Of a stretch of DNA of 64,000 nt, positions 1-64,000 are shown one piece after another. Source of the DNA: an uncultured bacterium. GTDB lineage: Bacteria; Patescibacteriota; Minisyncoccia; Phycocordibacterales; Phycocordibacteraceae. Both the position numbers and the translations under genes were made by a program. The notes under the pieces were generated by a model. That model searched no databases, was not told the DNA's origin, and saw only the letters and a program-made list of their open reading frames with translations. Where the stretch lies: the NCBI GenBank assembly GCA_947085505.1, contig CAMTWI010000004.1, positions 65,800 to 129,799 of the forward strand. The letters run 5' to 3'. The number at the start of each line of letters is the position of its first letter. Position 1 is the stretch's first letter.

Positions 1-2
1 GA

Positions 3-461
3 TTCAGCAAAGACAGTAAGCCAGGAGGCTTCTCACGTCCGAGTTTTGGCGGCGCATCGCGTCGCCCTCAGGCACGTGCGTTCGGCGAACAGACCGAGAC
101 GTTTAAGACGTCCTGCAGCAAATGCCATGCAGCGTGCGAGGTTCCTTTCCGCCCAAACGGAAAGAAGCCAGTCTTTTGCAAGAACTGCTTTGTTCGTGAC
201 GATGCACGCCCAACCGGCAACTCGTACGAGAAGCGCAGCTATAACAGCGAGCGCCCAGCACCCCAGCCAGTACAGCAGGAGGATCCTCGTATAGGTGCAA
301 TGCAGAAGGAACTCGGTATTATACACACGAAACTTGATTCGCTTATGAAAAGCCTCGAAGGTTCCGCATATGACTCAATCCTAACGGCGTCAAAAGAGCG
401 TGCAGAGAAGCCAAAGAAGGCAGCTCCAGCAAAGAAAGTAGCGAAGAAAAAGACAGCATAA
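3..461 (+). CDS. 5'-truncated CDS: CxxC-x17-CxxC zinc-ribbon protein with Lys/Ala-rich tail
   Basis: Frame 3 is open from the window edge to TAA 459-461. It is absent from the ORF track because it has no in-window start. The translation contains CSKC-HAACEVPFRPNGKKPVF-CKNC, i.e. CxxC, exactly 17 residues, then CxxC. I associate this family with CPR genomes. A terminator follows. Confidence 0.6.
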   Translation, partial: FSKDSKPGGFSRPSFGGASRRPQARAFGEQTETFKTSCSKCHAACEVPFRPNGKKPVFCKNCFVRDDARPTGNSYEKRSYNSERPAPQPVQQEDPRIGAMQKELGIIHTKLDSLMKSLEGSAYDSILTASKERAEKPKKAAPAKKVAKKKTA

Positions 462-470
462 GTAAAGAAA

Positions 471-502
471 CAACCAGAGCGGCAGCAACGCCGCTCTGGT
501 TG
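471..502 (+). terminator. intrinsic terminator-like hairpin
   Basis: CAACCAGAGCGG (471-482) pairs with CCGCTCTGGTTG (491-502) across an 8-nt loop, followed by TTCAATT. It lies 10 nt after the upstream stop. Confidence 0.6.
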
Positions 503-564
503 TTCAATTGCAATTTAAAAGAATTCTCATTGTCGTTACGTATACCGCGCGGTACTGTGCATTT

Positions 565-1809
565 ATGAAATCAGACGGAGCATACGATGTAATTGTCGTT
601 GGAGGAGGCGCAGCCGGCATGATGGCTGCGGGTGTCGCTGCATCAAACGGCAAGCGTGTCCTTCTTATTGAAAAGAACCGAAAGCTTGGCGAGAAGCTTT
701 CTATAACAGGCGGGGGACGCTGCAACATTGCTAACGCAGAAGAAGACGAGCGGAAACTTCTTTCTCATTTCGGTTCTGCAGCGAATTTTTTGCATTCTCC
801 GTTTTCGCAGTTCGGTGTTGCAGAGACCTTTAAATTCTTCGAATCAATCGGCGTCCCTACGGTTGTTGAGGCGAGAAATCGCGCGTTCCCCTGGTCTAAG
901 AGTGCGCCCGAGGTAACGGCTGCGATGTTCAAGTACGTAAAGGCTCAGGGAGTTGATATTAAGGTTGGTCTTCCAGTTGCGCGCGTGCAGGCAAGTAATG
1001 GAAAGATCAGCCATGTACTCATGGGTGGGAAGGAGTACACCGCTGATTCCTATATATTCGCCACAGGCGGCGTCTCGCATCCAGAGACCGGTTCAACAGG
1101 AGACGGATTCCGTTGGCTCACTGAACTTGGTCATTCGGTTGAGAACCCGACTCCAACGATTGTACCGCTTCGAGTTAAGGAAGCATGGGTTAAGTCCCTT
1201 GCCGGGATCACGATTAAGGACATGAAGATGACCGTCTTTGTGGACGGAACCAAAAAGCAGGTACTGAAAGGGGACGTGCTCCTCACGCACTTCGGCATTT
1301 CAGGACCCTTGATATTGAACGCAGCCGGAAAGATCGCTGACCTCATGCAAGAAGGAGAAGTAACGGCACATATTGATACCTATCCACTCAAAGATCTCGG
1401 CATACTTGATAAGCACATTGCGAGCGTATTCAACGAGCACAAGAACAAGGAGCTGCAGAATGTATTCCGTTCTATCGCGCCTGTAGGCACTAGTGATGCG
1501 CTCCTGTCGCTCGTTCCTAATATAGACCGAGACAAGCGCGTCCATAGCGTAACCAAGGAAGAGCGCCGAAGACTCGCTGAACTACTCAAGGCACTCTCGC
1601 TCACCATCACTGGTCTTATGGGACTTGATCGAGCTGTTGTTGCTGACGGCGGTGTCGCACTTACTGAAATTGATACGAAGACCATGCGGTCTAAGGTGTG
1701 TGAAAATCTTTTCGTTGTTGGCGATCTTCTAAATATTAAGCGGCCGACGGGCGGGTACTCGTTGCAGCTTTGCTGGACGACGGGGTATGTGGCGGGAAAG
1801 AATGCGTAG
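565..1809 (+). CDS. HI0933/BaiN-type FAD-dependent oxidoreductase
   Basis: ORF track gives 508-1809. The internal ATG at 565 places the Rossmann motif DVIVVGGGAAGMMAAG at the N-terminus. GGGRCN, FATGG, FGISGP and the C-terminal VGDLLN..TGGY motifs fit the HI0933-like flavoprotein family. Confidence 0.8.
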   Translation: MKSDGAYDVIVVGGGAAGMMAAGVAASNGKRVLLIEKNRKLGEKLSITGGGRCNIANAEEDERKLLSHFGSAANFLHSPFSQFGVAETFKFFESIGVPTVVEARNRAFPWSKSAPEVTAAMFKYVKAQGVDIKVGLPVARVQASNGKISHVLMGGKEYTADSYIFATGGVSHPETGSTGDGFRWLTELGHSVENPTPTIVPLRVKEAWVKSLAGITIKDMKMTVFVDGTKKQVLKGDVLLTHFGISGPLILNAAGKIADLMQEGEVTAHIDTYPLKDLGILDKHIASVFNEHKNKELQNVFRSIAPVGTSDALLSLVPNIDRDKRVHSVTKEERRRLAELLKALSLTITGLMGLDRAVVADGGVALTEIDTKTMRSKVCENLFVVGDLLNIKRPTGGYSLQLCWTTGYVAGKNA

Positions 1810-1832
1810 TTCGATCCTTGGTCTGCCAGCAA
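1808..1832 (+). repeat. copy A of tRNA-3'-half-like intergenic motif
   Basis: AGTTCGATCCTTGGTCTGCCAGCAA. The exact 10-mer GTCTGCCAGC is at 1821-1830. The motif starts inside the TAG stop (1807-1809) of the flavoprotein gene. Confidence 0.7.
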
Positions 1833-1849
1833 ACTGATATAGTCTGCAT

Positions 1850-2278
1850 ATGAAGAAAGGAGTGGATTACATCGGCGTGACGGTTAGTTTCTTTTGCCAC
1901 GATGGTAATGGTGAGTATGTCCTAACTAAGAGAAGTACTAATTGCCGGGACGAGCATGGCCGATGGGATTTCGGTGGAGGAAGTCTAGAGCTCCACGATA
2001 CGATTGAGAACACCCTTAAGAAGGAAATTGAAGAAGAACTATGCTCCGATGTTATTTCGTATGAGTTTCTTGGATATCATGATGTGCACCGCGAGAATGA
2101 AGGATTGAAGACACACTGGATATCTTTAGATTTCAAGGTACAGGTAGACCGATCTAAGGTTCAGAACGGGGAACCACACAAGTTTGATCAAATCGAATGG
2201 TTTACGCTTGATACTCTTCCGAGCCCTCTTCACTCACAAGCACCTATAGCACTCGAGCTTTATAGGGAGCAGCTATAG
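1850..2278 (+). CDS. NUDIX hydrolase
   Basis: Nudix box GGGSLELHDTIENTLKKEIEEELC (GX5EX7[K]EXXEE). TATAGT at 1838-1843 lies 6 nt upstream of the ATG. Confidence 0.8.
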   Translation: MKKGVDYIGVTVSFFCHDGNGEYVLTKRSTNCRDEHGRWDFGGGSLELHDTIENTLKKEIEEELCSDVISYEFLGYHDVHRENEGLKTHWISLDFKVQVDRSKVQNGEPHKFDQIEWFTLDTLPSPLHSQAPIALELYREQL

Positions 2279-2334
2279 TTGCCTCGCTAAATCGACTTAT
2301 CAATACGACACAAATAGTGTAGGATAGGAAGACT

Positions 2335-3822
2335 ATGGCACCGAATGCCCCCGTAAAGCCAAGCAATGGACCGCACGAAGCGGTCCTACGCTTTGAGGAC
2401 GTTTCGTTCAATTACGGGCATAACTACCCCATTGTCGACGAGGTGAACTTCTCGTTACGGAAGGGTATGAAAGTTACACTCATGGGCCAGAACGGAGCTG
2501 GGAAGTCGACTATCTTTAAGATGATAGAAGGAACGCTCAAGCCTGAGAGCGGAAAGATACAGATTCCTCGCGGTCTCACCATCGCGCTTTCGCATCAGAC
2601 AATCATGCCTGAAGACCGCGAGCTAACGATCCGTGAGTTCTTCGAGAAGCGTTTTGCAGAGAAAGTCTATGACATCGACCCAAAGATTGATGAGGTGCTT
2701 GAGGTAGTTAACCTCCATGCGCCGCACGACCGCATCATCAAGAGTTTCTCAGGGGGCCAGCAGGCACGACTCCTCTTGGCGTCCGCACTCATCCAGGATC
2801 CGGATATTCTTCTTCTTGACGAGCCGACGAACAATCTTGATACCTCGGGTATCGAGCATCTCACAAAATTCCTCTTATCGTACGAGAAGACCGTTGTGGT
2901 TATCTCCCATGATGCGGAGTTTCTTAACACGTTCTCAAACGGCGTTCTGTATCTCGACGTGCACACGAAGAAGATAGAGCAGTACGTGGGCAACTACTAC
3001 GACCTCCTCAAGGAGATTTCAGCGCGTATCGAGCGCGAGAACCGCAAGAACGCGCAGCTCGCAAAGAAGATCCAAGACAACAAGGACAAGGCGAACTTCT
3101 TTGCACAGAAGGGAGGCAAGATGCGCGTCGTTGCGAAGAAAATGCGTGACGAGATTGAAGAGATGGAGGAAGAAAAAGTGGACGTACGCAAGGAAGATAA
3201 GACCATCCGCCCATTCGTTATTCCAGTACAGGAAGATATTCTCGGCGAGATCCTCACTATCAGTTCCCTTTCTATAATTGATCCGAAGACCCACAAGCCG
3301 AAGGAGAAGTCGGCGAACGTGGTTATGAAAAAGAAGCAACACCTTCTCTTGAAGGGGCCAAACGGTATCGGCAAAACCACGCTCCTTGAGTCTATGGCCA
3401 ACGGAAACGCTAAGGGTGCCGCCATAACTCGGGGTATCAAGGTTGGGTATTATCGCCAGGATTTCTCAACACTTAACTTCGAGCACACCGTCCGCGAGTC
3501 GCTCCTCAGTGCGATGGATAAGCCAAATGAGGAACAGATGCGCAAAGTAGCTGCAGGCTTTATCATTACCGCCGATTCAATCGGAAAGAAGATCGGTGCT
3601 TTGTCTGAGGGACAGAAGGGTCTTGTTGCGTTCGCGCGCTTAGTGCTCATGCAGCCAGGACTCCTCATTCTTGACGAGCCAACGAACCATATCAACTTCC
3701 GTCATATCCCTGTTATTGCAAAAGCGCTTGATCAATACGAAGGCGCCATGGTGCTCGTCTCGCACGTACCTGACTTCGTCGAGCAGATTAGAATTGACGA
3801 GGTACTCGATCTCGCGAAATAA
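2335..3822 (+). CDS. ABC-F family ATPase (two tandem ABC domains, no TM domain)
   Basis: The first domain has Walker [10 protein letters not shown], signature FSGGQQ and Walker [13 protein letters not shown] charged linker follows. The second domain has [15 protein letters not shown] and [11 protein letters not shown]. Confidence 0.85.
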
Positions 3823-3824
3823 AC

Positions 3825-4076
3825 ATGAAAGACGCCTGGCACATCTACATCCTCCGATGTGCCGATGGAACGCTCTATACGGGCGTTACGACCGATCTTA
3901 CGCGCCGGGTGAGTGAGCATAACGAATCCTTAAAGGGTGCGAAGTACACCCGAGTTCGCAGACCCGTGTCGCTCGTATATAGCGAAGCGTTTGAAAGCAG
4001 GAGTGCTGCATGTATGAGGGAGGCAGCGATCAAAAAGCTATCGCGAGACGAAAAATCAAAGCTTGTAGAGGGATAG
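3825..4076 (+). CDS. GIY-YIG nuclease superfamily small protein
   Basis: [29 protein letters not shown] matches the GIY..YIG/R/E/N pattern of stand-alone GIY-YIG (UPF0213-like) proteins. Confidence 0.75.
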
Positions 4077-4143
4077 TGCGAATCCCCACTTGCACGTCTC
4101 ACAAAGGGGCTACAATATCTAGGTTACCCATTTACGTATTCCT

Positions 4144-4569
4144 ATGCAGAAATTTATGACGTGCTCGTACATGGACGGCTGGCGCAATTACGCTCCAACC
4201 GTACTACGTCTCGCAACTGGTGTTATCTTCGCGCTTCATGGGCTCCAGAAGCTTGAGGGAGGTCTTCCTGCTACCGCTGGCTTCGTGGGAAGTCTCGGCT
4301 TCCCAATGCCTGAGTTCTTTGCGGTTCTCTTAATCGCGGCTGAGCTTGGTGGCGGTATCCTCCTCATTCTCGGACTCCTTACACGTTGGGCGGCAAAGGC
4401 GCTCGTGGTGGTGTCGCTTGCCGCGCTATTCCTTGTTCACCTTCAAAACGGCTTCTTTTTGGCTACGGGCGGATACGAGTTCATCTTGCTCCTCCTTGCG
4501 GCAAGCGTGTCGCTTATGCTCACGGGCGGAGGCAAGTGGTCTTTGGATCACATGCTCTGGAAGCGGTAA
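4144..4569 (+). CDS. DoxX family membrane protein
   Basis: Four predicted TM helices. RLATGVIFALHGLQKL and AAELGGGILLILGLLTR are typical of DoxX. Confidence 0.7.
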   Translation: MQKFMTCSYMDGWRNYAPTVLRLATGVIFALHGLQKLEGGLPATAGFVGSLGFPMPEFFAVLLIAAELGGGILLILGLLTRWAAKALVVVSLAALFLVHLQNGFFLATGGYEFILLLLAASVSLMLTGGGKWSLDHMLWKR

Positions 4570-4585
4570 ACACTATCCACGTATC

Positions 4586-4614
4586 CAAAAAAGGACCCAA
4601 GGGGTCCTTTTTTG
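4586..4614. terminator. bidirectional intrinsic terminator
   Basis: AAAAAAGGACCC-AAG-GGGTCCTTTTTT: a GC-rich stem flanked by an A-run and a T-run. Confidence 0.75.
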
Positions 4615-4633
4615 TTCGCTATACTAAAAGTAT

Positions 4634-5023
4634 ATGGAAACAACAGTATATCTCGCACAGCTGTTCGGACTCTTCCTTATCATTGTCGGTGCCTCGGTGC
4701 TATTCCGTAGGCAGGACTTCGTGCCGATTATTGGCGCATTCGTTGAAGAGCGTCTTACACGTATGCTCATGGGTCTACTCGAGCTAACCGCTGGTCTCAG
4801 TATTGTCCTTGCGCACAACGATTGGAGTTCCTTTGCAGCTGGCACCATAACGACAATTGGTTACCTACTTGTTATCGAAGGAACAATGTATCTTCTCCTG
4901 CCGAATAAGGCCATAGGCTGGGTGGTCCGGACCTTCAACGTGAAGGCGTGGTATTACACGGGTGGTTCGCTCTCGATTCTGCTCGGTGCGTACCTCTGTT
5001 TCTTTGGTTTCGGACTCTTATAG
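4634..5023 (+). CDS. hypothetical integral membrane protein (4 TM)
   Basis: Hydrophobic throughout; I recognise no motif. TATACT at 4620-4625 lies 8 nt upstream of the ATG. Confidence 0.6.
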   Translation: METTVYLAQLFGLFLIIVGASVLFRRQDFVPIIGAFVEERLTRMLMGLLELTAGLSIVLAHNDWSSFAAGTITTIGYLLVIEGTMYLLLPNKAIGWVVRTFNVKAWYYTGGSLSILLGAYLCFFGFGLL

Positions 5024-5025
5024 TA

Positions 5026-5337
5026 ATGGGTACCGCACTTACTGAAACTATTTATACGTTTGCACGTAAGATTCCGAAAGGAAAAGTAGCCACGTACGGT
5101 CAACTTGCGCAGCTTGCAGGGAGACCCGGTGCTGCTCGTGCGGTAGGAAGCGCAATGCGCTGTAACCCTGACATACCAAAAACACCGTGTCATCGTGTCG
5201 TTGCGTCAGACGGCTCTCTAACCGGCTATAGTGCAGGGCAAGGTATCAGCACGAAGCGAACGATGCTCCTGGATGAAGGAGTCACCTTCAAGGGAACGAA
5301 GGTGGATTTGAAAGTCTCGTTATGGAAGGGAATCTAG
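5026..5337 (+). CDS. MGMT-family protein (single C-terminal DNA-binding/alkyl-acceptor domain)
   Basis: ORF track gives 4948-5337. The ATG at 5026 removes the overlap with the upstream gene. The sequence has GKVATYGQLA, the active-site PCHRVV and the tail GxL.GY..G. It is only about 103 aa, with no N-terminal domain. Confidence 0.8.
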   Translation: MGTALTETIYTFARKIPKGKVATYGQLAQLAGRPGAARAVGSAMRCNPDIPKTPCHRVVASDGSLTGYSAGQGISTKRTMLLDEGVTFKGTKVDLKVSLWKGI

Positions 5338-6089
5338 GCGAGTCCTAAATCAGCAAGGAACTTTGCAAGTTCCTTGCCCTCGATAACACGGTATCCACCA
5401 ATCTTTGTTGCTCCAAGCTTAATACCCATGATGCTCGTGCGCTGAAGCGACTTCACCTCATTGAAGAGCGCTACAACCATACGACGAATCTGGTGTGTCT
5501 TCCCTTCGGTGAGCGTGATGCGAAAGCGATCGTCCCCAAGGATTTCGACCTTCGTAGGCTTCGTCTCGTATCCTTCAATATTTACGCCCGCTTCCATCTT
5601 CTCCTTGAATGAGGAGCGAAGTGGTTGCTTCGTGCGTACGTCGTACGTTTTCTCGTGTGCGTACTTGGGATTCAAAAGCCTATCGGTTACCCGTCCGTCG
5701 TTTGTAAGAATCAGGAGACCGCTTGAGGCCTTGTCGAGTCTCCCGACAGGGAACAAGGAAAGACGCTTAAGATCGCTAGGCAGCGTATCGAGCACGTTCT
5801 CGGTATCGGTTGCTTCGCGGTGCGTGTCCATACCTGCCGGCTTATTGAATGCGATATAGGCGTACGCCTTTGGGCGCGCCTGTCCGCGCACTTCAACCAC
5901 ATCAGTCTCCTTCACCTTGTCGCCGAGTGCCGCGAGAGAGCCGTTTATATAGACTTTCTTCTTTTCAACGAGCACGTCAGCGTCGCGCCGTGTGGCGAAG
6001 CCTTTCATGGCAAGGTACTTGTTCACTCGCATCGGGAATACGTTCTCGCTAGGTACTTCGGTGACTGGCTTCTGTACGGGCCTTTTCAT
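5334..6089 (-). CDS. RsuA/RluB-family pseudouridine synthase (S4 domain + catalytic domain)
   Basis: S4-like RVNKYLAMKGFATRRDADVLV and the catalytic GRLDKASSGLLILTNDG. ORF track extends to 6134; I prefer the ATG at 6089 (MKRPVQ), which avoids a 5' overlap with the divergent gene at 6133. Confidence 0.8.
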   Translation of the reverse strand: MKRPVQKPVTEVPSENVFPMRVNKYLAMKGFATRRDADVLVEKKKVYINGSLAALGDKVKETDVVEVRGQARPKAYAYIAFNKPAGMDTHREATDTENVLDTLPSDLKRLSLFPVGRLDKASSGLLILTNDGRVTDRLLNPKYAHEKTYDVRTKQPLRSSFKEKMEAGVNIEGYETKPTKVEILGDDRFRITLTEGKTHQIRRMVVALFNEVKSLQRTSIMGIKLGATKIGGYRVIEGKELAKFLADLGLA

Positions 6090-6132
6090 ATACGTACAGT
6101 AGCGCGTTCGGCGTGATTGGTATACTTCTTGC

Positions 6133-6360
6133 ATGGAAACAGTTACTCCAGGAATCTACTACCACTTCAAGCATCCAGATCAGCATTACAAGGTACTCGG
6201 TATCGCGTTCCATACCGAAACCGAGGAAGATGTGGTGGTGTACAAGCCACTCTATGAGACTGATAAGAAACTCTTTGTGCGCCCCCTGTCTATGTTTGTT
6301 GAGAGTGTCGACAAGCCGGAACTTGGCTACTGGGGTCCTCGATTCGTTCGAATATCGTAA
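6133..6360 (+). CDS. DUF1653-like small protein
   Basis: YYHFKHPDQHYKVLGIAFHTETEEDVVVYKPLY resembles the DUF1653 core as I recall it. Confidence 0.55.
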   Translation: METVTPGIYYHFKHPDQHYKVLGIAFHTETEEDVVVYKPLYETDKKLFVRPLSMFVESVDKPELGYWGPRFVRIS

Positions 6361-6405
6361 ATCCTATACACAGCTACACTTGCGCTTCACTATAAGCGGG
6401 CTACC

Positions 6406-6699
6406 ATGGGCGAACGGATGGATGACTTTCTCAAGATGGATATCTTCTTCGGCGTGACAACAGTCGCGGTCCTTGTTATATCCGTGCTCTTGGTGATGGT
6501 GCTCATCCGGCTCCTCAGAATTCTGAAAACGGTAGACGAAGTATCAGAGATCGTTCAGGAGGAAGCTGCGGAGATCCGGGACGACATCCGGGAGGTACGT
6601 ACTCAGGTGAAGCGAGAGGCGGTGAAGGCAGGGCAATTGCTCGGACTCTTTGCTGGATTTGTGAAGCCAAAGGCACGTCGTAAGAAGTCATCATCATAA
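6406..6699 (+). CDS. small membrane-anchored coiled-coil protein
   Basis: One TM helix (FFGVTTVAVLVISVLLVMVLI) followed by a charged helix. Confidence 0.5.
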   Translation: MGERMDDFLKMDIFFGVTTVAVLVISVLLVMVLIRLLRILKTVDEVSEIVQEEAAEIRDDIREVRTQVKREAVKAGQLLGLFAGFVKPKARRKKSSS

Positions 6700-6720
6700 T
6701 CATTTTGTAATTCAAGATCT

Positions 6721-7179
6721 ATGGCAACTAAGAAGACAGCGAAGAAAGTGAAGGGAGGAAAGAAGATGTCTAATCTCCAGAAGGCGGAGATTGGTGCAGG
6801 CATGCTTGCGGCAGTTGCTGCTGCTGGTGCCGCAACCTACTACTTCTATGGCGCAAAAGATGCAAAGAAGCACCGGAACGCAACAGCAAAGTGGGCAAAG
6901 GGTCTTAAGAACGACGTTGTCCGTGAGGCAAAGAAGCTTAAGGAGCTTGATGAGAAGGCAATGGCTGTCATCGTTGATCAGGCTGCAAAGGCATACAAGG
7001 GTCTCGATGATGTTACCCCTGGCGACCTCCGAGCTGCAGTGAATGAGCTCAAGGGCAACTGGGAGAGCGTTAAGAAGGAGTTGAAGCGCACAGTTAAGAA
7101 GACCACAAAGAAAGCAGCTCCAAAGAAGGTGGTTAAGAAAGCCGTTAAGAAGGCAGCGAAGAAGAAGTCTTCTCGCTAA
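6721..7179 (+). CDS. Lys-rich membrane-anchored protein (YtxH-like?)
   Basis: Gly/Ala TM segment GAGMLAAVAAAGAATYYFYG followed by helical KK-rich regions. The YtxH resemblance is weak. Confidence 0.45.
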   Translation: MATKKTAKKVKGGKKMSNLQKAEIGAGMLAAVAAAGAATYYFYGAKDAKKHRNATAKWAKGLKNDVVREAKKLKELDEKAMAVIVDQAAKAYKGLDDVTPGDLRAAVNELKGNWESVKKELKRTVKKTTKKAAPKKVVKKAVKKAAKKKSSR

Positions 7180-7195
7180 GCGAGACGAAAGAAAA

Positions 7196-7224
7196 GCCTC
7201 GTGACCAGAAGTCACGGGGCTTTT
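7196..7224 (+). terminator. intrinsic terminator
   Basis: GCCTCGTGAC-CAGAA-GTCACGGGGC followed by TTTTCTC. Confidence 0.75.
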
Positions 7225-7383
7225 CTCTATCCCCATGAAGACTTCATGTGCCCCTCATCATGCATCTATTAGAGTGGCCCAATGCCTATCTCTATGCGAG
7301 TATTGGAAGACCGCCGTAGGACCTCTCCTCGCATAGCCCCCAAAACCCTTGCTAAGAGTGGTCTCGGCGGTACGTCATATCTT

Positions 7384-7887
7384 ATGGACCAGGAAGAAAC
7401 AAAAGCATACTTCCTCCAGATATACGATACCTATGCGGACGATATCTACCGTTTTTGCTACCTCAAGGTTAGCAATCGGGAGCTCGCCCAGGATCTGTCT
7501 CAGGAGGTTTTCACCCGCTTCTGGCAAGCCCTGCGGGAAGGTACTGTCATGCGAAGTGAGCGAGCGCTCCTTTATACGATGGCACGGAACCTTGTTATCG
7601 ACTGGTACCGCAAGAAGAAGGAAACCTCGCTCGATGTATTAACTGAGCAAGGGCTTGAGTTTGGCGGAGACACCGCAGAGGACGTGACGCGCGAAGCCGA
7701 AATGAGTGAAGCGCTTCGGATGGTGAATGAGCTCGATGAAGCATCGCGTGAGGTACTTATTCTTCGATTTGTAGACGGCCTCTCGCCAAAGGAGATTGCT
7801 CTTCTTTCAGGAGAATCAGCAAATGCCATTTCTGTGCGCTTGAATCGGGCCATGAAGAAGATGCGCACTCGTATGCATACCGATTGA
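7384..7887 (+). CDS. ECF-type sigma-70 family RNA polymerase sigma factor
   Basis: Region 2 (DIYRFCYLKV..AQDLSQEVFTRFW) and region 4 HTH (LSPKEIALLSGESANAISVRLNRAMKKM). ORF track starts at 7282; the ATG at 7384 gives the usual ~167 aa length. Confidence 0.8.
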   Translation: MDQEETKAYFLQIYDTYADDIYRFCYLKVSNRELAQDLSQEVFTRFWQALREGTVMRSERALLYTMARNLVIDWYRKKKETSLDVLTEQGLEFGGDTAEDVTREAEMSEALRMVNELDEASREVLILRFVDGLSPKEIALLSGESANAISVRLNRAMKKMRTRMHTD

Positions 7888-7897
7888 TTTTGAAACC

Positions 7898-8875
7898 ATG
7901 ACCAAACGAACCCCTATTACCATACTAAAGTCGCTGAGGAATCTTACCCTCTCAGTCGACGCCAAAAAGCGCATGCGCGCTGATATTTCTGCATACGCTG
8001 ATCTCCATACACTCACGGATTCCGTGCAGCGTCTTCCGGTGCGCTCCCCATTCTCGTTCGTGTCGTTCATGATCCCTGCGCGTAGTCTCTATGCTGGTGC
8101 GCTCGTGCTTGTCCTTATGGTAGCCGGAGGCACTCAGGCAAGTCTCGCGTCCGTGGGTTCAATCCCGGGAGATATTCTGTATCCCATCAAGGTTGCAGTA
8201 AGTGAACCACTTGCGTTTGTGCTTACACCGTCAACAAAAGGTAAGGCAACCCTCGCTGCGGAGTTTGCATCGCGTAGAGTGGATGAAGCTGCTGCGCTTT
8301 CATCCGTCGGCAAACTTGATGAAGCTACAGCAGAAAATCTTGCAATACGATTTGACGCACATGTCGACGTACTCGCGAAGGAAACGGACACGCTTGAGGC
8401 GAAGGGTGAGATTGCGACATCACTCGCAGTTCGAACCGACCTTGAGCAAAAGCTTGCTGCGCGCGTTGAGGAATTTGCGGTTAGCGCAGCTCCAGAAGAA
8501 AGCGCACGCTTGGCTGCTTCAATTGCATTCGAGGAATCTACCACTGATCGATTTACGGCTCGAGTGTCTGAAAAATCAAAGACACTAGCAACAACTCGCG
8601 AACGGCTTGAGACTGCACTTGCACTTGATGTTCAGGCAGAACTTAAGGAGGGTGTTAGTCTTGCGGCTATCCGCTCGAATGAAGTTTCGCAGGGAGATGT
8701 GAAGTCGACCGGACTCTTCTTCGCTAAGGTTGGCTCTGGCGACATGACTAACCTTGTCGCAACAACTACTGCAACCACAACCAAAAGCGCAACAACGACA
8801 GATGAAAATCTCCTTAAGGTGGAATCGACTGATTCTGCAGCGTCACGCTTCTTCGCACCGTTTTTAAAGCGCTAG
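7898..8875 (+). CDS. membrane protein, putative anti-sigma/DUF5667-like
   Basis: Lies directly downstream of the ECF sigma gene. It has one TM helix (LYAGALVLVLMVAGG), then PGDILYPIKVAVSE and long Ala/Glu helices. The DUF5667 assignment is from memory. Confidence 0.45.
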   Translation: MTKRTPITILKSLRNLTLSVDAKKRMRADISAYADLHTLTDSVQRLPVRSPFSFVSFMIPARSLYAGALVLVLMVAGGTQASLASVGSIPGDILYPIKVAVSEPLAFVLTPSTKGKATLAAEFASRRVDEAAALSSVGKLDEATAENLAIRFDAHVDVLAKETDTLEAKGEIATSLAVRTDLEQKLAARVEEFAVSAAPEESARLAASIAFEESTTDRFTARVSEKSKTLATTRERLETALALDVQAELKEGVSLAAIRSNEVSQGDVKSTGLFFAKVGSGDMTNLVATTTATTTKSATTTDENLLKVESTDSAASRFFAPFLKR

Positions 8876-8915
8876 GTTCATCTTACCGATAGGTGCTTTT
8901 CTGTAGGCTGTACGC

Positions 8916-9338
8916 ATGGGAACTATTTTTAAAGTTGTCGCCTTACTCATTGTTGTGGGAGGTATATGGGTATGGGCAAGTGGAAAATCCATAACAACAG
9001 ATGTTCAAACTCGAACGGAACCCGTACGGCTTTCTGCGTCTGCAATACTTGCCACTGAGCAAGAAGGACACTTTGACAAAGAAGGAACTATTATTTTTGA
9101 CGAGACAGAGGGGCAAGGTGGAACGCCATATATTCTATATACGGATTATAACGAGCAAGGAAAGCCGTCGGTACGAACGAAGCGACTGGTGTTTGCAAGC
9201 CGTGACGCATGTGCTGAAGTAAATCTTCCGTGCGCAACAAATCAACCCGGGGTGCCCGTTCAAGCAGATCAGAGTGTCCGTATCGTTGGAATCGTTAAGA
9301 ACGAGCTCGTGCAGGTTAGTGAGGTCTATGTCATATAG
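8916..9338 (+). CDS. hypothetical signal-anchored protein
   Basis: N-terminal TM helix FKVVALLIVVGGIWVWA; no recognised motif. Confidence 0.5.
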   Translation: MGTIFKVVALLIVVGGIWVWASGKSITTDVQTRTEPVRLSASAILATEQEGHFDKEGTIIFDETEGQGGTPYILYTDYNEQGKPSVRTKRLVFASRDACAEVNLPCATNQPGVPVQADQSVRIVGIVKNELVQVSEVYVI

Positions 9339-9362
9339 GCATCTACGCCGTATACTCCTTCT

Positions 9363-10040
9363 ATGAATCGTCTCATCTTTATTCTTTTTCTCGTCGGTAT
9401 CCTCGCAATCGGTGGCGGAGCAGCGTGGTACCTCGTTAATACACGAAACGAGGCATTTGGACCGCCTATCGTTGCAACAAGCACGCCTCAGGTAGAGGAG
9501 GGTCTCGCTATCTACTCGAATGGTCCCTATGGATTCACCATCTTCTATCCGCAGGATGCAGAGGTTTTGTATACGTTTGATGCGAATTACGGCCTCTCTA
9601 GAAACTGGCGCGTGAACGCACTCCCGAATACTGAGGGTGCGCCCATCGTGTCTATAACTCCGTACCATACTGAAAGCGAGGATTCATACCCGCGCTACTT
9701 TAGCGTCATGGTACGAATTGGGGCATCAGCAGATCCGGCTGAAGTTAAACGCTGCGAAGTTGCTTCCTCATGGCAAGGAGAAACGGTACTGCCAGATGCG
9801 ATTATTGGGAACACACCATGGAAAGTCTTTGCGTTTGAGAGTGCGGGCATGATGCAGTATGTAAAGGGCGTATCCTACCGAACGATTCACGAAGGACGCT
9901 GCATTGCGCTTGAGAAGATACGAACCGGATCTAGCTACCGTGAGGCTGTATCAAGCGAGAAGGATATCTCTGAAGAGGTCCTCTTAAAAGAGTACGAGGC
10001 GCTTTCAAGTATCGTGGAGAGTTTCTCCTTTGCGCGCTAA
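9363..10040 (+). CDS. hypothetical signal-anchored protein
   Basis: N-terminal TM helix LIFILFLVGILAIGGGAAWYL. TATACT at 9351-9356 lies 6 nt upstream of the ATG. Confidence 0.5.
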   Translation: MNRLIFILFLVGILAIGGGAAWYLVNTRNEAFGPPIVATSTPQVEEGLAIYSNGPYGFTIFYPQDAEVLYTFDANYGLSRNWRVNALPNTEGAPIVSITPYHTESEDSYPRYFSVMVRIGASADPAEVKRCEVASSWQGETVLPDAIIGNTPWKVFAFESAGMMQYVKGVSYRTIHEGRCIALEKIRTGSSYREAVSSEKDISEEVLLKEYEALSSIVESFSFAR

Positions 10041-10117
10041 ACGCTATGCACCCCTTCACATGAGGAGCTCATAAAAGAGGGTATGCTTAGGGTATTACCT
10101 AGTTATACTTACTGCCC

Positions 10118-10450
10118 ATGTCTTTACTTCATTGGATCGTATCCGCGCTTGCCATTGGCATCGCTGCGTACCTCATACCGGGTATCGAGGTAACACTCGT
10201 AGGCGCGCTCGTGCTCGCGGTTGTACTCGGCATCATCAATGTGTTCCTAAAGCCGATCGTTAACTTGCTGACGCTGCCGCTCAATGTCTTAACGCTCGGC
10301 CTCTTTTCACTCGTTGTGAATGCGTTGCTTGTTATGCTCGCAGGCATGGTAGTACCTGGATTTAGTGTTACAGGGTTTTGGCCGGCATTCTTCTTCGCGA
10401 TTGTTGTCGCACTCGTCTCAGCACTCTTTGGTGCTATGACAAAACGGTAG
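10118..10450 (+). CDS. phage-holin-4_2/DUF360 family membrane protein
   Basis: Three to four TM helices. The pattern WIVSALAIGIAAYLIPGI.V....ALVLAVVLGIINVFLKPI...LTLPL..LTLGLF matches the YvlD/DUF360 family. TATACT at 10104-10109 lies 8 nt upstream. Confidence 0.7.
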   Translation: MSLLHWIVSALAIGIAAYLIPGIEVTLVGALVLAVVLGIINVFLKPIVNLLTLPLNVLTLGLFSLVVNALLVMLAGMVVPGFSVTGFWPAFFFAIVVALVSALFGAMTKR

Positions 10451-10466
10451 AGCACACGTCGAATAG

Positions 10467-10495
10467 AAAAGCCCGTTAATATGACGGGTTTTTCT
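10467..10495 (+). terminator. intrinsic terminator
   Basis: AAAAGCCCGT-TAATATG-ACGGGTTTTT followed by CT. Confidence 0.75.
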
Positions 10496-10500
10496 ATTAG

Positions 10501-10509
10501 TGCTATAGT
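10501..10509 (+). promoter_or_regulatory. extended -10 (TGCTATAGT) for the purC-like gene
   Basis: TGnTATAGT lies about 58 nt upstream of ATG 10568, giving a long leader that ends in the SD AAGGAGGG (10556-10563). Confidence 0.4.
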
Positions 10510-10567
10510 CCTGCCGGAATGATCCAGCGACATACATTGTTGCAGAAAAAAGCAGAAGGAGGGTGTC

Positions 10568-11413
10568 ATGCCCGACATGATTGAGCAGGTGCGCGGCAAG
10601 ACGAAAATCGTTCGAGCATCTGAGTCGAATCCGTCTCAGGGCGAATTCGAAGCTCTTGACCAGGTTACCTGGGACAATATTCACCGGGAGCCGATGCCGG
10701 GCAAGGGTATCTGGTCCACCACTACGGCGGTGAACGTGTTCCAGCTTCTACAGGAGGCCGGAATACCGGTTGCCTACACGAAGCAGATCGGTGAACGAAC
10801 GTTCAGGGGTCCGCACTGCACGATGATTCCTCTTGAGGTCATTGTGCGTGGGGCGATCGATGAGAACAGTTCGTATCTGAAGCGCCACCCGGGCAGACCG
10901 CCTGGCGAGCGTTTCGAAATACCCATTGTTGAGTTCTTCTTGAAAACCGACACAAACCACTTCAACGGGATCGAGCTTCCTGATGTCGACCCTTACATCG
11001 GACGGTACGCTGACAGCGGAATTGTGGTGTACCACCCTAAGAAACCCTTGGACGACGGTGTCTTCCTTTCCTCGACTGTTCTGGGGTGGGATGAAGCGCA
11101 GATGTGGCCCTTCGGGATTCTCGAGCACATCGCTCGCGAAGCGTTCTGTGTTGCACGGAAGGCATGGGCACGAATTGACTTCGATCTGCGCGATTGGAAG
11201 GTCGAGTTTGGCTTCGATGCGTCTGGCGAGATTCTCCTCGCTGATGTCATCGACAATGACTCGTGGAGGATTCTCGGACCCGACGGCAAGGAGTACAGCA
11301 AGCAGAACGTTCGGAACGGGAAGAATCTGGTGGAGGCAGCGAAAGACTACGAGTACATCGCCCGCTCTTCAGCCTGTATGCTTGCGGCCTCACGTCGACC
11401 GAGCAATTCATAG
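10568..11413 (+). CDS. purC: SAICAR synthetase (PurC)-family protein
   Basis: Collinear with PurC landmarks: RGKTKIV; GKG....T..NVFQLLQEAGIP; MIPLEVIVRG; VEFFLK; DWKVEFGFDASGEILLADVIDNDSWRI. Confidence 0.7.
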   Translation: MPDMIEQVRGKTKIVRASESNPSQGEFEALDQVTWDNIHREPMPGKGIWSTTTAVNVFQLLQEAGIPVAYTKQIGERTFRGPHCTMIPLEVIVRGAIDENSSYLKRHPGRPPGERFEIPIVEFFLKTDTNHFNGIELPDVDPYIGRYADSGIVVYHPKKPLDDGVFLSSTVLGWDEAQMWPFGILEHIAREAFCVARKAWARIDFDLRDWKVEFGFDASGEILLADVIDNDSWRILGPDGKEYSKQNVRNGKNLVEAAKDYEYIARSSACMLAASRRPSNS

Positions 11414-11429
11414 AACGACCTGGCTACAC

Positions 11430-11460
11430 TGGCGCATCCTCACGGGTGCGCCACTCTTTT
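11430..11460 (+). terminator. intrinsic terminator
   Basis: TGGCGCA-TCCTCACGGG-TGCGCCA followed by CTCTTTT. Confidence 0.6.
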
Positions 11461-11511
11461 ATCCTCTTATGCAAGCTCTGTTCGGCGGCTGATGCACTAT
11501 ACTTAGGAGTA

Positions 11512-14247
11512 ATGGAGGGACCGATACTACCCATAACCTCGCCAGAGGACGAGCTCGCGTACCTTCGCGAGCAGATTGCCCGGAAGGAGGCTGAGCTTGC
11601 AACCTACAAGCGCGACATGCCTCGTGAGGATATTGCGCATGAGCGCATCTTGCATCACCGTATGAGTGGTCCAGAAACAGTGCTTGCGCCCGAGTTCCAA
11701 ATGTCTGAACGAGATGCAGTAAAGCACGCAGATATGCTTGCCTTGAATCTCGATCCTGAGCAGAACGACGAGACAATCGCAGAGCTCCGTACGGTTATGG
11801 AAGAGAAGGGTATCCATAACGCATTTACGATTCTTGCGAAACTGAACAATGCGCATCTCGAAGACGATTTCCATCGATTCTTGGTGCAATATCTGGTTGT
11901 TGGTATGCGGCCAAAGGGGCTCTCTGAGAGTCAGCCTGAGTGGAAAGCACTTCGTATGACCTTGTACGAGATTGCGCTCCCTGAAGCGAACACTGAGGAG
12001 TCGCGTGGCAAGTCTCTCAAGGAACTCATTTCCTCAATGGAGCAGTTTTACTCAGGTATGCTCGCGGTTGAGCACGCGGGACGCGGAGAGCCAGCGTACA
12101 TGACGCTTGAGCTCGCGGTTCCTGTTGATGCGCCGCATCTCATGTTCTATGCGTCAGTGCCTAATACCAGGAAAGAGCTTTTTGAGAATCAGCTTCTCGC
12201 TATCTTTCCTAATGCGCACGTGAACGCCCAACCGAACGATTACAACATTTTCGTTGAGGGTGGCGTGTCTCTCGCTTCCGTTGCCGAGTTCAAGGACAAA
12301 GCGATGCTCCCACTAAAGGATTATCAAGACTTTGATTACGATCCGATTAACTCTCTTTTGAATGCATTCGCGAAAGTGGCTCCCGAGAACGAAGGGGCAT
12401 CGTTCCAAATAGTGTTTAAACCTGAAGGGAATCATTACGTCGAGCACTATCGGCGCATCATTCATGCGCTTCGCCAGGGCGAGCACCGTTCTCGTGCGTT
12501 CAATTTGCCTGAAACGTTTGTCGGGGATCTTGCACGCGAAGCGGCAGGACTCTTCTTTTCAAGTAAGAAGCAGACACAAACCGCGCTTGTTGATGAGAAA
12601 GCCATTGAAATGGTTGAGAAGAAGATTGGTGCGCCAGTTGTTTCAACCAATGTTAGACTCACGGTTTCGTCCCAGGATCATAGGCGCGCACACCAGCTTC
12701 TTACAGAGCTTGAGTCTGCGTTCAATCAGTTTGATAACACCACGGGAAATCGTATTGAGTTTCGAAGACCAAACAAGGGTTCCTTAAAGCAGCTTCTGCG
12801 AGATTTTTCATTCCGTTTATATCGCTCTTCAACCAATCTCCCGCTCTCGCTTCGCGAACTCACCACGCTCTACCACTTCCCGCCACAGGGTATTAATTCT
12901 TCGCCACACCTAAAGCAGTCTCGATTTGCGGGAGCTGCAGCGCCCGTAGGGTTGCCGAAGGAGGGCATTATGCTCGGAACCAATAGTTTCCGAGGGTCGT
13001 CATCAGACGTGCGTATTGAAGAAAAGGACCGTCTGCGCCATTTGTACGTGATCGGCCAGACGGGAACGGGTAAGTCATCGTTTATGACAACGCTCATCGA
13101 TCAGGACATAAAGGCCGGAAATGGCGTTTGCTTTATCGATCCTCACGGCAACGACATTATTGAAATTCTTTCAAACATTCCCCCTGAGCGGTATGAAGAT
13201 GTTATTTACTTCGATCCCGCATATATTGATCGACCGTTCGGTCTTAACATGCTCGAGTACGATGCGTCACGTCCCGAGCAGAAGTCATTCATCGTCAACG
13301 AGATGCTCGCCATCTTCCAACAGCTGTATGGCGATGTACCAGAGTCCATGGGCCCAATGTTCGTGCAGTACTTCCGAAATGCCACGCAGCTGGTTATGGA
13401 GGATCCTGCGAGCGGATCAACGATTATGGATATCGGTAGAGTACTCTCGAATGCTGACTTTAGGAATCTAAAGCTTGCCCGAAGCAACAACCCAATTGTA
13501 AATCAGTTCTGGCAGGAAATTGCCACCAAAGCTGAGGGTGAGTCGAGCCTTCAGAACATTGTTCCCTACATCACAAACAAGTTTGATGAGTTCACGGGCA
13601 ACGACTTTATGCGCCCAATCATTGGGCAACAGGAGAGTTCGTTCAAGTTCCGGGAGATTATTGATAACAAGAAGATTCTTCTCGTTAATCTCTCGAAGGG
13701 ACGGCTTGGGGAACGCAACGCAAACCTTCTTGGTCTGATTATTGTTGGAAAGCTCTTCATGGCCGCGCTTTCGCGAGCAGATTCTCCTGGTACTGTCTTC
13801 CCGGCGTTCTATCTCTATATTGACGAGTTCCAGAACATAACGACATCGTCTATTCCGGGTATTCTCTCTGAAGCTCGCAAATACAAGCTTTCTCTCACCA
13901 TTGCACACCAGTATCTGGGACAGATTGAAGAAAAGATTCGAGATGCAGTGTTTGGCAACGTAGGCTCGATGGCAGTATTCCGGGTTGGACAGGAAGACGG
14001 AGAGTTCTTCGGAAAGCTGTTCGAGCCAACATTTAAGTCGAGCGATTTCACCAGTATTGAGAACTACAATGCCTATGTCCGGATACTCTCCGCAGGCGTG
14101 CCGCAAAAACCGTTTAATATAAAGACCATAGCGCCAGCGAAGGGAAACCTTGCTCAAGTAGACGATCTAAGGGAATTGTCGTACCTCACGTACGGAAGGG
14201 ACCGTGCTACTGTTGAAGCATCTATTAGAGCCAGATATCTTTCCTAA
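11512..14247 (+). CDS. VirD4/TraD-like (type IV coupling protein family) P-loop ATPase with large N-terminal domain
   Basis: Walker A VIGQTGTGKSS followed by CFIDPHGND. Walker B LYIDEFQN. TraG/TraD C-terminal style LSLTIAHQYLGQI...FGNVGSMAVFRVG. ORF track starts at 11263, overlapping purC; the ATG at 11512 follows a terminator and TATACT at 11498-11503. Confidence 0.75.
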   Translation: MEGPILPITSPEDELAYLREQIARKEAELATYKRDMPREDIAHERILHHRMSGPETVLAPEFQMSERDAVKHADMLALNLDPEQNDETIAELRTVMEEKGIHNAFTILAKLNNAHLEDDFHRFLVQYLVVGMRPKGLSESQPEWKALRMTLYEIALPEANTEESRGKSLKELISSMEQFYSGMLAVEHAGRGEPAYMTLELAVPVDAPHLMFYASVPNTRKELFENQLLAIFPNAHVNAQPNDYNIFVEGGVSLASVAEFKDKAMLPLKDYQDFDYDPINSLLNAFAKVAPENEGASFQIVFKPEGNHYVEHYRRIIHALRQGEHRSRAFNLPETFVGDLAREAAGLFFSSKKQTQTALVDEKAIEMVEKKIGAPVVSTNVRLTVSSQDHRRAHQLLTELESAFNQFDNTTGNRIEFRRPNKGSLKQLLRDFSFRLYRSSTNLPLSLRELTTLYHFPPQGINSSPHLKQSRFAGAAAPVGLPKEGIMLGTNSFRGSSSDVRIEEKDRLRHLYVIGQTGTGKSSFMTTLIDQDIKAGNGVCFIDPHGNDIIEILSNIPPERYEDVIYFDPAYIDRPFGLNMLEYDASRPEQKSFIVNEMLAIFQQLYGDVPESMGPMFVQYFRNATQLVMEDPASGSTIMDIGRVLSNADFRNLKLARSNNPIVNQFWQEIATKAEGESSLQNIVPYITNKFDEFTGNDFMRPIIGQQESSFKFREIIDNKKILLVNLSKGRLGERNANLLGLIIVGKLFMAALSRADSPGTVFPAFYLYIDEFQNITTSSIPGILSEARKYKLSLTIAHQYLGQIEEKIRDAVFGNVGSMAVFRVGQEDGEFFGKLFEPTFKSSDFTSIENYNAYVRILSAGVPQKPFNIKTIAPAKGNLAQVDDLRELSYLTYGRDRATVEASIRARYLS

Positions 14248-14256
14248 TACAAACGT

Positions 14257-16947
14257 ATGGCAAAGCAACCAGGAGAAGGACCGCCGTGGCCAAAAGGTTC
14301 AAATCAGCAGGAAGAAAAAGGAACTGGCGAGTATGCGAAGATGTTGGCACGAGCAGATAAATACTTAGATGATGCTCCAGAAGCGCAGCCAATGGAGCGA
14401 ACTGACCTTGATGGTGGTGCTTCCGTGCGCATAGCGCCAGGGGCGAAGAAGTCGAATAGACCTGGTCGAAGGGAGCGTACGCAAGGAAAAAAGGTAACGA
14501 AGAAAAAGAGAGACACAGAATCTGCTGCTCCTGAAGTAGTTGCAGAGTATGGAGTGCCTGTCGTAACAGATGGAATAACGGAAACGAGAAAGGAAAAAAA
14601 GGAGGCACTCAGAGACGCAATACTGAGAAGTAAGGAGCTAGCCGAACTGCGCCGCCAAGGCTCAGGCGAAGTTATAGCGCTTCCTGATCAGAGCGAAGAG
14701 ACCAAAGAAGATGAAATTGTAGTCCCGTTCGCTCAAGGCGCAGATCTCAATCAGCCAGAAGAAAATCTGCCCACCAAAGCCCTTAACTTCAGGGAAATAG
14801 CTAAGGGTGCAGACTCACAGATTGAACGATCTGATATGGAGTTAAAAGAACAGGCATATCTCGCTGCGTATAAGGAGCTCGAACAGAAGAGAACAATCTG
14901 GAACCGTCTTTCTAAAGGAAAGGAACTCAAAGTTGATGAGGAAAAAGTTGAAGCTCTAAAGAATGATTTCAATCAGGCTCGTATTACCTACGCAGCTGCT
15001 ATAGAAAAAGGGATTAGGGAGCCCGGAGTTCAAAATATGTCAGAGGCGTTTGTCTCACGAATGACAGAGCGATATGAGAAACTCAGAGCAAATGGGACAC
15101 CTCCTCTTGATGCCTTTGGTCGTGAACAAACACTCAGGGATTATCTTGTAAGAGAGGAAGTTGGAAGGAGAGAAAAGGTCAACAGCTACATTACATTTCG
15201 TGAGGTAGTGAGGCCTCTTGCAGAAAAGAAACTCCAGGCACGGGTTGAGGCGCTAGATGCTCGTGGGCAAGGTGCCTTTGTGAAGGGGCTTGCTTGGATT
15301 GGTGCTCAAAATCAAAAACTTGATGAGTTATTTGGAAAAAATGGAGCACGCGCAGTGCGGGCTGCAGCGAGTACTCTCGTGATTGGATTGGGTGCGGGTG
15401 CAGTGGGTAGCTTTGGAACGATGGGACTTCTTGCTGTTGCTGGTTGGGGAAGTGTTAAGTTTGCACGTGCTTTTGGTGCGGCGATGATTGCTGCTGCGGC
15501 CGGTGAAGCTGGAGCATTGGCCTACGAAAAGCTCCGGGGACGTTCTGAGCAGGAGAAGGCCAGGATAGGCGTATTGCATGAGGGAAGGGACATGCAAACA
15601 AGTTATTTTGGAGAAAGTACCATCACCAATGATTCTCTTGAACGACTAGACCAAAAGCGAGAAACGTTGGCCTCAAGAGCAGATGAATCTACTCTACAAA
15701 AGAAGAAGGCTCTCGTTAAAGCGCTTGTTGCCATGGGTGTAGGTGCAGGAGCTGCAGCCACACTTGCTGAGTACACGTCTGTCCAGCAAGCAGCTGACAA
15801 TGTTGTTGAAGCAACTTCAGGTCGGGCTCCAGAGCCAGCTGGTGTAGCTGCCGCAGGTTCTGCAGAGACTGTTTCTACCCAAGCTCCTTCTGTCGAAAAC
15901 ACTCCTAGCTCAGCTGCTGAAGCTGCCCCTGTATCAGAAGCTGCTTACATAACGCCGGTAGCACCAGAAGGTCTCGCGTTGCACGAAGCAAGCATTGGAA
16001 GAGGAGAGGGATTCAATCAGCTTGTTGTTGATTTGCGCGCCTCAGGGTTTACGGGCTTTGATTCCGAATTGTCTGCGACGGAACTTTCTGAGAAGTTTGG
16101 CGCATTTTATTCAGATACTGGAAAGAGCGGCATGATGCTTGAAGGAGATAAACTCCTAGTCGATGCGAAAGGAAATGTATGGTTTGAACGTAATGGCGAG
16201 ACACAACTTCTCATGGAGAATAAGGGCGGTGAGATTGTCTCCCATAAACTTGAAGGAATTGAAATGAGGGCTACGAATCCGACTGCTGCGCCTGTTCATG
16301 AATCAGTTGCACCAGTCACGTCGAATGAAGCTGCTTCATCAGAAGTTGCGGGAACGCCCACACCTATTGAAAACGATTCTCCTGTTCTTTCGGATACATC
16401 GAACACCCCTAGCGAGGTGTCAGAGGTACCGAATGTTGTAGGTAGACCTCTTGAGGGCTTTGGAGATCATGTCATGCAAAGCCAACCGTCTGATTTAGTG
16501 GAACGGGTTCCAGAACGTTCAGGGGGAACAATCGGAACGCCTCTTGAAAATTTTAGAGCGCAACCGCCACAGGCTATGGAAATTGAGACTCCTGAGGCAT
16601 CGCTTGTTAATTCATACGGAGTCGAGATAAATGATGCGGTTCCGTCTACGTATGAATGGAAGGTACCCGGAATGGATAGAACGCTTACTGTTTCAAGTGG
16701 CGGATCTCCTGAAGAGCGTTCCGCATTTGCTCGAGCCTATGCGAATGAACACCCTGGAACTACCGTGCACTTCATAACGCCAGTATTGAATAATGGAGTA
16801 GTGCAGCTTCGCCTCGATGCATGGGATTCAGCTGAAGGAGGGCCTGCTCAAAGACTAGAGGATATTGCTGTTCGAGAATCAACTGGTGCTCCAGTGCAAT
16901 CGTTCTCAAGAATTGATCCGCGTGACTTTATTAAGAAGCTTCCATAA
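14257..16947 (+). CDS. 896-aa orphan transmembrane protein (N-terminal coiled coil, central Gly/Ala TM bundle, Ser/Pro/Glu-rich C-terminal region)
   Basis: Starts 10 nt after the ATPase stop. TM segments are AAASTLVIGLGAGAVGSFGTMGLLAVAGWG, FGAAMIAAAAGEAGALAY and ALVAMGVGAGAAATLA. I recognise no family. Confidence 0.6.
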   Translation: MAKQPGEGPPWPKGSNQQEEKGTGEYAKMLARADKYLDDAPEAQPMERTDLDGGASVRIAPGAKKSNRPGRRERTQGKKVTKKKRDTESAAPEVVAEYGVPVVTDGITETRKEKKEALRDAILRSKELAELRRQGSGEVIALPDQSEETKEDEIVVPFAQGADLNQPEENLPTKALNFREIAKGADSQIERSDMELKEQAYLAAYKELEQKRTIWNRLSKGKELKVDEEKVEALKNDFNQARITYAAAIEKGIREPGVQNMSEAFVSRMTERYEKLRANGTPPLDAFGREQTLRDYLVREEVGRREKVNSYITFREVVRPLAEKKLQARVEALDARGQGAFVKGLAWIGAQNQKLDELFGKNGARAVRAAASTLVIGLGAGAVGSFGTMGLLAVAGWGSVKFARAFGAAMIAAAAGEAGALAYEKLRGRSEQEKARIGVLHEGRDMQTSYFGESTITNDSLERLDQKRETLASRADESTLQKKKALVKALVAMGVGAGAAATLAEYTSVQQAADNVVEATSGRAPEPAGVAAAGSAETVSTQAPSVENTPSSAAEAAPVSEAAYITPVAPEGLALHEASIGRGEGFNQLVVDLRASGFTGFDSELSATELSEKFGAFYSDTGKSGMMLEGDKLLVDAKGNVWFERNGETQLLMENKGGEIVSHKLEGIEMRATNPTAAPVHESVAPVTSNEAASSEVAGTPTPIENDSPVLSDTSNTPSEVSEVPNVVGRPLEGFGDHVMQSQPSDLVERVPERSGGTIGTPLENFRAQPPQAMEIETPEASLVNSYGVEINDAVPSTYEWKVPGMDRTLTVSSGGSPEERSAFARAYANEHPGTTVHFITPVLNNGVVQLRLDAWDSAEGGPAQRLEDIAVRESTGAPVQSFSRIDPRDFIKKLP

Positions 16948-16959
16948 TCGTCCACTGCT

Positions 16960-17268
16960 ATGAACCCTACGAATCTTTCGCCAGTACTTGAAGCACTAGA
17001 ACTTAATGAGTTACCTGTTGAAGAACAAGAAGCGTTGCTCGTGGATTTAAACGAGCTTATATTCAAAGGAACTATGGTTCGTCTTATAGAGCTTATGGAC
17101 GAGTCTTCGCGTGACGAGTTCGCCAAGCTTATGGAAAGCGGTGCGGACGAAGCCGTTGTAGAGGCCTTTCTTAGAGAAAAGGTACCGAATGCGGACCGAG
17201 CGGTCGAGGAGACCGTTGCTGAATTAGCAGATGATATACTTGCCGTTACCGGCACTAATAAAGAATAG
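16960..17268 (+). CDS. small acidic protein (DUF5663-like?)
   Basis: 102 aa and strongly acidic (LELNELPVEEQEALLVDLNELIF...). It lies in the operon between the 896-aa protein and the FKBP gene. The family assignment is from memory only. Confidence 0.5.
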   Translation: MNPTNLSPVLEALELNELPVEEQEALLVDLNELIFKGTMVRLIELMDESSRDEFAKLMESGADEAVVEAFLREKVPNADRAVEETVAELADDILAVTGTNKE

Positions 17269-17270
17269 CT

Positions 17271-17789
17271 ATGAATGTCACTGGAACCGGAATTGCTGTA
17301 GCGCTTGCTGTTGTGGTGGCGCTCGGATTCCTTGCTCTTGGAACCCCGATGTTTTCATCCATCGTCGGCCCTACCGCTGAACGGTCTATGTCTCTCGGCA
17401 CTACTACTAATCAAACCCCTTCAACACCATCTATGGACCTCTCTCTTGCTCCTGGCGAGCCACTTCCAACCCAATTAATGATTGCTGACATTGTCGTTGG
17501 TACGGGCGCTGAGGCGACCAAGGGTTCAACCGTTACGGTTAACTACACCGGTGCGCTTCCTGACGGAACCGTCTTTGACAGCTCTGTGGGTCGCGGTCCG
17601 TTCACCTTCGGTCTTGGTGCAGGACAGGTTATTCGTGGGTGGGATGAAGGTGTTGCTGGTATGAAAGTTGGCGGCAAGCGTCGTCTCGTTATTCCAGCCG
17701 ACATGGCATATGGAAATCAGGCCGTGGGCGATGTTATCCCAGCCAACGCAACACTACTCTTTGAAGTAGAGCTTTTGGGCGTTCAATAA
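17271..17789 (+). CDS. membrane-anchored FKBP-type peptidyl-prolyl isomerase
   Basis: N-terminal TM helix, a Thr/Ser/Pro linker, then the FKBP core: GTVFDSS..RGPFTFGLGAGQVIRGWDEGVAGMKVGGKRRLVIPADMAYG...ATLLFEVELLGV. Confidence 0.85.
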   Translation: MNVTGTGIAVALAVVVALGFLALGTPMFSSIVGPTAERSMSLGTTTNQTPSTPSMDLSLAPGEPLPTQLMIADIVVGTGAEATKGSTVTVNYTGALPDGTVFDSSVGRGPFTFGLGAGQVIRGWDEGVAGMKVGGKRRLVIPADMAYGNQAVGDVIPANATLLFEVELLGVQ

Positions 17790-17808
17790 AGAAGAAGAAA
17801 TAACGAAA

Positions 17809-17832
17809 GCCCCCGGCCGAAAGGTCGGGGGC
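17809..17832. terminator. bidirectional intrinsic terminator (GAAA tetraloop)
   Basis: GCCCCCGGCC-GAAA-GGTCGGGGGC forms a 10-bp stem. T-rich tracts flank it on both strands. It lies between the convergent FKBP gene and the high-GC ORF. Confidence 0.8.
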
Positions 17833-17860
17833 TTCGTCTTCATAGAGGTAGGATCGTGCC

Positions 17861-18658
17861 TTACGGGGCGCCAGGCCGTGCCGGCGAGGACTGCGTGACG
17901 CGGGGCGTCAGTTGGTCGTCGGTGCCGAACACGGTCGTGCAGTACCCGTTAACGAGGCCGAGGTAATCGGCGTACATCTCGAGGCTCATGAGGTTGAACT
18001 CCACATGCATGCCCGTGAGTTCGGCGTTCAGAACGCCGGCGTCACGGGAAAGCATCATGGAGCGGTCCCACGCACGACCTTGCGCCTCGTTGCCGATGGC
18101 GCCACTGGTAACGATGGCTCCCGTGAGGGGGCCGCCGAGCCAGGAAAGGGCCGCGCTGAAAACATTCGATCCAGTGCGCGTGCGACCTGCCGAACGGATG
18201 TCGCCGGCCATGGACACGTAGCGCCCGTGGATTTCAGCGACACGCGGCTCCGTTGCCGAATAGCGCTGGGCTAGGCTTGCGGCGCGGACGATGTAGTTCG
18301 CCGTCACGCTGCAGAAGTGCACGTTGTTGGATCGCACCGCTTCGAAGGTTTCCATCGACCAGCCGCGTTGCCGCCACTCGCTTTCGGAAACGAAGGACAG
18401 TTCATCTTCGCGGACGAATGCACGTGCGGGGCCCGGGGGGCGTGCACGTGCACTGATCACTTCGGGTTCCCCGCGAACGAGGACGAACCGATCGATCGGT
18501 TGTCCGACCACGGCCGAAGAATTCGGCGGCGGGGTCGTGTTGAGCGAAGTGGTGGTGTCGGCGCCAGGGGCGATCTGTGCGGTCGCCATGGTGGCGCCGA
18601 ACAGGGTGACTGCGGCCGCGAGGAGGAACCTCGCGCCCATTCCTTTCAATGTGGTCAT
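17861..18658 (-). CDS. high-GC orphan secreted protein (signal peptide)
   Basis: 265 aa. N-terminus MTTLKGMGARFLLAAAVTLFGATMATAQ looks like a Sec signal peptide. In this frame third codon positions are overwhelmingly G/C. SD GAGGA lies 8 nt upstream. No recognisable family. Confidence 0.7.
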   Translation of the reverse strand: MTTLKGMGARFLLAAAVTLFGATMATAQIAPGADTTTSLNTTPPPNSSAVVGQPIDRFVLVRGEPEVISARARPPGPARAFVREDELSFVSESEWRQRGWSMETFEAVRSNNVHFCSVTANYIVRAASLAQRYSATEPRVAEIHGRYVSMAGDIRSAGRTRTGSNVFSAALSWLGGPLTGAIVTSGAIGNEAQGRAWDRSMMLSRDAGVLNAELTGMHVEFNLMSLEMYADYLGLVNGYCTTVFGTDDQLTPRVTQSSPARPGAP

Positions 18659-18729
18659 CGAAGATATCCTCGTGTTTTGAGCGCTTTCCTAATCTATAGA
18701 AGACGAAAAGAACTCGTTGAAACTAAGAA

Positions 18730-18758
18730 CATTATAGAGGTGTCTTGACAGCTTGTCA
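18730..18758 (-). promoter_or_regulatory. consensus sigma-70 promoter TTGACA-N17-TATAAT
   Basis: Minus-strand reading: TTGACA (18758-18753), a 17-nt spacer, then TATAAT (18735-18730). It lies about 70 nt upstream of start codon 18658. The -35 is part of the palindrome CTTGACAGCTTGTCAAG. Confidence 0.65.
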
Positions 18759-18816
18759 AGCTCCTCTGAGTACGTACTTGCTTGCCTAAATGGCGAATGG
18801 CTCGTACGGTACGTAG

Positions 18817-20031
18817 ATGAGACCTATTTCTTTCTCCATTACAGCGAAGCAAGGGAATGCCCGTGTGGGCACTCTTTCAACGCCACATGGCGATATCCAG
18901 ACACCGGCATTCATACCCGTGGGTACAAAAGCAGCTGTCAAAGGAGTGTTGCCTGATCAACTGAAAGCGCTGGGCGCTCAGGCTGTATTAGCGAACACAT
19001 ATCATCTTTACCTTCAACCGGGTGAAGGGGTTGTGAAGGGTGCAGGAGGACTTGGCACATTTATGGGCTTCGACGGGCCCACCATGACCGACTCTGGAGG
19101 GTTTCAAGTGTTCTCCTTGGGGGCAGCGTTCGGCAGAACCATAACGAAGATCGCCAAAGGTGAGGAGAATGAACGTGATCAAGGCGTCGCCGTATTTGAT
19201 GAGGATGTGCAGACGCAGCATGGGCAGCTCGCGGTTATTGATGAGGAGGGTGTGACCTTCACGTCGCACCATGATGGCTCACTTCATCGCTTTACCCCCG
19301 AGCGCTCCATAGAGATTCAGCACGCACTTGGCGCTGATATGTTCTTCGCGTTTGACGAGTGCACCTCGCCAACCGAGCCATACGAGTATCAAAGAGAAGC
19401 AATGCTCCGAACGCATAAATGGGCAGAGCGTTCCTTGAAGGCGCATCGCCAGAATATTGCAGCGAACCGCAAGCAGGGAATATTCGGCATTGTTCAGGGC
19501 GGAAGGTATGAAGATTTGCGCGAAGAGAGCGCGAAGGAAATTGCATCAATGGACTTCGATGGCTTTGGTATCGGCGGATCCTTTAGCAAGGAAGACATGA
19601 TGGGTGCGCTGCAGGCGGCCGTGAAGCATTTGCCAGAGGATAAGCCACGACACTTCTTAGGTATTGGTGAGCCAGGAGATCTTCTTCTTGGTATTCAGGA
19701 GGGCATGGATACGTTTGATTGCGTGGCGGCCACGAGGCTCGGGCGCCACGGGACTATCTATACGAAGCGCGGCCCCGTACATATGAAGAAGGAGCAGTAT
19801 CTCTCTGACTACGGTCCGCTCGATTCGGAGACGATTGTGCCTGGTACCGAGAATTTCTCGCGCGCCTACCTTTCACACCTCATACGTGCGAACGAGATCT
19901 CGGGACAGGTTATAGCGTCTATGCACAATCTTGGGTTTATTCTTCAGTTGGTTGATGGAGCGCGCGAAGCAATAAAAGAGGGGAAATTTGAAGAGTATAA
20001 GGATGCGTTCCTTAATGCGTACTACGCGTAG
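18817..20031 (+). CDS. tgt: tRNA-guanine transglycosylase (queuine tRNA-ribosyltransferase)
   Basis: ARVGTLSTPHGDIQTPAFIPVGT, ANTYHLYLQPG, MTDSGGFQV, FAFDECT, GIVQGG, GFGIGG, FLGIGEPGDL and FSRAYLSHL. Confidence 0.9.
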   Translation: MRPISFSITAKQGNARVGTLSTPHGDIQTPAFIPVGTKAAVKGVLPDQLKALGAQAVLANTYHLYLQPGEGVVKGAGGLGTFMGFDGPTMTDSGGFQVFSLGAAFGRTITKIAKGEENERDQGVAVFDEDVQTQHGQLAVIDEEGVTFTSHHDGSLHRFTPERSIEIQHALGADMFFAFDECTSPTEPYEYQREAMLRTHKWAERSLKAHRQNIAANRKQGIFGIVQGGRYEDLREESAKEIASMDFDGFGIGGSFSKEDMMGALQAAVKHLPEDKPRHFLGIGEPGDLLLGIQEGMDTFDCVAATRLGRHGTIYTKRGPVHMKKEQYLSDYGPLDSETIVPGTENFSRAYLSHLIRANEISGQVIASMHNLGFILQLVDGAREAIKEGKFEEYKDAFLNAYYA

Positions 20032-20076
20032 CCACTTCTTCATTAATTCATTCCGCAACGGTACACTGGCTCTACT

Positions 20077-22137
20077 ATGGCAACGTTTAAGATGCATTCT
20101 CCTTTCCCGCCTGCAGGCGATCAGCCGAAGGCAATCGAAAAGCTAACCGAAGGCGTAAAGAAAGGTATGCGGCACCAGACGCTTCTTGGAGTTACAGGTT
20201 CTGGCAAGACCTATACCATCGCAAATGTGATTCAGAACGTGGGCAAGCCGACTCTTGTTATGGCGCATAACAAGACGCTTGCGGCCCAGCTCGCGCAGGA
20301 GTACCGGGAGTTTTTCCCCGAGAATGCGGTGCATTACTTTGTCTCCTACTACGACTACTACCAACCAGAAGCGTACATTGCGCACTCAGATACCTATATA
20401 GAGAAGGAGGCACAGATTAACGCGGAGATTGATCGGCTTCGCCATGCTGCGACACAGGCACTCCTTACCCGAAAGGACGTGATTATCGTGGCGTCTGTGT
20501 CTGCTATCTATGGTCTCGGTTCGCCCGAGAATTACGAGAAGCGGCACGTAAAGCTTCTTGTTAACGGGGAAGAGAATAGGGCTGCCCTTATTCGAAAGCT
20601 CGTTGGTATCTACTTCGAGCGCACCAACGCAGATCTTGAGCCGGGAAAGATCCGGGCGGTTGGGAACGCTATAGAGCTCATGCCAACCAACGAACGAGTT
20701 GTCTACAGAATTCTTTTTGATGGGGAGATTATCTCTCGTATTGAATGTCTTGATCCGGTCTCCCGGGCACTCACTGGAACTCCTGATTCCCTATTTGTCT
20801 TCCCTGCTAAGCACTTTGTTACGGACGAGGACGGAAGGAATCGTGCGATTGAGAGCATCAAGCTTGAACTCGACGAGCGACTCGAAGTCTTTAAGCGCGA
20901 AGAGAAGGTACTTGAGTACGAGCGCCTGAAGCGCCGCACGCAGCATGACTTGGCGCTGATTCGGGAGATCGGCTATACCAGCGGTATCGAGAACTACTCG
21001 CGCCACTTTGATGGACGCGCTCCAGGAGAAGCCGCACACACCCTGCTTTCCTATTTCCCACATACCAAAGACGGGGAGCCAGACTTTCTTACGGTTATCG
21101 ATGAGTCACATGTAACGGTTACGCAGGTGGGCGGCATGTACGCGGGAGACCGCAGCCGCAAGCAAATGCTCGTTGAGCACGGTTTCCGACTCCCCTCGGC
21201 TTTTGATAACCGTCCGCTCAAGTTTGATGAGTTTGAAGAACGCATTGGCCAGACAATCTACACGTCAGCAACTCCCGGGAAGTACGAGATTGAGCACAGT
21301 GTGCCGCCGGATGGCCAAGTTGCAGAGCAGATCATTCGCCCAACGGGACTTGTTGATCCTGAACTCACCATAAAGCCCATTGTTGAAAGTGGAGAGTATA
21401 AGGGCCAGGTAGCTGACTTCATCGCAGAGGCCGAGATTGTTATTAAGCGTGGAGGCCGGGCACTTGCAACAACGCTTACCAAGCAAATGGCAGAGGATCT
21501 TTCTGAGTTCCTCAAGGAACGCGGCATGAAGGCTGAGTACCTGCATTCAGACGTGAAAACAATTGACCGCATCGATATCCTCACAGCGTTCCGTAAGGGA
21601 ACCTTTGATGTACTTGTTGGCGTTAACTTGCTGCGTGAAGGCCTAGATCTTCCGGAGGTTGAGCTCGTAGGAATTCTTGACGCTGATAAGGAAGGTTTTC
21701 TACGCTCTGAGACCTCGCTCATCCAGACCATAGGACGCGCGGCGCGTAATGTACTCGGTACGGTTATTCTGTACGCCGACGTAATGACGGGTTCCATGGA
21801 GCGTGCGATAGGCGAGACGAATCGTCGTCGGGCTATCCAGGTTGCACACAACAAGAAGCACGGCATCACCCCGATAACCATCAAGAAGGAGATTCGAGAC
21901 ATTGCAGAGAGTATGCGCACCGAGCATCAGAAGACGGTGGTGAGTCTTCTTGAACTTGACGCAAAGCTCTACGCAGAAGACCCTACAGCGTTTATGAAGC
22001 AAAAGCGTCTTCAAATGAGCGAAGCCGTTGAGGCACTTGATTTTGAGACGGCAGCAATCCTTCGCGATGAGATTTACGCCCTTGAAGGGAAAGAGGTTAC
22101 GAAAAAGAAGCCCGCACCAAAAGGACGCCGTCGCTAG
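20077..22137 (+). CDS. uvrB: excinuclease ABC subunit B
   Basis: GDQPKAI, GVTGSGKT, the YYDYYQPEAY beta-hairpin region, helicase motifs and a C-terminal UVR domain (FETAAILRDEIYAL). Confidence 0.95.
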   Translation: MATFKMHSPFPPAGDQPKAIEKLTEGVKKGMRHQTLLGVTGSGKTYTIANVIQNVGKPTLVMAHNKTLAAQLAQEYREFFPENAVHYFVSYYDYYQPEAYIAHSDTYIEKEAQINAEIDRLRHAATQALLTRKDVIIVASVSAIYGLGSPENYEKRHVKLLVNGEENRAALIRKLVGIYFERTNADLEPGKIRAVGNAIELMPTNERVVYRILFDGEIISRIECLDPVSRALTGTPDSLFVFPAKHFVTDEDGRNRAIESIKLELDERLEVFKREEKVLEYERLKRRTQHDLALIREIGYTSGIENYSRHFDGRAPGEAAHTLLSYFPHTKDGEPDFLTVIDESHVTVTQVGGMYAGDRSRKQMLVEHGFRLPSAFDNRPLKFDEFEERIGQTIYTSATPGKYEIEHSVPPDGQVAEQIIRPTGLVDPELTIKPIVESGEYKGQVADFIAEAEIVIKRGGRALATTLTKQMAEDLSEFLKERGMKAEYLHSDVKTIDRIDILTAFRKGTFDVLVGVNLLREGLDLPEVELVGILDADKEGFLRSETSLIQTIGRAARNVLGTVILYADVMTGSMERAIGETNRRRAIQVAHNKKHGITPITIKKEIRDIAESMRTEHQKTVVSLLELDAKLYAEDPTAFMKQKRLQMSEAVEALDFETAAILRDEIYALEGKEVTKKKPAPKGRRR

Positions 22138-22154
22138 CGTGCTACCATTTATCT

Positions 22155-23240
22155 ATGTCGATTAAGTTGTTCATAGCTGCGATCCTTTCAGGGGTATTCG
22201 CAGTTTCGCTTGCGTGTATTGGGGTTGCTGCACTCTTTTTGAAGGACACCATTGGTCCACTATTGGTTGGTATTGAGGAGAACGAGGCGCTTTCAATGCT
22301 AGTTCTCGAGACGTCACTTACGTCCCTCTTCCTCGTTGTCCTGCTTGTTGCTCTGTTGTTCTACGCACTTGGAAAGTACATAGCGCGTCCAATACGTATG
22401 GTTACAACAGCGATGCAGTCTTTTGCACAAACAGGACAGAAACCAGGTCCCCTTACCCTTGGTTGGGCACCGAGCGAAATACGCAGTCTTGCTGAAGAGT
22501 TTACAAAGTTCACAGAGACGGTGGACGAAGTCCATAAGCATGATACGGAGATATCACGCGTGAAGTCTGATTTCATTTCAACGGCTGCCCATCAGTTACG
22601 GACTCCTCTCACAGGCATACGCTGGGCACTTGAGGCTCTTCAGATGGAGCAGCTAACGGAGAATCAGAAGACGCTTGTTACAAATGCAGTGGAGAAGAGC
22701 CATCAACTCGTGGCTGTCGTTGGTACGTTGCTTGATATTTCGAGCATTGAGTCGGGGAAGTATAAGTACGATTTCAAACCCGTGGAAATTGACAAGGTTG
22801 TTAGCGATGTGACCCGAGACTTCGAACCACTTGCAGTGAAATCCAGCGTTTCTCTTTTGTTTGAGAAGACCGGTGAGGAGAGCGCAAAAGTCTTGGTTGA
22901 CCAGGAACGCATCCGTTGGGTACTCAACAATCTCGTTGAGAATGGCATTCGGTACACACCTGCTGGTGGATCGGTTCGTGTGACTACTGAACTTGCTCCT
23001 GGCCGGGTGTATGTGAGGGTGCATGATACGGGTATTGGTATTGCTCAGGAGGATAAGGGAAATATCTTCGAGCGCTTTTACCGTGCGCCGAACGCTATCG
23101 CTAAAGAGAATGGTGGCAATGGCCTCGGGCTTTATATTGCACGCACTATTGCGACTGATCATGGTGGCGACCTCAATTTCGAGACTAATAAGGCTGGTCC
23201 TGGCACCACCTTTACTCTCTCGCTCCCTATTGCAGGCTAG
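22155..23240 (+). CDS. sensor histidine kinase (2 TM, HAMP-like, HisKA, HATPase_c)
   Basis: H-box FISTAAHQLRTPLT, N-box NLVENGIRYT, G1 DTGIGI and G2 GGNGLGLYIA. Confidence 0.85.
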   Translation: MSIKLFIAAILSGVFAVSLACIGVAALFLKDTIGPLLVGIEENEALSMLVLETSLTSLFLVVLLVALLFYALGKYIARPIRMVTTAMQSFAQTGQKPGPLTLGWAPSEIRSLAEEFTKFTETVDEVHKHDTEISRVKSDFISTAAHQLRTPLTGIRWALEALQMEQLTENQKTLVTNAVEKSHQLVAVVGTLLDISSIESGKYKYDFKPVEIDKVVSDVTRDFEPLAVKSSVSLLFEKTGEESAKVLVDQERIRWVLNNLVENGIRYTPAGGSVRVTTELAPGRVYVRVHDTGIGIAQEDKGNIFERFYRAPNAIAKENGGNGLGLYIARTIATDHGGDLNFETNKAGPGTTFTLSLPIAG

Positions 23241-23266
23241 CGGTTACTGGGTGATATACTTTCCCT

Positions 23267-23644
23267 ATGTCTGACACTAAATTCATACTCGTTGTCGAGG
23301 ACGACCCAATTCTTAAGAACCTGCTTGGCCACACGTTGGCCGGGAAGTATCAAACGCTCTACGCTTCCGATGGGAACGAGGCCCTTGCCCTCCTTGAAGC
23401 GAATAAGCCAGTGCTCGTGCTGCTTGATCTCATGCTCCCAACTATGGACGGGTTTGCGGTGTTGCAGTCTATCCGTGCACGTACAGACGAGCTAAAGACC
23501 GTACCAGTTATTGTAGTCTCCAATCTTGGTGCCGAAGCGGACATTACAAAGGCAAAGACACTTGGCGCAAACGACTACCTCATCAAGGCTGAGGTGGCGG
23601 TTGAGGAGATCGTTGCAAAGATCGAAGCGATGCTCGCTGCCTAG
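23267..23644 (+). CDS. single-domain response regulator (receiver only)
   Basis: VVEDD, the phospho-acceptor LLDLMLP, VSNLG and a conserved K in DYLIKA. It is 125 aa with no output domain. TATACT at 23255-23260 lies 6 nt upstream. Confidence 0.85.
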
Positions 23645-23687
23645 GGCTTCATCACTCCTTCCCTGTCTGTGCTATATTCATAGCGTA

Positions 23688-23707
23688 CCTGCCCCGTCAC
23701 GGGCAGG
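23688..23707 (+). promoter_or_regulatory. GC-rich hairpin in the uvrA leader
   Basis: CCTGCCC-CGTCAC-GGGCAGG lies 13 nt upstream of ATG 23720 and downstream of TGCTATATT (23670-23678). Confidence 0.35.
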
Positions 23708-23719
23708 GAATTTACGTAC

Positions 23720-26383
23720 ATGGCCAAAGCCAAGAAACACGAACAACACATCGGCGAGGATTGGATCCGCGTGAAGGGTGCGCGTACCCACAACCTTAAG
23801 AACCTCTCTACCGAGTTCCCGCGAGGAGCCATGACGGTTGTAACGGGCCTTTCGGGCTCTGGAAAGTCTTCGTTCGCATTCGATACCATATTCGCAGAAG
23901 GACAGCGTCGCTACGTGGAGTCTCTTTCTGCGTACGCTCGCCAGTTCTTGAACCAAATGCAGAAACCTGATGTAGATGAGATTACGGGTCTTGCGCCAGC
24001 TATTTCCATAGACCAGAAGTCTCGCTCAAATAATCCACGCTCAACGGTTGCGACCGTTACGGAGATTTACGATTATCTTCGCGTTCTGTATGCCCGTGCG
24101 GGCCAGCCATACTGTGTGCATCATGATGTGCCAATCGAGAAGCTCTCAAAGGAAGAGATGATTCGTATGGTGCAAACCAATATTAAGAAGCGCTCGGACG
24201 CGCGAACGAAAGAAGAGGTTATGGGTGTTGCAGTTGATAAGACAGCGATAACCGTCTATGCACCGGTTGTTGTTGGGCGTAAAGGTGAGTACTACCAGCT
24301 CCTCTACGATCTCCTTGGAAAGGGATACGAGAAGGTGCTTATCGATGGCCAGCCACATGCGCTTCGCGAGAAGGTGGTGCTCGATCGTAACAAGCGCCAT
24401 GACATCGATGCCATTGTAGATTCTATCTACGTCTCAGAGTTCGATCGGAACCCGGACGCTGCTCGTGAGCGCCTCTCAGAGGCCCTGGAACTCGCTCTCA
24501 AGGAGAGTGATGGCTTAGTTAAGCTCAAACATGCGGATGGGTCGTTAGAGACCCTCTCAGCACGCTTTATTTGTCCGGTGGACGGAATGTCATTCCCTGA
24601 AGTTGAACCGCGCTTATTCTCATTCAATAGCCCGTATGGTGCATGTTCAAACTGTAACGGTCTTGGTACGAAGTCGTTGTTCTCAGACGAAGTGTGTCCA
24701 GTCTGTGAAGGAAAACGTCTTCGTCCAGAGGCACTTCGTGTCTACCTCTCAACGAAGAAGAAGATGGCGTCGAACCCTGACGAGCTCACGGATGTGGGAA
24801 CCAACATCGTGGACTTCGTAGGGATGTCGATACGCGAGGCAAAGGACTTTATGGATACGCTCGTGCTTTCAGAGATGAAGGCAGAGATTGCATATCCAAT
24901 ACTGCGCGAGATTACGGCACGTCTCGATTTCATGCTGAATGTTGGTCTCGATTACCTCACCTTGAATCGCTCTGCGGCAACACTCTCTGGTGGCGAAGCA
25001 CAGCGTATCCGCCTTGCGAGCCAACTTGGTACTGGACTTGTTGGAGCGCTCTATGTGCTCGACGAGCCAACGATTGGTCTCCATCAGCGCGACAATGACC
25101 GTCTTATCAAGACCCTTTTGAAACTTAAGGAGCTCGGCAACACCATTCTCGTTGTTGAGCACGACGAGGATACAATCTTTGCCTCTGATTACATTCTTGA
25201 TATTGGCCCGGGCGCTGGTGTCCATGGCGGCACCATTGTCGCCGAAGGGTGGCTCGACGATCTTCTCACGGCACCGAAGAACGAGAGCGGTTCTTCTACG
25301 CTTTCATATTTGCGTGAGGAGACGCGCATTGAACTTCCCGAGCAGCGTCGCACGGGCGAGAAGGGTTCAATTAAGATTAAGGGAGCGACACTCCATAATA
25401 TAAAGAATCAGAATGTAGAGGTGCCACTCGGCAAACTCGTGTGTATCACCGGCGTATCGGGTTCTGGAAAGTCAACATTCCTGTACGACATCCTCCATAA
25501 AAACGTAGCGGCGCGCTTTAGTCGCAAGCAGGCACCCGTTGAACATGCAGCGAGTATTACCGGTACCGAGTATCTCGGCCGTGTTGTACTCATCGACCAA
25601 TCTGCTATTGGCCGCACACCACGTTCGAACCCTGCTACCTACACGGGTGCGTTCACCCATATCCGAGACTTGTTTGCTGCTTCAAGTGAGGCGAGAGCAC
25701 GTGGCTGGAAGCCAGGGCGTTTCTCGTTCAACGTTGCCGGCGGACGCTGCGAGGCTTGCCAAGGTAACGGCATGATTGCGGTGGAGATGCACTTCCTGCC
25801 AACGGTATATGTTACCTGCGACGTGTGTAACGGAACTCGCTACATGAAGGAGACTCTTGAAGTTACATACCGCGGAAAGAATATTTATGACGTACTTCAA
25901 ATGACGATTGAAGAGGCGGAAGCATTCTTCAAGGACATTCCCTCTATTAACGACCGTCTCGAGACCCTGAACTCTACTGGTCTCCAATATCTTACGCTCG
26001 GCCAGAGCGCGACAACCCTCTCTGGCGGCGAGGCGCAGCGTGTGAAAATTTCAAGTGAGCTCTATCGTCCTATTACGATGAAGACGCTGTATCTCCTTGA
26101 TGAGCCTACCGTTGGTCTCCATTATGAAGACGTGAGGAAGCTCATTGATATTCTTCAGGAACTGGTACGGCGCGGAAATACGGTTGTTGTTATCGAGCAC
26201 AATCTCGATGTTATTAAGTCTGCAGACCACATCATAGACTTCGGTCCTGAGGGCGGAACCGGGGGCGGCAAGATAATCGCGAAGGGAACTCCTGAAGAGG
26301 TTGCTGAGGTGGAGGGTTCGCACACCGGCGAGTACCTCGCGAAACTTTTGAAGAAACACAAGAAGCCAGTGAAGAAGGGATAG
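23720..26383 (+). CDS. uvrA: excinuclease ABC subunit A
   Basis: Two ABC ATPase modules ([18 protein letters not shown]; LSGGEAQR twice) and zinc modules ([16 protein letters not shown]...CDVCNG). Confidence 0.95.
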
Positions 26384-26433
26384 GTGTGTGCTATCCTTAG
26401 GCTTTAGAGCGGCTATTTGAAAGGGAGGGCTCA

Positions 26434-26766
26434 ATGGACCGCAAGGTTTACTTAGACTGCACAAAGCTCGTGCGTGGATCGAGGTGGGGAAAGCGCATGA
26501 TTCCGAGACTGCGCCAATACTGCAGATCTCGGTTCGCTGACTTCGACCTCTACATGTCCGACGAAGATCTCTTTGCGTTCTTGTACGCAAAGTACACGAG
26601 CAACAACATGAATCGTGAGTCGGTGCGACTTCGCACAAGCGCGGAGTACACAAAATGGGTTGCTGGAGAACCAGCACCCGAATACATGTGTTCATGGCTC
26701 CGTGTTGCTTTGAAGGATCGTCTGCACTATGCCGTCCAGCGGTGTCAGACCCCACTTGCAGCGTAA
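26434..26766 (+). CDS. hypothetical protein (orphan, SD-led)
   Basis: 110 aa. Strong SD GGGAGGG at 26423-29, and its own terminator downstream. No recognised motif. Confidence 0.5.
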   Translation: MDRKVYLDCTKLVRGSRWGKRMIPRLRQYCRSRFADFDLYMSDEDLFAFLYAKYTSNNMNRESVRLRTSAEYTKWVAGEPAPEYMCSWLRVALKDRLHYAVQRCQTPLAA

Positions 26767-26770
26767 TGTT

Positions 26771-26795
26771 AAGGGCCCGCTCCGGCGGGCCTTTT
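26771..26795 (+). terminator. intrinsic terminator
   Basis: AAGGGCCCGC-TCCG-GCGGGCCTTTT. Confidence 0.75.
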
Positions 26796-26827
26796 CCAAT
26801 AGCTACATTAGCCGGTAGGATACCTCT

Positions 26828-28084
26828 ATGGAACGCGCAGACCTTACAAAGTTTGAACTCCCGGATTGTCCGGGAGTCTATCTCTTTACCCAAGGCAAGG
26901 GGCGAGCGAAAAAGATTCTCTATGTCGGAAAGGCCACGTCGCTACGCGATAGAGTGCGCTCGTATTTTGATATAGAGCTCATTGCTTCAAGAGGACCGCG
27001 CATTGTTGATATGGTAACCAAGTCCGATGGTATCTCGTACGAAGCAACGCCAACGGTGCTTGAGGCCCTTGTGCGAGAGGCAGCACTCATCCGGAAGCAC
27101 TTGCCGCCCGCAAACTCCATGGGCAAGGATGACAAGACCTTCCTCTATGCCGTTATAACGGACGAAGAGATACCACGTGTGCTTGCTATACGAGGTGCAG
27201 AACTCGATATGAAAGCCAAGAAGGTAATCATAACGGGAGTGAAGTTGAAAGCGATACACGGCCCATTCCCGTCCGGGTACCAGCTTCGCGAGGGCTTGAA
27301 GCTCATACGACGCATCTTCCCGTTCTATGACACACTGAAGCCGGTTGGCGAAGGGAACAAGCACCTGCAAGCCAAGGTAGAGTTCAATCGCCAGATTGGG
27401 CGGTATCCGAAGAATATGAGCCGTTCTGAATATATGCGCTCAATCAGGAACGTGTCGCTATTTCTCTCAGGACGAGTGAAGGCACTCCGTGCGCAACTCA
27501 CGCGCGATATGAAGGCATTCGCTAAAGAAGAACGCTTTGAAGAAGCGGGTATCGTACGGAAGCAGCTTTTTGCACTTGATCACATACAGGACGTGTCGCT
27601 TATCAAAGAGGATCGCGAAGACGATAAAGGTCCACGTATTGAGGCCTATGACACAGCGCATATCTCGGGCACCAATGCGATTGGTGTTATGACGGTTGTG
27701 GAGAATGGGGTGCCCGTTAAAAAAGATTACCGGACCTTCAAGATCCAGGGTCTTGGTGGGAAATCCTTGAACGACGACATTGCTTCCTTAAAAGAGATTC
27801 TTTCTCGCAGACTTGGGCACCCTGAGTGGCCGCTTCCAAAGGCGTTTGTTGTTGATGGCGGGAAGACCCATAAGAAGGCGGCCGAGGATGTGCTCAAGGA
27901 AGTGGGTATTGAGCTCCCGGTTGTTGCGGTTGTAAAGGACGAGAAGCACCGGCCGCGTGAGGTACTTGGCGGGATGCGTGCTGGTGTGTCAGACGCTGAT
28001 GCAGTGCTCGTGAATAGCGAAGCCCATCGCTTCGCCCTCTCAAATCATCGCAAGGCACGTACACGGGCGATGCGTAAAATCTAA
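26828..28084 (+). CDS. uvrC: excinuclease ABC subunit C, short form
   Basis: GIY-YIG (PGVYLF...ILYVGKATSLRDRVRSYF), UVR domain (EERFEEAGIVRKQLFALDHI) and an RNase H-like endonuclease domain (IEAYDTAHISG). It is 418 aa and ends before any (HhH)2 domain. Confidence 0.85.
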   Translation: MERADLTKFELPDCPGVYLFTQGKGRAKKILYVGKATSLRDRVRSYFDIELIASRGPRIVDMVTKSDGISYEATPTVLEALVREAALIRKHLPPANSMGKDDKTFLYAVITDEEIPRVLAIRGAELDMKAKKVIITGVKLKAIHGPFPSGYQLREGLKLIRRIFPFYDTLKPVGEGNKHLQAKVEFNRQIGRYPKNMSRSEYMRSIRNVSLFLSGRVKALRAQLTRDMKAFAKEERFEEAGIVRKQLFALDHIQDVSLIKEDREDDKGPRIEAYDTAHISGTNAIGVMTVVENGVPVKKDYRTFKIQGLGGKSLNDDIASLKEILSRRLGHPEWPLPKAFVVDGGKTHKKAAEDVLKEVGIELPVVAVVKDEKHRPREVLGGMRAGVSDADAVLVNSEAHRFALSNHRKARTRAMRKI

Positions 28085-28120
28085 CGCTCTTCTGTTTAGG
28101 TGCTGGTATACTCATGCTAT

Positions 28121-29095
28121 ATGAGAGGCACTGTTGTTGGTGTATTGCGGGGCGGCCCGTCCAAGGAACATGAAGTGTCCTTAAAGACGGGTCACGCCGT
28201 CATCACAAATCTTCCTGAAGATAGGTATACAACCAGGGACATCTATATAGACAAGGAAGGAGCCTGGCATGAGCGTGGCCGTCCCACAACGCCTGATCGC
28301 GTACTGCCATCTGTTGATGCTGTTGTTATTGGATTGCACGGGGAATACGGAGAGGACGGGGAAGTTCAGAAGCTCCTTGAGCGCTACGGAGTGCCGTATA
28401 CGGGATCTGACTCGTTTGGTTCCTATATTGCGATGCATAAAGTGCTTACCAAGGAGCGCGCGAAGGATATTGGACTCCTGACGCCCAAGTATCGATTCAT
28501 TGAGGAAGGGAACGACACCCATGCAGCAGCTATGGAGATTGTTCGTTCCTTCCATCAACCGGTTATCGTAAAGCCACTTCGGTGGGGATCATCTGTTGGT
28601 ATTACGATTGTAGGCGGTTTCCAACCAGTACATCACGCCATTGATTCACTGCTTGCAGGTGGCGCAGGTGGGGTACTCGTTGAGGAGCTTATTCGCGGCA
28701 CTGAAGCAACGGCAGGTGTTGTTGAAGGGCTTCGCGGTGAAGCGCTCTACGCACTCCCACCTATTGAGATTATTCCCCCCGAACGAGATTTCTTCTCGTA
28801 TAGCGCAAAGTACTCAGGAGCAACCAGGGAGATTGTCCCAGGACGCTTTGCAAAGCCCGTACAAGAAGAGCTCATGCGCATGGCTAAAGCAATGCACGAA
28901 GAGCTTGGTCTCCGGCATTATTCTCGTTCTGATTTCATGGTCTCGCCGAAGGGTATCTATTTCATCGAGACCAACACGCTCCCTGGTATGACCTCTGAGT
29001 CCTTACTTCCAAAGTCCTTGGCAGCCATTGGGGTGTCCTTCCCAGAGTTCCTGTCCCATCTCGTGGACCTTGCTCTAAAGAGCAAGAAACGCTAA
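28121..29095 (+). CDS. ddl: D-alanine--D-alanine ligase
   Basis: VLRGGPSKEHEVSLKTG, GLHGEYGEDGEVQ.LLE..GVPYTGS and an ATP-grasp C-terminal part ending FIETNTLPGMT. The ATG at 28121 is preferred over the GTG at 28100. TATACT at 28107-28112 lies 8 nt upstream. Confidence 0.9.
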   Translation: MRGTVVGVLRGGPSKEHEVSLKTGHAVITNLPEDRYTTRDIYIDKEGAWHERGRPTTPDRVLPSVDAVVIGLHGEYGEDGEVQKLLERYGVPYTGSDSFGSYIAMHKVLTKERAKDIGLLTPKYRFIEEGNDTHAAAMEIVRSFHQPVIVKPLRWGSSVGITIVGGFQPVHHAIDSLLAGGAGGVLVEELIRGTEATAGVVEGLRGEALYALPPIEIIPPERDFFSYSAKYSGATREIVPGRFAKPVQEELMRMAKAMHEELGLRHYSRSDFMVSPKGIYFIETNTLPGMTSESLLPKSLAAIGVSFPEFLSHLVDLALKSKKR

Positions 29096-29114
29096 AGTTC
29101 AGGAGTTCCCGAAA

Positions 29115-29187
29115 GGGCCGTTAGCTCAGTTGGTAGAGCATCTCATTTGCAATGAGAGGGTCGCAGGTTCGAATCCTGTACGGTCCA
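29115..29187 (+). tRNA. tRNA-Ala (anticodon UGC)
   Basis: Acceptor GGGCCGT/ACGGTCC with a G3:U70 pair. D-arm AGCTCAGTTGGTAGAGC. Anticodon loop TTTGCAA. T-arm GCAGGTTCGAATCCTGT. Discriminator A; CCA is not encoded. Confidence 0.9.
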
Positions 29188-29195
29188 CACACAAA

Positions 29196-29224
29196 AGAAA
29201 GAGCCCTCTTGGGCTCTTTCTTGT
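29196..29224 (+). terminator. intrinsic terminator
   Basis: AAAGAGCCC-TCTT-GGGCTCTTT followed by CTTGTT. Confidence 0.75.
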
Positions 29225-29269
29225 TATTAAGAGAGGTATACTAATAGTACTTATCCTTTAAGTATTCAT

Positions 29270-29674
29270 ATGCAGACATTCATACTCGCTGCCATCGCTT
29301 TCCCTATCATGTTCATACTCGATCTTCTTTGGATCGGTGTGGTTGGAAGCGGATTCTACCGTTCGCAGCTCGGCTCGATGCTTCGTCCTGACGTGGTGTG
29401 GCCTGCAGCGCTCGCGTTCTATGTTATCTACTCGCTTGCGGTTGCTTTCTTTGTTATTGCGCCAGCTATTGGGGTGCATTCCATAATGCGCGTAGCGCTA
29501 ACGGCAGCATTCCTCGGCCTTGCGGCATATGCTGCCTATGACCTTACGAATCTTGCAACCATAACCGGTTGGCCGCTCCCACTCACCTTCGTTGATCTTG
29601 CCTGGGGTGTGATTGTGACAACGGTAACGTCAGTAGCGACATATTTAATCGCAACGAAGTTCCTCGGCTACTAG
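29270..29674 (+). CDS. DUF2177-like integral membrane protein
   Basis: Four TM helices. LDLLWIG....FYRSQLG and AAYDLTNLATI.GWP....VDLAWG fit DUF2177 as I recall it. Confidence 0.55.
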   Translation: MQTFILAAIAFPIMFILDLLWIGVVGSGFYRSQLGSMLRPDVVWPAALAFYVIYSLAVAFFVIAPAIGVHSIMRVALTAAFLGLAAYAAYDLTNLATITGWPLPLTFVDLAWGVIVTTVTSVATYLIATKFLGY

Positions 29675-29675
29675 T

Positions 29676-30146
29676 ATGCGACTCGGCTCAGCACTCGCTC
29701 TCGTATTCTTTGTAGGCATATCGCTTGCTGCTGGCTTTATAGGTTCTTTGTCCACCATGGACAGCATCCAGGGATGGTACGCAACACTTAACCGTCCGTC
29801 ATGGACGCCGCCAAACTGGGTGTTCGGGCCGGTATGGACCCTTCTCTATGTCCTTATGGGAACAAGTGCGTTTCTGGTATGGCGCTCAAAGAAACTTGGG
29901 AAGTATCTCGCAATATGGCTCTTCCTCGGACACCTGCTCGTGAACCTATTCTGGTCTATTGCCTTCTTTGGCATGCAGGAACTCTTGCTGGCCATGATTG
30001 TTATCCTGGTGCTGCTTGGTCTCATAATTGCACTCATGCGGATGTACAGGACGCACTCACGTCTCGCGGTGTATCTTATGGTTCCGTATCTCTTGTGGGT
30101 TCTGTACGCCTCAACCCTTAACCTAGGATTCCTACTCCTTAACTAA
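29676..30146 (+). CDS. tspO: TspO/MBR (tryptophan-rich sensory protein) family
   Basis: WYATLNRPSWTPPNWVFGPVWTLLYVLMG and five TM helices. Confidence 0.85.
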   Translation: MRLGSALALVFFVGISLAAGFIGSLSTMDSIQGWYATLNRPSWTPPNWVFGPVWTLLYVLMGTSAFLVWRSKKLGKYLAIWLFLGHLLVNLFWSIAFFGMQELLLAMIVILVLLGLIIALMRMYRTHSRLAVYLMVPYLLWVLYASTLNLGFLLLN

Positions 30147-30151
30147 ATAAT

Positions 30152-30179
30152 AAAAGCGCCTCCGAGTGGAGGCGCTTTT
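30152..30179. terminator. bidirectional intrinsic terminator
   Basis: AAAAGCGCCTCC-GAGT-GGAGGCGCTTTT lies between the convergent tspO and mltG genes. Confidence 0.85.
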
Positions 30180-30180
30180 A

Positions 30181-31242
30181 TTATTTCCCTTGGCCGTAGC
30201 TCTTCTTGAGCATGCGAACGTGCCCGGCATAGTCAGGCGAGCAGAACATGCGGCCCTTGCTGTCATGGAAATAGAAGATACAGTCGGTCTTCTTTGGGTT
30301 AAGCGCAGCAAGAATAGCCTCGGTTGAAGGGTTTGAGATAGGTCCTGGAGGAAGACCCTTGTTCTGGTAGGTGTTGTACGGAGACTTAATGTACTTATCC
30401 GCTGGTCGTGGCACAGGCCACCACGTCTTCGTGCCTCCGTTCGAGGCCTTCGCATACTGAAGCGTTGCATCAATCTGCAGGTTCATGCCGGACCAGAGGC
30501 GGTTCCAGATAATGCCCGAGATAAGACGCATCTCAGACGGATCGCGTGTCTCGCGCTGGAGGAGGGAAGCGATGGTTAGAACGTTCTCGAGAGGAAGTAC
30601 CTGTTCTGCTTCAGGACTGTAGCGAGAGGCTATGTCGCGCTTGAAGCGGTCTGCAAGAAGTTCTTGTACATACGACGCGCTTGCCGCAGACGAGATCATA
30701 TAGGTGCCTGGCACAAACTCGCCTTCTACGAGTTCGGGATTAGTATTGTTTACCTGCTTGAGGAAGGCATCTTGTTCAACCTTGGTCCATCCGAGTGCCA
30801 AGCCGAATGCGCGGGCTACTTCTTCTTGCCGATATCCAGACTTGATGTCGACGAATACGATATCGCTTCCTGCAATCTGACTGTATCCGGGTACCTGCAT
30901 AATGGTGTTTGCAATCCAGGTGATAGCACTGCTCGCAAGCGAAGCTGCGGCACCGAGCGTTGGATTCGATTCGCCAAACAAGGCGTCGACGCTCGGATCA
31001 TCGTTGATAGTTTCGTTGATTGGATCAACGGTTATAGGGAACGGCGGCTTCTGTGGCTCTGTGTAGGCGAGCTGCACTTCATTCTTCAGCATGCCCGGAA
31101 GAGAGAAGAGTCCAAGACCAATCAAAAGAAGCACCACGATGCCAGACATCGCAGCACGAAGATCGATTGGAGCATTCCGCCTACGCTTTCCGTATATAGG
31201 AAGCGTGTGCGGCATGAGGGGTTTCCTCGGTGTCGGTGCCAT
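30181..31242 (-). CDS. mltG: endolytic transglycosylase MltG (YceG-like)
   Basis: N-terminal TM helix. ASLLQRET, NLQIDATLQYA and YNTYQNKGLPPGPISNPS..AILAALNP match the YceG family. Confidence 0.85.
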   Translation of the reverse strand: MAPTPRKPLMPHTLPIYGKRRRNAPIDLRAAMSGIVVLLLIGLGLFSLPGMLKNEVQLAYTEPQKPPFPITVDPINETINDDPSVDALFGESNPTLGAAASLASSAITWIANTIMQVPGYSQIAGSDIVFVDIKSGYRQEEVARAFGLALGWTKVEQDAFLKQVNNTNPELVEGEFVPGTYMISSAASASYVQELLADRFKRDIASRYSPEAEQVLPLENVLTIASLLQRETRDPSEMRLISGIIWNRLWSGMNLQIDATLQYAKASNGGTKTWWPVPRPADKYIKSPYNTYQNKGLPPGPISNPSTEAILAALNPKKTDCIFYFHDSKGRMFCSPDYAGHVRMLKKSYGQGK

Positions 31243-31338
31243 TTGTTCATATTGTATCCCATACCGGAACCGAAAATCCAGAGGTTAAGAACAACGAGCG
31301 CTCGACAGCATGAGCGAGCGAGTGGTACGGTCAAAGAT

Positions 31339-31848
31339 ATGCGCGCGTCTACTCCACAGAAGGTAAAGCTAGTAGAGCGTATCGTTGGAGCGCTTGGCTC
31401 TGCGTATTCGCTTCTTGCACATACTGCCGTGTTTACGGGTTTCTTCCTGTTGGCACTTCTCGGCGTTCTTTCGTGGGAGCTCATGCTTCTTGTGCTTACT
31501 ACCCTCGTCTCACTCGAAGCTATCTACCTAGCACTGTTCATTCAGATAACGGTAAATGAGCACACACGCAGTCTGCGTGAGGTTGAGGAAGAGATTGAAG
31601 AGCTCGGCGAGGAAATGGAAGACATTCAGGAAGATCTTGATGAGATCTCTGAGGATATCGAGGAGATGTCTGAGGACATGGACGAAATTCAGGAAGACAT
31701 TGAGGAGATGAATGAGGAAGAGCTTGAGGAGCGTGCACAAAAGGCACTAAAGCAAAAGAAAGCAACAAAGGCAGAGACACTTGAGCAGCTCACACGCGAT
31801 GTGCAACGAGTACTTGCGGACCTTGAGGCCTTAAAGGGAAGCAAGTAG
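31339..31848 (+). CDS. DUF1003-like membrane protein with periodic acidic tail
   Basis: Two TM helices, then LVSLEAIYLALFIQITVNEHTR (DUF1003-like, from memory), then the EEIEELGEEMEDIQEDLDEISEDIEEMSEDMDEIQEDIEEMNEEE repeats. ORF track starts at 30664, but that part is antisense to mltG. Confidence 0.55.
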   Translation: MRASTPQKVKLVERIVGALGSAYSLLAHTAVFTGFFLLALLGVLSWELMLLVLTTLVSLEAIYLALFIQITVNEHTRSLREVEEEIEELGEEMEDIQEDLDEISEDIEEMSEDMDEIQEDIEEMNEEELEERAQKALKQKKATKAETLEQLTRDVQRVLADLEALKGSK

Positions 31849-31859
31849 AGTATTGAAGC

Positions 31860-31932
31860 GGGCCCATAGCTCATCTGGTAGAGCGCTTCCATGGCATGGA
31901 AGAGGTGAGGAGTTCGAGTCTCCTTGGGTCCA
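31860..31932 (+). tRNA. tRNA-Ala (anticodon GGC)
   Basis: Acceptor GGGCCCA/TGGGTCC with G3:U70. Anticodon stem CTTCC/GGAAG with loop ATGGCAT. T-arm GGAGTTCGAGTCTCC. Discriminator A. Confidence 0.9.
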
Positions 31933-31996
31933 CTAACAATTGTGTTTTTGTAATAATCGTGTTATAGTACGTATAGAAAGAGGGAGGTAACAACAA

Positions 31997-32284
31997 ATGC
32001 ATACTGGCTATAGAGTTCCGAAAGTGAACTGCCGTGGTGTTGTCCGAGGAATGGATAGCGACAAGGCGCAGAAGCTGGAGGCTATCCGCGCGGACAACAA
32101 GCTTGAAAGCGAGGCAAGGATTCAGGCAGCAAAATCCTTTAGCCGTGGCATGAGCGTAAAGACCCAGGACGGCAAGGTTGGGAGAGTCTCGTCCGTTAAC
32201 TACCGGACCGGCTCAATCGAGGTTGTTGGAAGGGGCTTCCTGCGCCCGGAATGGCACTCAGCTAGCACGCTCGAAAAACCGTAG
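31997..32284 (+). CDS. hypothetical protein (orphan, SD-led)
   Basis: 95 aa. SD GGGAGG at 31982-87 lies 9 nt upstream, and it has its own terminator. No recognised motif. Confidence 0.5.
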   Translation: MHTGYRVPKVNCRGVVRGMDSDKAQKLEAIRADNKLESEARIQAAKSFSRGMSVKTQDGKVGRVSSVNYRTGSIEVVGRGFLRPEWHSASTLEKP

Positions 32285-32303
32285 TAGGACTGCAGACGCA
32301 TCG

Positions 32304-32331
32304 AGGGGACGGATCATTCCGTCCCCTTTTG
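32304..32331 (+). terminator. intrinsic terminator
   Basis: AGGGGACGGA-TCAT-TCCGTCCCCT followed by TTTTG. Confidence 0.8.
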
Positions 32332-32363
32332 TCTATATAACAAGCCTCTGCTACACTGACCCC

Positions 32364-33197
32364 ATGACAGGGGCACTGACCCATCTCGGGTCATTTTTCA
32401 ATATGCTATTTGGCACAAACGTCGCGCACGCGGCGGAGGCTGGCGCTGCCCCAAGCATTCACGTAGTTCTTAAGGCCGAGGAGGTCTTTAATCTTGCGGG
32501 ATTTCCTATAACGAACTCGCTCATTATGACGGTTATTACAACCGTCCTTCTTCTTGCGTTTGCATACCTGGTTCGTAGCAAGCTTGCTATGGTTCCGGGC
32601 AAGCTTCAGGCAGGTGTTGAGATGCTGTTCCAGAGTGTGCTTGATTACATGGCAGAGACACTTGAGAGCAAGGATATGGCACGCAAGTTCTTTCCGCTCA
32701 TTATGACGATCTTCCTGTTTGTTCTAGTTGCGAACCAGCTCGCATTCCTTCCTGGGGTTGGGTCCATCCTTGTTGAGCATGGTGATCACCTTATCCCGTT
32801 GCTTCGTGCGCCTGCCGCGGACCTCAACATGACACTCGCGCTCGCTATCATTGCCTTCGTTGTGATTGAGGTGACGGGAGTCATCGTGCTCGGCTTTTTC
32901 AAGTACGCCGGGAAATATGTTAATTTTAGCTCACCGGTTAACTTCGTTGTGGGCATCATCGAGCTTATCTCGAACATCGGCCGCCTCATCTCATTCTCGT
33001 TCCGTCTCTTCGGTAACGTATTCGCGGGAGAGGTGATGATTGTGGTGGCGCTGTTCTTCGTGGCGTACCTGCTGCCAGTGCCTTTGATTGCGTTTGAGGT
33101 CTTCGTGGGCTTTATCCAGGCGGTGGTGTTTGCCATGCTCACGTTGTTCTTCATAAAGCTATCAATCACGGAACCACATGGGGATGAGGCGCATTAG
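32364..33197 (+). CDS. atpB: F0F1 ATP synthase subunit a
   Basis: Multi-TM protein with the conserved region SFSFRLFGNVFAGEV (essential Arg). The ATG at 32364 is chosen because ORF-track start 32178 overlaps the upstream gene and terminator. Confidence 0.85.
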   Translation: MTGALTHLGSFFNMLFGTNVAHAAEAGAAPSIHVVLKAEEVFNLAGFPITNSLIMTVITTVLLLAFAYLVRSKLAMVPGKLQAGVEMLFQSVLDYMAETLESKDMARKFFPLIMTIFLFVLVANQLAFLPGVGSILVEHGDHLIPLLRAPAADLNMTLALAIIAFVVIEVTGVIVLGFFKYAGKYVNFSSPVNFVVGIIELISNIGRLISFSFRLFGNVFAGEVMIVVALFFVAYLLPVPLIAFEVFVGFIQAVVFAMLTLFFIKLSITEPHGDEAH

Positions 33198-33245
33198 CCT
33201 TCTCTCGATGTGGCTCCGGGATGGAGCGATTATTTAGCTAGATAA

Positions 33246-33488
<243 letters not shown>

Positions 33489-33508
33489 GGTAGGTAGCAC
33501 ACGCCATT

Positions 33509-33955
33509 ATGGAATCCCTTCTTGACGCATTCGGTATTGACTGGAAGCTGCTCACCGCACAGCTGGTCAACTTCGGCGTGCTCTTCGTTGCTCTTACCTG
33601 GCTTCTCTATAAGCCGGTTATGAAAACGCTCGACGAGCGTGCGGCAAAGATTGCGCAAGGCGTTGAGGACGCAGAGATTGCATCTGAGAAGGCCGCGAGG
33701 GCTGATGAGAATGCTGCGAAGGTCGTGAAAGGTGCTGAGACCGAGGCCGAAGGCATCGTTGCAAGCGCCCGCGACCTCGCAGGTACCGAAAAGTCTCGCA
33801 TCATGAAGGAAGCAGAGGCTCGTGCTGCACAAGTAGCAGCAGACGCGGAAGCGCGTGCAGAGGAGACTGCTGCTAAAGCGCTTCGCGATTCTGAGAAGGA
33901 AGTTGCTCGTCTTGCGGTACTTGCAGCTGAGAAGGTGCTTCGGGAGTCCAAATAA
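33509..33955 (+). CDS. atpF: F0F1 ATP synthase subunit b
   Basis: N-terminal TM helix (QLVNFGVLFVALTWLLYKPV) followed by a long Ala/Glu/Lys helix. Operon position fits. Confidence 0.85.
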   Translation: MESLLDAFGIDWKLLTAQLVNFGVLFVALTWLLYKPVMKTLDERAAKIAQGVEDAEIASEKAARADENAAKVVKGAETEAEGIVASARDLAGTEKSRIMKEAEARAAQVAADAEARAEETAAKALRDSEKEVARLAVLAAEKVLRESK

Positions 33956-33957
33956 GC

Positions 33958-34323
33958 ATGGAACGAGAGTACGCACAGGCACTTTCAGATAGTCTCGCTC
34001 GGGGAACCGATGAGGCAAAGCTTGTGGATGGCCTCGTAAAGCATCTCAAGGAAGAAGGACGCATGAAGCTCCTTCCGGGCATTGTCCGCGAGCTCAAGCG
34101 TCTTCAAACGGAGACCGCAAAGCTTGCGCCATCTCTTGAGATTGCGAGTGAAGCAGATCGCGCAGTATTCATTGCTGCTGCTAAAGAAGCAGGTATTGAA
34201 ACCAGTGAGGTAACGGTTAATCCGAGTCTTATCAAAGGCTGGCGTGCTCGTTCAGGAAGTGTGCTCGTAGACCGCTCTGCAAAGCAGGCATTAGTAGACC
34301 TTTATCAAAAGATTACGAACTAG
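33958..34323 (+). CDS. atpH: F0F1 ATP synthase subunit delta, short form
   Basis: Its operon position is between b and alpha. The C-terminal OSCP-like LIKGWRARSGSVLVDRSAKQAL is present. It is only 121 aa. Confidence 0.7.
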   Translation: MEREYAQALSDSLARGTDEAKLVDGLVKHLKEEGRMKLLPGIVRELKRLQTETAKLAPSLEIASEADRAVFIAAAKEAGIETSEVTVNPSLIKGWRARSGSVLVDRSAKQALVDLYQKITN

Positions 34324-34326
34324 GGT

Positions 34327-35880
34327 ATGGAAAGCATCATCAAGCGCATCGAGTCCGAGATCGCAGGCTTCGACGGAAGTAAGGCGAAGGGCACAACAGA
34401 GACCGGCATCGTCCGGGCAACGGGAGACGGTATCGCAGAGATAGACGGACTCGAGAACGCCATCATGTCTGAGATGGTGCTCTTCGATCCCACCTTCGAC
34501 CGTTCACTCGAAGATGCGCTCAAGGATGCTGACCCGGTCTACGGTCTCGTGCTTAACCTCGAAGAGGACGGCGTTCGCGCGGTTATTCTCGGGGACGCCT
34601 CAAAGGTCTACGAAGGCATGTTGGTTCGTCGTGTTGGTCGCCTCCTCTCCATCCCAGTAGGTGACTCGCTCGTTGGCCGCGTGGTTAACCCTCTCGGTGA
34701 GCCGGTTGACGGCAAGGGTCCGACAAAGGCAGATACCTTCCGTCCTATCGAGAAAGAAGCGTACGGCGTTATTGACCGTGCTCCGGTTAACACCCCGCTT
34801 CACACTGGTATCAAGGCCATTGATGCTATGACACCGATTGGTCGCGGACAGCGCCAGCTCATCATTGGCGACCGTGGTACCGGAAAGACAACGATTGCTA
34901 TTGATACCATCCTCAACCAGAAGTCTGAGTCTGCAGATACCCGTCCTATTTGTGTGTATGTGGCTATCGGTCAGAAGGAATCGAAGACCGCACGTATCGT
35001 GGGCCAGCTCACTGAAGCAGGTGCGATGGACTACACCATTGTGGTGACTGCTCCAGCCTCTTCACCTGCTGCCTTCCAGTTTTTGGCCCCATTTGCGGGA
35101 GCAGCAATTGCCGAGCACTTCATGGAGCAGGGCAAGGATGCGCTAGTGGTCTATGACGATCTTTCGAAGCAGGCCGTTGCATACCGCCAGATGTCGCTTC
35201 TTCTTCGCCGTCCGCCAGGTCGCGAGGCGTACCCGGGAGACGTGTTCTACTTGCACTCCCGTCTACTTGAGCGTGCCGCAAAGCTCTCTAAGGAGAAGGG
35301 TGGCGGCTCTATTACGGCGCTTCCGATCATCGAGACGCAGGAGAACGACGTGTCAGCCTATATTCCAACGAACGTGATTTCGATTACGGACGGACAGATC
35401 TTCCTCGAGGCTGACCTCTTCAACAAGGGCTTCCGTCCGGCTATGAACGTCGGTATCTCCGTGTCTCGCGTGGGTTCTGCTGCGCAGACCAAGGCTATGA
35501 AGAAGGTGTCGGGCAAGATCAAGCTTGAGCTCGCCCAGTTCCGTGAGCTTGAGGCATTCATGCAGTTCTCTTCGGATCTCGACGAGAACACGAAGAAGCA
35601 GATTGAAGCCGGACAGCGCATGACGGAGATGTTGAAGCAAGGTAACGGCCGTCCAATCGCCTTTGAGATGGAATCCGCGATTATCTTCGCGGCAACCAAC
35701 GGCTACTTCGATGGCTTCGCGCCTGAGGAGACTGCAGCGGCCGAGATTCGTCTTCAGGACTTCCTCAACCGCGAGGCGATGGGCGTGCTTGCAGCAATCC
35801 GCACAACTAAGGAGATTGGCGAAGCAACCGAGAAGGACCTTCGTGCTGCTCTCGACAAGTTCGTAGAACGTTCCGCATAA
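34327..35880 (+). CDS. atpA: F0F1 ATP synthase subunit alpha
   Basis: GDRGTGKT P-loop, [49 protein letters not shown]. Confidence 0.95.
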
Positions 35881-35899
35881 CTGACGACTGATTTCTCTC

Positions 35900-38222
<2,323 letters not shown>

Positions 38223-38228
38223 TACTCT

Positions 38229-38477
38229 ATGGCAAAGACCTTCCACCTCACTATCGCAAACGTCGGAGAGAATCTCTTCGATGGTGAGGCGTTGTCGGTC
38301 ACACTTCCAGGTGCCGAAGGAATGTTTACGGTTATGGCTGGACACGAGGCGTTCGTAACGCCGCTTCAGGCAGGTGTTGCACTGGTTAAGACTACGGATG
38401 GAGCTGAGACCTCGTACACACTTCATCCGGGAGGTATCGCAGAAGTGTCTGGAGGACAGGCAACAGTGCTTCTATAA
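38229..38477 (+). CDS. atpC: F0F1 ATP synthase subunit epsilon, N-terminal domain only
   Basis: 82-aa beta-sandwich pattern (L.I......F.GEA..V.LPG.EG.F.V..GH......L..G). No C-terminal helical hairpin. Confidence 0.8.
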   Translation: MAKTFHLTIANVGENLFDGEALSVTLPGAEGMFTVMAGHEAFVTPLQAGVALVKTTDGAETSYTLHPGGIAEVSGGQATVLL

Positions 38478-38489
38478 GAATACGTAAAG

Positions 38490-38520
38490 AGCACCGCTCG
38501 GGTTCTCCCCGGGCGGTGCT
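38490..38520 (+). terminator. intrinsic terminator of atp operon
   Basis: AGCACCGCTCGG-loop-CCGGGCGGTGCT forms a 12-bp stem, followed by TTACTTT. Confidence 0.75.
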
Positions 38521-38529
38521 TTACTTTAT

Positions 38530-38976
38530 GTGGGAACGTACCATACTTACATGCATATGAATGAAGAAGGCGAATTCGAGCCGGTGCCTCAAGGACCTAC
38601 CCATTATCATGGCGACACCGTTCGTGCACTGTTCCTCACCGCAGCTGCTTTAGTCTTCGCAACAAGGTTTATTGGTACTGAGCTCCCATTCACCTTTGGT
38701 GCACAAATGCTCCTTATTCTTACGCTTGTTATAACCGCTGGAATAACTAATCCAGCACAAAAGGCAATTCATTATGTGAACATGCTTGTCTCTGTTGCAG
38801 GCACGCTAACGTTCGGCAGCCTTGCATTCTCGCGCATTGAGACCTCGGAAGCACTCTTCTCAGGAGAAGGACTTATAGTACTTATTGCGTTTTTGTTCCT
38901 CGCGGCACTCTATTTCTCTACGCGTACGGTGCGCGGACTCTCGGTACCGCATGTGCGCATTGGTTCAAGATTGTAG
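38530..38976 (+). CDS. hypothetical integral membrane protein
   Basis: Four hydrophobic helices after an acidic N-terminus. The start is uncertain: GTG 38530 or ATG 38551. Confidence 0.5.
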   Translation: MGTYHTYMHMNEEGEFEPVPQGPTHYHGDTVRALFLTAAALVFATRFIGTELPFTFGAQMLLILTLVITAGITNPAQKAIHYVNMLVSVAGTLTFGSLAFSRIETSEALFSGEGLIVLIAFLFLAALYFSTRTVRGLSVPHVRIGSRL

Positions 38977-39047
38977 TAGCCCGTATGGTAGACGAGATGC
39001 CGGATCCACAGGTCCGGCTTTCTCGTTTGTGATACCATAGTGCTCAT

Positions 39048-39281
39048 ATGATTCAGAAATTCCTCGTTCGCCAGGCTCTTAAAATGAAGATGAAGGATAT
39101 GCCCGAAGCACAGCGGGAGCAGATCCTTACGCTCGTTGAGAAAGATCCGGAGCTCTTTAAAAAGATTGGCGAGGAAGTTGATCGTCGCGTAAAGGGAGGC
39201 GAGAACCAGATGAAAGCCTCTATGGAGGTTATGAAGAAGTATCGCACCGAGCTCTCGGGACTTGTGGGTCCTCAGCAGTAG
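39048..39281 (+). CDS. hypothetical small helical protein
   Basis: 77 aa, Lys/Glu-rich, no recognised motif. Confidence 0.45.
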   Translation: MIQKFLVRQALKMKMKDMPEAQREQILTLVEKDPELFKKIGEEVDRRVKGGENQMKASMEVMKKYRTELSGLVGPQQ

Positions 39282-39286
39282 TCTCT

Positions 39287-39871
39287 ATGAAAGCAAAGCG
39301 CATTTTCATCTTGCTCGGCCATCCGGATTCTGGGATGGAGCCAATGTCTCGTACCCTTGCTGATACCTATGAACAGGCCGCGAAGGAAGCAGGGCACGAC
39401 GTACGACGAATGAATATCTTTGATCTCTCCTTCGACCCAGTACTCCATAAAGGATACCGTGCAATTCAGGAACTTGAACCAGATCTTAAGGCGGTACAGG
39501 AGAATCTTTCCTGGTGCGAGCACTTTGTGCTCGTATATCCAAACTGGTGGGGTGCAATGCCAGCCCTGCTTAAGGGTATGTGGGACCGTATGTTCTTGCC
39601 GCGCTTTGCGTTTCGTATGTGGAAGAATCGCTTTGGATGGGATGCGCTTCTTAAAGGCAGGACCGCGCGCGTCATGATTACGTGTGGGAACCCCGCAATT
39701 CTTGATCATCTGGCATTCGGGGATTTCTCAGACACTATTAAGCGCTCTATCCTCCAGTTTGCTGGCTTCAAAACCTGGATCTCGGCGTTCGGACATAGCG
39801 AGCATGCATCGGTTGGGACACAAGAGAGGTGGAAGAGAGAGGTGCGTGCACTTGGACGGAAGGGGCGATAG
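39287..39871 (+). CDS. flavodoxin-like fold NAD(P)H (quinone) oxidoreductase
   Basis: RIFILLGHPD, the E.DLK..Q..L.WCEHFVLVYPNWWGAMPALLKGMWDRMFLPRFAF pattern fits Flavodoxin_2 (NQO/KefF-like) proteins. Confidence 0.75.
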   Translation: MKAKRIFILLGHPDSGMEPMSRTLADTYEQAAKEAGHDVRRMNIFDLSFDPVLHKGYRAIQELEPDLKAVQENLSWCEHFVLVYPNWWGAMPALLKGMWDRMFLPRFAFRMWKNRFGWDALLKGRTARVMITCGNPAILDHLAFGDFSDTIKRSILQFAGFKTWISAFGHSEHASVGTQERWKREVRALGRKGR

Positions 39872-39953
39872 ATAGGGGGGTTGTATAGAAACTAACAGAG
39901 CCCCAATTCTAGCGGGCGTATGTACGTGTAGATTTGAGGCTCTGAAGAAGTTG

Positions 39954-40172
39954 TTACTTCTTAGCGACCTCCTTGATTTCGAACGTTCCCCAGACGTTAA
40001 CGAGTATCAAGAGGCCTATAAGGGCCGGTATGTTCGAGATCATATAGAACACGAGTATCTGCCACCAGTTGAAGGTAGTAAATATGTGCATTCCAGCGAG
40101 CGGCCAAAAGATGAGGCCGACACCCAAACTAACCAGCGTTATGAGAATGTACTTATTCGTAACCTTGAGCAT
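39954..40172 (-). CDS. small 2-TM membrane protein
   Basis: 72 aa with two clear hydrophobic helices. SD AAGGAG lies 6 nt upstream. The co-located + strand ORF (39951-40175) has neither feature. Confidence 0.5.
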   Translation of the reverse strand: MLKVTNKYILITLVSLGVGLIFWPLAGMHIFTTFNWWQILVFYMISNIPALIGLLILVNVWGTFEIKEVAKK

Positions 40173-40276
40173 TGAAAACTCCTTTCGCTAAGGTACGACT
40201 GATTAATAACAGGGATTTAGTAGAGAGTCAAGGAATCATCTTTGCGTTTTATACCGTTACCAGCTAGGCTACATCT

Positions 40277-41371
40277 ATGAAAATCGGCATCGTAGGACTT
40301 CCAAACGTTGGGAAGTCCACTCTCTTTAATGCGCTTACTAAGGCCGCGGTCCCTGCGGAGAATTATCCGTTCTGCACCATAGACCCCTCTGTTGGAGTGG
40401 TGGGTGTACCGGATGAGCGTCTTACTCGACTCGCTGAGCTCTCGAAGTCCGAGAAGACACTACCTGCCGCTATTGAGTTCGTTGATATCGCAGGACTCGT
40501 TAAGGGTGCCTCTGAAGGCGAGGGTCTTGGGAATCAGTTCCTTTCTCATATCCGTGAGGTGGATGCCATTCTCCAGATGGTGCGCTTCTTTGACGATCCT
40601 GATGTTATTCACGTGCATGGAGATGTTGATCCGGTTCGTGATATTGAGATTATCAACCTCGAACTCATTCTTGCGGACCAGCAGTCCGTATCGGGGCGCC
40701 GCGAGCGCTTGGTGCGCGACGTGAAGTCGGGCAACAAGGATGCGGTTGCTGAGGATGCAGTGCTTGTTCAAATCGAGCAGGCGCTTCTTTCAGGCAAGCT
40801 CGCACGAACGGTTGAGCTTTCAGACGAAGATGCAAAGCGTATAAAGTCTTTGAATCTCCTTACAAGAAAGCCAATCCTCTATTCGTTTAACGGAAAGGCA
40901 GGCGGACACAATCTTTCAGAGCTTAATGACGGACGTGCGCAGGCCGCCTACGATCTCGTTGAGTCTTTGGGTGGGCGCTATGTAGAGGTTGATGCGCGCA
41001 CCGAACATGAGCTGAACGATGTAGCAGGGGAAGATAAGGACATGTTCCGTTCTGAGCTTGGTGTACAGGTAGACGGACTTGAGGCACTTATTCGCGGAGC
41101 GTACGAGACACTTGGTCTCATCACCTTCTTCACCACAGGTCCTAAAGAAACCCGTGCCTGGACTATTACGCGCGGAGCGTCAGCGCCAGAAGCAGGTGCC
41201 GCTATCCATAACGATTTCAAGGACAAGTTTATTCGGGCTGAAGTTGTTGGGTGCGATACGCTTGTTGCTGACGGGTCATGGAGTGCAGCTCGCGACAAAG
41301 GGGATATACGAACTGAGGGAAAGACGTACATTGTGAATGATGGGGATGTGATGGTGTTTCTGCATAGCTAA
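40277..41371 (+). CDS. ychF: redox-regulated ATPase YchF
   Basis: MKIGIVGLPNVGKSTLFNALT, FCTIDP, FVDIAGLVKGASEGEGLGNQFL and a C-terminal TGS-like GDVMVF. Confidence 0.95.
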   Translation: MKIGIVGLPNVGKSTLFNALTKAAVPAENYPFCTIDPSVGVVGVPDERLTRLAELSKSEKTLPAAIEFVDIAGLVKGASEGEGLGNQFLSHIREVDAILQMVRFFDDPDVIHVHGDVDPVRDIEIINLELILADQQSVSGRRERLVRDVKSGNKDAVAEDAVLVQIEQALLSGKLARTVELSDEDAKRIKSLNLLTRKPILYSFNGKAGGHNLSELNDGRAQAAYDLVESLGGRYVEVDARTEHELNDVAGEDKDMFRSELGVQVDGLEALIRGAYETLGLITFFTTGPKETRAWTITRGASAPEAGAAIHNDFKDKFIRAEVVGCDTLVADGSWSAARDKGDIRTEGKTYIVNDGDVMVFLHS

Positions 41372-41411
41372 ATTACGATTATAGAAGATCTGGTCGTGCA
41401 CCGCGTCCCAG

Positions 41412-41437
41412 AGGTTCGATCCCCAGTCTGCCAGCAA
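41412..41437 (+). repeat. copy B of tRNA-3'-half-like intergenic motif
   Basis: AGGTTCGATCCCCAGTCTGCCAGCAA. GGTTCGATCC is a canonical T-loop string. GTCTGCCAGC is at 41426-41435. Confidence 0.7.
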
Positions 41438-41455
41438 TATTGTTATACTCATTTC

Positions 41456-42061
41456 ATGATAAAAGCAGTGGTTTTTGACGCGGATGGAGTACTTATTAAT
41501 GCTGAGCGTTTTAGTCTCCAGCTTGAGCGCGAGTATGGAATTCCCGTCGATAGAGTTCTTCCGTTCTTTACGGGAGTATTTCAACAGTGCCTCGTGGGCA
41601 AGGCTAATCTGAAGGAGGTTATTGAGCCACACTTAAGCGAGTGGGGCTGGAAAGGAAGTGTCGATGAGCTTCTTACGTTTTGGTTCAAGGCTGAGCATTC
41701 AATAGACGAAGAGATGATTAGTATCGTTCAGTCTCTAAAAGGAAAGATCCATGTGTTCATGGCAACTAACCAGGAGCAGTGCCGTGTTGACTATATGACT
41801 AATGAAATGGGCTTTGGCGAAATCTTTACCAAGATCTATTCCTCTGCAGGAATCGGAGAACTCAAGATGAACTCTGAATTCTTCGCGCGAATGGTACAAG
41901 ACATACAGCAGAACTTCATCCCTGATATACAGCCTTCGGAGATACTCTTCTTTGATGACGCTCAGGAGAACATTAAAGGGGCCAATGATTTTGGTATTCA
42001 AGGGCATTTCTTCACAGGTATAGAAGATTTCAAGAAGAAGCTTGCTGAGGCTGGACTATAA
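41456..42061 (+). CDS. HAD-superfamily hydrolase
   Basis: Motif I VVFDADGVL, motif II ATNQ and motif IV FFDDAQEN. The ATG at 41456 is preceded by TATACT at 41444-49 (6-nt gap); ORF-track start 41396 runs through the repeat. Confidence 0.8.
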   Translation: MIKAVVFDADGVLINAERFSLQLEREYGIPVDRVLPFFTGVFQQCLVGKANLKEVIEPHLSEWGWKGSVDELLTFWFKAEHSIDEEMISIVQSLKGKIHVFMATNQEQCRVDYMTNEMGFGEIFTKIYSSAGIGELKMNSEFFARMVQDIQQNFIPDIQPSEILFFDDAQENIKGANDFGIQGHFFTGIEDFKKKLAEAGL

Positions 42062-42090
42062 AGGTTCCAACATCGTCCCAGACTGCCTGC
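42062..42090 (+). repeat. copy D (variant) of the intergenic motif
   Basis: AGGTTCCAACATCGTCCCAGACTGCCTGC lies directly after the HAD stop and directly before TATACT at 42091-96. It shares GTTCCAACATCGTyCCAG with copy E and CCCAGwCTGCCwGC with copy B. Confidence 0.55.
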
Positions 42091-42104
42091 TATACTTCTC
42101 GCAT

Positions 42105-42554
42105 ATGGAAATAAGCAACCTTGTAGGGCCCGTAGAAATGCAGTTTGTTATCGGTCTCGGGCTCTCTCTTATTCTTGGATACATCGTTGGTGTTGAGCGC
42201 GAAATGCGTCACAAGGACGCAGGTATAAGCACCCACATCATGGTTATTGCAGGCTCGATGCTTTTCACACTTCTCTCAAGCATTGTTGATCCTCTTTCAA
42301 CCTCACGTATTGCGTCCCAGATTGTTGTGGGTATCGGATTCCTTGGTGCCGGACTCATTCTTAAGGAAGGAGCGAGTGTTAAGAATCTCACAACCGCGGC
42401 GAGTGTCTGGTTCGCTGCTGCTATTGGTATGGCACTTGGCTTTGGGTTCTACATTATTGCGATTATCGCAGCGATTGTTATAGCGCTTGTACCGCGTATC
42501 CCAAGCCTGCATAACGACTTGCATAAGGAGACGTGCGTAAAGTGCTCGGAATAA
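42105..42554 (+). CDS. MgtC/SapB family membrane protein
   Basis: GLGLSLILGYIVGVERE...AGISTH..V..GS and GIGFLGAGLILKEG..V.NLTTAASVW..AAIGMALG. Confidence 0.8.
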   Translation: MEISNLVGPVEMQFVIGLGLSLILGYIVGVEREMRHKDAGISTHIMVIAGSMLFTLLSSIVDPLSTSRIASQIVVGIGFLGAGLILKEGASVKNLTTAASVWFAAAIGMALGFGFYIIAIIAAIVIALVPRIPSLHNDLHKETCVKCSE

Positions 42555-42584
42555 AATTGTAGAGTCGTGGTATAATCCACGAAT

Positions 42585-43562
42585 ATGGAAAACACCCCCG
42601 CTGCAGCGCCCTCGGCATCAAAGACAACTCCCCGCGACTTCTTCTTTTGGGCTGGGCTTCTTGTGGCGCTTATAGGAAGCGTCATCTCCTTTACGACGCT
42701 TCTCTTCTCCTATATAAACTTCGCGTTCCCGGATCCGCTCGCGTACTACGGCGATCCATATGGTGGTTCGGTCCGTGTTGCGATGGCGTGCGTGATCGTA
42801 TTTATCCCTACAACGCTCGTACTTGCGCACCTCATTCGCAAGACAATTATAAATGAGGCAGGGAAGGCGAACATCTGGGTTCGTCGCTGGGCACTTGGTC
42901 TCATACTCTTCGTTGCAACGCTAGCGATTCTCATTGACCTCATAACGCTCATCATGACGTTCCTTGGGGGTGAACTTTCAATTCGCTTTGGCCTTAAGGT
43001 GCTGGTAGTGCTTCTGGTTGCTGCGTTCATGTTCCTGCACTTCCTTGCAGATCTGAAGGGATATTGGATTGAGAACGCTAAGAAAGCAGGTCTTGTATCG
43101 TCTGCAGTACTCGCCATGGCACTTGTGTCAGTTGTTGCAGGGTTCTTTATCATCGGTACGCCGGGAGATATCCGCATGATGCGCTTTGACGAGCAGAAGG
43201 TGATGGATCTTCAAGGCATCCAGTACCAGGTTGTGAACTACTATCAGTTGAAAGAGGAACTCCCTGAGTCGCTTGCGCTCCTTAATGACCCAATTTCAAG
43301 CTTTATGATTCCTGTTGATCCTCAGTCAGGATCAGCGTATCACTATCGCGTAACAGGCCCGCTCTCGTTTGAGCTCTGTGCCGTGTTCAATAAGCCAACG
43401 CCTGATACGCGTGGCCAAGGAGGGTATCCAGCTCGTGATATAAGTTACCCATCACCCGGTATGGGAGTTGATGAGAATTGGCAGCACGAGGCGGGAGATA
43501 CCTGCTTTACGCGCACCATTGATCCTGAGCGCTATCCAATCTTCGAGAAGCCTCTTCGGTAG
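42585..43562 (+). CDS. multi-TM protein with C-terminal soluble domain (DUF5671-like?)
   Basis: Five to six TM helices followed by a ~140-aa C-terminal domain. The DUF5671 assignment is from memory only. Confidence 0.45.
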   Translation: MENTPAAAPSASKTTPRDFFFWAGLLVALIGSVISFTTLLFSYINFAFPDPLAYYGDPYGGSVRVAMACVIVFIPTTLVLAHLIRKTIINEAGKANIWVRRWALGLILFVATLAILIDLITLIMTFLGGELSIRFGLKVLVVLLVAAFMFLHFLADLKGYWIENAKKAGLVSSAVLAMALVSVVAGFFIIGTPGDIRMMRFDEQKVMDLQGIQYQVVNYYQLKEELPESLALLNDPISSFMIPVDPQSGSAYHYRVTGPLSFELCAVFNKPTPDTRGQGGYPARDISYPSPGMGVDENWQHEAGDTCFTRTIDPERYPIFEKPLR

Positions 43563-43571
43563 AAGGTATAT

Positions 43572-46439
43572 ATGGCGAAAGAACGGTTCGATCATATAGC
43601 GATTGAGAAGTCCGCCCAAGAGAAATGGGAGGCGCTCGATATCTACACAACCGACCTCACCGATTCAGAAAAGGAACCGTATTACCTTTTGTTCGAGTTC
43701 CCATATCCTTCAGGAGATCTCCATATTGGCCATTGGTTCGCGTTTGCCCTTACGGATATATTTGCGCGCTTCAAGCGTATGCAAGGGAAGAATGTATTGT
43801 TCCCGATGGGATTCGATTCCTTTGGACTTCCTGCTGAGAACGCGGCTATTAAGAACGGTGCGGACCCAGCAGTGTGGACCAACGAGAACATGGAGCGCAT
43901 GCGCGCGCAGGTGAAGACCATGGGAACCTCTGTTGATTGGTCTAAGGAAGTCGTTACCTCAAGCCCCGAGTACTACAAGTGGACGCAGTGGCTCTTCTCA
44001 AAGCTGTATGACCACGGACTTGCGTACCGCAAGGAAGCGGCAGTGAAGTGGTGTCCGAAGGATCAAACGGTGCTCGCCAACGAACAGGTAATTGATGGCA
44101 AGTGCGAGCGTTGTGACTCTGAAGTAGAGGAGAAATTCCTTACGCAGTGGTTCATGGGCATTACGAAGTATGCGGAGCGTCTTCTTACTGATCTTGATCC
44201 GCTTCCATGGCGCGAAGAGATGAAGGATGCGCAGCGTGCATGGATAGGAAAGTCAGAAGGAGCAAAACTCTCCTTCCCTATTCTCTTTGCTGACGAAGCG
44301 AAGAATGAATGGAGGGACGAGGAAGAAAACCCTGCTCAAGTAGCGGTATTTACGACGCGTCCTGACACGGTCTTTGGTGCAACGTATGTCGTGCTCGCGC
44401 CCGAACACCCGTGGGTAGTAGGAGCACTTGAACATGGCACTGATGTATTTTCAAACGAGAAGGAGATTCGTGCGTATATACAGGAGACCTCAAAGAAGAC
44501 TGAGCGGGAGCGTCTTGAGAACAAGGAGAAGACCGGTGTGAAGCTTGATGGCATTCGTGCTGTTAACCCAGCAACGAAGGAAGAGATTCCGGTATTTATT
44601 GCAGATTACGTACTTGCGTCCTACGGAACGGGTGCGGTTATGGCGGTCCCCGCTCATGACGAGCGAGATTATGCGTTTGCAAAGAAGTTTGATCTTCCAA
44701 TCAAACCAGTTATTGATCCTGTGACGGGAACGCCGCAGGACAATCCGGAGGATAAGGATAAGATTGTTGCGATTGTGGAGTACGAGGGGCAAGTCCTAAC
44801 GATCAACTGGAAACCTGAACTTGGCGGGAGACTCACGGTTGGAGGAACGTCGGAGATAGACGAGGACGCTGCAACAACAGCGATGCGTGAGGTTGCGGAG
44901 GAGACTGGCTATACCGACCTTGAGCTCGTTGAGCGTGCGGAGGAGATGGTGCACCACGAGTACTTTGCGCACTCGAAGGGAAGGCCGTTTGTTGCACATA
45001 CGACACTCCTTCACTTCCGTTTAAAGAGCGATGCGCAGCAGGAACCACTTCTCGAAGAAGACGAGAAAGGGAAATTCAATGTCGAGTGGTTACCTATTAC
45101 TACAGCGATCCAGGAAATTAAGGATCCGCTCCATAGCTATGCGCTTTCAAGATTCCTTACTCCTTCGGCGTATGTAGGAGACGGTCTACTGCGCAATTCA
45201 GGGCAGTTCGATGGCAGAGACAACCGTGAAGCAATGGGCGAGATTATTGATTTCGTTGGCGGCGAGCGCGTTACAAACTATCGCCTCCGCGACTGGCTCG
45301 TTTCTCGCCAGCGCTACTGGGGCTGCCCAATACCAGTTGTATATGACCCACAGGGTGCGCCACACTTGATTCCTTACGAGCATCTTCCGTGGACACTGCC
45401 CACGGACGTTGATTTCTCGCCATCTGCAGAGTCTCCACTCGCCACTTCTAAGGAACTCAAAGAACGTGTTGAACGAATCTTTGGCGAGGGATGGACTCCT
45501 GAGTACGATACCCTCGATACCTTTGTTGATTCTTCGTGGTACTTCCTTCGGTATCTCGATTCGAAGGATGAGAATGATTTCTCAGATCAGTCACTCATGA
45601 AGAAGTGGCTCCCGGTTAATCGCTACTCGGGAGGCAGCGAGCACACAACGATGCATCTTCTGTATTCACGCTTCTTCCATAAGGCGCTCTACGATCTTGC
45701 GCTCGTACCAACCCCAGAACCATTCGAAGAGCGCTTCAACCGTGGACTTATTCTTGGCACTGACGGACAGAAAATGTCGAAGCGCTGGGGAAATGTTGTT
45801 AATCCGGATGAGGTACTGGCAAAACTTGGTTCAGACGCGGTGCGTATGTACCTCGCCTTCATTGGTCCGTATAACGAACCGGGAAGTTATCCGTGGAAAC
45901 TTGATGGGGCGGTTGCGATGCGAAAGTTCCTTGATCGGGTGTGCCAGCTCTCTGAAAAGGTTACGGAGGGAGAAATGTCTGAGAGCGAACGGACGTCACT
46001 CGCAAAGGCCGTGAAGAAGGTAACGGGAGACACGGAGCGTTTTAAGTTCAATACCGCGATCTCAGGACACATGGTGTTCGTACGAGAGCTTGAGAGTGCT
46101 AAATCTATATCGAAAGAGATATACCTCGCACTCGTATCACTTATGGCTCCGTTTGCCCCGCACCTCGCCGAGCATCTCTGGGAGAAAATGGGCGCCGAGG
46201 GCAGTGTGCATACGACCTCATGGCCGCAAGAGATCGCCATAGAGGAAGACGCTATTGTTATAGGTGTGCAGGTAAATGGCAAAAGGAGGGCCGAGATTGC
46301 CCTAGCTCCTGACGCTTCTGAGGAGGAGGCTATGGAGGCCGCAAGGGCTAATGAGACCATTAGCCGCCTACTTCATGAAGGAAGCCTAGAAAAAATAGTC
46401 TATGTTCCAGGCCGTATTCTGAACATGGTGATAACATGA
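43572..46439 (+). CDS. leuS: leucyl-tRNA synthetase carrying an inserted Nudix domain
   Basis: PYPSGDLHIGH, CP1 editing TTRPDTVFGATY and GTGAVMAVPAHDERDY, NYRLRDWLVSRQRYWG, KMSKRWGN. A Nudix box is at nt 44844-44912. Confidence 0.95.
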   Translation: MAKERFDHIAIEKSAQEKWEALDIYTTDLTDSEKEPYYLLFEFPYPSGDLHIGHWFAFALTDIFARFKRMQGKNVLFPMGFDSFGLPAENAAIKNGADPAVWTNENMERMRAQVKTMGTSVDWSKEVVTSSPEYYKWTQWLFSKLYDHGLAYRKEAAVKWCPKDQTVLANEQVIDGKCERCDSEVEEKFLTQWFMGITKYAERLLTDLDPLPWREEMKDAQRAWIGKSEGAKLSFPILFADEAKNEWRDEEENPAQVAVFTTRPDTVFGATYVVLAPEHPWVVGALEHGTDVFSNEKEIRAYIQETSKKTERERLENKEKTGVKLDGIRAVNPATKEEIPVFIADYVLASYGTGAVMAVPAHDERDYAFAKKFDLPIKPVIDPVTGTPQDNPEDKDKIVAIVEYEGQVLTINWKPELGGRLTVGGTSEIDEDAATTAMREVAEETGYTDLELVERAEEMVHHEYFAHSKGRPFVAHTTLLHFRLKSDAQQEPLLEEDEKGKFNVEWLPITTAIQEIKDPLHSYALSRFLTPSAYVGDGLLRNSGQFDGRDNREAMGEIIDFVGGERVTNYRLRDWLVSRQRYWGCPIPVVYDPQGAPHLIPYEHLPWTLPTDVDFSPSAESPLATSKELKERVERIFGEGWTPEYDTLDTFVDSSWYFLRYLDSKDENDFSDQSLMKKWLPVNRYSGGSEHTTMHLLYSRFFHKALYDLALVPTPEPFEERFNRGLILGTDGQKMSKRWGNVVNPDEVLAKLGSDAVRMYLAFIGPYNEPGSYPWKLDGAVAMRKFLDRVCQLSEKVTEGEMSESERTSLAKAVKKVTGDTERFKFNTAISGHMVFVRELESAKSISKEIYLALVSLMAPFAPHLAEHLWEKMGAEGSVHTTSWPQEIAIEEDAIVIGVQVNGKRRAEIALAPDASEEEAMEAARANETISRLLHEGSLEKIVYVPGRILNMVIT

Positions 46440-46441
46440 AG

Positions 46442-46470
46442 TTGACTTTAAAAGCCCAATCTGGTATAAG
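46442..46470 (+). promoter_or_regulatory. sigma-70-like promoter TTGACT-N17-TATAAG
   Basis: TTGACT at 46442-47, a 17-nt spacer, and TATAAG at 46465-70, which lies 17 nt upstream of ATG 46488. Confidence 0.5.
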
Positions 46471-46487
46471 AATACCACACTAATCGC

Positions 46488-47579
46488 ATGAAAAAATCAC
46501 TAAAGAAGGCGGCTTCGGCCCCAAAGAAGTCTGCCGCAGCTAAGAAGAAGGCCACAACTTCTATTTCGTTTGATACAACCACGCTTGTGAAGCGTCTTCT
46601 TGCTGAGGTGCCGGAGCGCGCTCGTGAGGTGCTCATTTTCCGTTTTGGTCTCGGTGCTAAATCAAGTCGCGACACGCTTGAGGCTATTGGAGAGCGCTGG
46701 AGCATTACGCGTGAGCGCGTACGTCAGATTGAGGCTGCCGGTATTGAGTCCATTCGTAACAGCAAGGCTTTTAAGGACTCCCAGGACGCTTTTGACGAGC
46801 TATCTCAGTACATGGCTGCACTTGGCGGCATCATCCCCGAGGAGGAACTTCTTGAAGGTCTCGCAACGGACGAGAAGTCTCGCAACCGATATCGTTTTCT
46901 TCTCGTTGTTGGAAGCTCATTCTTCCGCGAGCGTGAGACCGACGATTTCTACGCGCGATGGCATGTTGATCATAAGACTGCTGAAGCAGTGCACAGTGCA
47001 CTTTCTCGCCTCTACGAGACACTCGACGACGCTGAGGTGCTCGCTGAAGGCGACATCATCAACCGCTTCCTTGAGGAACTGAAAGAGGTAAACAGTGCCT
47101 ATCGCAACGAAGAGATTCTTAAGCGTTGGCTCACCATTTCAAAGACCATCGCAAAGAACCCTCTTTCTGAATGGGGTAAGGCGCATGCGCCGGCAATTCG
47201 CACCAAGGGTATCCGCGATTACGCGTACCTCGTGATTAAGCAGAAGGGCGAACCAATGCACTTTGGCGATGTTGCCAAGTCTATCGTTGACGTGTTCAAC
47301 AAGAAGGCACATGTTGCAACAACGCATAACGAACTGATTAAGGACTCGCGCTTTGTGCTTGTTGGCCGCGGCCTTTACGCGCTCGCAGAATGGGGCTTCT
47401 CCCCAGGTGTTGTGCGTGACGTCATCAAGGAAGCGCTCGTTAAGGGTCCTCTTAATCGTGACGAGATCATCAAGGAGGTAAAGAAGGTTCGCTACGTTAA
47501 GGACAACACGATTCTCGTGAACCTTGGCGACACGCGCTACTTTAAACGCCACAAGGACGGCACCTACACTGCGGTGTAA
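46488..47579 (+). CDS. DNA-binding protein with sigma-70 region-4-like HTH and HARE-HTH-like C-terminal domain
   Basis: REVLIFRFGLG...TLEAIGERWSITRERVRQIEAAGIESIR is region-4-like. The C-terminal IRDYAYLVIKQKGEPMHFGDVAKSI...DSRFVLVGRGLYALAEWG is HARE-HTH-like (from memory). Confidence 0.6.
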   Translation: MKKSLKKAASAPKKSAAAKKKATTSISFDTTTLVKRLLAEVPERAREVLIFRFGLGAKSSRDTLEAIGERWSITRERVRQIEAAGIESIRNSKAFKDSQDAFDELSQYMAALGGIIPEEELLEGLATDEKSRNRYRFLLVVGSSFFRERETDDFYARWHVDHKTAEAVHSALSRLYETLDDAEVLAEGDIINRFLEELKEVNSAYRNEEILKRWLTISKTIAKNPLSEWGKAHAPAIRTKGIRDYAYLVIKQKGEPMHFGDVAKSIVDVFNKKAHVATTHNELIKDSRFVLVGRGLYALAEWGFSPGVVRDVIKEALVKGPLNRDEIIKEVKKVRYVKDNTILVNLGDTRYFKRHKDGTYTAV

Positions 47580-47595
47580 CACTATTCCGTACACA

Positions 47596-47628
47596 CAAGA
47601 AGGCCTCGCTCATCGCGAGGCCTTCTTG
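47596..47628 (+). terminator. intrinsic terminator
   Basis: CAAGAAGGCCTCGC-TCATC-GCGAGGCCTTCTTG forms a 14-bp stem, followed by TTTTGTTG. Confidence 0.85.
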
Positions 47629-47649
47629 TTTTGTTGCTATACTTCGAGC

Positions 47650-49026
47650 ATGTCATCAGGCGGACACGGTGGAGGACTCCCATTCCTCGATGTTATTGAG
47701 CATTGGGTACATGGCGTACATGAAGAAGGTGGCACAGCGATTCAGCTTAAGCCGCTCTTAATTGCGTTTGCTGCTGAGATTGTCGCCTTCTTCTTCATTG
47801 CGCCCGCACAGTCCGTTACGAACTTTCAGTTCCTATTGTTTGCGGCACCCCTCTGGATACCATTAGTGCTGTACCCGTTTACCTTGAAGCGGTATATCGA
47901 CGCGAACAAGTTGGCGTTTATTGCAAAGCAGGACCACGTGTTGCTTGAGATTAAGATGCCACGCGATACACGACGTACACCGCTCGCGATGGAGACAATA
48001 TTCTCTAGTATGCATATCGGCGGAGGCGAGACGACGTGGTACAAGCGGATCATCGAAGGTCGTTCACGCCCCTGGTACTCGTACGAGATGGCCTCGATTG
48101 GCGGCCGTGTGCACTACTTTGTTTGGATGCGTTCAGGATGGCGCCGTCCATTCGAGAGTTATATATACGCCCAGTATCCCGGTGTTGAAGTTATTGAGGC
48201 CATGGACTACTCAAGGCTTATCGATCCGTCGCATGATCCGTACACCATGACGGCATTCGAGTTCTATAAGACCAAGCCAGATCCGTACCCCATAAAGACG
48301 TATGTTGAGTATGGTCTCGACAAAATACAGAAGCCGGAAGAGCAAGTTGATCCGATGGCGCAGGTTATTGAGGTTATGGGATCCCTTGGACCCAAGGAGC
48401 AGTTGTGGGTGCAATTTGTCGTACGTATCCATAAAGGAGAGAAATACGGCGAAGATCAGAAGCGAACCTGGAAGGATGAAGCCAAGGACGTACTCAAAGA
48501 ACTCAAGGAAGAAGATGCTGTTACGAACGAGTATGTTGATGCGAATGGCGTTAAGAAGACCAGTGTTAGTTATCCAAACCCGACACGTGCTATGGCGAGC
48601 CGTATTGAAGCGGTTGAGAAGAATACCGGGAAGCAAGCGTATGACGTTGGTATTCGCGGTATCTACTGCGCACCAAAGGATTCCGCATACGGCACCATGG
48701 GTGGCATACTCGTGAATCTCTTCAAGCCGTACAACTCTGAGCAGTTCAATTCACTCATGCCTTCAAATGGACGGTGGTCCAACCATTTCAATGATTATCC
48801 ATGGGAGGACAAGCATGGACACCATCTTGCACACGCTAACCACAGTGTTCTTGAGTTCTATCGTATGCGCGCGTTCTTCCATCCTCCGTACGTGGGTGCA
48901 TATAACGTTATGAGCGTCGAGGAACTCGCGACTATGTATCACGTTCCTTCAAGCTCGGTTACAACGCCATCCCTACCTCGTATCCAGTCCACAACGAGCG
49001 AGGCGCCAAGCAATCTCCCTACATAG
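47650..49026 (+). CDS. membrane-anchored paralog of the N-terminal region of the 11512-14247 ATPase
   Basis: N-terminal TM helices. LLEIKMPRDT...YSYEMASIGGRVHYFVWMRSGWRRPFESYIYAQYPGVEVI and the C-terminal MSVEELATMYHVP...APSNLP parallel LYEIALPEAN...MTLELAVPVDAPHLMFYASVPNTRKELFENQLLAIFPNAHV and LSLRELTTLYHFP...APVGLP in the ATPase. The ATG at 47650 follows TATACT at 47638-43. Confidence 0.6.
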   Translation: MSSGGHGGGLPFLDVIEHWVHGVHEEGGTAIQLKPLLIAFAAEIVAFFFIAPAQSVTNFQFLLFAAPLWIPLVLYPFTLKRYIDANKLAFIAKQDHVLLEIKMPRDTRRTPLAMETIFSSMHIGGGETTWYKRIIEGRSRPWYSYEMASIGGRVHYFVWMRSGWRRPFESYIYAQYPGVEVIEAMDYSRLIDPSHDPYTMTAFEFYKTKPDPYPIKTYVEYGLDKIQKPEEQVDPMAQVIEVMGSLGPKEQLWVQFVVRIHKGEKYGEDQKRTWKDEAKDVLKELKEEDAVTNEYVDANGVKKTSVSYPNPTRAMASRIEAVEKNTGKQAYDVGIRGIYCAPKDSAYGTMGGILVNLFKPYNSEQFNSLMPSNGRWSNHFNDYPWEDKHGHHLAHANHSVLEFYRMRAFFHPPYVGAYNVMSVEELATMYHVPSSSVTTPSLPRIQSTTSEAPSNLPT

Positions 49027-49051
49027 CGTAAAGAGTGCTATACCTTGAGTT

Positions 49052-50086
49052 ATGAACCTCAAGGGAAAACGCATCTTCGTAGGTCTCTCAGGAGGCGTTG
49101 ATTCTGCTGTAACAGCCGCACTTCTTAAGGAGCAGGGTGCCGATGTTATCGGTGTATTTATAAAGGGCTGGTACCCCTCAGGGATGCCCTGTACCTGGAG
49201 CGAAGATCGTAAGGACGCTATGCGTGTTGCGGCAAGGCTTAAAATACCGTTCGCCACACTCGATGCCTCAGAGGAGTATAAGAGAGGTGTCATAGACTAC
49301 TTGCTTTCTGAGTATCGAGTAGGACGTACGCCGAATCCAGACGTGATGTGCAACAGAGAAGTTAAGTTTGGTGCGTTCTATCGATTCGCGAAGGAAAAGG
49401 GAGCAGATTTTATAGCAACGGGACACTATGCGCGTGCGAATAACGGAACACTACTTCGTGGAGTGGATGTGACGAAGGATCAAAGCTATTTCCTTTGGGC
49501 AGTTCCCAAAGATGCGCTTCAAATGACACTCTTCCCGCTCGGAGGACTGAAGAAGGACGTAACACGTTCGCGTGCACAGAAGTATGGACTCCCGAACGCT
49601 ACCAAGAAGGATAGCCAGGGAATCTGTTTCCTTGGATCTATTTCGGTAGAGGATTTCCTCCGCTCTGAGTTTGGAAGCGAGCCTGGCGAAGCAGTTGATA
49701 CCATAGGTGCTTTTGTTGGTACTCACAGCGGCGCGCTCCTCCACACACTTGGCGCACGTATCTCGCTTGAGAATGCGCGCCCTGGTCCATGGTATGTGGT
49801 ACAGAAGGACATTGAGAAGAATCAACTGATCGTATCTAGGAAACGAAACATTCAATCAAATACCGACAGCCTTCGACTAACAGACACTAATTGGCTTAGC
49901 GAAGATACGGATGACGTACTCTCTGCACAGTTTCGCTACCATGGGCCCGTTATAGAGGGCACGCTTTCTGGAGATCGAAAAGAATTCAAGCCAAGTCTCT
50001 TGCTTCCGGAGCCACTCGCCTCGGGACAATCCCTTGTCCTATATCGAGGAGAAGAATTACTTGGAGGCGGGATACTCACAATCTGA
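49052..50086 (+). CDS. mnmA: tRNA 2-thiouridine(34) synthase
   Basis: PP-loop VGLSGGVDSAV, CNREVKFGAF, ATGHYAR and KDQSYFLW. Confidence 0.9.
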   Translation: MNLKGKRIFVGLSGGVDSAVTAALLKEQGADVIGVFIKGWYPSGMPCTWSEDRKDAMRVAARLKIPFATLDASEEYKRGVIDYLLSEYRVGRTPNPDVMCNREVKFGAFYRFAKEKGADFIATGHYARANNGTLLRGVDVTKDQSYFLWAVPKDALQMTLFPLGGLKKDVTRSRAQKYGLPNATKKDSQGICFLGSISVEDFLRSEFGSEPGEAVDTIGAFVGTHSGALLHTLGARISLENARPGPWYVVQKDIEKNQLIVSRKRNIQSNTDSLRLTDTNWLSEDTDDVLSAQFRYHGPVIEGTLSGDRKEFKPSLLLPEPLASGQSLVLYRGEELLGGGILTI

Positions 50087-50117
50087 GAGAGAAATCAGGA
50101 TGGTATGATAGGGGTAA

Positions 50118-50951
50118 ATGAAGCCCGAAATCACTAAGGCAGACGGAACTGTAGAGGTATTCAATGGCATAAAGCTCGAGGGGTCTCTTGTTCGTGCAGG
50201 AGCGACACAAGCAACGGCAGAACGCATTCGGCACACAATTGAGACTTCGATGGGTCCGATGGCACAAAGCAACGACATATACCGCCGTTCATTCCAGATG
50301 CTCCGCCAAGAAGCTCGTCCCGTTGCTGCACGGTATAGTCTGCGACGTGCACTGTTTGAGTTCGGTCCTTCGGGGCACCCCTTTGAGGATTTCGTAGCGG
50401 AACTGTTTAAGAAGGAAGGCTGGACAGTAGAGGGACGCCGAATGATTCCAGGTAAGTGTGTACCCCACGAAGTAGATGTGTACGCAAGGCGAGGGGACGA
50501 GCATCTTGCAGCTGAACTTAAGTATCACAATAGTCCCGGATACAAAACTGACGTAAAAGTAGCGCTCTACGTGAAGGCTCGTTTTGATGACATTTGGCAG
50601 TGCAAGGAAGAAGGTAAGAAAGTCTGCCCTGTTGATCTTGGCTTTCTTATTACAAACACCAAGTTCACGCGTCAGGCGATTGATTTCGCGAACTGTTCCG
50701 GTATGGGTCTTCTTGGATGGAGCTATCCGCACGAAGGGAATCTGTACGATCGTATTATCGCAAGCAGTTTATTCCCGGTTACCGCTCTCACGACTCTTAA
50801 GAAAGCTGAGAAGCGTCTTCTTATCGACATGGGCATCGTTACGTGTGACCAGGTTCGAGAGAATAGAGACGTTCTTCGCAGTGTTGGTCTAACACCGGAG
50901 CGCATTGGGACGGTTGTTGCGGAAGTTAATACGCTCTGCGCAAAGCAATAG
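50118..50951 (+). CDS. ATP-cone domain protein fused to a restriction-endonuclease-like (PD-(D/E)xK) domain
   Basis: N-terminal ATP-cone pattern (I.KADGTVEVFN..KL..SL.RAG). Then FEDFVAELFKKEGW, with VDVYA...AELKYH as a candidate D...ExK nuclease core. Confidence 0.6.
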   Translation: MKPEITKADGTVEVFNGIKLEGSLVRAGATQATAERIRHTIETSMGPMAQSNDIYRRSFQMLRQEARPVAARYSLRRALFEFGPSGHPFEDFVAELFKKEGWTVEGRRMIPGKCVPHEVDVYARRGDEHLAAELKYHNSPGYKTDVKVALYVKARFDDIWQCKEEGKKVCPVDLGFLITNTKFTRQAIDFANCSGMGLLGWSYPHEGNLYDRIIASSLFPVTALTTLKKAEKRLLIDMGIVTCDQVRENRDVLRSVGLTPERIGTVVAEVNTLCAKQ

Positions 50952-50952
50952 T

Positions 50953-51735
50953 ATGTCTGACTTCAAGCGATACAATCCAAACCGTGGTGCAGACTGGAAC
51001 TATGGCGGCAAGAAGTGGCGTTTGTCGCGTTCAAAGATTGAATTCTTTGTAGAGTGCCCGCGGTGCTTTTATGTAGACAACAAGCTCGGCACGAAGCGTC
51101 CTGGATACCCTGAGTTCACGCTTAACAAAGCCGTGGATGCACTCTTTAAGAAGGAGTTTGATGTACACCGGAAGGCTGCAACAGCGCATCCACTCATGGA
51201 AAAGTACGGCATCGATGCGGTTCCCTTCGTGCACGCAAAGATGGATACCTGGCGCGAGAACTTTGAGGGTGTGGAATATACGCATACTCCAACCGGATTT
51301 GTTATCTCAGGCGCGGTAGATGATATATGGGTAAATAAGGCAGGAGAATTGATTGTTGTTGATTACAAGGCAACTTCAAAGCCTGGCACTATAGAGACGC
51401 TCGGGGATTCAAGCTGGAATGAGCAGTACAAGCGGCAGATGGGTGTGTATCAGTGGCTTCTCCGGCATAACGGATTCGAGGTGTCCTCAATGGGGTACTT
51501 GGTCTATGCAAATGCGCATGACGACAAGGAAGCATTTGATGCCAAGCTTGAGTTTGAGGTAACCGTTGTCGAGTGCGAAGGGCAGTCTGAGTGGATAGAC
51601 GAGATTCTTCCGCGTATTAAGGAGACACTTGAGAGTGATGCCATACCTCCAGTAGGAGAAGCATGTGAGTTCTGCCCATACCGCGAAGCTGCTGGGAAGA
51701 AGTTGCTTGCGATGCACAAGGCCGGGAAGAAGTAG
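50953..51735 (+). CDS. PD-(D/E)XK nuclease, Cas4/RecB-like with Cys cluster
   Basis: N-terminal CPRCFY, the core GAVDDIWV...LIVVDYKATSK, YKRQMGVYQWLL and the C-terminal CEFCPY. This is the Cas4-like four-Cys arrangement. Confidence 0.7.
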   Translation: MSDFKRYNPNRGADWNYGGKKWRLSRSKIEFFVECPRCFYVDNKLGTKRPGYPEFTLNKAVDALFKKEFDVHRKAATAHPLMEKYGIDAVPFVHAKMDTWRENFEGVEYTHTPTGFVISGAVDDIWVNKAGELIVVDYKATSKPGTIETLGDSSWNEQYKRQMGVYQWLLRHNGFEVSSMGYLVYANAHDDKEAFDAKLEFEVTVVECEGQSEWIDEILPRIKETLESDAIPPVGEACEFCPYREAAGKKLLAMHKAGKK

Positions 51736-51738
51736 CTT

Positions 51739-52404
51739 ATGGAGGTTCGAATCGAAGAGTCCTGGAAGAAAAGACTCGAAGGGGAGTTTGAAAAGCCTTA
51801 CTTCAAAGAACTCACAGAATTTGTAAAGGAAGAATACGCGGCCAGCACGGTCTATCCGCATCCAAAGAATATATTTAAGGCGTTTGAGTTAACGCCCTTT
51901 GATCAAGTTAAGGTCGTCATACTTGGGCAGGACCCGTATCATGGGCCACATCAAGCCATTGGTCTATCGTTTGCAGTTGAGGAGGGAATTCCCCTCCCGC
52001 CTTCCCTTCGCAATATTTATAAAGAGATCGAGAGCGATCTTGGGGTAAGGCCTGTAGCTGATGGCAATCTGTCCAGATGGGCAAAACAAGGAGTACTGCT
52101 TCTGAATGCGACCCTTACTGTCCGTGCCGCAAGTGCTAACTCGCATCAAGGCAAGGGATGGGAGGAATTCACCGATGCGGTTATACGCGTGCTCTCTGAA
52201 GAACGAGAGCATCTGGTCTTTATACTGTGGGGCAATTATGCGCGTACAAAGGGTGCGCATATTGATCGAGCCAAACACTTGGTTATAGAGTCTCCACACC
52301 CGTCTCCGTTCTCAGCAAGGAATGGATTCTTTGGTTCAAAACCGTTTAGCAAGACGAATGAGTATCTAAGAAAGGGAGACAAGGGAGAGATAGGTTGGTT
52401 TTGA
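51739..52404 (+). CDS. ung: uracil-DNA glycosylase (family 1)
   Basis: VVILGQDPYHGPHQAIGLSF, GVLLLNATLTV and HPSPFSA. Confidence 0.95.
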   Translation: MEVRIEESWKKRLEGEFEKPYFKELTEFVKEEYAASTVYPHPKNIFKAFELTPFDQVKVVILGQDPYHGPHQAIGLSFAVEEGIPLPPSLRNIYKEIESDLGVRPVADGNLSRWAKQGVLLLNATLTVRAASANSHQGKGWEEFTDAVIRVLSEEREHLVFILWGNYARTKGAHIDRAKHLVIESPHPSPFSARNGFFGSKPFSKTNEYLRKGDKGEIGWF

Positions 52405-52440
52405 TTTGCAGCGCTTCTTGAGCGCTGGTATCGTCTATAT

Positions 52441-54198
52441 ATGACCGTACTTAAAACCGAGTGGGACCTATCAGTTTTTTATAAGGGTGTTACTGATCCG
52501 GCTATCGAGGAAGATCAAAAAATGGCTGATAAAGCCATGGCTGCATTCGCGAAGAAGTACCGCGAAGACAAGAGGCATTTAAAGAATGCGAAAGCGCTCG
52601 CAGAAGCACTTATTGCATACGAAGCACTTATTGCTCTTCCCGCAACCCGTGCCAGCTACTATGTGTTTTACCGAAAGGATCTCAATATAGAAGACAAGGA
52701 GGCTGAGGCACTCGCGGCACGTCTTGAGGAGCGAGGCACACGACGAGGCAACCAGATTCTTTTCTTTACGCTCGAACTCGGAAAGATCTCTCAGGAGAAG
52801 CAGCGTGAATTCTTGAAGGCACTTGTGCTCGCACCATTCAAGTACTGGCTCGAGCAAGTATTCGAAAATGCTCGCTACGATCTCTCAGAGGCCGAAGAAA
52901 AAATACTATCCCTGAAGGAGGATGTATCACATGGACGATGGGTGCAGCTAACGGATAATGTGCTCAACAAGAAGACCGTGGAGTTTAACGACAAGATGCT
53001 CCCGCTTCCAGAAGCAGTTGGCATCCTGGCGAACCAGCCGACGGCAAAGCGTCGGAAGCTTGGCGCACTCCTTAACGAGGCGTACGAAAGTGTTGCGGAT
53101 GTCGCAGAAGGAGAAATCAATGCCATCTACACTGACAAGAAGATCGAAGACGAGCTTCGCGGTATGAAAGAACCTTACGAGGCAACAATCCGCGGCTACC
53201 AGAACGATGTGAAGAGTGTGCTCGCACTCGTAGAGGCGGTTGAGAAGAGTAAGAAGATAGCCCACCGTTTCTATGAGGCTAAGCGGAAGCTTTTGAAGCT
53301 CGACCACCTCACGTATGCTGATCGTAGTGCCTCTATAGGCGAACTAAAGACCAAGATGCCGTTCGAGAAGGCCGTGCCTATCGTCCGGGAGGTCTTTGAG
53401 GAGCTCGATCCTGTGTATGCTCGTATCTTTGACCGCCTCATCGCAAGCGGCCAGGTAGATGTGCACCCAAAGAAAGGTAAAGCAGGAGGCGCGTACTGTG
53501 CATCGGGTCCTGGTGTCCCGACATTCGTTCTTCTTAATCACACTGACACGTTTGATTCAGTGAAAACACTTGCACATGAGATGGGACATGCAGTACACGC
53601 AGAGCGCTCCAAGGACCAGCGCCCGTTGTATGAAGGGCATCCGATTTCAACTGCAGAGACTGCAAGCACCTTCTTCGAGTACGCTGCACTAAAGCGCCTC
53701 GTTGCAAACCTTCCTAAGGAAGAACGCATCATCGCACTACATAATGTCATCCAGGACGATATTAGCACCGTCTTCCGGCAGATTGCCTGCTTTAGCTTCG
53801 AGCGCTCGCTTCACGCACTCATACGTAAGGAAGGTTATGTACCCAAGGAGCGTATCGCGGATCTCATGAACGAGCATATGCAGTCTTATCTCGGTCCTGC
53901 ATTCAAGCTCACGCGTGGCGACGGGTACTTCTTTGTTAACTGGAGCCACATACGCCGATTCTTCTATGTGTACTCGTATGCGTACGGACAGCTCATTAGT
54001 AAGGGTCTGCATGCAAAGCTCGAAAAGGATCCCTCATTCATCAGAAAAGTGGATGGTTTCCTATCAGCGGGAGAAAGCATGTCTCCGGAAGACATCTTCA
54101 AGAAATGCGGCTTGAATACCAAGAAGCCTGACATTTTCCTTGAGGGATTGAAGTCGATAGAGCGTGATGTGGCGCAGCTCGAGCGCCTTATCAAATAA
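52441..54198 (+). CDS. pepF: M3B oligoendopeptidase F family
   Basis: Zinc motif HEMGHAVH with a downstream E in ISTAETASTFFE. The length and N-terminal helical domain are typical. Confidence 0.8.
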   Translation: MTVLKTEWDLSVFYKGVTDPAIEEDQKMADKAMAAFAKKYREDKRHLKNAKALAEALIAYEALIALPATRASYYVFYRKDLNIEDKEAEALAARLEERGTRRGNQILFFTLELGKISQEKQREFLKALVLAPFKYWLEQVFENARYDLSEAEEKILSLKEDVSHGRWVQLTDNVLNKKTVEFNDKMLPLPEAVGILANQPTAKRRKLGALLNEAYESVADVAEGEINAIYTDKKIEDELRGMKEPYEATIRGYQNDVKSVLALVEAVEKSKKIAHRFYEAKRKLLKLDHLTYADRSASIGELKTKMPFEKAVPIVREVFEELDPVYARIFDRLIASGQVDVHPKKGKAGGAYCASGPGVPTFVLLNHTDTFDSVKTLAHEMGHAVHAERSKDQRPLYEGHPISTAETASTFFEYAALKRLVANLPKEERIIALHNVIQDDISTVFRQIACFSFERSLHALIRKEGYVPKERIADLMNEHMQSYLGPAFKLTRGDGYFFVNWSHIRRFFYVYSYAYGQLISKGLHAKLEKDPSFIRKVDGFLSAGESMSPEDIFKKCGLNTKKPDIFLEGLKSIERDVAQLERLIK

Positions 54199-54216
54199 TG
54201 GTATCGTCATACCACT

Positions 54217-56133
54217 ATGACTGTATCTGAAGTCCGTAAGCGATTCCTCGCATTCTATGAGGCTCGGGGGCATGTGATTATCCCATCGGCTCCCATTGTG
54301 CCCGGCAATGATCCAACAACCCTCTTCACTTCGAGCGGGATGCAGCCCCTGCTCCCGTACTTCCTTGGAAAGGATCATCCGGAAGGAAAGCGCGTTGTGA
54401 ACTCGCAGCTCGCGTTTCGTGCGGGAGACATTGAGGAAGTTGGAGACAATCGTCATACGACATTCTTTGAGATGCTTGGGAACTGGTCTTTCGGTGACTA
54501 TTTCAAACAGGAACAACTTCCTTGGATATTTGAGTTCCTTACGAGTACCGAGACGGGGTTTGGTATTGATCCAAATAAGCTCTACGTAACCGTATTTGCA
54601 GAGGACAAAGAAGCAGGTATCGCACTTGATACGGAAGCGGTAGAACTTTGGAAGCGTCTCTTTAAAGAAAAGGGGGTCGATGCTGAGTTCTCTAACATTG
54701 GAAGCGAAGCTGACGGGTACCTAAAGGGCATGGGTCCAAAGGACCGGATATTTGCCTACGATGCAAAGAAGAACTGGTGGAGCCGTTCAGGGGTGCCAAG
54801 CAACATGCCAGCAGGCGAGCCGGGGGGGCCAGACTCAGAGATTTTCTACGACTTCGGCACACCACATGATCCAAAATGGGGCACACACTGCCATCCAAAC
54901 TGCGATTGCGGGCGATTTGTTGAGATTGGGAACTCGGTATTCATGCAGTTTGTTAAGAAAGAGGATGGTTCCTTTCAGGAGCTTCCAAAGAAGAATATCG
55001 ATTTTGGTGGAGGCCTTGAGCGCATAACGATGGCAACGGTTGGGCCGGACATCTTTATGCTTGATATCTTTGACGCCGCCCGTGCGGTTGTTGAGGAGCG
55101 CTCTGGAAAGAAGTACGGTGAAGACGAGGCAACAACGCGGGCATTCCGCATCATTCTTGATCACATGCGTGCAAGTGCGTTCATGCTTGCTGAAGGAATC
55201 CTGCCTTCAAACACAGAGGCTGGCTATGTGCTTCGCAGACTTTTGCGCCGTGCAATACGTGAATCAGATCGCCTTGGTATCAAGGATGCGGTACTTGCTG
55301 ACGTAGCAAAAGGCTACGCTCAGGTCTATGCGGACCAATACCCACACGTGCTCGCAAACGCAGGGAAGATTGAAGAGGAGATTGCGAAAGAGGAAGAGAA
55401 ATTCCGTAAAACCCTTACGAGCGGCATGCGCGAGCTTGAGAAGTTAGTAGCAAAGGGCACTGTTACTCCAGAGGATGTGTTTACCCTATTTACGTCCTAT
55501 GGCTTCCCTGTTGAGCTAACCGAAGAGATCGCAAACGAACGCGAGATTGAGATAGATCTCGCTGGCGTGCTTGAGCTTATGAAGAAGCATCAGGAGACCT
55601 CAAGGGCAGGAGGAGCGCAGCGCTTTGCGGGCGGGCTCGCAGACCATGCTGAGCAGACGGTCCGGTATCACACCACGCACCACATTCTCCTTAAGGCACT
55701 TCAGATGGTGCTGGGTTCTGAGGTTAAACAGCGCGGTTCAAACATTACGTCTGAGCGCCTTCGCATAGACTTCGCATCTCCTGGCAAGATGACGGACGAA
55801 CAGAAGGCTGAGGTTGAGAAGATTGTGAACGAGGTTGTATACCAAGATCTTCCTGTTACGCGCACGGTTATGGCACGCGAAGAGGCAGAGAAGCTCGGTG
55901 CAGAGATGGAGTTCGGGGTTAAGTATCCAGACATGGTGTCGGTGTATTCCGTTGGTCCAATACACGCAACGGAAGAGACACCGGATATTCCTAATGCGTT
56001 CTCCCTTGAGTTCTGTGGCGGCCCCCATGTAACGAATACGAGCGAGATACATGCAGACGGACGGAAGTTCCGTATTCAGAAAGAAGAGGCTGTTGCGAGC
56101 GGCGTGCGTAGGATTAAGGGGGTGTTGGAGTAG
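54217..56133 (+). CDS. alaS: alanyl-tRNA synthetase, short form (no C-Ala domain)
   Basis: FLAFYEARGH, FTSSGMQ, RHTTFFEMLGNWSFGDYFK, editing-domain HTTHHIL and CGGPHV. It ends at ...GVRRIKGVLE (638 aa). Confidence 0.9.
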   Translation: MTVSEVRKRFLAFYEARGHVIIPSAPIVPGNDPTTLFTSSGMQPLLPYFLGKDHPEGKRVVNSQLAFRAGDIEEVGDNRHTTFFEMLGNWSFGDYFKQEQLPWIFEFLTSTETGFGIDPNKLYVTVFAEDKEAGIALDTEAVELWKRLFKEKGVDAEFSNIGSEADGYLKGMGPKDRIFAYDAKKNWWSRSGVPSNMPAGEPGGPDSEIFYDFGTPHDPKWGTHCHPNCDCGRFVEIGNSVFMQFVKKEDGSFQELPKKNIDFGGGLERITMATVGPDIFMLDIFDAARAVVEERSGKKYGEDEATTRAFRIILDHMRASAFMLAEGILPSNTEAGYVLRRLLRRAIRESDRLGIKDAVLADVAKGYAQVYADQYPHVLANAGKIEEEIAKEEEKFRKTLTSGMRELEKLVAKGTVTPEDVFTLFTSYGFPVELTEEIANEREIEIDLAGVLELMKKHQETSRAGGAQRFAGGLADHAEQTVRYHTTHHILLKALQMVLGSEVKQRGSNITSERLRIDFASPGKMTDEQKAEVEKIVNEVVYQDLPVTRTVMAREEAEKLGAEMEFGVKYPDMVSVYSVGPIHATEETPDIPNAFSLEFCGGPHVTNTSEIHADGRKFRIQKEEAVASGVRRIKGVLE

Positions 56134-56156
56134 GTTTGATACCTAGTCTGCCAGCT
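56132..56156 (+). repeat. copy C of tRNA-3'-half-like intergenic motif
   Basis: AGGTTTGATACCTAGTCTGCCAGCT. It starts inside the TAG stop of alaS (56131-33). GTCTGCCAGC is at 56146-56155, followed by TATAAA. Confidence 0.7.
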
Positions 56157-56167
56157 ATAAACAAAAG

Positions 56168-56203
56168 CCGCCCAACATAGGTCAGGTGACCTTTGTTGAG
56201 CGG
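56168..56203. terminator. long hairpin between convergent genes
   Basis: CCGCCCAACA...TGTTGAGCGG forms the outer stem (one mismatch), with an inner AGGT/ACCT stem. It lies between alaS (+) and the zinc-ribbon gene (-). Confidence 0.55.
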
Positions 56204-56208
56204 TGAAA

Positions 56209-56517
56209 TTAACCCATGGCAATTCCAAGAAGAAGTCCGGTGGCGAACACAGGGTTTGTGTCGGCTTCTTCGGCCAAAGCCTCCAGCTCTTTGTGGTCGA
56301 GCCAGACGCCGTTGCATGTGGGGCAGCGGTCGACAAGCAACCTTCCGTTTTGAAGCGGAACCTTCTGCATCGCAGATTGATCGTCAGGGCAGATTCGCTG
56401 CGGCTCCGGTTTGGTTTCGCACGCGGTACAAACCGGCTGGCCGGAAGCGTTCTTCCATTGTGTCTTCACTTCTCGACACTTTGAGCATGTAAGGCTTTCG
56501 CCATAGCAACTGGACAT
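56209..56517 (-). CDS. zinc-ribbon protein (zf-TFIIB-type C-terminal domain)
   Basis: CSKC...CTAC, then CPDD...CPTCNGVWLDHKELEAL (the CPxCxGxWLDxxEL pattern), then a short hydrophobic tail. SD GGAG lies 8 nt upstream. Confidence 0.65.
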   Translation of the reverse strand: MSSCYGESLTCSKCREVKTQWKNASGQPVCTACETKPEPQRICPDDQSAMQKVPLQNGRLLVDRCPTCNGVWLDHKELEALAEEADTNPVFATGLLLGIAMG

Positions 56518-56550
56518 ATTGTTGACTCCGAAAGAAGTTTGTCTGACGCT

Positions 56551-56579
56551 ATATTAGCATTAATAAATACGTTTGTCAA
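56551..56579 (-). promoter_or_regulatory. sigma-70-like promoter TTGACA-N17-TAATAT
   Basis: Minus-strand reading: TTGACA (56579-56574), a 17-nt spacer, then TAATAT (56556-56551). It lies about 35 nt upstream of start 56517. Confidence 0.55.
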
Positions 56580-56587
56580 GCAAGAAA

Positions 56588-56610
56588 GTTCCAACATCGT
56601 TCCAGTCCCC
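56588..56610 (+). repeat. copy E (variant) of the intergenic motif
   Basis: GTTCCAACATCGTTCCAGTCCCC shares 18 of 19 nt with copy D (GTTCCAACATCGTCCCAGAC). Confidence 0.5.
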
Positions 56611-56614
56611 CACA

Positions 56615-56645
56615 AAAGAAGAGCTCCACTTGGGAGCTCTTCTTT
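56615..56645. terminator. bidirectional intrinsic terminator
   Basis: AAAGAAGAGCTCC-ACTTG-GGAGCTCTTCTTT forms a 13-bp stem. Confidence 0.85.
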
Positions 56646-56659
56646 AACACAAAGCGAAC

Positions 56660-56914
56660 CTAAATTGCGTCGTCAATCTTAACCTCAGCTTTGTTGGTCC
56701 ATTGCTGAACGCGTGCTTTGAACTGATCCCAGTCCGCTTCAACCCAGTCTCCGGCTGCATCCACTTCCTCGCCGAAGTCTTCAAGCATCTTGTTGTTCTC
56801 GAGGCGCTCCTCCGCATCAAGCTTTTCGGAGCGAGCAGCCTGCTCCTTTTTCACCCCTTCCCACCACTCTGCATGATCTTCTGCTCTGTTGTTTAGATCT
56901 GGATTATCAGCCAT
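56660..56914 (-). CDS. small acidic hypothetical protein
   Basis: 84 aa, Asp/Glu/Trp-rich (WWEGVKKEQAARSEKLDAEERLENN...WDQFKARVQQW). On the minus strand TATATT lies 9 nt upstream of the ATG. Confidence 0.5.
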   Translation of the reverse strand: MADNPDLNNRAEDHAEWWEGVKKEQAARSEKLDAEERLENNKMLEDFGEEVDAAGDWVEADWDQFKARVQQWTNKAEVKIDDAI

Positions 56915-56999
56915 AGATTTTTGAATATAGGAGTAATGGGGTAACTATAGACACCTATGTGTAAAGCTAGCGTGAAGAGCAGCTGGTATACTCCGTTCT

Positions 57000-58160
57000 A
57001 TGGGTCTTTTTTCGTTTAACAAGAAGAAAGCGCGTTCAGTGGCGCTTATAGACATTGGCTCAGCCTCGGTAGGTGGAGCCTACGTGCACTACGAAGAAGG
57101 GAAGCCGCCTATTATCTACTACACTGCACGTGTTGACGTTGAGACTCGCGAAGGTGAGACCGTCAGGGAAGGTATGCTGCGTTCGCTTTCCTTTCTTGAA
57201 CGACTCCTGATTGAGGAAGGGGCTCCTGCGCTCAGACGCGAGACCGGGAGCGGTGGCGTCGAGAAAGTGTTGGTGTCAGTAGCGGCTCCATGGCAAGAAA
57301 CTCTTGTTTCAACAACAAACATTCAGCAAAAGAACACATTCACGTTCTCGCACGCGCATCTAGCGGACGCTGTTAAGAAGACGGCCGTAGTGCCAAAGGA
57401 TCGTGTAAGTTCTGGCCATACGGTTGTTGCAACGATCCTAAACGGCTACGAGACACCGCATCCCTTTGGAAAACGCGTAACACGTGCAGAACTCGTTATT
57501 CTCGCCTCTACACTCGAAAAAGAGGCAGCGCATGCCATAGAATCATCCCTACGAAGGGCATTTCATACGAACGATATTGAGCTAACGGCGTTCGCGCCTG
57601 TTGCGTACACCGTATTCAGAGACCTCTACCCGCACCAGAAGGATTTCGTGGTGCTTGATGTGTCCGGAACTGGTACGGATGCGGCGTTCATAAAGCGGGG
57701 ACTCCTCGTAGAAGTACGAGGAGTCCCGTTTGGCACACAGGATCTTTTGATTGCCGCACGAAAGGCAGGGCAGCGAGCACACCTATCGGCTGTGGACATG
57801 ATTGATCCAGTTGCTAACGAATCCTTTGCAAAGGAATCAGAGGAAGCAGAGCGCATATGGCTCGACGCTTTGCACGGGGCATTCTCTAGTGTGGCTGCAG
57901 TTCAGGCACTTCCACGAACCCTTCTCCTCCTTGCGGACACTGACGCGCGAGATTATTTGAAGCGCACTCTAGAGAAGAGCAAGCTTCGTTCGTTGTGGCT
58001 CTCGGAGGAACCGTTGTCCGTTATACCAATAACCCCGTCCCACCTAGCGGCGAGAGTTAAGACAAGGGGGCTTGGGGATGGAGATTTATTTCTCGCGCTT
58101 CTTGCGCTCTATGCCGCGCGGGGCAGAAATACTCCTGAGGCACCTCCTGAATCGCTGTAG
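57000..58160 (+). CDS. actin-fold (PilM/FtsA-like) protein, putative
   Basis: The N-terminus GLFSFNKKKARSVALIDIGSASVGGAYV resembles PilM starts, and a second phosphate motif VVLDVSGTGTDAAF is present. TATACT at 56987-92 lies 7 nt upstream. Confidence 0.4.
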   Translation: MGLFSFNKKKARSVALIDIGSASVGGAYVHYEEGKPPIIYYTARVDVETREGETVREGMLRSLSFLERLLIEEGAPALRRETGSGGVEKVLVSVAAPWQETLVSTTNIQQKNTFTFSHAHLADAVKKTAVVPKDRVSSGHTVVATILNGYETPHPFGKRVTRAELVILASTLEKEAAHAIESSLRRAFHTNDIELTAFAPVAYTVFRDLYPHQKDFVVLDVSGTGTDAAFIKRGLLVEVRGVPFGTQDLLIAARKAGQRAHLSAVDMIDPVANESFAKESEEAERIWLDALHGAFSSVAAVQALPRTLLLLADTDARDYLKRTLEKSKLRSLWLSEEPLSVIPITPSHLAARVKTRGLGDGDLFLALLALYAARGRNTPEAPPESL

Positions 58161-58248
58161 ATTGTTATACCCGAACGAGGCTCAATGCTGACTCTCCTGG
58201 GTGTATACTTAGGCGGTACTACTCATATTGAGGCTTTTCTACGTAGAT

Positions 58249-59517
58249 ATGCAAAAGAATCTAAATGACATCATTCCACCATCGCGCCGACGTGCTATGG
58301 AGGGTAGTGAGGACGCACCAGCGTATACATCGTCCCCAGTGCCCCCACCACCACCTGAGCGTCCGAGCTATGCACGACCTCTGCCACCACGTTCGAAGCG
58401 TTCATTCCCGGTTGGAACCGCTATTGTAGCTGTCATAATTATCCTTGGCTCAATTGGAGCCTTATTCGCATTCTCTGGTGCTGAGGTAAACGTAACGGCA
58501 ACGGAGAATCAAACTGCCGTCGCAGGCGAGTTCCTTGCAACGGGTTCAGCAGGCGATCTCCCGTTTGAGATACTTACCGTTGAGAAGGTAGCGAGCGTTG
58601 ACGTTGAGAGCGAGGGCACGGAGACTGTGAACCAATCTGCCCAGGGTACGCTCACTATCGAGAATAAGCAGACAGTGCCTCAGCAGCTCATCAAGAACAC
58701 CCGTTTTGAGACGCCGGACGGTTTGATTTTCAGGATTCGTGACTCTGTAACGGTTCCTGCTAGTAAGGGAGGCGCTCCGGGTACTCTTGTGACAACCGTC
58801 TACGCGGATGCTGCTGGAGAAAACTACAACGTGGGCCCAACCACCTTCACCCTTCCAGGACTCAAGGGCGGTGCAACCTTTACGCAGGTTACCGCACGCT
58901 CTACGGAGGCTATGAAGGGAGGATTTGCGGGAACTCGTCCAAGCGTTAAAGCGGCAACGCGCGACGCAAAAGCACAGGAGATTCGCACAAAGCTCGGATC
59001 TGACATCGACGCGGCAATTGCTGAGGCTGTTCCAGAGGGATACATTCTTGTTCCTGGTGCTAGTCGTGTGACATATGAGCCACAACCAGACCAAGCTGGA
59101 GCAAAGAACTCGGTACAGATTTCTGAGAAAGCTATTGCAAACATCGTGGTGTTCCCGAAGGCAGCACTTGCTCGATCTATCGCGTACCAAGTTGTTGGCT
59201 CCTACAGTGGCCAACCAATCTCCATTGAAGACGCTTCAGGTCTTACACTAACTCCTGTAGGGGATCTCCCGGTCCCTGGAATTGACGAGTTCGCCTTCTC
59301 TCTGGCCGGAAATACCAAGGTTTTGTGGAGTGTAGACCCTGCAAAGATAGCGAGCGCCGTAGCAGGAAAGTCTTCAGCTCAGGCAGAAACCGTGCTTGCT
59401 GGATACCCTGAAGTTGAACGAGCAACCTTTGTACTTCGCCCATTCTGGAACCGTTCCTTCCCAGCGGACCCGGCAAAGATCAAAGTCTCGGTCGAGAACG
59501 CCCCGAAAGCCAAGTAA
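58249..59517 (+). CDS. signal-anchored extracytoplasmic protein, unknown family
   Basis: Pro-rich N-terminus, the TM helix FPVGTAIVAVIIILGSIGALFAF, then a beta-rich ~340-aa domain. The ATG at 58249 is preferred over the TTG at 58228. Confidence 0.5.
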   Translation: MQKNLNDIIPPSRRRAMEGSEDAPAYTSSPVPPPPPERPSYARPLPPRSKRSFPVGTAIVAVIIILGSIGALFAFSGAEVNVTATENQTAVAGEFLATGSAGDLPFEILTVEKVASVDVESEGTETVNQSAQGTLTIENKQTVPQQLIKNTRFETPDGLIFRIRDSVTVPASKGGAPGTLVTTVYADAAGENYNVGPTTFTLPGLKGGATFTQVTARSTEAMKGGFAGTRPSVKAATRDAKAQEIRTKLGSDIDAAIAEAVPEGYILVPGASRVTYEPQPDQAGAKNSVQISEKAIANIVVFPKAALARSIAYQVVGSYSGQPISIEDASGLTLTPVGDLPVPGIDEFAFSLAGNTKVLWSVDPAKIASAVAGKSSAQAETVLAGYPEVERATFVLRPFWNRSFPADPAKIKVSVENAPKAK

Positions 59518-59575
59518 ACTCGGGATAACACGGTTGACGCTCTTCTTAGTCCTTGGTAGGATGATGAAGCTTCAC

Positions 59576-59791
59576 ATGGAGGTAAGTAAAGAAGGCGCAG
59601 CAACCGGCTCCGTAGAGGAGGTGCTTCCTAATTCCCTTTTTAGGGTTAGGATGCCGACGGGAGAGCTCCAGCTTGCTTATCTTGCAGGAAAGATGCGCCT
59701 GCACCGGATACGTGTTCTGGTAGGTGACCAGGTAGAACTGGTTATCGACCCGTATGGCGGCCGAGCGCGCATCGTGAGGCGGCTTAGCTAA
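59576..59791 (+). CDS. infA: translation initiation factor IF-1
   Basis: GSVEEVLPNSLFRVRMPTGELQLAYLAGKMRLHRIRVLVGDQVELVIDPYGGRARIVRR aligns residue for residue with E. coli IF-1 when started at 59576. Alternative ATGs exist at 59561 and 59564. Confidence 0.85.
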   Translation: MEVSKEGAATGSVEEVLPNSLFRVRMPTGELQLAYLAGKMRLHRIRVLVGDQVELVIDPYGGRARIVRRLS

Positions 59792-59803
59792 ATATCCCTA
59801 ACG

Positions 59804-59920
59804 ATGAAGGTACGCGCATCCATTAAAGTCCAGCAGCCTGGAGACATCATCGTCCGCCGTCGCGGACGCTTGTACCGTATCAACAAGCGCAATCCTCGCC
59901 GCAAGGCACGTCAGGGCTAA
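59804..59920 (+). CDS. rpmJ: 50S ribosomal protein L36 (Cys-free form)
   Basis: 38 aa: [38 protein letters not shown]. It is too short for the ORF track. It sits in the canonical infA-rpmJ-rpsM position. Confidence 0.85.
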
Positions 59921-59961
59921 AGCCGTCTCGTTTCATTTACTTTACTTAATCCTCGTATCCC

Positions 59962-60342
59962 ATGCGTATCGCCGGTGTAACCCTTCCAGACGACAAGCAG
60001 CTCGCATACGCGCTGCCTCTTATCTTTGGTATCGGACCGACTCGTGCGCTTGAGATTCTTAAGACCGCAAAGATTGAGCCTACCCGCAAGGGAAGCGATC
60101 TCTCTGCTGACGAGGAGCAAACTATCCGTACGCTTGCGGAGGCCTACACCATTGAGGGAGAGCTTCGCCGCGAAGAAGGACAGAACGTTAAGCGCTTGAA
60201 GGACATTCGTTCTGCACGCGGTATTCGTCATGAGCGTCGTCTTCCGGTTCGTGCACAGCGCACGAAGACGAATTCCCGTACTGTTCGTGGAAACACTCGT
60301 AAGACGATGGGTTCTGGTCGCCGTACGCTCGAGAAGACATAA
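59962..60342 (+). CDS. rpsM: 30S ribosomal protein S13
   Basis: MRIAGVTLP...IFGIGPTRA...IEGELRRE...RGIRHERRLPVRAQRTKTNSRT. Confidence 0.95.
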   Translation: MRIAGVTLPDDKQLAYALPLIFGIGPTRALEILKTAKIEPTRKGSDLSADEEQTIRTLAEAYTIEGELRREEGQNVKRLKDIRSARGIRHERRLPVRAQRTKTNSRTVRGNTRKTMGSGRRTLEKT

Positions 60343-60369
60343 TCCGCGGACATACACTTTTAATTCACT

Positions 60370-60804
60370 ATGGGAAAGAAACGAATCATCAAGAAGTCAG
60401 GCAAGGGCATGGACCAGGGCCGCAAGGATCGCGCCATGTCGAAGGCCGTTAAGAAGCGTCTCGAGCGCGGTGTGCTTCACGTTGAGGCTACCTTCAACAA
60501 CACAAAGGTTGTGCTCACCGACGATGCAGGCAACGCAATCATGTCGTCTTCTGCAGGCGCGCTTGGCTTCTCTGGTGCTCGTAAGTCAACTCCGTACGCC
60601 GCAACCAAGGTTGGCGAGCTCATTGGCGACAAGGCAATCCTTATTGGCCTTAAGGAGGCGTCTGTGGTTATCCGTGGCATTGGTGCAGGACGCGAGTCCG
60701 CACTTCGCGGTTTTTCAACCAAGGGTATTGCGATTCGTTCTATCAAGGATGCAACACCAGTCCCGCATAACGGCCCACGCCCTAAAAAGGCTCGCCGCGT
60801 ATAG
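60370..60804 (+). CDS. rpsK: 30S ribosomal protein S11
   Basis: GVLHVEATFNNTKVVLTD..GNAI..SSAG..GF.GARKSTPYAA...GIGAGRESALR...DATPVPHNGPRPKK. Confidence 0.95.
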   Translation: MGKKRIIKKSGKGMDQGRKDRAMSKAVKKRLERGVLHVEATFNNTKVVLTDDAGNAIMSSSAGALGFSGARKSTPYAATKVGELIGDKAILIGLKEASVVIRGIGAGRESALRGFSTKGIAIRSIKDATPVPHNGPRPKKARRV

Positions 60805-60825
60805 TCTTTCTCATTCTCTCTATCT

Positions 60826-61440
60826 ATGAAAATCGGACCTAAGTACAAGATTGCGAAGCGCCTCGGTGCATCCGTCTTCGAGAAGACTCAGACTCAGAAA
60901 TTTGCTATCGCTGAAGAGCGTGCAGCACGTAACAAGAAGGGACGTCGCCAGAACCAGACTGAGTTCGGCAAGCAGCTTCTTGAGAAGCAGAAGGTTCGTA
61001 TGACCTACGGTCTTTCAGAGAAGCAGTTCTCGAACTATGTCGCTACGGCAACCTCAACACACGGCAAGCCACCAGCTCAGACCCTCCACCGCCTCCTCGA
61101 GCTTCGTCTCGACAACGTCCTCTACCGCATCGGGCTAGCACCGACACGTCGCGCTGCTCGCCAGATGGCTTCGCATGGTCACATAACCGTGAATGGTGTG
61201 AAGACAACGATCCCATCGCGCGCAATGAAGATTGGTGACGTAATCGCGGTGCGCGAGGGCTCGAAGAGTGCGGTGCTGTTCGAGAATTTCGCTGAGAAGT
61301 TCCTCGAGCGTCCGACGCTTTCTCCTTGGCTCTCATGGGATGCTAAGAAGATGTCGGGTAGCGTTAACGAGGTTCCAACCGAGGAGGCAGCATCTCCAGC
61401 GGGTGATCTCGTTGCCGTGCTCTCGTTCTACAGCCGCTAG
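60826..61440 (+). CDS. rpsD: 30S ribosomal protein S4
   Basis: QLLEKQKVRMTYGLSEKQF...LELRLDNVLYRIGLAPTRRAARQMASHGHITVNG. Confidence 0.95.
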   Translation: MKIGPKYKIAKRLGASVFEKTQTQKFAIAEERAARNKKGRRQNQTEFGKQLLEKQKVRMTYGLSEKQFSNYVATATSTHGKPPAQTLHRLLELRLDNVLYRIGLAPTRRAARQMASHGHITVNGVKTTIPSRAMKIGDVIAVREGSKSAVLFENFAEKFLERPTLSPWLSWDAKKMSGSVNEVPTEEAASPAGDLVAVLSFYSR

Positions 61441-61473
61441 TCGTTTTTATTGTTGGTTTAATCTGATTGAGTT

Positions 61474-62427
61474 ATGGAATACCACATCACGCTCCCGTCA
61501 AAGCCCCGCGTCGTCTCAGAAGAAGGCGTTCAGGGTGTTTATGAGATCGATTCTCTCTACCCAGGCTACGGCCACACACTCGGCAACTCACTACGCCGTA
61601 TTATTCACGCATCGCTTCCAGGTGCTGCCGTAACGTCGGTTAAGATCGAAGGCGTCTCACACGAGTTCGCAACAATGGACGGCGTTCGCGAGTCCGTTAT
61701 GGAGGTGCTTTTGAACCTCAAGCGTGTTCACTTCTCGCTTCATGGCGACGAGGCTCAGACCATCTCACTCTCCGTTAAGGGTCCTAAGCAGGTAACTGCT
61801 GCAGACTTCAAGCTTCCGAGCCAGGTTGAGATTGCAAACCCAGACATGCACATTGCTGACATCTCAGGCAAGGTTAGCTTCGAGCTCGAGGCTACTATCG
61901 AGCGTGGTCTTGGCTATGTTGCGCGCGAGACTCTTACGAAGGAGAAGGTTGACATCGGCACCATCGCGCTTGATGCGACGTTCACCCCAATTCGCCGCGT
62001 TAACTACGAGGTTGAGAACATGCGCGTTGGAGACCGTACGGACTTCAATCGTCTGCGCATGCTTATCGAGACAAACGGTACAATCTCTCCTCGCGAGGCA
62101 CTCGAGCGTTCTATCGAGACCATGATTCAGCAGCTCTCCGCGGTTATTGGCTTCCAGGACCCACGCGAAGAATCCTCTTCAGAGTCTTCGAAGACCGACT
62201 CGGATGACAAATCTCTTGGAAAGGATCCAGCAAAGGTAAAGGTTGAGGAGCTAGAGCTAGGGGGCCGTGTTACAACCGCCCTTCAGGATGCAGGCATTAA
62301 GTCTGTTGCCGGTCTCGTTAAGAAGACATCCGCACAACTCCTTGAGCTCGACGGCGTTGGCGAGAAGGCTGTGACTGACATTGCAGACGCACTCGACAAG
62401 CTCGGACTTGAGCTCAAGGGCGAGTAA
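61474..62427 (+). CDS. rpoA: DNA-directed RNA polymerase subunit alpha
   Basis: GHTLGNSLRRIIHASLPGAAVTSVKIEGVSHEF at the N-terminus and a C-terminal alpha-CTD (VEELELGGRVTTALQDAGIKSVAGL). Confidence 0.95.
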   Translation: MEYHITLPSKPRVVSEEGVQGVYEIDSLYPGYGHTLGNSLRRIIHASLPGAAVTSVKIEGVSHEFATMDGVRESVMEVLLNLKRVHFSLHGDEAQTISLSVKGPKQVTAADFKLPSQVEIANPDMHIADISGKVSFELEATIERGLGYVARETLTKEKVDIGTIALDATFTPIRRVNYEVENMRVGDRTDFNRLRMLIETNGTISPREALERSIETMIQQLSAVIGFQDPREESSSESSKTDSDDKSLGKDPAKVKVEELELGGRVTTALQDAGIKSVAGLVKKTSAQLLELDGVGEKAVTDIADALDKLGLELKGE

Positions 62428-62464
62428 TTTGGACGAGATAAGGAATTCGTGTTAAAAAAGATAT

Positions 62465-62818
62465 ATGCGCCATCATCACAAAGGAAGGACGTTCGGACGA
62501 CCGCATGACCAGCGCGTAGCGTTGATGCGTTCCCTGATGCGGTCCTTGATCATCCACGAGCGCATCTCAACGACTGAGGCAAAGGCTAAGGAGCTCCGCC
62601 CAATCATCGAGAAGCTTGTATCCCACGCTCGCGTGGATTCGGTGGCTAACCGCCGCCTCGTGGCTGCACGCCTTGGTAACGATGACGAGTCGACAGCGAA
62701 GCTTTTCGCAACGATTGCTCCTCGCTACACTGAGCGCCCTGGTGGCTACACCCGTATCGTAAAGCGTGCTGCAACCGCTACCGACGGACGCAAGCAGGCC
62801 TACATCGCATTCGTATAA
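62465..62818 (+). CDS. rplQ: 50S ribosomal protein L17
   Basis: MRHHHKGRTFGRPHDQRVALMRSLMRSLIIHERISTTEAKAKELRP..EKL. Confidence 0.95.
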   Translation: MRHHHKGRTFGRPHDQRVALMRSLMRSLIIHERISTTEAKAKELRPIIEKLVSHARVDSVANRRLVAARLGNDDESTAKLFATIAPRYTERPGGYTRIVKRAATATDGRKQAYIAFV

Positions 62819-62822
62819 CATC

Positions 62823-63200
62823 ATGACTACTACTAAGACACAGAAGGGAGAGCGCACGCTCTACACCATCGACGCCGCAGGCGGCGCACTTGGACGTGTT
62901 GCCAGCGAAGCTGCTTCCGTACTTCTTGGAAAGAAGTCAGCAAACTACCTCCAGAACGAGGTTATGCCGGTTGAGGTTGAGATCATAAATGCGTCGAAGC
63001 TCGTCATGACGGAGAAGCGTATTGCCGGCAAGGAGTACACCCGCTACACGGGATACCCAGGTGGTCTCCGCATTACCTCACTCGCGAACCTCCTTCAGAA
63101 AAAGGGCGTTGGTGAAGCACTTTGGAAGGCTGTTGACGGTATGATCCCGCGCAACAAGCTTCGCAAAGAGCGCATGAAGCGTCTTACCATAACTGATTAA
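62823..63200 (+). CDS. rplM: 50S ribosomal protein L13
   Basis: LYTIDAAGGALGRVASEAASVLLGK...YTRYTGYPGGL...AVDGMIPRNKL. The ATG at 62823 follows the rplQ stop; ORF-track start 62766 overlaps rplQ. Confidence 0.95.
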   Translation: MTTTKTQKGERTLYTIDAAGGALGRVASEAASVLLGKKSANYLQNEVMPVEVEIINASKLVMTEKRIAGKEYTRYTGYPGGLRITSLANLLQKKGVGEALWKAVDGMIPRNKLRKERMKRLTITD

Positions 63201-63201
63201 T

Positions 63202-63606
63202 ATGCCCGAGAACACCCAGAACTACGTCACCGCCGTCGGACGCCGCAAAACGGCATCTGCTCGCGTAAAGCTGACTCCAGCAGACAAGAACTCAGTTACG
63301 GTTAACGGCATGGATGCGCGTGAGTATTTCAATACCGCAGAGCGCGAGTCAGTTACCGGAGACGCGTTCCGCGTTGAGGAGCACAAGAACAACTACGAGG
63401 TTATGGCGCGCGTCCAGGGAGGAGGCAAGAGCGCACAGGCAGTAGCGGTTCGCCATGCTATCTCACGCGCCCTTACCCTTATCGAGGAGGGTAGCCGTCC
63501 AGCTCTTAAGGCTGCAGGCTTCCTGAAGCGCGATCCTCGTGCGGTTGAGCGCAAGAAGCCGGGTCTTCGAAAGGCCCGCAAGAGCCCACAGTGGTCCAAG
63601 CGTTAA
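63202..63606 (+). CDS. rpsI: 30S ribosomal protein S9
   Basis: AVGRRKTASARVKL...GGGKSAQAVAVRHAISRAL...LKRDPRAVERKKPGLRKARKSPQWSKR. Confidence 0.95.
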   Translation: MPENTQNYVTAVGRRKTASARVKLTPADKNSVTVNGMDAREYFNTAERESVTGDAFRVEEHKNNYEVMARVQGGGKSAQAVAVRHAISRALTLIEEGSRPALKAAGFLKRDPRAVERKKPGLRKARKSPQWSKR

Positions 63607-63617
63607 TCTCCTCGAAC

Positions 63618-63640
63618 AACACCGCGCACCCCGCGGTGTT
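63618..63640 (+). terminator. intrinsic terminator
   Basis: AACACCGCG-CACCC-CGCGGTGTT followed by TGTTCTTTT. Confidence 0.8.
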
Positions 63641-63700
63641 TGTTCTTTTATAGGGATGCCCTATAGTTTTTGAGGAACTTGATGTTTGGGAGGAATCGCT

Positions 63701-64000
63701 ATGGAGACCTGGGATCTCGGCAGGTTCCTGGTTCAGGGCCTGCCACGAGAAGTTGGATCGTTACGACTCACTGAAGCACGCTGCATCTCAGACGATGACG
63801 TACGAGCGTGGATGATGCAATTCATTCCCCGTGATATTGCTTCGGGCGCTACACCGCCCTGGAAATTTAGACTCTATGTTATATGGGAGCCAAGCAACGA
63901 AGACTTGATGCTAACTCTCTGTTCGTATGCGTGCATTGCATTACCCAAAAGCGCACGAAGATGGCTCGAGTACACGGTGCGACGCCACAACGAAGATGCA
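63701..64000 (+). CDS. 3'-truncated CDS, hypothetical (orphan, SD-led)
   Basis: The ATG at 63701 is preceded by GGGAGG at 63688-93 (7-nt gap). The frame stays open for 100 codons to the window end. It is absent from the ORF track because it has no stop. No recognised motif. Confidence 0.45.
   Translation, partial: METWDLGRFLVQGLPREVGSLRLTEARCISDDDVRAWMMQFIPRDIASGATPPWKFRLYVIWEPSNEDLMLTLCSYACIALPKSARRWLEYTVRRHNEDA

Follow-up and report, generated by a model that had tools for sequence, protein, structure and literature searches.

Attachment-type recombination sites as the probable boundaries of mobile single-gene cassettes in a Patescibacteria genome

Five copies of a short intergenic motif, all on the plus strand of the window (the whole stretch of 64,000 nucleotides analysed here), are most probably attachment-type recombination sites bounding mobile single-gene cassettes in the genome of a member of the Patescibacteria (CPR, Paceibacteria-like). 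These copies are boundaries of accessory cassettes at the DNA level and not punctuation marks in mRNA. The system would place stacks of single accessory genes downstream of housekeeping genes, much like integrons do, in CPR bacteria that are tiny and uncultured, and no published description of this cassette system was found.

Motif copies and accessory genes in the window

All five copies listed in the preliminary description (A to E) were recovered with their coordinates and sequences correct. They constitute one family with two forms, a short form (A, B and C) and a long form (D and E), and bracket a NUDIX gene, a HAD gene (plus an MgtC gene) and a Zn-ribbon gene (plus an 84-aa gene), as follows.

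1807..1834, plus strand: copy A, short form (candidate attB-type), TAGTTCGATCCTTGGTCTGCCAGCAAAC; window scan and nhmmer
1835..2278, plus strand: accessory NUDIX gene behind site A; Pfam NUDIX
41411..41439, plus strand: copy B, short form, GAGGTTCGATCCCCAGTCTGCCAGCAATA, 40 nt past the ychF stop; nhmmer
41440..42060, plus strand: HAD-hydrolase cassette with copy B on its left and copy D on its right; Pfam
42061..42092, plus strand: copy D, long form (candidate attP-type), AAAGGTTCCAACATCGTCCCAGACTGCCTGC, directly behind the HAD TAA stop
42105..42554, plus strand: MgtC-family gene, distal accessory gene of the ychF site, with no site on its right; Pfam
56132..56159, plus strand: copy C, short form, TAGGTTTGATACCTAGTCTGCCAGCTATA; nhmmer
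56160..56584, minus strand: cassette with a 102-aa Zn-ribbon gene, bounded by copies C and E
56585..56616, plus strand: copy E, long form with a degenerate 3′ part (GAAAGTTCCAACATCGTTCCAGTCCCCCACAA); nhmmer
56617..56914, minus strand: terminator hairpin and 84-aa gene (56660-56914), distal accessory gene of the alaS site

The 10-mer GTCTGCCAGC, for which less than one occurrence had been expected, has three exact matches in the window, all on the plus strand (at 1821, 41426 and 56146), against a chance expectation of about 0.12 (2 x 64000 / 4^10). With one mismatch allowed, five matches were found where 4.96 are expected, which is unremarkable, so that it is the exact copies, together with the similarity of the surrounding 23-28 nt, that lend the finding its significance. 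GTTCCAACATCGTYCCAG is present twice, although only 0.08 occurrences are expected even at three mismatches, and an nhmmer profile of the family retrieved exactly the five copies in the window and no further ones. The assignment of D and E to the same family as A, B and C, already suggested in the preliminary description, is borne out by a Logan contig reaching 1.7 kb to the left of the window, which carries three further long copies ending in ...CCAGCAA and thus ties the short and long forms together. There are nine copies within 66 kb of this genome.

The sites are closely fitted to the genes around them. The TAG of copy A is the stop codon of an HI0933-like flavoprotein gene (508-1809) and that of copy C is the stop codon of alaS (54217-56133), just as had been noted earlier. 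Behind each of copies A, B and D, a TG-n-TATAnT box and then a leaderless ATG are found, again in agreement with the first reading, which had rightly remarked that the motif is not a fixed -35 element, the spacing to the -10 box being variable. The NUDIX gene, whose right side is without a long form, has its TATAGT box at 1838-1843 and its ATG at 1850; the HAD gene (41456-42061) has its own TGTTATACT promoter; and the 3′ end of copy D doubles as the extended -10 of mgtC (TGC-TATACT). The Zn-ribbon gene (56209-56517, minus strand) is antisense to its bounding sites C and E and has its own TTGACA/TAATAT promoter and terminator. A homologue of the 84-aa gene with 64% identity lies directly behind a long form at a different hotspot, upstream of DUF5671 (locus L186).

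Site anatomy and origin from tRNA-Gln

The resemblance to a tRNA 3′ half, which the preliminary description had pointed out, is accounted for by a particular tRNA: the short-form consensus TAGGTTCGATCCCTAGTCTGCCAGCAATA is the 3′ end of tRNA-Gln and, in related contigs, comprises the T-arm 3′ strand, the acceptor 3′ strand and discriminator G73. Indeed, 22 of the 26 tRNAs in array loci are tRNA-Gln, which point in the same direction as the motif, stand first (5′) in the array and are preceded by genes for DnaX and a metalloprotease-like protein. The only tRNAs of the window itself are tRNA-Ala at 29115 and 31860 (ARAGORN, Rfam). The long-form consensus is AAAGGTTCCAACATCGTCCCAGAC-NN-CCAGCAA (copies D and E), and both forms have the core (A/T)C-NN-CCAGCA in common, a sequence imitating the acceptor strand of tRNA-Gln. 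Among 250 distinct copies from many environments, about 20 positions of the long-form core show more than 90% conservation, a value that is partly a selection effect because the scan demanded at least one exact-match copy per locus. The hexamer AGGTTC is separated from the shared core by 9 nt (L244) or 12 nt (tRNA-Gln sites, to NN) in short forms; in long forms the distance is 14 or 17 nt, that is, 5 nt greater. There is no conservation to the right of CCAGCAATA, and neither an inverted copy of the left arm nor dyad symmetry was found.

It had first been proposed that the motif acts as a tRNA-mimic processing signal in RNA that would free leaderless downstream mRNAs. On this reading, enzymes of tRNA processing would cleave the transcribed motif and thereby define the mRNA 3′ ends. 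The short form does retain the T-loop string and usually four of the five T-stem pairs, it abuts the stops of co-oriented conserved genes, and the promoters behind A, B and D are leaderless. Nevertheless, this explanation is extremely improbable. As the preliminary description itself had recognized, the copies have no 5′ acceptor strand and no cloverleaf, and neither ARAGORN nor Rfam gave a tRNA or family overlapping any copy in the window. The long form, which is the commoner one, has no predicted structure at all (0 to -0.3 kcal/mol on both strands, no better than shuffled sequences). Moreover, roughly every second gene in the flanking cassettes runs antisense to the motif (111 plus versus 98 minus ORFs among the cassettes surveyed below), and the copies coincide with boundaries of DNA presence and absence and with the ends of recombinase elements.

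Arrays and cassettes in metagenomes

A metagenome scan, which took only loci with at least one exact-match copy, yielded 334 copies at 120 loci. The copies have a median spacing of 530 bp, and the intervals of 300-800 bp each contain one intact ORF (median coverage 76%) and are free of integrase debris. The cassettes are extremely diverse: 209 cassette ORFs fall into 201 blastp clusters, the majority of ORFs have no family match, and the remainder include NUDIX, HAD, GNAT, hydrolases and lysozyme, with NUDIX, the commonest cargo, in 4 of 150 cassette ORFs. In arrays that have a short form, this is the first site in 44 of 46 cases; at 39 loci the first motif is a long form although at least 600 nt of upstream sequence is available. 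Circular cassette contigs were searched for and none was found.

This architecture bears on the idea of a self-spreading repeat of the selfish REP/MITE type, or of a protein-binding promoter or insulator element, with deletions arising secondarily by homologous recombination. The motif is short, intergenic and highly repeated, and at A, B and D it closely precedes a -10 box, as such an element might. It has, however, no inverted repeat or palindrome, and its polarity at each locus is strict (none of 94 multi-copy loci has mixed strands). Its short form heads the arrays with the long forms behind, the motif as a whole is tied to tRNA-Gln and to the termini of LSR elements, the distance to the -10 box is not constant, and the terminator of an antisense gene is often its next neighbour. 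An origin of this kind is therefore highly unlikely.

Presence and absence in strains and relatives

The near-identical strain L002 has one extra cassette between site B and HAD, the only clear strain-level indel involving the window. In relatives, the same three backbone junctions are empty (L041, L225 and L127). First, in L225 the flavoprotein gene is directly followed by ABC-F, with neither site A nor NUDIX. Second, the HAD cassette is missing from the ychF-DUF5671 junction in L040-L044, and mgtC is missing from relatives at this junction. Third, in L127 alaS is directly followed by a homologue of the window gene 58228-59517. These empty sites are without the short form, and no motif copies were found in the 10-20 kb examined of the close GTDB relatives L040-L044.

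Other relatives (60-95% amino acid identity) carry the short form on the stops of the genes for YchF, the flavoprotein, AlaS, ABC-F and a UDG-like protein, with long forms behind, which brings the backbone positions with arrays outside tRNA genes to at least five. The short form is syntenic in L143 and L218 (flavoprotein stop), and is also present in L212, L231 and L163 (ychF stop) and in L161 and L192 (alaS stop). The landing pads outside tRNA genes presumably originated as copies of the tRNA-Gln end. One cassette occurs in two contexts: of the loci L199 and L172, one has it following a short form and the other has it following a long form. In pairs of loci that have either the left or the right cassette, but not both, in common, the break lies between CCCAGAC and CCAGC; the breakpoint thus maps to the shared core, within which the exact crossover point would lie. 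The cassette process is probably still active.

The preliminary description had offered, as an alternative, relic att sites of tRNA-targeting elements. The att part of this proposal has held up, given the tRNA-Gln 3′ end and the recombinase elements with the same ends, whereas the relic part has not. If the copies were inert scars, namely decaying attL and attR of prophages or integrative plasmids once located at tRNA-Gln without any cassette system, the integration of recombinase elements there, the partial tRNA duplications and the element-end scars (e.g., L120) would be explained. The sites are, however, not mere relics: even with the selection effect stated above, the long-form core is highly conserved, arrays reach 16 copies, and the intervals hold single intact genes without an integrase. 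In addition, strain-level indels, the recurrence of the same cassette in different contexts and the arrays at non-tRNA positions all argue against inert scars, which are accordingly an unlikely explanation.

Association with a large serine recombinase

Elements of roughly 4-7 kb encoding a large serine recombinase (LSR), Rep and XRE have the same two ends as the cassettes. L175 carries, in this order, tRNA-Gln, short form, LSR, Rep, XRE, cargo and then six long forms, and the last LSR codons run into the short form. In all six loci for which homology to the LSR was the sole selection criterion, there is overlap between the 3′ end of the LSR gene and either tRNA-Gln or a short form (in L244, tRNA-Lys), and a long-form arm is found 3.7-5 kb away. 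L240 contains 16 long-form copies, and the core common to attL and attR of L244 is 9 nt long (AGGGCGGAC) and represents the acceptor 3′ strand. A recombinase gene adjoins the att site in the related loci L175, L240-L244 and L246, most cassettes are without one, and none lies within the 64-kb window. A single Xer-like gene (L210) was found by tblastn with XerD in 537 kb of array loci. The LSR is probably the enzyme of the cassette system.

The short form has the hallmarks of an att site in that it is the 3′ part of a tRNA, co-oriented with it, and flanks inserted DNA. In serine integrases, the zinc-ribbon-domain (ZD) motif is shifted by 5 bp and lies closer to the crossover in attB than in attP (PMC3783163), and the 5-nt shift of AGGTTC between the long and short forms matches this ZD-motif shift. 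The sites resemble the attP and attB of A118/LI, Bxb1 and phiC31 (PMC3783163) in that an LSR gene adjoins the site in the related loci, that a short common core lies between the arms, and that the distal motif of the P-type arm lies farther from the crossover, by 5 bp, than that of the B-type arm. They differ in that only the left half-site is recognizable, whereas canonical sites consist of two related half-sites inverted around a shared non-palindromic central dinucleotide, and in that the product sites here would resemble the substrates, whereas canonical attL and attR are inert without an RDF. The NN at the left and right junctions is unlike in five of five LSR elements examined, and also between the B and D′ sites of L002, so NN is not a simple shared crossover dinucleotide. 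The palindromic dinucleotides CG and GC are avoided at NN (3/189).

Proposed mechanism and closest known systems

In the mechanism that we propose, the short form would be the chromosomal (attB-type) arm that heads each array, either as a real tRNA-Gln end or as a copy on the stop of a conserved gene, and the long form would be the element-side (attP-type) arm that closes each cassette. A circular cassette would insert at the short form, by strand exchange within the shared core (A/T)C-NN-CCAGCA, to give the order short form, cassette, long form. Since there is almost no recognition information to the right of the core, insertion would re-create a usable short form, and attB would thus be regenerated, which would allow cassettes to stack in the manner of integrons. 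Recombination between a short and a long form would remove the cassette. The catalyst would be the LSR encoded by the LSR-Rep-XRE elements, with the small cassettes as non-autonomous passengers.

The likeness to integrons lies in one array-initial site and many cassette-terminal sites in a single orientation, in single-ORF cassettes of about 0.5 kb that are extremely diverse and mostly of unknown function, and in the apparent regeneration of the head site upon insertion at it. The attC sites of integrons are imperfect palindromes that fold as single-stranded hairpins. In contrast to integrons, the present system has no IntI tyrosine recombinase but an associated LSR, its cassette site is a 33-nt unstructured sequence instead of a folded attC hairpin, its cassettes lie in either orientation with their own promoters, the 3′ end of tRNA-Gln itself or its copy at a gene stop serves as the head site, and several arrays occur per genome.

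Staphylococcal SCC elements integrate at the 3′ end of rlmH/orfX by means of the Ccr large serine recombinases, and their composite islands include ccr-less pseudo-SCC bounded by direct repeats. By analogy, both systems would combine an LSR with insertion right at the 3′ terminus of a conserved gene, and both would have tandem modules split by direct att repeats, including non-autonomous modules without a recombinase. The modules here are single genes in a CPR host rather than islands of 3-60 kb, and the target is tRNA-Gln itself or a tRNA-Gln-derived site at the stops of ychF, alaS and other genes instead of rlmH.

The tycheposons of Prochlorococcus are multi-gene elements with a tyrosine recombinase in 910 of 937 cases (bioRxiv 10.1101/2020.12.28.424599). 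Together with the tRNA-linked genomic islands of this host, they share with the present system a streamlined host genome, integration at tRNA genes that leaves partial tRNA repeats, the pushing of older elements deeper into the island by newer integrations and, in some of them, the use of large serine recombinases with replication genes (bioRxiv 10.1101/2020.12.28.424599). Unlike tycheposons, the units of the present system are single genes that number in the hundreds, lack an integrase and possess a conserved non-tRNA arm dedicated to them, the long form. The system also has extra landing pads at the stop codons of protein genes.

Copies of the motif in the window and two forms of the site

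Five copies of a tRNA-like motif had been reported in the preliminary description, and their positions and + strand orientation are confirmed in the window:

1807-1834, + strand, copy A, short form
41411-41439, + strand, copy B, short form
42061-42092, + strand, copy D, long form
56132-56159, + strand, copy C, short form
56585-56616, + strand, copy E, long form

The 10-mer GTCTGCCAGC, for which less than one chance occurrence had already been expected, has exactly three exact occurrences in the window against about 0.12 expected by our arithmetic, and two occurrences of the 18-mer common to D and E stand against an expectation of 0.08; with one mismatch allowed, the five occurrences of GTCTGCCAGC against 4.96 expected are not unusual. 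Copies A and C indeed start within the TAG stop codons of the HI0933-like flavoprotein gene and alaS, respectively. D directly follows the HAD stop, B lies 40 nt past the ychF stop, and a Zn-ribbon gene antisense to the motif is bracketed by C and E. There is no tRNA at any copy: the sole tRNA or Rfam matches in the window are two tRNA-Ala genes, and at the gathering threshold no Rfam family matches any of the five copies.

Two forms were defined by aligning nine copies (A to E and neighbouring copies). Three further long copies, with the end ...CCAGCAA, are found on the Logan contig L005, which continues for 1.7 kb beyond the left edge of the window. The short form (A, B and C) is (T)AGGTTCGAT-CCCYAGTCTGCCAGCAATA, and the long form (D, E and the L005 copies) is AAAGGTTCCAACATCGTCCCAGAC-NN-CCAGCAA, NN being a variable dinucleotide. 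They share AGGTTC at the 5′ side and CCAG-C-NN-CCAGCAA at the 3′ side, and the T-loop likeness is therefore confined to the short form. No fold is predicted for the long core on either strand.

The host genome is compact, with genes mostly on the + strand, and its closest relatives are Patescibacteria/Paceibacteria-type MAGs. Most genes across the window appear leaderless, without a Shine-Dalgarno sequence and with an extended -10 box (TG-n-TATAnT) 6-9 nt 5′ of the ATG, as in the following examples:

9340-9365, leaderless promoter with extended -10 box
23245-23270, leaderless promoter with extended -10 box
42560-42587, leaderless promoter with extended -10 box
56975-57002, leaderless promoter with extended -10 box

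Copy D (42061-42096) has the 3′ end CCTGC, not CCAGCAA, and this CCTGC supplies the TG of the extended -10 box of mgtC (TGC-TATACT), an overlap of a putative recombination site with a promoter.

Presence and absence of accessory DNA

A near-identical strain (GCA_030695235.1) has about 300 bp of extra DNA between B and the HAD promoter, containing a small antisense ORF and a terminator and closed on the right by a long form. Five related species have the backbone ychF-DUF5671-leuS without HAD and mgtC, the gap being empty or occupied by different genes. The flavoprotein-ABC-F junction is empty in the related locus L225, and the NUDIX gene of the window is therefore an insertion; L127 likewise has nothing between alaS and the conserved gene that follows. 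From these empty or variable junctions and the antisense Zn-ribbon gene between C and E, all three sites in the window are judged to be insertion hotspots. The 80 GTDB loci around ychF gave no motif copies with nhmmer, and are useful only as empty-site controls.

The motif marks the internal boundaries of the hotspots regardless of gene orientation, and what it bounds is pieces of DNA, not RNAs. An RNA processing or punctuation signal, which the preliminary description preferred for a motif abutting stop codons, is unsupported for this reason and has a low probability; the copies are likely cassette boundaries at the DNA level.

Arrays and their cargo in metagenomes

A metagenome scan with the long core gives at least 120 loci, and an nhmmer profile finds at least 334 copies in 537 kb of the loci listed. 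The long core shows more than 90% conservation at about 20 positions among 250 distinct copies, which is partly a selection effect, because only loci with one or more exact matches were collected by the scan. Among the loci listed, the copies lie on a single strand in every locus (mixed strands in 0 of 94 multi-copy loci), the median spacing of neighbouring copies is 530 bp (interquartile range 395-658 bp), and each interval holds one ORF with a median coverage of 76%. Of these interval ORFs, 111 are on the motif strand and 98 on the opposite one, and the 209 together form 201 clusters. A REP-like or regulatory repeat is an improbable explanation of the motif.

The cargo assigned by Pfam includes NUDIX (4 ORFs), HAD (2), alpha/beta hydrolases, GNAT, isochorismatase, lysozyme, deformylase and others, and the majority of cassette ORFs match no Pfam family. 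Cassettes common to more than one locus are very rare, leaving about eight informative pairs for breakpoint mapping. Long forms were called inside ORFs in 76 of 264 cases, a count inflated by maximal six-frame ORF calling and discarded as evidence. Circular cassette contigs, sought through terminal repeats, were not found.

tRNA-Gln origin and landing pads

Among the loci listed, 22 of the 26 tRNAs are tRNA-Gln, lying in the same orientation as the motif at the 5′ head of the array, with no copies upstream. The short form consists of the T-stem 3′ strand, the acceptor 3′ strand and G73 of tRNA-Gln, followed by CA, and the att-site alternative of the preliminary description thus came close to what is there. 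If present, the short form precedes all long forms in 44 of 46 cases, and one of the two exceptions is the window itself, which merely holds several separate arrays; the first copy seen is a long form in 39 loci. In relatives at 60-95% amino-acid identity, the short form lies on the stop codon of YchF, flavoprotein, AlaS, ABC-F or a UDG-like gene. At protein genes its TAG/TAA is usually the stop codon itself, with long forms coming after, and in empty relatives the stop is at the identical codon and the short form is absent. No integrase was found adjoining tRNA-Gln at the array heads, only DnaX and a metalloprotease-like gene.

Candidate recombinase

With tblastn, large serine recombinases (LSRs) are found in six array loci, all antisense to the motif and at the 5′ side of the array. 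One of these loci, L175, has the order tRNA-Gln, short form, LSR, rolling-circle Rep, XRE repressor, cargo and six long forms (Pfam: Resolvase, Recombinase and Zn_ribbon_recom; REP_ORF2-G2P). The same tRNA and short form recur in L126, a locus of the same sample, where small cassettes occupy the place of the LSR element; such small cassettes would be non-autonomous units. As an independent test, loci were fetched by LSR homology alone (49-69% identity). In six of six, the 3′ end of the LSR overlaps with tRNA-Gln or a short form (tRNA-Lys in L244), and a long-form arm lies 3.7-5 kb off, followed by arrays of up to 16 copies.

The distance from AGGTTC to the core is 5 nt greater in long forms than in short ones. 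In serine integrases, the motif for the zinc-ribbon domain is shifted between attP and attB half-sites (PMC3783163), and the 5-nt offset matches this shift. Only one half-site is recognisable, which counts against a canonical LSR site. On balance, the LSR is somewhat favoured as the enzyme of the cassette sites. An Xer-like recombinase was rejected, as a XerD search with tblastn gives one gene only, probably a housekeeping coincidence; this sole Xer-type tyrosine recombinase gene of the array loci (L210, 5388-6471) ends 15 nt past the last long form of its array.

The LSR ORF terminates inside the att site (L175, 98-125; L240, L241 and L243, near 11447-11472). Its last three codons and stop (..ML(G/R)D*) come from the tRNA/short-form arm, where the T-stem CTA supplies the TAG. 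Since the end of the ORF is encoded by the site arm, integration or excision must alter the C-terminus of the recombinase, and this change could be an integration-dependent switch.

Point of exchange

Pairs that have only the left cassette in common (L183/L223 and L122/L221) are identical through CCCAGAC and then diverge, and pairs that have only the right one (L223/L229 and L124/L176) retain the 3′ part. One right cassette stands behind a long form in L172 and behind a short form in L199, and one short form heads different cassettes in L199 and L224. Together, these comparisons place the exchange within AC-NN-CCAGC and make the short and long forms interchangeable partners. Inert scars, that is, copies that mark old junctions and take no further part, are an unlikely explanation.

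In L244, attL and attR of the LSR element at tRNA-Lys have exactly AGGGCGGAC in common, the acceptor 3′ strand. The core therefore mimics the acceptor strand, with NN as its variable positions. Neighbouring long forms have the same NN in 55% against 19% expected, and CG and GC hardly occur, at 3 of 189 where the marginal frequencies predict about 27. Although within-array sharing and CG/GC avoidance speak for NN as the crossover dinucleotide of a serine recombinase, the two ends of the LSR elements match in 0 of 5, and NN is better read as the counterpart of positions 68-69 in the tRNA-Gln acceptor strand that the core mimics. Its main values in the long forms of L120-L239 are TG, AG, GG, AC and CC, correlated within arrays.

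In L244 (7701-7720 and 11449-11522), an LSR homologue of 52% identity lies at tRNA-Lys(TTT) rather than tRNA-Gln. Its distal arm GTTCCAACATCGTCCCA is unchanged and its core is the tRNA-Lys acceptor sequence, which suggests that target switching may be achieved by altering the core alone.

Relation to known systems

The evidence best supports a cassette system with sites descended from the attB and attP arms of a serine-recombinase element that targets tRNA-Gln. Since the right half of the site carries no information, inserting a cassette at a short form would re-create a short form, and this would explain stacking. We put forward more tentatively, at slightly below even chances, an integron analogue of Patescibacteria (CPR) built on an LSR. 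Each cassette would carry one attP-type half-site with a core mimicking the tRNA-Gln acceptor, and attB-type half-sites would lie at tRNA-Gln or exactly on housekeeping stop codons. With the other half of the site uninformative, each insertion would renew the landing pad, so that self-expressed cassettes of one gene each could be stacked without limit and shuffled across several loci per genome.

The nearest known systems are integrons, SCC composite islands, tycheposons and serine-integrase att sites. Unlike integrons, the system has neither IntI nor the attC fold, and therefore does not belong to the integron family; it is probably a new variant of site-specific cassette platforms. No description of the motif or the system was found in the literature, of which coverage was incomplete.

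Little is understood of how CPR bacteria, with their very small genomes and an epibiotic or symbiotic way of life, gain and exchange accessory genes. With a site of 33 nt, hundreds of distinct single-gene cassettes and several landing pads in each genome, a dedicated cassette system would account for the hypervariable spots of CPR genomes that are syntenic elsewhere, and bears on both their plasticity and recombinase biology. If true, it would be a second, mechanistically independent answer to the problem that integrons solve, and its serine recombinase family, with short, tRNA-derived and apparently re-usable targets, would be of interest to genome engineering. The motif is also a ready probe to fetch CPR accessory genes out of metagenomes.

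Other features of the loci

The short-form pattern has no match in viral contigs. The long core has 34 such matches, considered as a possible site and set aside as coincidence, all within one conserved phage cytosine-C5 methyltransferase gene, where the sequence is coding (...VWDDVGTFDGRPW...). The 23-nt AGGTTCCAACATCGTCCCAGACA in this gene (L006-L039, IMG/VR) is identical to the long-form core, and its antisense strand encodes ..VWDDVGTF.. in the 34 viral contigs. In an excised circle, the viral reading frame through the long-form core would lengthen the LSR ORF across the long-form arm.

Some tRNA-Gln genes at array heads (L175, 8-122; L126, 11-123; L128, 996-1150) have the odd T-loop CTAGG ATCGTAC CCTAG, with a displaced canonical 3′ fragment 15 nt downstream. 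In L120 (7773-7945), a 58-nt partial duplicate of tRNA-Gln lies 42 nt past the gene, and behind it come the first 15 nt from the left end of an LSR element, a scar. The LSR element of L243 carries a SMODS and SLATT gene pair (6129-7549), a CBASS-like defence cargo.

Follow-up and report, generated by a model that had tools for sequence, protein, structure and literature searches.

Two genes in the window, by which we mean the whole 64-kb stretch of DNA analyzed here, encode proteins that share a domain, DUF8128 (Table 1). The product of famA carries this domain at the membrane and has no motor. The second gene, famB, lies 36 kb away and encodes a protein in which the same domain precedes an ATPase. 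The start codon of famA is backed by an alignment of 30 homologs, in which the N-terminus, MSSGGHGGGGLP, is conserved.

Table 1. Features of the famA and famB loci, by position in the window.
Feature	Position	Strand	Basis or detail
famB, soluble protein with DUF8128 and VirD4/TraD-like ATPase, 911 aa	11512..14247	+	Pfam DUF87, TraG-D_C
DUF8128 domain of famB, aa 148-483	11953..12960	+	homologous to famA aa 95-458
Walker A of famB, GQTGTGKS, aa 515-522	13054..13077	+	alignment
896-aa protein with two hydrophobic segments and no family match	14257..16947	+	9 nt 3' of famB end
Sigma70_r4 and HARE-HTH protein, upstream neighbor of famA	46488..47579	+	Pfam
Terminator-like hairpin closing the upstream gene, 15 bp, T-rich tail	47595..47629	+	-32 kcal/mol, z -6
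Extended -10-like box TGCTATACT, ends 6 nt 5' of famA ATG	47635..47643	+	sequence, related loci
famA, ATPase-less DUF8128 membrane protein, 458 aa	47650..49026	+	ORF and PF26449-bearing homologs
Membrane hairpin of famA, two hydrophobic helices, aa ~35-51 and ~59-77	47752..47880	+	hydropathy, AF2
DUF8128 core of famA, aa 95-437, alpha/beta fold	47932..48960	+	hhalign against ATPase N-domain, AF2
C-terminal signature of famA, MSVEELATMYHVPSS..TTPSLPRIQSTTSEAPSNLPT	48910..49023	+	alignment, BLASTP, AF2

famA has a fixed upstream neighbor. The adjacent gene, in which Pfam recovers both the sigma-region-4 and the HARE-HTH domain named by the first-pass annotation, lies immediately 5' of famA and is co-directional with it in 79/79 informative loci. 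It also adjoins a distant famA ortholog with a single TM helix (locus L168). The block LeuRS, sigma-r4 gene, famA, MnmA, Ung is syntenic, and the downstream neighbors vary. The spacer between the two genes holds a hairpin with a T tract in 45 or more of 76 related loci. A TAnnnT box stands 4-9 nt 5' of the ATG in 75/77 related loci (TGn in 53). With this box conserved just 3' of a conserved hairpin, famA probably has its own promoter and a leaderless mRNA, despite the fixed adjacency. A terminator-like hairpin is thus present between the genes, as the first-pass annotation had proposed, and the idea that it makes the two genes unrelated is refined here, not rejected. On the plus strand of the window the same box-before-start arrangement is found at 12 of 18 TATA[CA]T sites.

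famA is an inner-membrane hairpin protein with a DUF8128 domain. It had been read as beginning with TM helices, and both Kyte-Doolittle hydropathy and the AF2 model (pLDDT 79, pTM 0.74) recover two hydrophobic helices there. Hydropathy values above 1.6 are confined to residues ~29-56 and 56-79, and helices are modeled at 33-50, 52-64 and 66-93. A hydrophobic N-terminal segment is present in 116 of 120 famA homologs. A K/R-rich stretch follows the second helix, which by the positive-inside rule would place the DUF8128 domain on the cytoplasmic side. By hydropathy and AF2, famA thus has the two-TM N-terminal anchor by which type IV coupling proteins (T4CPs) are recognized. It lacks their P-loop: famA has no Walker A motif, and Pfam and NCBIfam scans gave no match to a P-loop family.

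We identified 1658 homologs of famA, full-length at ~460 aa and every one carrying PF26449, the DUF8128 family; their identity ranges from 47 to 100%, and 63 alignment columns are invariant. The match of famA to PF26449 is significant (E of 1e-5 or better, precomputed on an identical protein). Since the famB family matches PF26449 as well, famA belongs to an already delineated sequence family. We found no paper mentioning DUF8128, and the Pfam entry gives no function. Scans of famA against NCBIfam, PADLOC, PHROGs and a Pfam set without PF26449 gave zero matches, and a sequence search of the PDB with the famA profile returned noise only. An origin of famA in a phage or defense system was rejected, as no PADLOC, phage or IMG/VR relative was found.

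Invariant columns of the famA signature are E425, A427, H431, P433, P440, R444, Q446, S447, P453, L456 and P457. The last ~20 residues of famA are near-invariant, yet they are predicted to be disordered (pLDDT below 50 at 438-458). Conserved segments with low pLDDT are typical of motifs that fold upon binding. In famB, whose chain bears the ATPase domain, the equivalent segment has pLDDT 62-81. The signature is the counterpart of the linker between domain and ATPase in the ATPase family, and famA stops there. The first-pass annotation had located this shared ending correctly (nt 48910-49020 in famA, 12844-12960 in famB) and had the P-loop domain begin where famA stops; the Walker A motif indeed follows the APVGLP of famB by ~30 residues. 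Among 145 newly listed library representatives, 82 are short (<480 aa) and end in [NGESQ][LI]P, mostly NLP.

famB is a soluble ATPase that resembles T4CPs. It scores against TraG-D_C (E 2e-4), the CD1115 VirD4-like family (E 4e-7) and NCBIfam TraD, all below curated cut-offs, and its homologs match TrwB_AAD_bind and T4SS-DNA_transf. TrwB is the sole match in a PDB sequence search with famB. By fold, TrwB, DotL and Cag-beta are among the matches, with VirB4 and HerA ranking above them. Residues G515, Q516, G518, G520 and K521 of Walker A are invariant in 30 homologs, and in the AF2 model (pLDDT 76.8) residues 590-704 form a helical insert that separates Walker A from Walker B. Kyte-Doolittle hydropathy reveals no TM segment in famB, where the maximum of 1.57 falls inside the ATPase domain, and none of 120 listed relatives has an N-terminal TM segment. 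The neighbors of famB in the window are housekeeping genes, with neither a relaxase nor a T4SS gene among them. With this context, and with only generic HerA/mad8 P-loop matches in PADLOC, a defense or phage identity for famB was rejected. In Bacillus phage G, a distant homolog of the famB family adjoins VirB4-like and VirB6/TrbL-like genes, in the position of a T4CP.

We compared famA and famB with hhalign, using one 30-sequence alignment for each family. The two align with a probability of 98.5% and an E-value of 1.7e-15 over 313 columns, pairing residues 95-458 of famA with 148-483 of famB. Trimmed to the domains, the alignment scores 130 (E 9e-18), and without the C-terminal motif it still reaches E 1.2e-12. 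The order of secondary-structure elements in the AF2 models of the two domains agrees. The segments quoted in the first-pass annotation are exactly the ones paired: LLEIKMPRD/LYEIALPE, YSYEMASIGGRVHYFVW/MTLELAVP..HLMFYASV and YAQYPGVEVI/LAIFPNAHV. That annotation had paralleled famA with the N-terminal ~560 residues of the ATPase. The homology is upheld, but its extent is smaller, ~336 aa (148-483), and the first 147 residues of famB have no counterpart in famA.

Single-sequence BLASTP gives a match over the C-terminal signature alone, with 17 of 54 residues identical (E 7e-4), as might be expected if the likeness were due to chance or composition, or if famA were what remains of a truncated, decaying ATPase gene. 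These readings are already refuted. The shuffled controls that had been suggested for the profile comparison, here one reversed and 22 column-shuffled, scored 24 or less with E-values of 0.025 or worse, against 1e-15 to 1e-17 for the true profiles. A decaying gene does not fit 1658 full-length homologs with 63 invariant columns and a confident predicted fold, and because the MnmA gene begins 26 nt past the famA stop, there is no space for a decayed ATPase domain. Identity between the two DUF8128 domains is ~18% and they fall into separate HMM score classes, indicating an old duplication rather than a recent split. The ATPase-less DUF8128 proteins form a deep, old and very large clade of their own. 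famA is therefore an ancient, catalytically empty paralog, and it is a core chromosomal gene throughout Paceibacteria (candidate phyla radiation).

Some relatives in the same phylum combine a TM helix, DUF8128 and the ATPase in a single chain. These proteins indicate that the domain and motor together work at the membrane, and also that famA need not be a replacement anchor.

We investigated how famA and famB are distributed. The two genes were not within 10 kb of each other at any of 80 famA loci or any of 80 famB loci, and an operon or neighborhood link, absent in these 160 loci, was rejected. Searching the 80 famA loci by tblastn with the ATPase domain of famB revealed no ATPase-like gene closer than 10 kb to famA, although a divergent virB4 could escape this query. 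As for the co-occurrence that the first-pass annotation had proposed as a check, each of the three checkable genomes carries famA and famB (that of the window, GCA_022842945.1 and GCA_031291965.1).

In structural searches of the PDB with Foldseek, both models match VirB4 best, that of famA weakly. The top match of famB is TrwK/VirB4 of R388 (E 5.5e-10, ~900 colinear columns). For famA, TrwK/VirB4 is also at the top, with E-values of 4e-3 to 9e-3, probabilities of 0.87-0.91 and a TM-score of ~0.3, reported without target residue ranges. At the sequence level, neither the PDB profile search nor hhalign against pGO1 TrsD and the VirB4-like gp155 of phage G revealed a link to VirB4 or TrsD. Judged from the models, the fold of the shared domain is more like that of the VirB4 N-domain than like any part of classical VirD4.

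In classical T4CPs the N-terminus is a membrane anchor of two helices, and DUF8128 is absent. famB has a probable VirD4-like P-loop domain (TraG-D_C) in common with VirD4, TraD and TrwB, but a helical extension of 147 aa and DUF8128 take the place of the TM anchor; the anchor is found on the motorless famA. As in VirB4 (TrwK), an N-domain precedes the ATPase in famB. The famB ATPase domain is nearer in sequence to VirD4 than to VirB4, and neither famA nor famB adjoins virB4. R388 VirB4 dimerizes purely via its N-domains and is anchored by VirB3 (PMC9259494). VirB3 (TrwM) consists of one helix and two TM helices (PMC9259494), a topology that the first 93 residues of famA resemble. However, VirB3 is small (10-15 kDa) and encoded beside virB4, whereas famA has 458 aa and is not beside virB4, and some famA orthologs have one TM helix and no hairpin. 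TrsD of pGO1 is homologous to the VirB4 N-terminus and lacks the ATPase; in Patescibacteria its homologs are abundant and lie mostly beside virB4 (PMC12102498). The concept is that of famA, a T4SS ATPase having a paralog of its N-terminal region without the motor, widespread in the phylum. TrsD has 227 aa, however, and famA is a TM-hairpin protein encoded beside LeuRS; aligned by hhalign, the famA profile and pGO1 TrsD showed no similarity, and the identification of famA as TrsD was rejected. A separately encoded two-TM anchor for a coupling ATPase, the model that we propose for famA, has a parallel in TraI of pIP501, a two-TM protein proposed to anchor the T4CP TraJ (PMC13037476, PMC12857230). 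TraI is small, lies in the tra cluster and has no reported domain in common with TraJ, whereas famA is large and shares a ~340-aa domain with famB. The division of DUF8128 into two deep clades, one of ATPase-less membrane proteins and one of ATPase-linked proteins, appears to be undescribed, as do the VirB4-like fold and the fixed synteny of famA.

Because famA has DUF8128 and no motor, it may dock an orphan ATPase to the membrane. Our best hypothesis, which we hold tentatively, is that famA is a membrane-docking, heteromeric partner of the soluble DUF8128-ATPase, a role for which the N-domain dimers of VirB4 and pIP501 TraI provide precedents. In such a model, DUF8128-type ATPases would have in famA a partner that is embedded in the membrane and has no catalytic function. 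The DUF8128 domain of famA would pair with that of famB, much as the N-domains of the central and outside VirB4 subunits pair in R388. The invariant, unstructured tail, a putative remnant of the linker between domain and ATPase, would dock on the partner. As a result, an otherwise soluble orphan coupling-type ATPase could be held or regulated at the membrane. The homology, the hairpin of famA set against the TM-less famB, the tail, the VirB4 fold, the two precedents, the presence of both genes in 3/3 genomes, the one-chain relatives and the phage G context all speak for docking. Against it count the lack of linkage (0/80 and 0/80), the deep divergence, a famA neighbor that is a DNA-binding gene and not an ATPase, and an operonic neighbor of famB that has hydrophobic segments of its own. 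Co-occurrence also comes from three genomes, and the likeness of famA to the VirB4 fold is weak (TM-score ~0.3) and has no sequence link to VirB4 or TrsD behind it. The split coupling complex envisaged in the first-pass annotation therefore survives in part: an anchored ATPase-less paralog, a TM-less ATPase and their co-occurrence in three genomes are all found. famA and famB are not a simple division of one coupling protein, as both keep a DUF8128 domain; the deep clade of famA, genes that are never neighbors, one-chain relatives and a VirB4-like fold also count against such a division.

It is possible, if somewhat unlikely, that famA acts without famB, as a non-catalytic scaffold or pseudo-subunit either of the VirB4-based T4SS of Patescibacteria (TrsD-like, or resembling VirB3 plus an N-domain) or of a self-anchored paralog, encoded elsewhere in the genome, that joins TM helix, DUF8128 and ATPase. 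Such paralogs occur in the same phylum, VirB4 is the first match in the famA fold search, the N-terminus of famA has VirB3-like topology, and famA and famB are never chromosomally linked. TrsD is also abundant in Patescibacteria, and in S. epibionticum the TrsD homolog is listed among the essential genes (PMC12102498). This role is harder to square with the absence of sequence similarity to pGO1 TrsD or the phage G VirB4-like protein and with the tblastn result at the 80 famA loci, and clear homology of the domain extends only to the N-domain of the VirD4-like ATPase family. We consider it quite unlikely that famA is instead a partner of the sigma-r4/HARE-HTH protein, for example as a membrane tether or sensor, with the homology to the ATPase merely historical. 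The constant pairing, at 79/79 informative loci and at the locus of the distant ortholog, is what such a partnership would predict. However, the conserved hairpin and separate -10 box between the genes indicate separate transcripts, and since the LeuRS-to-Ung block is syntenic housekeeping DNA, the adjacency may just reflect frozen gene order. Known sigma/anti-sigma features were also not found in famA in Pfam and NCBIfam scans.

The docking model bears on a broader observation. In a 2025 survey, 2,918 Patescibacteria genomes yielded 5,713 homologs of VirD4-type coupling proteins, nearly all of them distant from any T4SS locus and most of them distant from virB4 (PMC12102498). For Paceibacteria at least, our data indicate that orphan ATPases bear a DUF8128 N-domain where classical coupling proteins have their anchor, and that a large, conserved, motorless and membrane-anchored DUF8128 family accompanies them as a core gene. 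Docking by famA offers a testable model for how orphan motors reach the membrane and, for a large family without published function, an initial clue to what it does. It also raises a possible evolutionary link between the VirB4 and VirD4 architectures. In a bolder and unlikely version, DUF8128 would be the ancestral N-domain of both the VirB4 and VirD4 lineages, and Paceibacteria would possess a chromosomally fixed two-gene motor of famA and famB, either as a ring of mixed subunits or as a hexamer of heterodimers, exapted from conjugation for epibiotic housekeeping transport such as DNA or protein uptake or export at the host contact. If true, this would explain thousands of orphan T4CP genes in Patescibacteria.

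The gene downstream of famB differs between lineages, encoding a member of either a ~200-aa or a 600-1200-aa family, and on this ground the idea that the ATPase has one membrane partner in its operon in every lineage was rejected. Among 48 loci with a complete downstream ORF, the 896-aa family follows the ATPase gene in 11 and the ~200-aa family in 13. The window is a further case of the former, and here the 896-aa protein is a possible alternative membrane partner for famB.

The first-pass annotation described famA as a membrane-anchored, ATPase-less paralog of the N-terminal region of famB, the soluble DUF8128-ATPase. When the two single sequences were compared by BLASTP, only the C-terminal signature aligned (E = 7e-4). 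Comparison of family alignments of 30 members each (A1 for famA, A2 for famB) with hhalign gave Prob 98.5% and E = 1.7e-15 over 313 columns at ~18% identity, matching famA aa 95-458 to famB aa 148-483. The trimmed domains scored 130 (E = 9e-18), and removal of the C-terminal motif still left E = 1.2e-12. In the same trimmed-domain comparison, one reversed and 22 column-shuffled controls scored at most 24, with E of 0.025 or worse. The similarity thus survives the shuffled-control test. As accounts of famA, both chance resemblance and a pseudogene are excluded. Precomputed PF26449 (DUF8128) matches in both families provide independent support for the shared domain, of which the window holds exactly two copies, and the secondary-structure elements follow an identical order in the two AlphaFold models. 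These data indicate that the likeness is real. However, its extent had been set too wide: of the first ~560 aa of famB, only aa 148-483 are common to both proteins. The first 147 aa of famB form a helical extension without counterpart in famA.

The architecture of famA also agrees with the paralog description, as the protein consists of a membrane hairpin and a DUF8128 domain and lacks an ATPase domain. Its start codon is set by the N-terminus MSSGGHGGGGLP, which is conserved in homologs. Hydropathy identifies two hydrophobic stretches (about aa 35-51 and 59-77), and an AlphaFold2 model built on a 30-sequence alignment (pLDDT 79, pTM 0.74) shows helices 33-50 and 52-93 leading into an alpha/beta domain that is well predicted. 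Since a K/R-rich stretch follows the second hydrophobic helix, the positive-inside rule would place the DUF8128 domain in the cytoplasm. The C-terminal tail is invariant and predicted to be unstructured; its counterpart in famB-type proteins is the linker into the ATPase domain. The N-terminal peptide, which we label cytoplasmic, is Gly/His-rich (MSSGGHGGGGLPxLxxIE) and kept across the two-TM clade, with S2, L10 and P11 nearly invariant in the family. In famB, by contrast, hydropathy reveals no hydrophobic segment other than in the P-loop core.

Positions of the features discussed (window coordinates unless another source is named)
Feature	Position	Details
famA	47650-49026 (+)	458 aa
famA N-terminal peptide	47650-47745	aa 1-32
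famB	11512-14247 (+)	911 aa
896-aa protein	14257-16947	no family match; starts 9 nt after famB gene end; hydrophobic segments aa 374-394, 485-504
LeuRS	43572-46439	955 aa
NUDIX hydrolase domain within LeuRS	about 44778-45116	aa 403-515; Pfam E 7.7e-10
Sigma-r4/HARE gene	46488-47579
Hairpin between sigma-r4/HARE gene and famA	47595-47629	15 bp, T-rich tail; -32 kcal/mol, z -6
TGCTATACT box between sigma-r4/HARE gene and famA	ends 6 nt before famA ATG
Leaderless-type layout	47635-47652; 11498-11514
Further ATGs with this layout	4634, 6133, 9363, 10118, 23267, 28121, 41456, 42105, 42585, 57000
Mrr_cat-like gene	50118-50951	overlaps the next gene by ~47 nt
PD-(D/E)XK/Cas4-like nuclease gene	50905-51735
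Bacillus phage G trio (locus L169)	JN638751.1 87772-93336	gp153, gp155, gp156
Class II ATPase gene (locus L165)	10001-12415	GCA_046766295.1

We searched a merged domain profile (A3) against 1.84 billion cluster representatives and obtained 3998 proteins at E <=1e-3, 2522 at 1e-10 and 1104 at 1e-30. The best 150 of the 3998 matches fall into four architectures.

Architectures among the best 150 matches
Class	Length	N-terminal part	ATPase	Examples or remark
I	about 900-1040 aa	soluble extension, no TM	yes	famB
II	about 800-840 aa	one TM helix	yes	homologous proteins P0298, P0335, P0365
III	about 450-465 aa	two TM helices	no	famA
IV	about 400-445 aa	one TM helix	no	most numerous

Proteins of classes III and IV terminate at ...P.L.RI.S...AP.NLP or at most a few residues beyond it. 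Clade-specific HMM scores separate two deep clades, ATPase-less (III and IV) versus ATPase-linked (I and II). Judged by this division in architecture and HMM score, the famA-type protein did not arise by recent breakage of a coupling protein but is an old motorless paralog that has been very successful. The source names of family members are all Parcubacteria or Paceibacterota. Many TPA metagenome-assembled genomes with a famA-type gene (loci L012-L015, L019, L021 and others) are labelled 'uncultured Candidatus Saccharibacteria bacterium', and these loci show Paceibacteria-type synteny around the gene; the labels may be artefacts of a pipeline, or else the family may extend past Paceibacteria.

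When the famA model was compared with the PDB by Foldseek, R388 TrwK/VirB4 chains ranked first, with weak scores (E 4e-3 to 9e-3, prob 0.87-0.91, TM-score about 0.3). The full famB model likewise returned VirB4 first (E 5.5e-10, ~900 colinear columns), ahead of HerA, DotL, TrwB and Cag-beta, which align to the ATPase half only. On this ranking, famB is predicted to combine a two-domain layout like that of VirB4 with a motor of VirD4-like type. Its sequence matches DUF87/HerA, TraG-D_C and TraD/VirD4-like models, every one below the curated cut-off, and TrwB is its only PDB sequence match. We regard the likeness between DUF8128 and the VirB4 N-domain as tentative, because we found no sequence-level support for it and because DUF8128, by the order of elements in famA, appears to hold common beta-alpha-beta-beta-alpha-beta units.

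In R388, VirB4(central) and VirB4(outside) dimerise exclusively through their N-domains, and VirB3, which has three helices, two of them TM, wraps the VirB4 N-domain (PMC9259494). A survey of Patescibacteria counted 5,713 VirD4-type homologs, of which only 148 are near virB4, and TrsD proteins, ATPase-less homologs of the VirB4 N-terminus, are common there (PMC12102498). Our literature search found no paper mentioning DUF8128 or PF26449. The famA family resembles known companions of T4SS ATPases, namely their accessory or anchor subunits and their motorless paralogs, and sits in a Pfam family of unknown function. In the jumbo Bacillus phage G, gp156 (DUF8128 plus VirD4-like ATPase) is a full-length homolog of the famB family (hhalign E 1.5e-35, 674 columns, DUF8128 included). 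It adjoins gp155 (VirB4-like; P-loop_TraG, AAA_10), with gp153 (TrbL/VirB6-like) close by, and the three make up a T4SS-like trio. SPO1 gp27.4 and SPO1-like phage relatives also match the famB ATPase family, which is phrog_5156.

We tentatively propose, with rather less than even confidence, that famA would present a cytoplasmic DUF8128 domain that docks DUF8128-ATPases at the membrane by DUF8128-to-DUF8128 pairing of the VirB4 type, while its C-terminal tail may engage the ATPase partner. The famA genome also encodes such a soluble ATPase, famB, and both gene types were present in 3 of 3 checkable genomes: 36 kb apart in the window, about 38 kb apart on the same contig in GCA_022842945.1, and on two contigs in GCA_031291965.1. 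The main rival reading, somewhat less probable, is that famA works for a different machine or for a different DUF8128-ATPase. In 80 loci around the famA-type gene, its 10-kb flanks hold no relative of the ATPase, and of 80 metagenomic loci centred on the ATPase gene, none contains a famA-type gene. As an anchor-plus-motor idea, the split coupling complex first suggested for the pair is reasonable, has precedents and is partly supported. The data favour an ancient paralog that lacks a motor over a split, and the two genes are not neighbours in the loci examined.

A link between famA and its sigma-r4/HARE neighbour seems improbable. This gene lies immediately upstream of famA in 79 of 79 informative loci, and a distant one-TM ortholog (locus L168) holds the same position. 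The strong terminator previously noted between the two genes was confirmed as a hairpin, kept in the same spacer in at least 45 of 76 related loci, and a TAnnnT box precedes the famA-type gene in 75 of 77. Given the conserved hairpin and conserved box, famA probably opens a transcription unit of its own, which would be leaderless. On the + strand of the window, 12 of 18 TATA[CA]T boxes, often with TGn ahead, stand 5-9 nt before an ATG that opens an ORF of at least 60 aa, versus 0 of 11 on the - strand. This promoter layout suggests that leaderless units are common in the source organism.

The window is a chromosomal stretch from a Paceibacteria/Parcubacteria (candidate phyla radiation) bacterium, and housekeeping genes (LeuRS, MnmA, Ung, UvrABC, TGT, ATP synthase, AlaRS) occur throughout it. 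Across 80 species-representative genomes, the famA-type gene sits in a conserved, co-directional block: p42585, LeuRS, sigma-r4/HARE-HTH gene, famA, (variable gene), MnmA, Mrr-like gene, PD-(D/E)XK gene, Ung. In loci L001-L080, around famA-type genes, the upstream sigma-r4/HARE partner is fixed and the downstream neighbours vary. The sigma-r4/HARE product has sigma-70 region 4, a HARE-HTH domain and a tail rich in Lys, with weak similarity to RNAP delta and MzaA. Downstream within the block, the Mrr_cat-like gene is present in 70 of 80 famA loci and the PD-(D/E)XK/Cas4-like gene in 68 of 80. The NUDIX insertion in LeuRS is also listed for an identical gene on a public contig; LeuRS of the distant relative L168 has 803 aa and no NUDIX match listed.

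The gene 3' of the famB-type ATPase varies by lineage: a ~200-aa family follows it in 13 loci, and a 600-1200-aa family, which includes the 896-aa protein, does so in 11 loci besides the window. The 896-aa protein has in part a low-complexity look, and its family is fast-evolving, with tblastn finding members in only 3 of 80 loci. Class II proteins (~800-840 aa) carry TM helix, DUF8128 and ATPase on a single chain, as at locus L165 and in its relatives P0335 and P0365. The L165 gene sits in a run of unannotated genes, with a POTRA_1 (FtsQ-like) gene and 597-aa and 162-aa products upstream and products of 222, 155, 251, 188 and 529 aa downstream; this run may encode an undescribed membrane machine.
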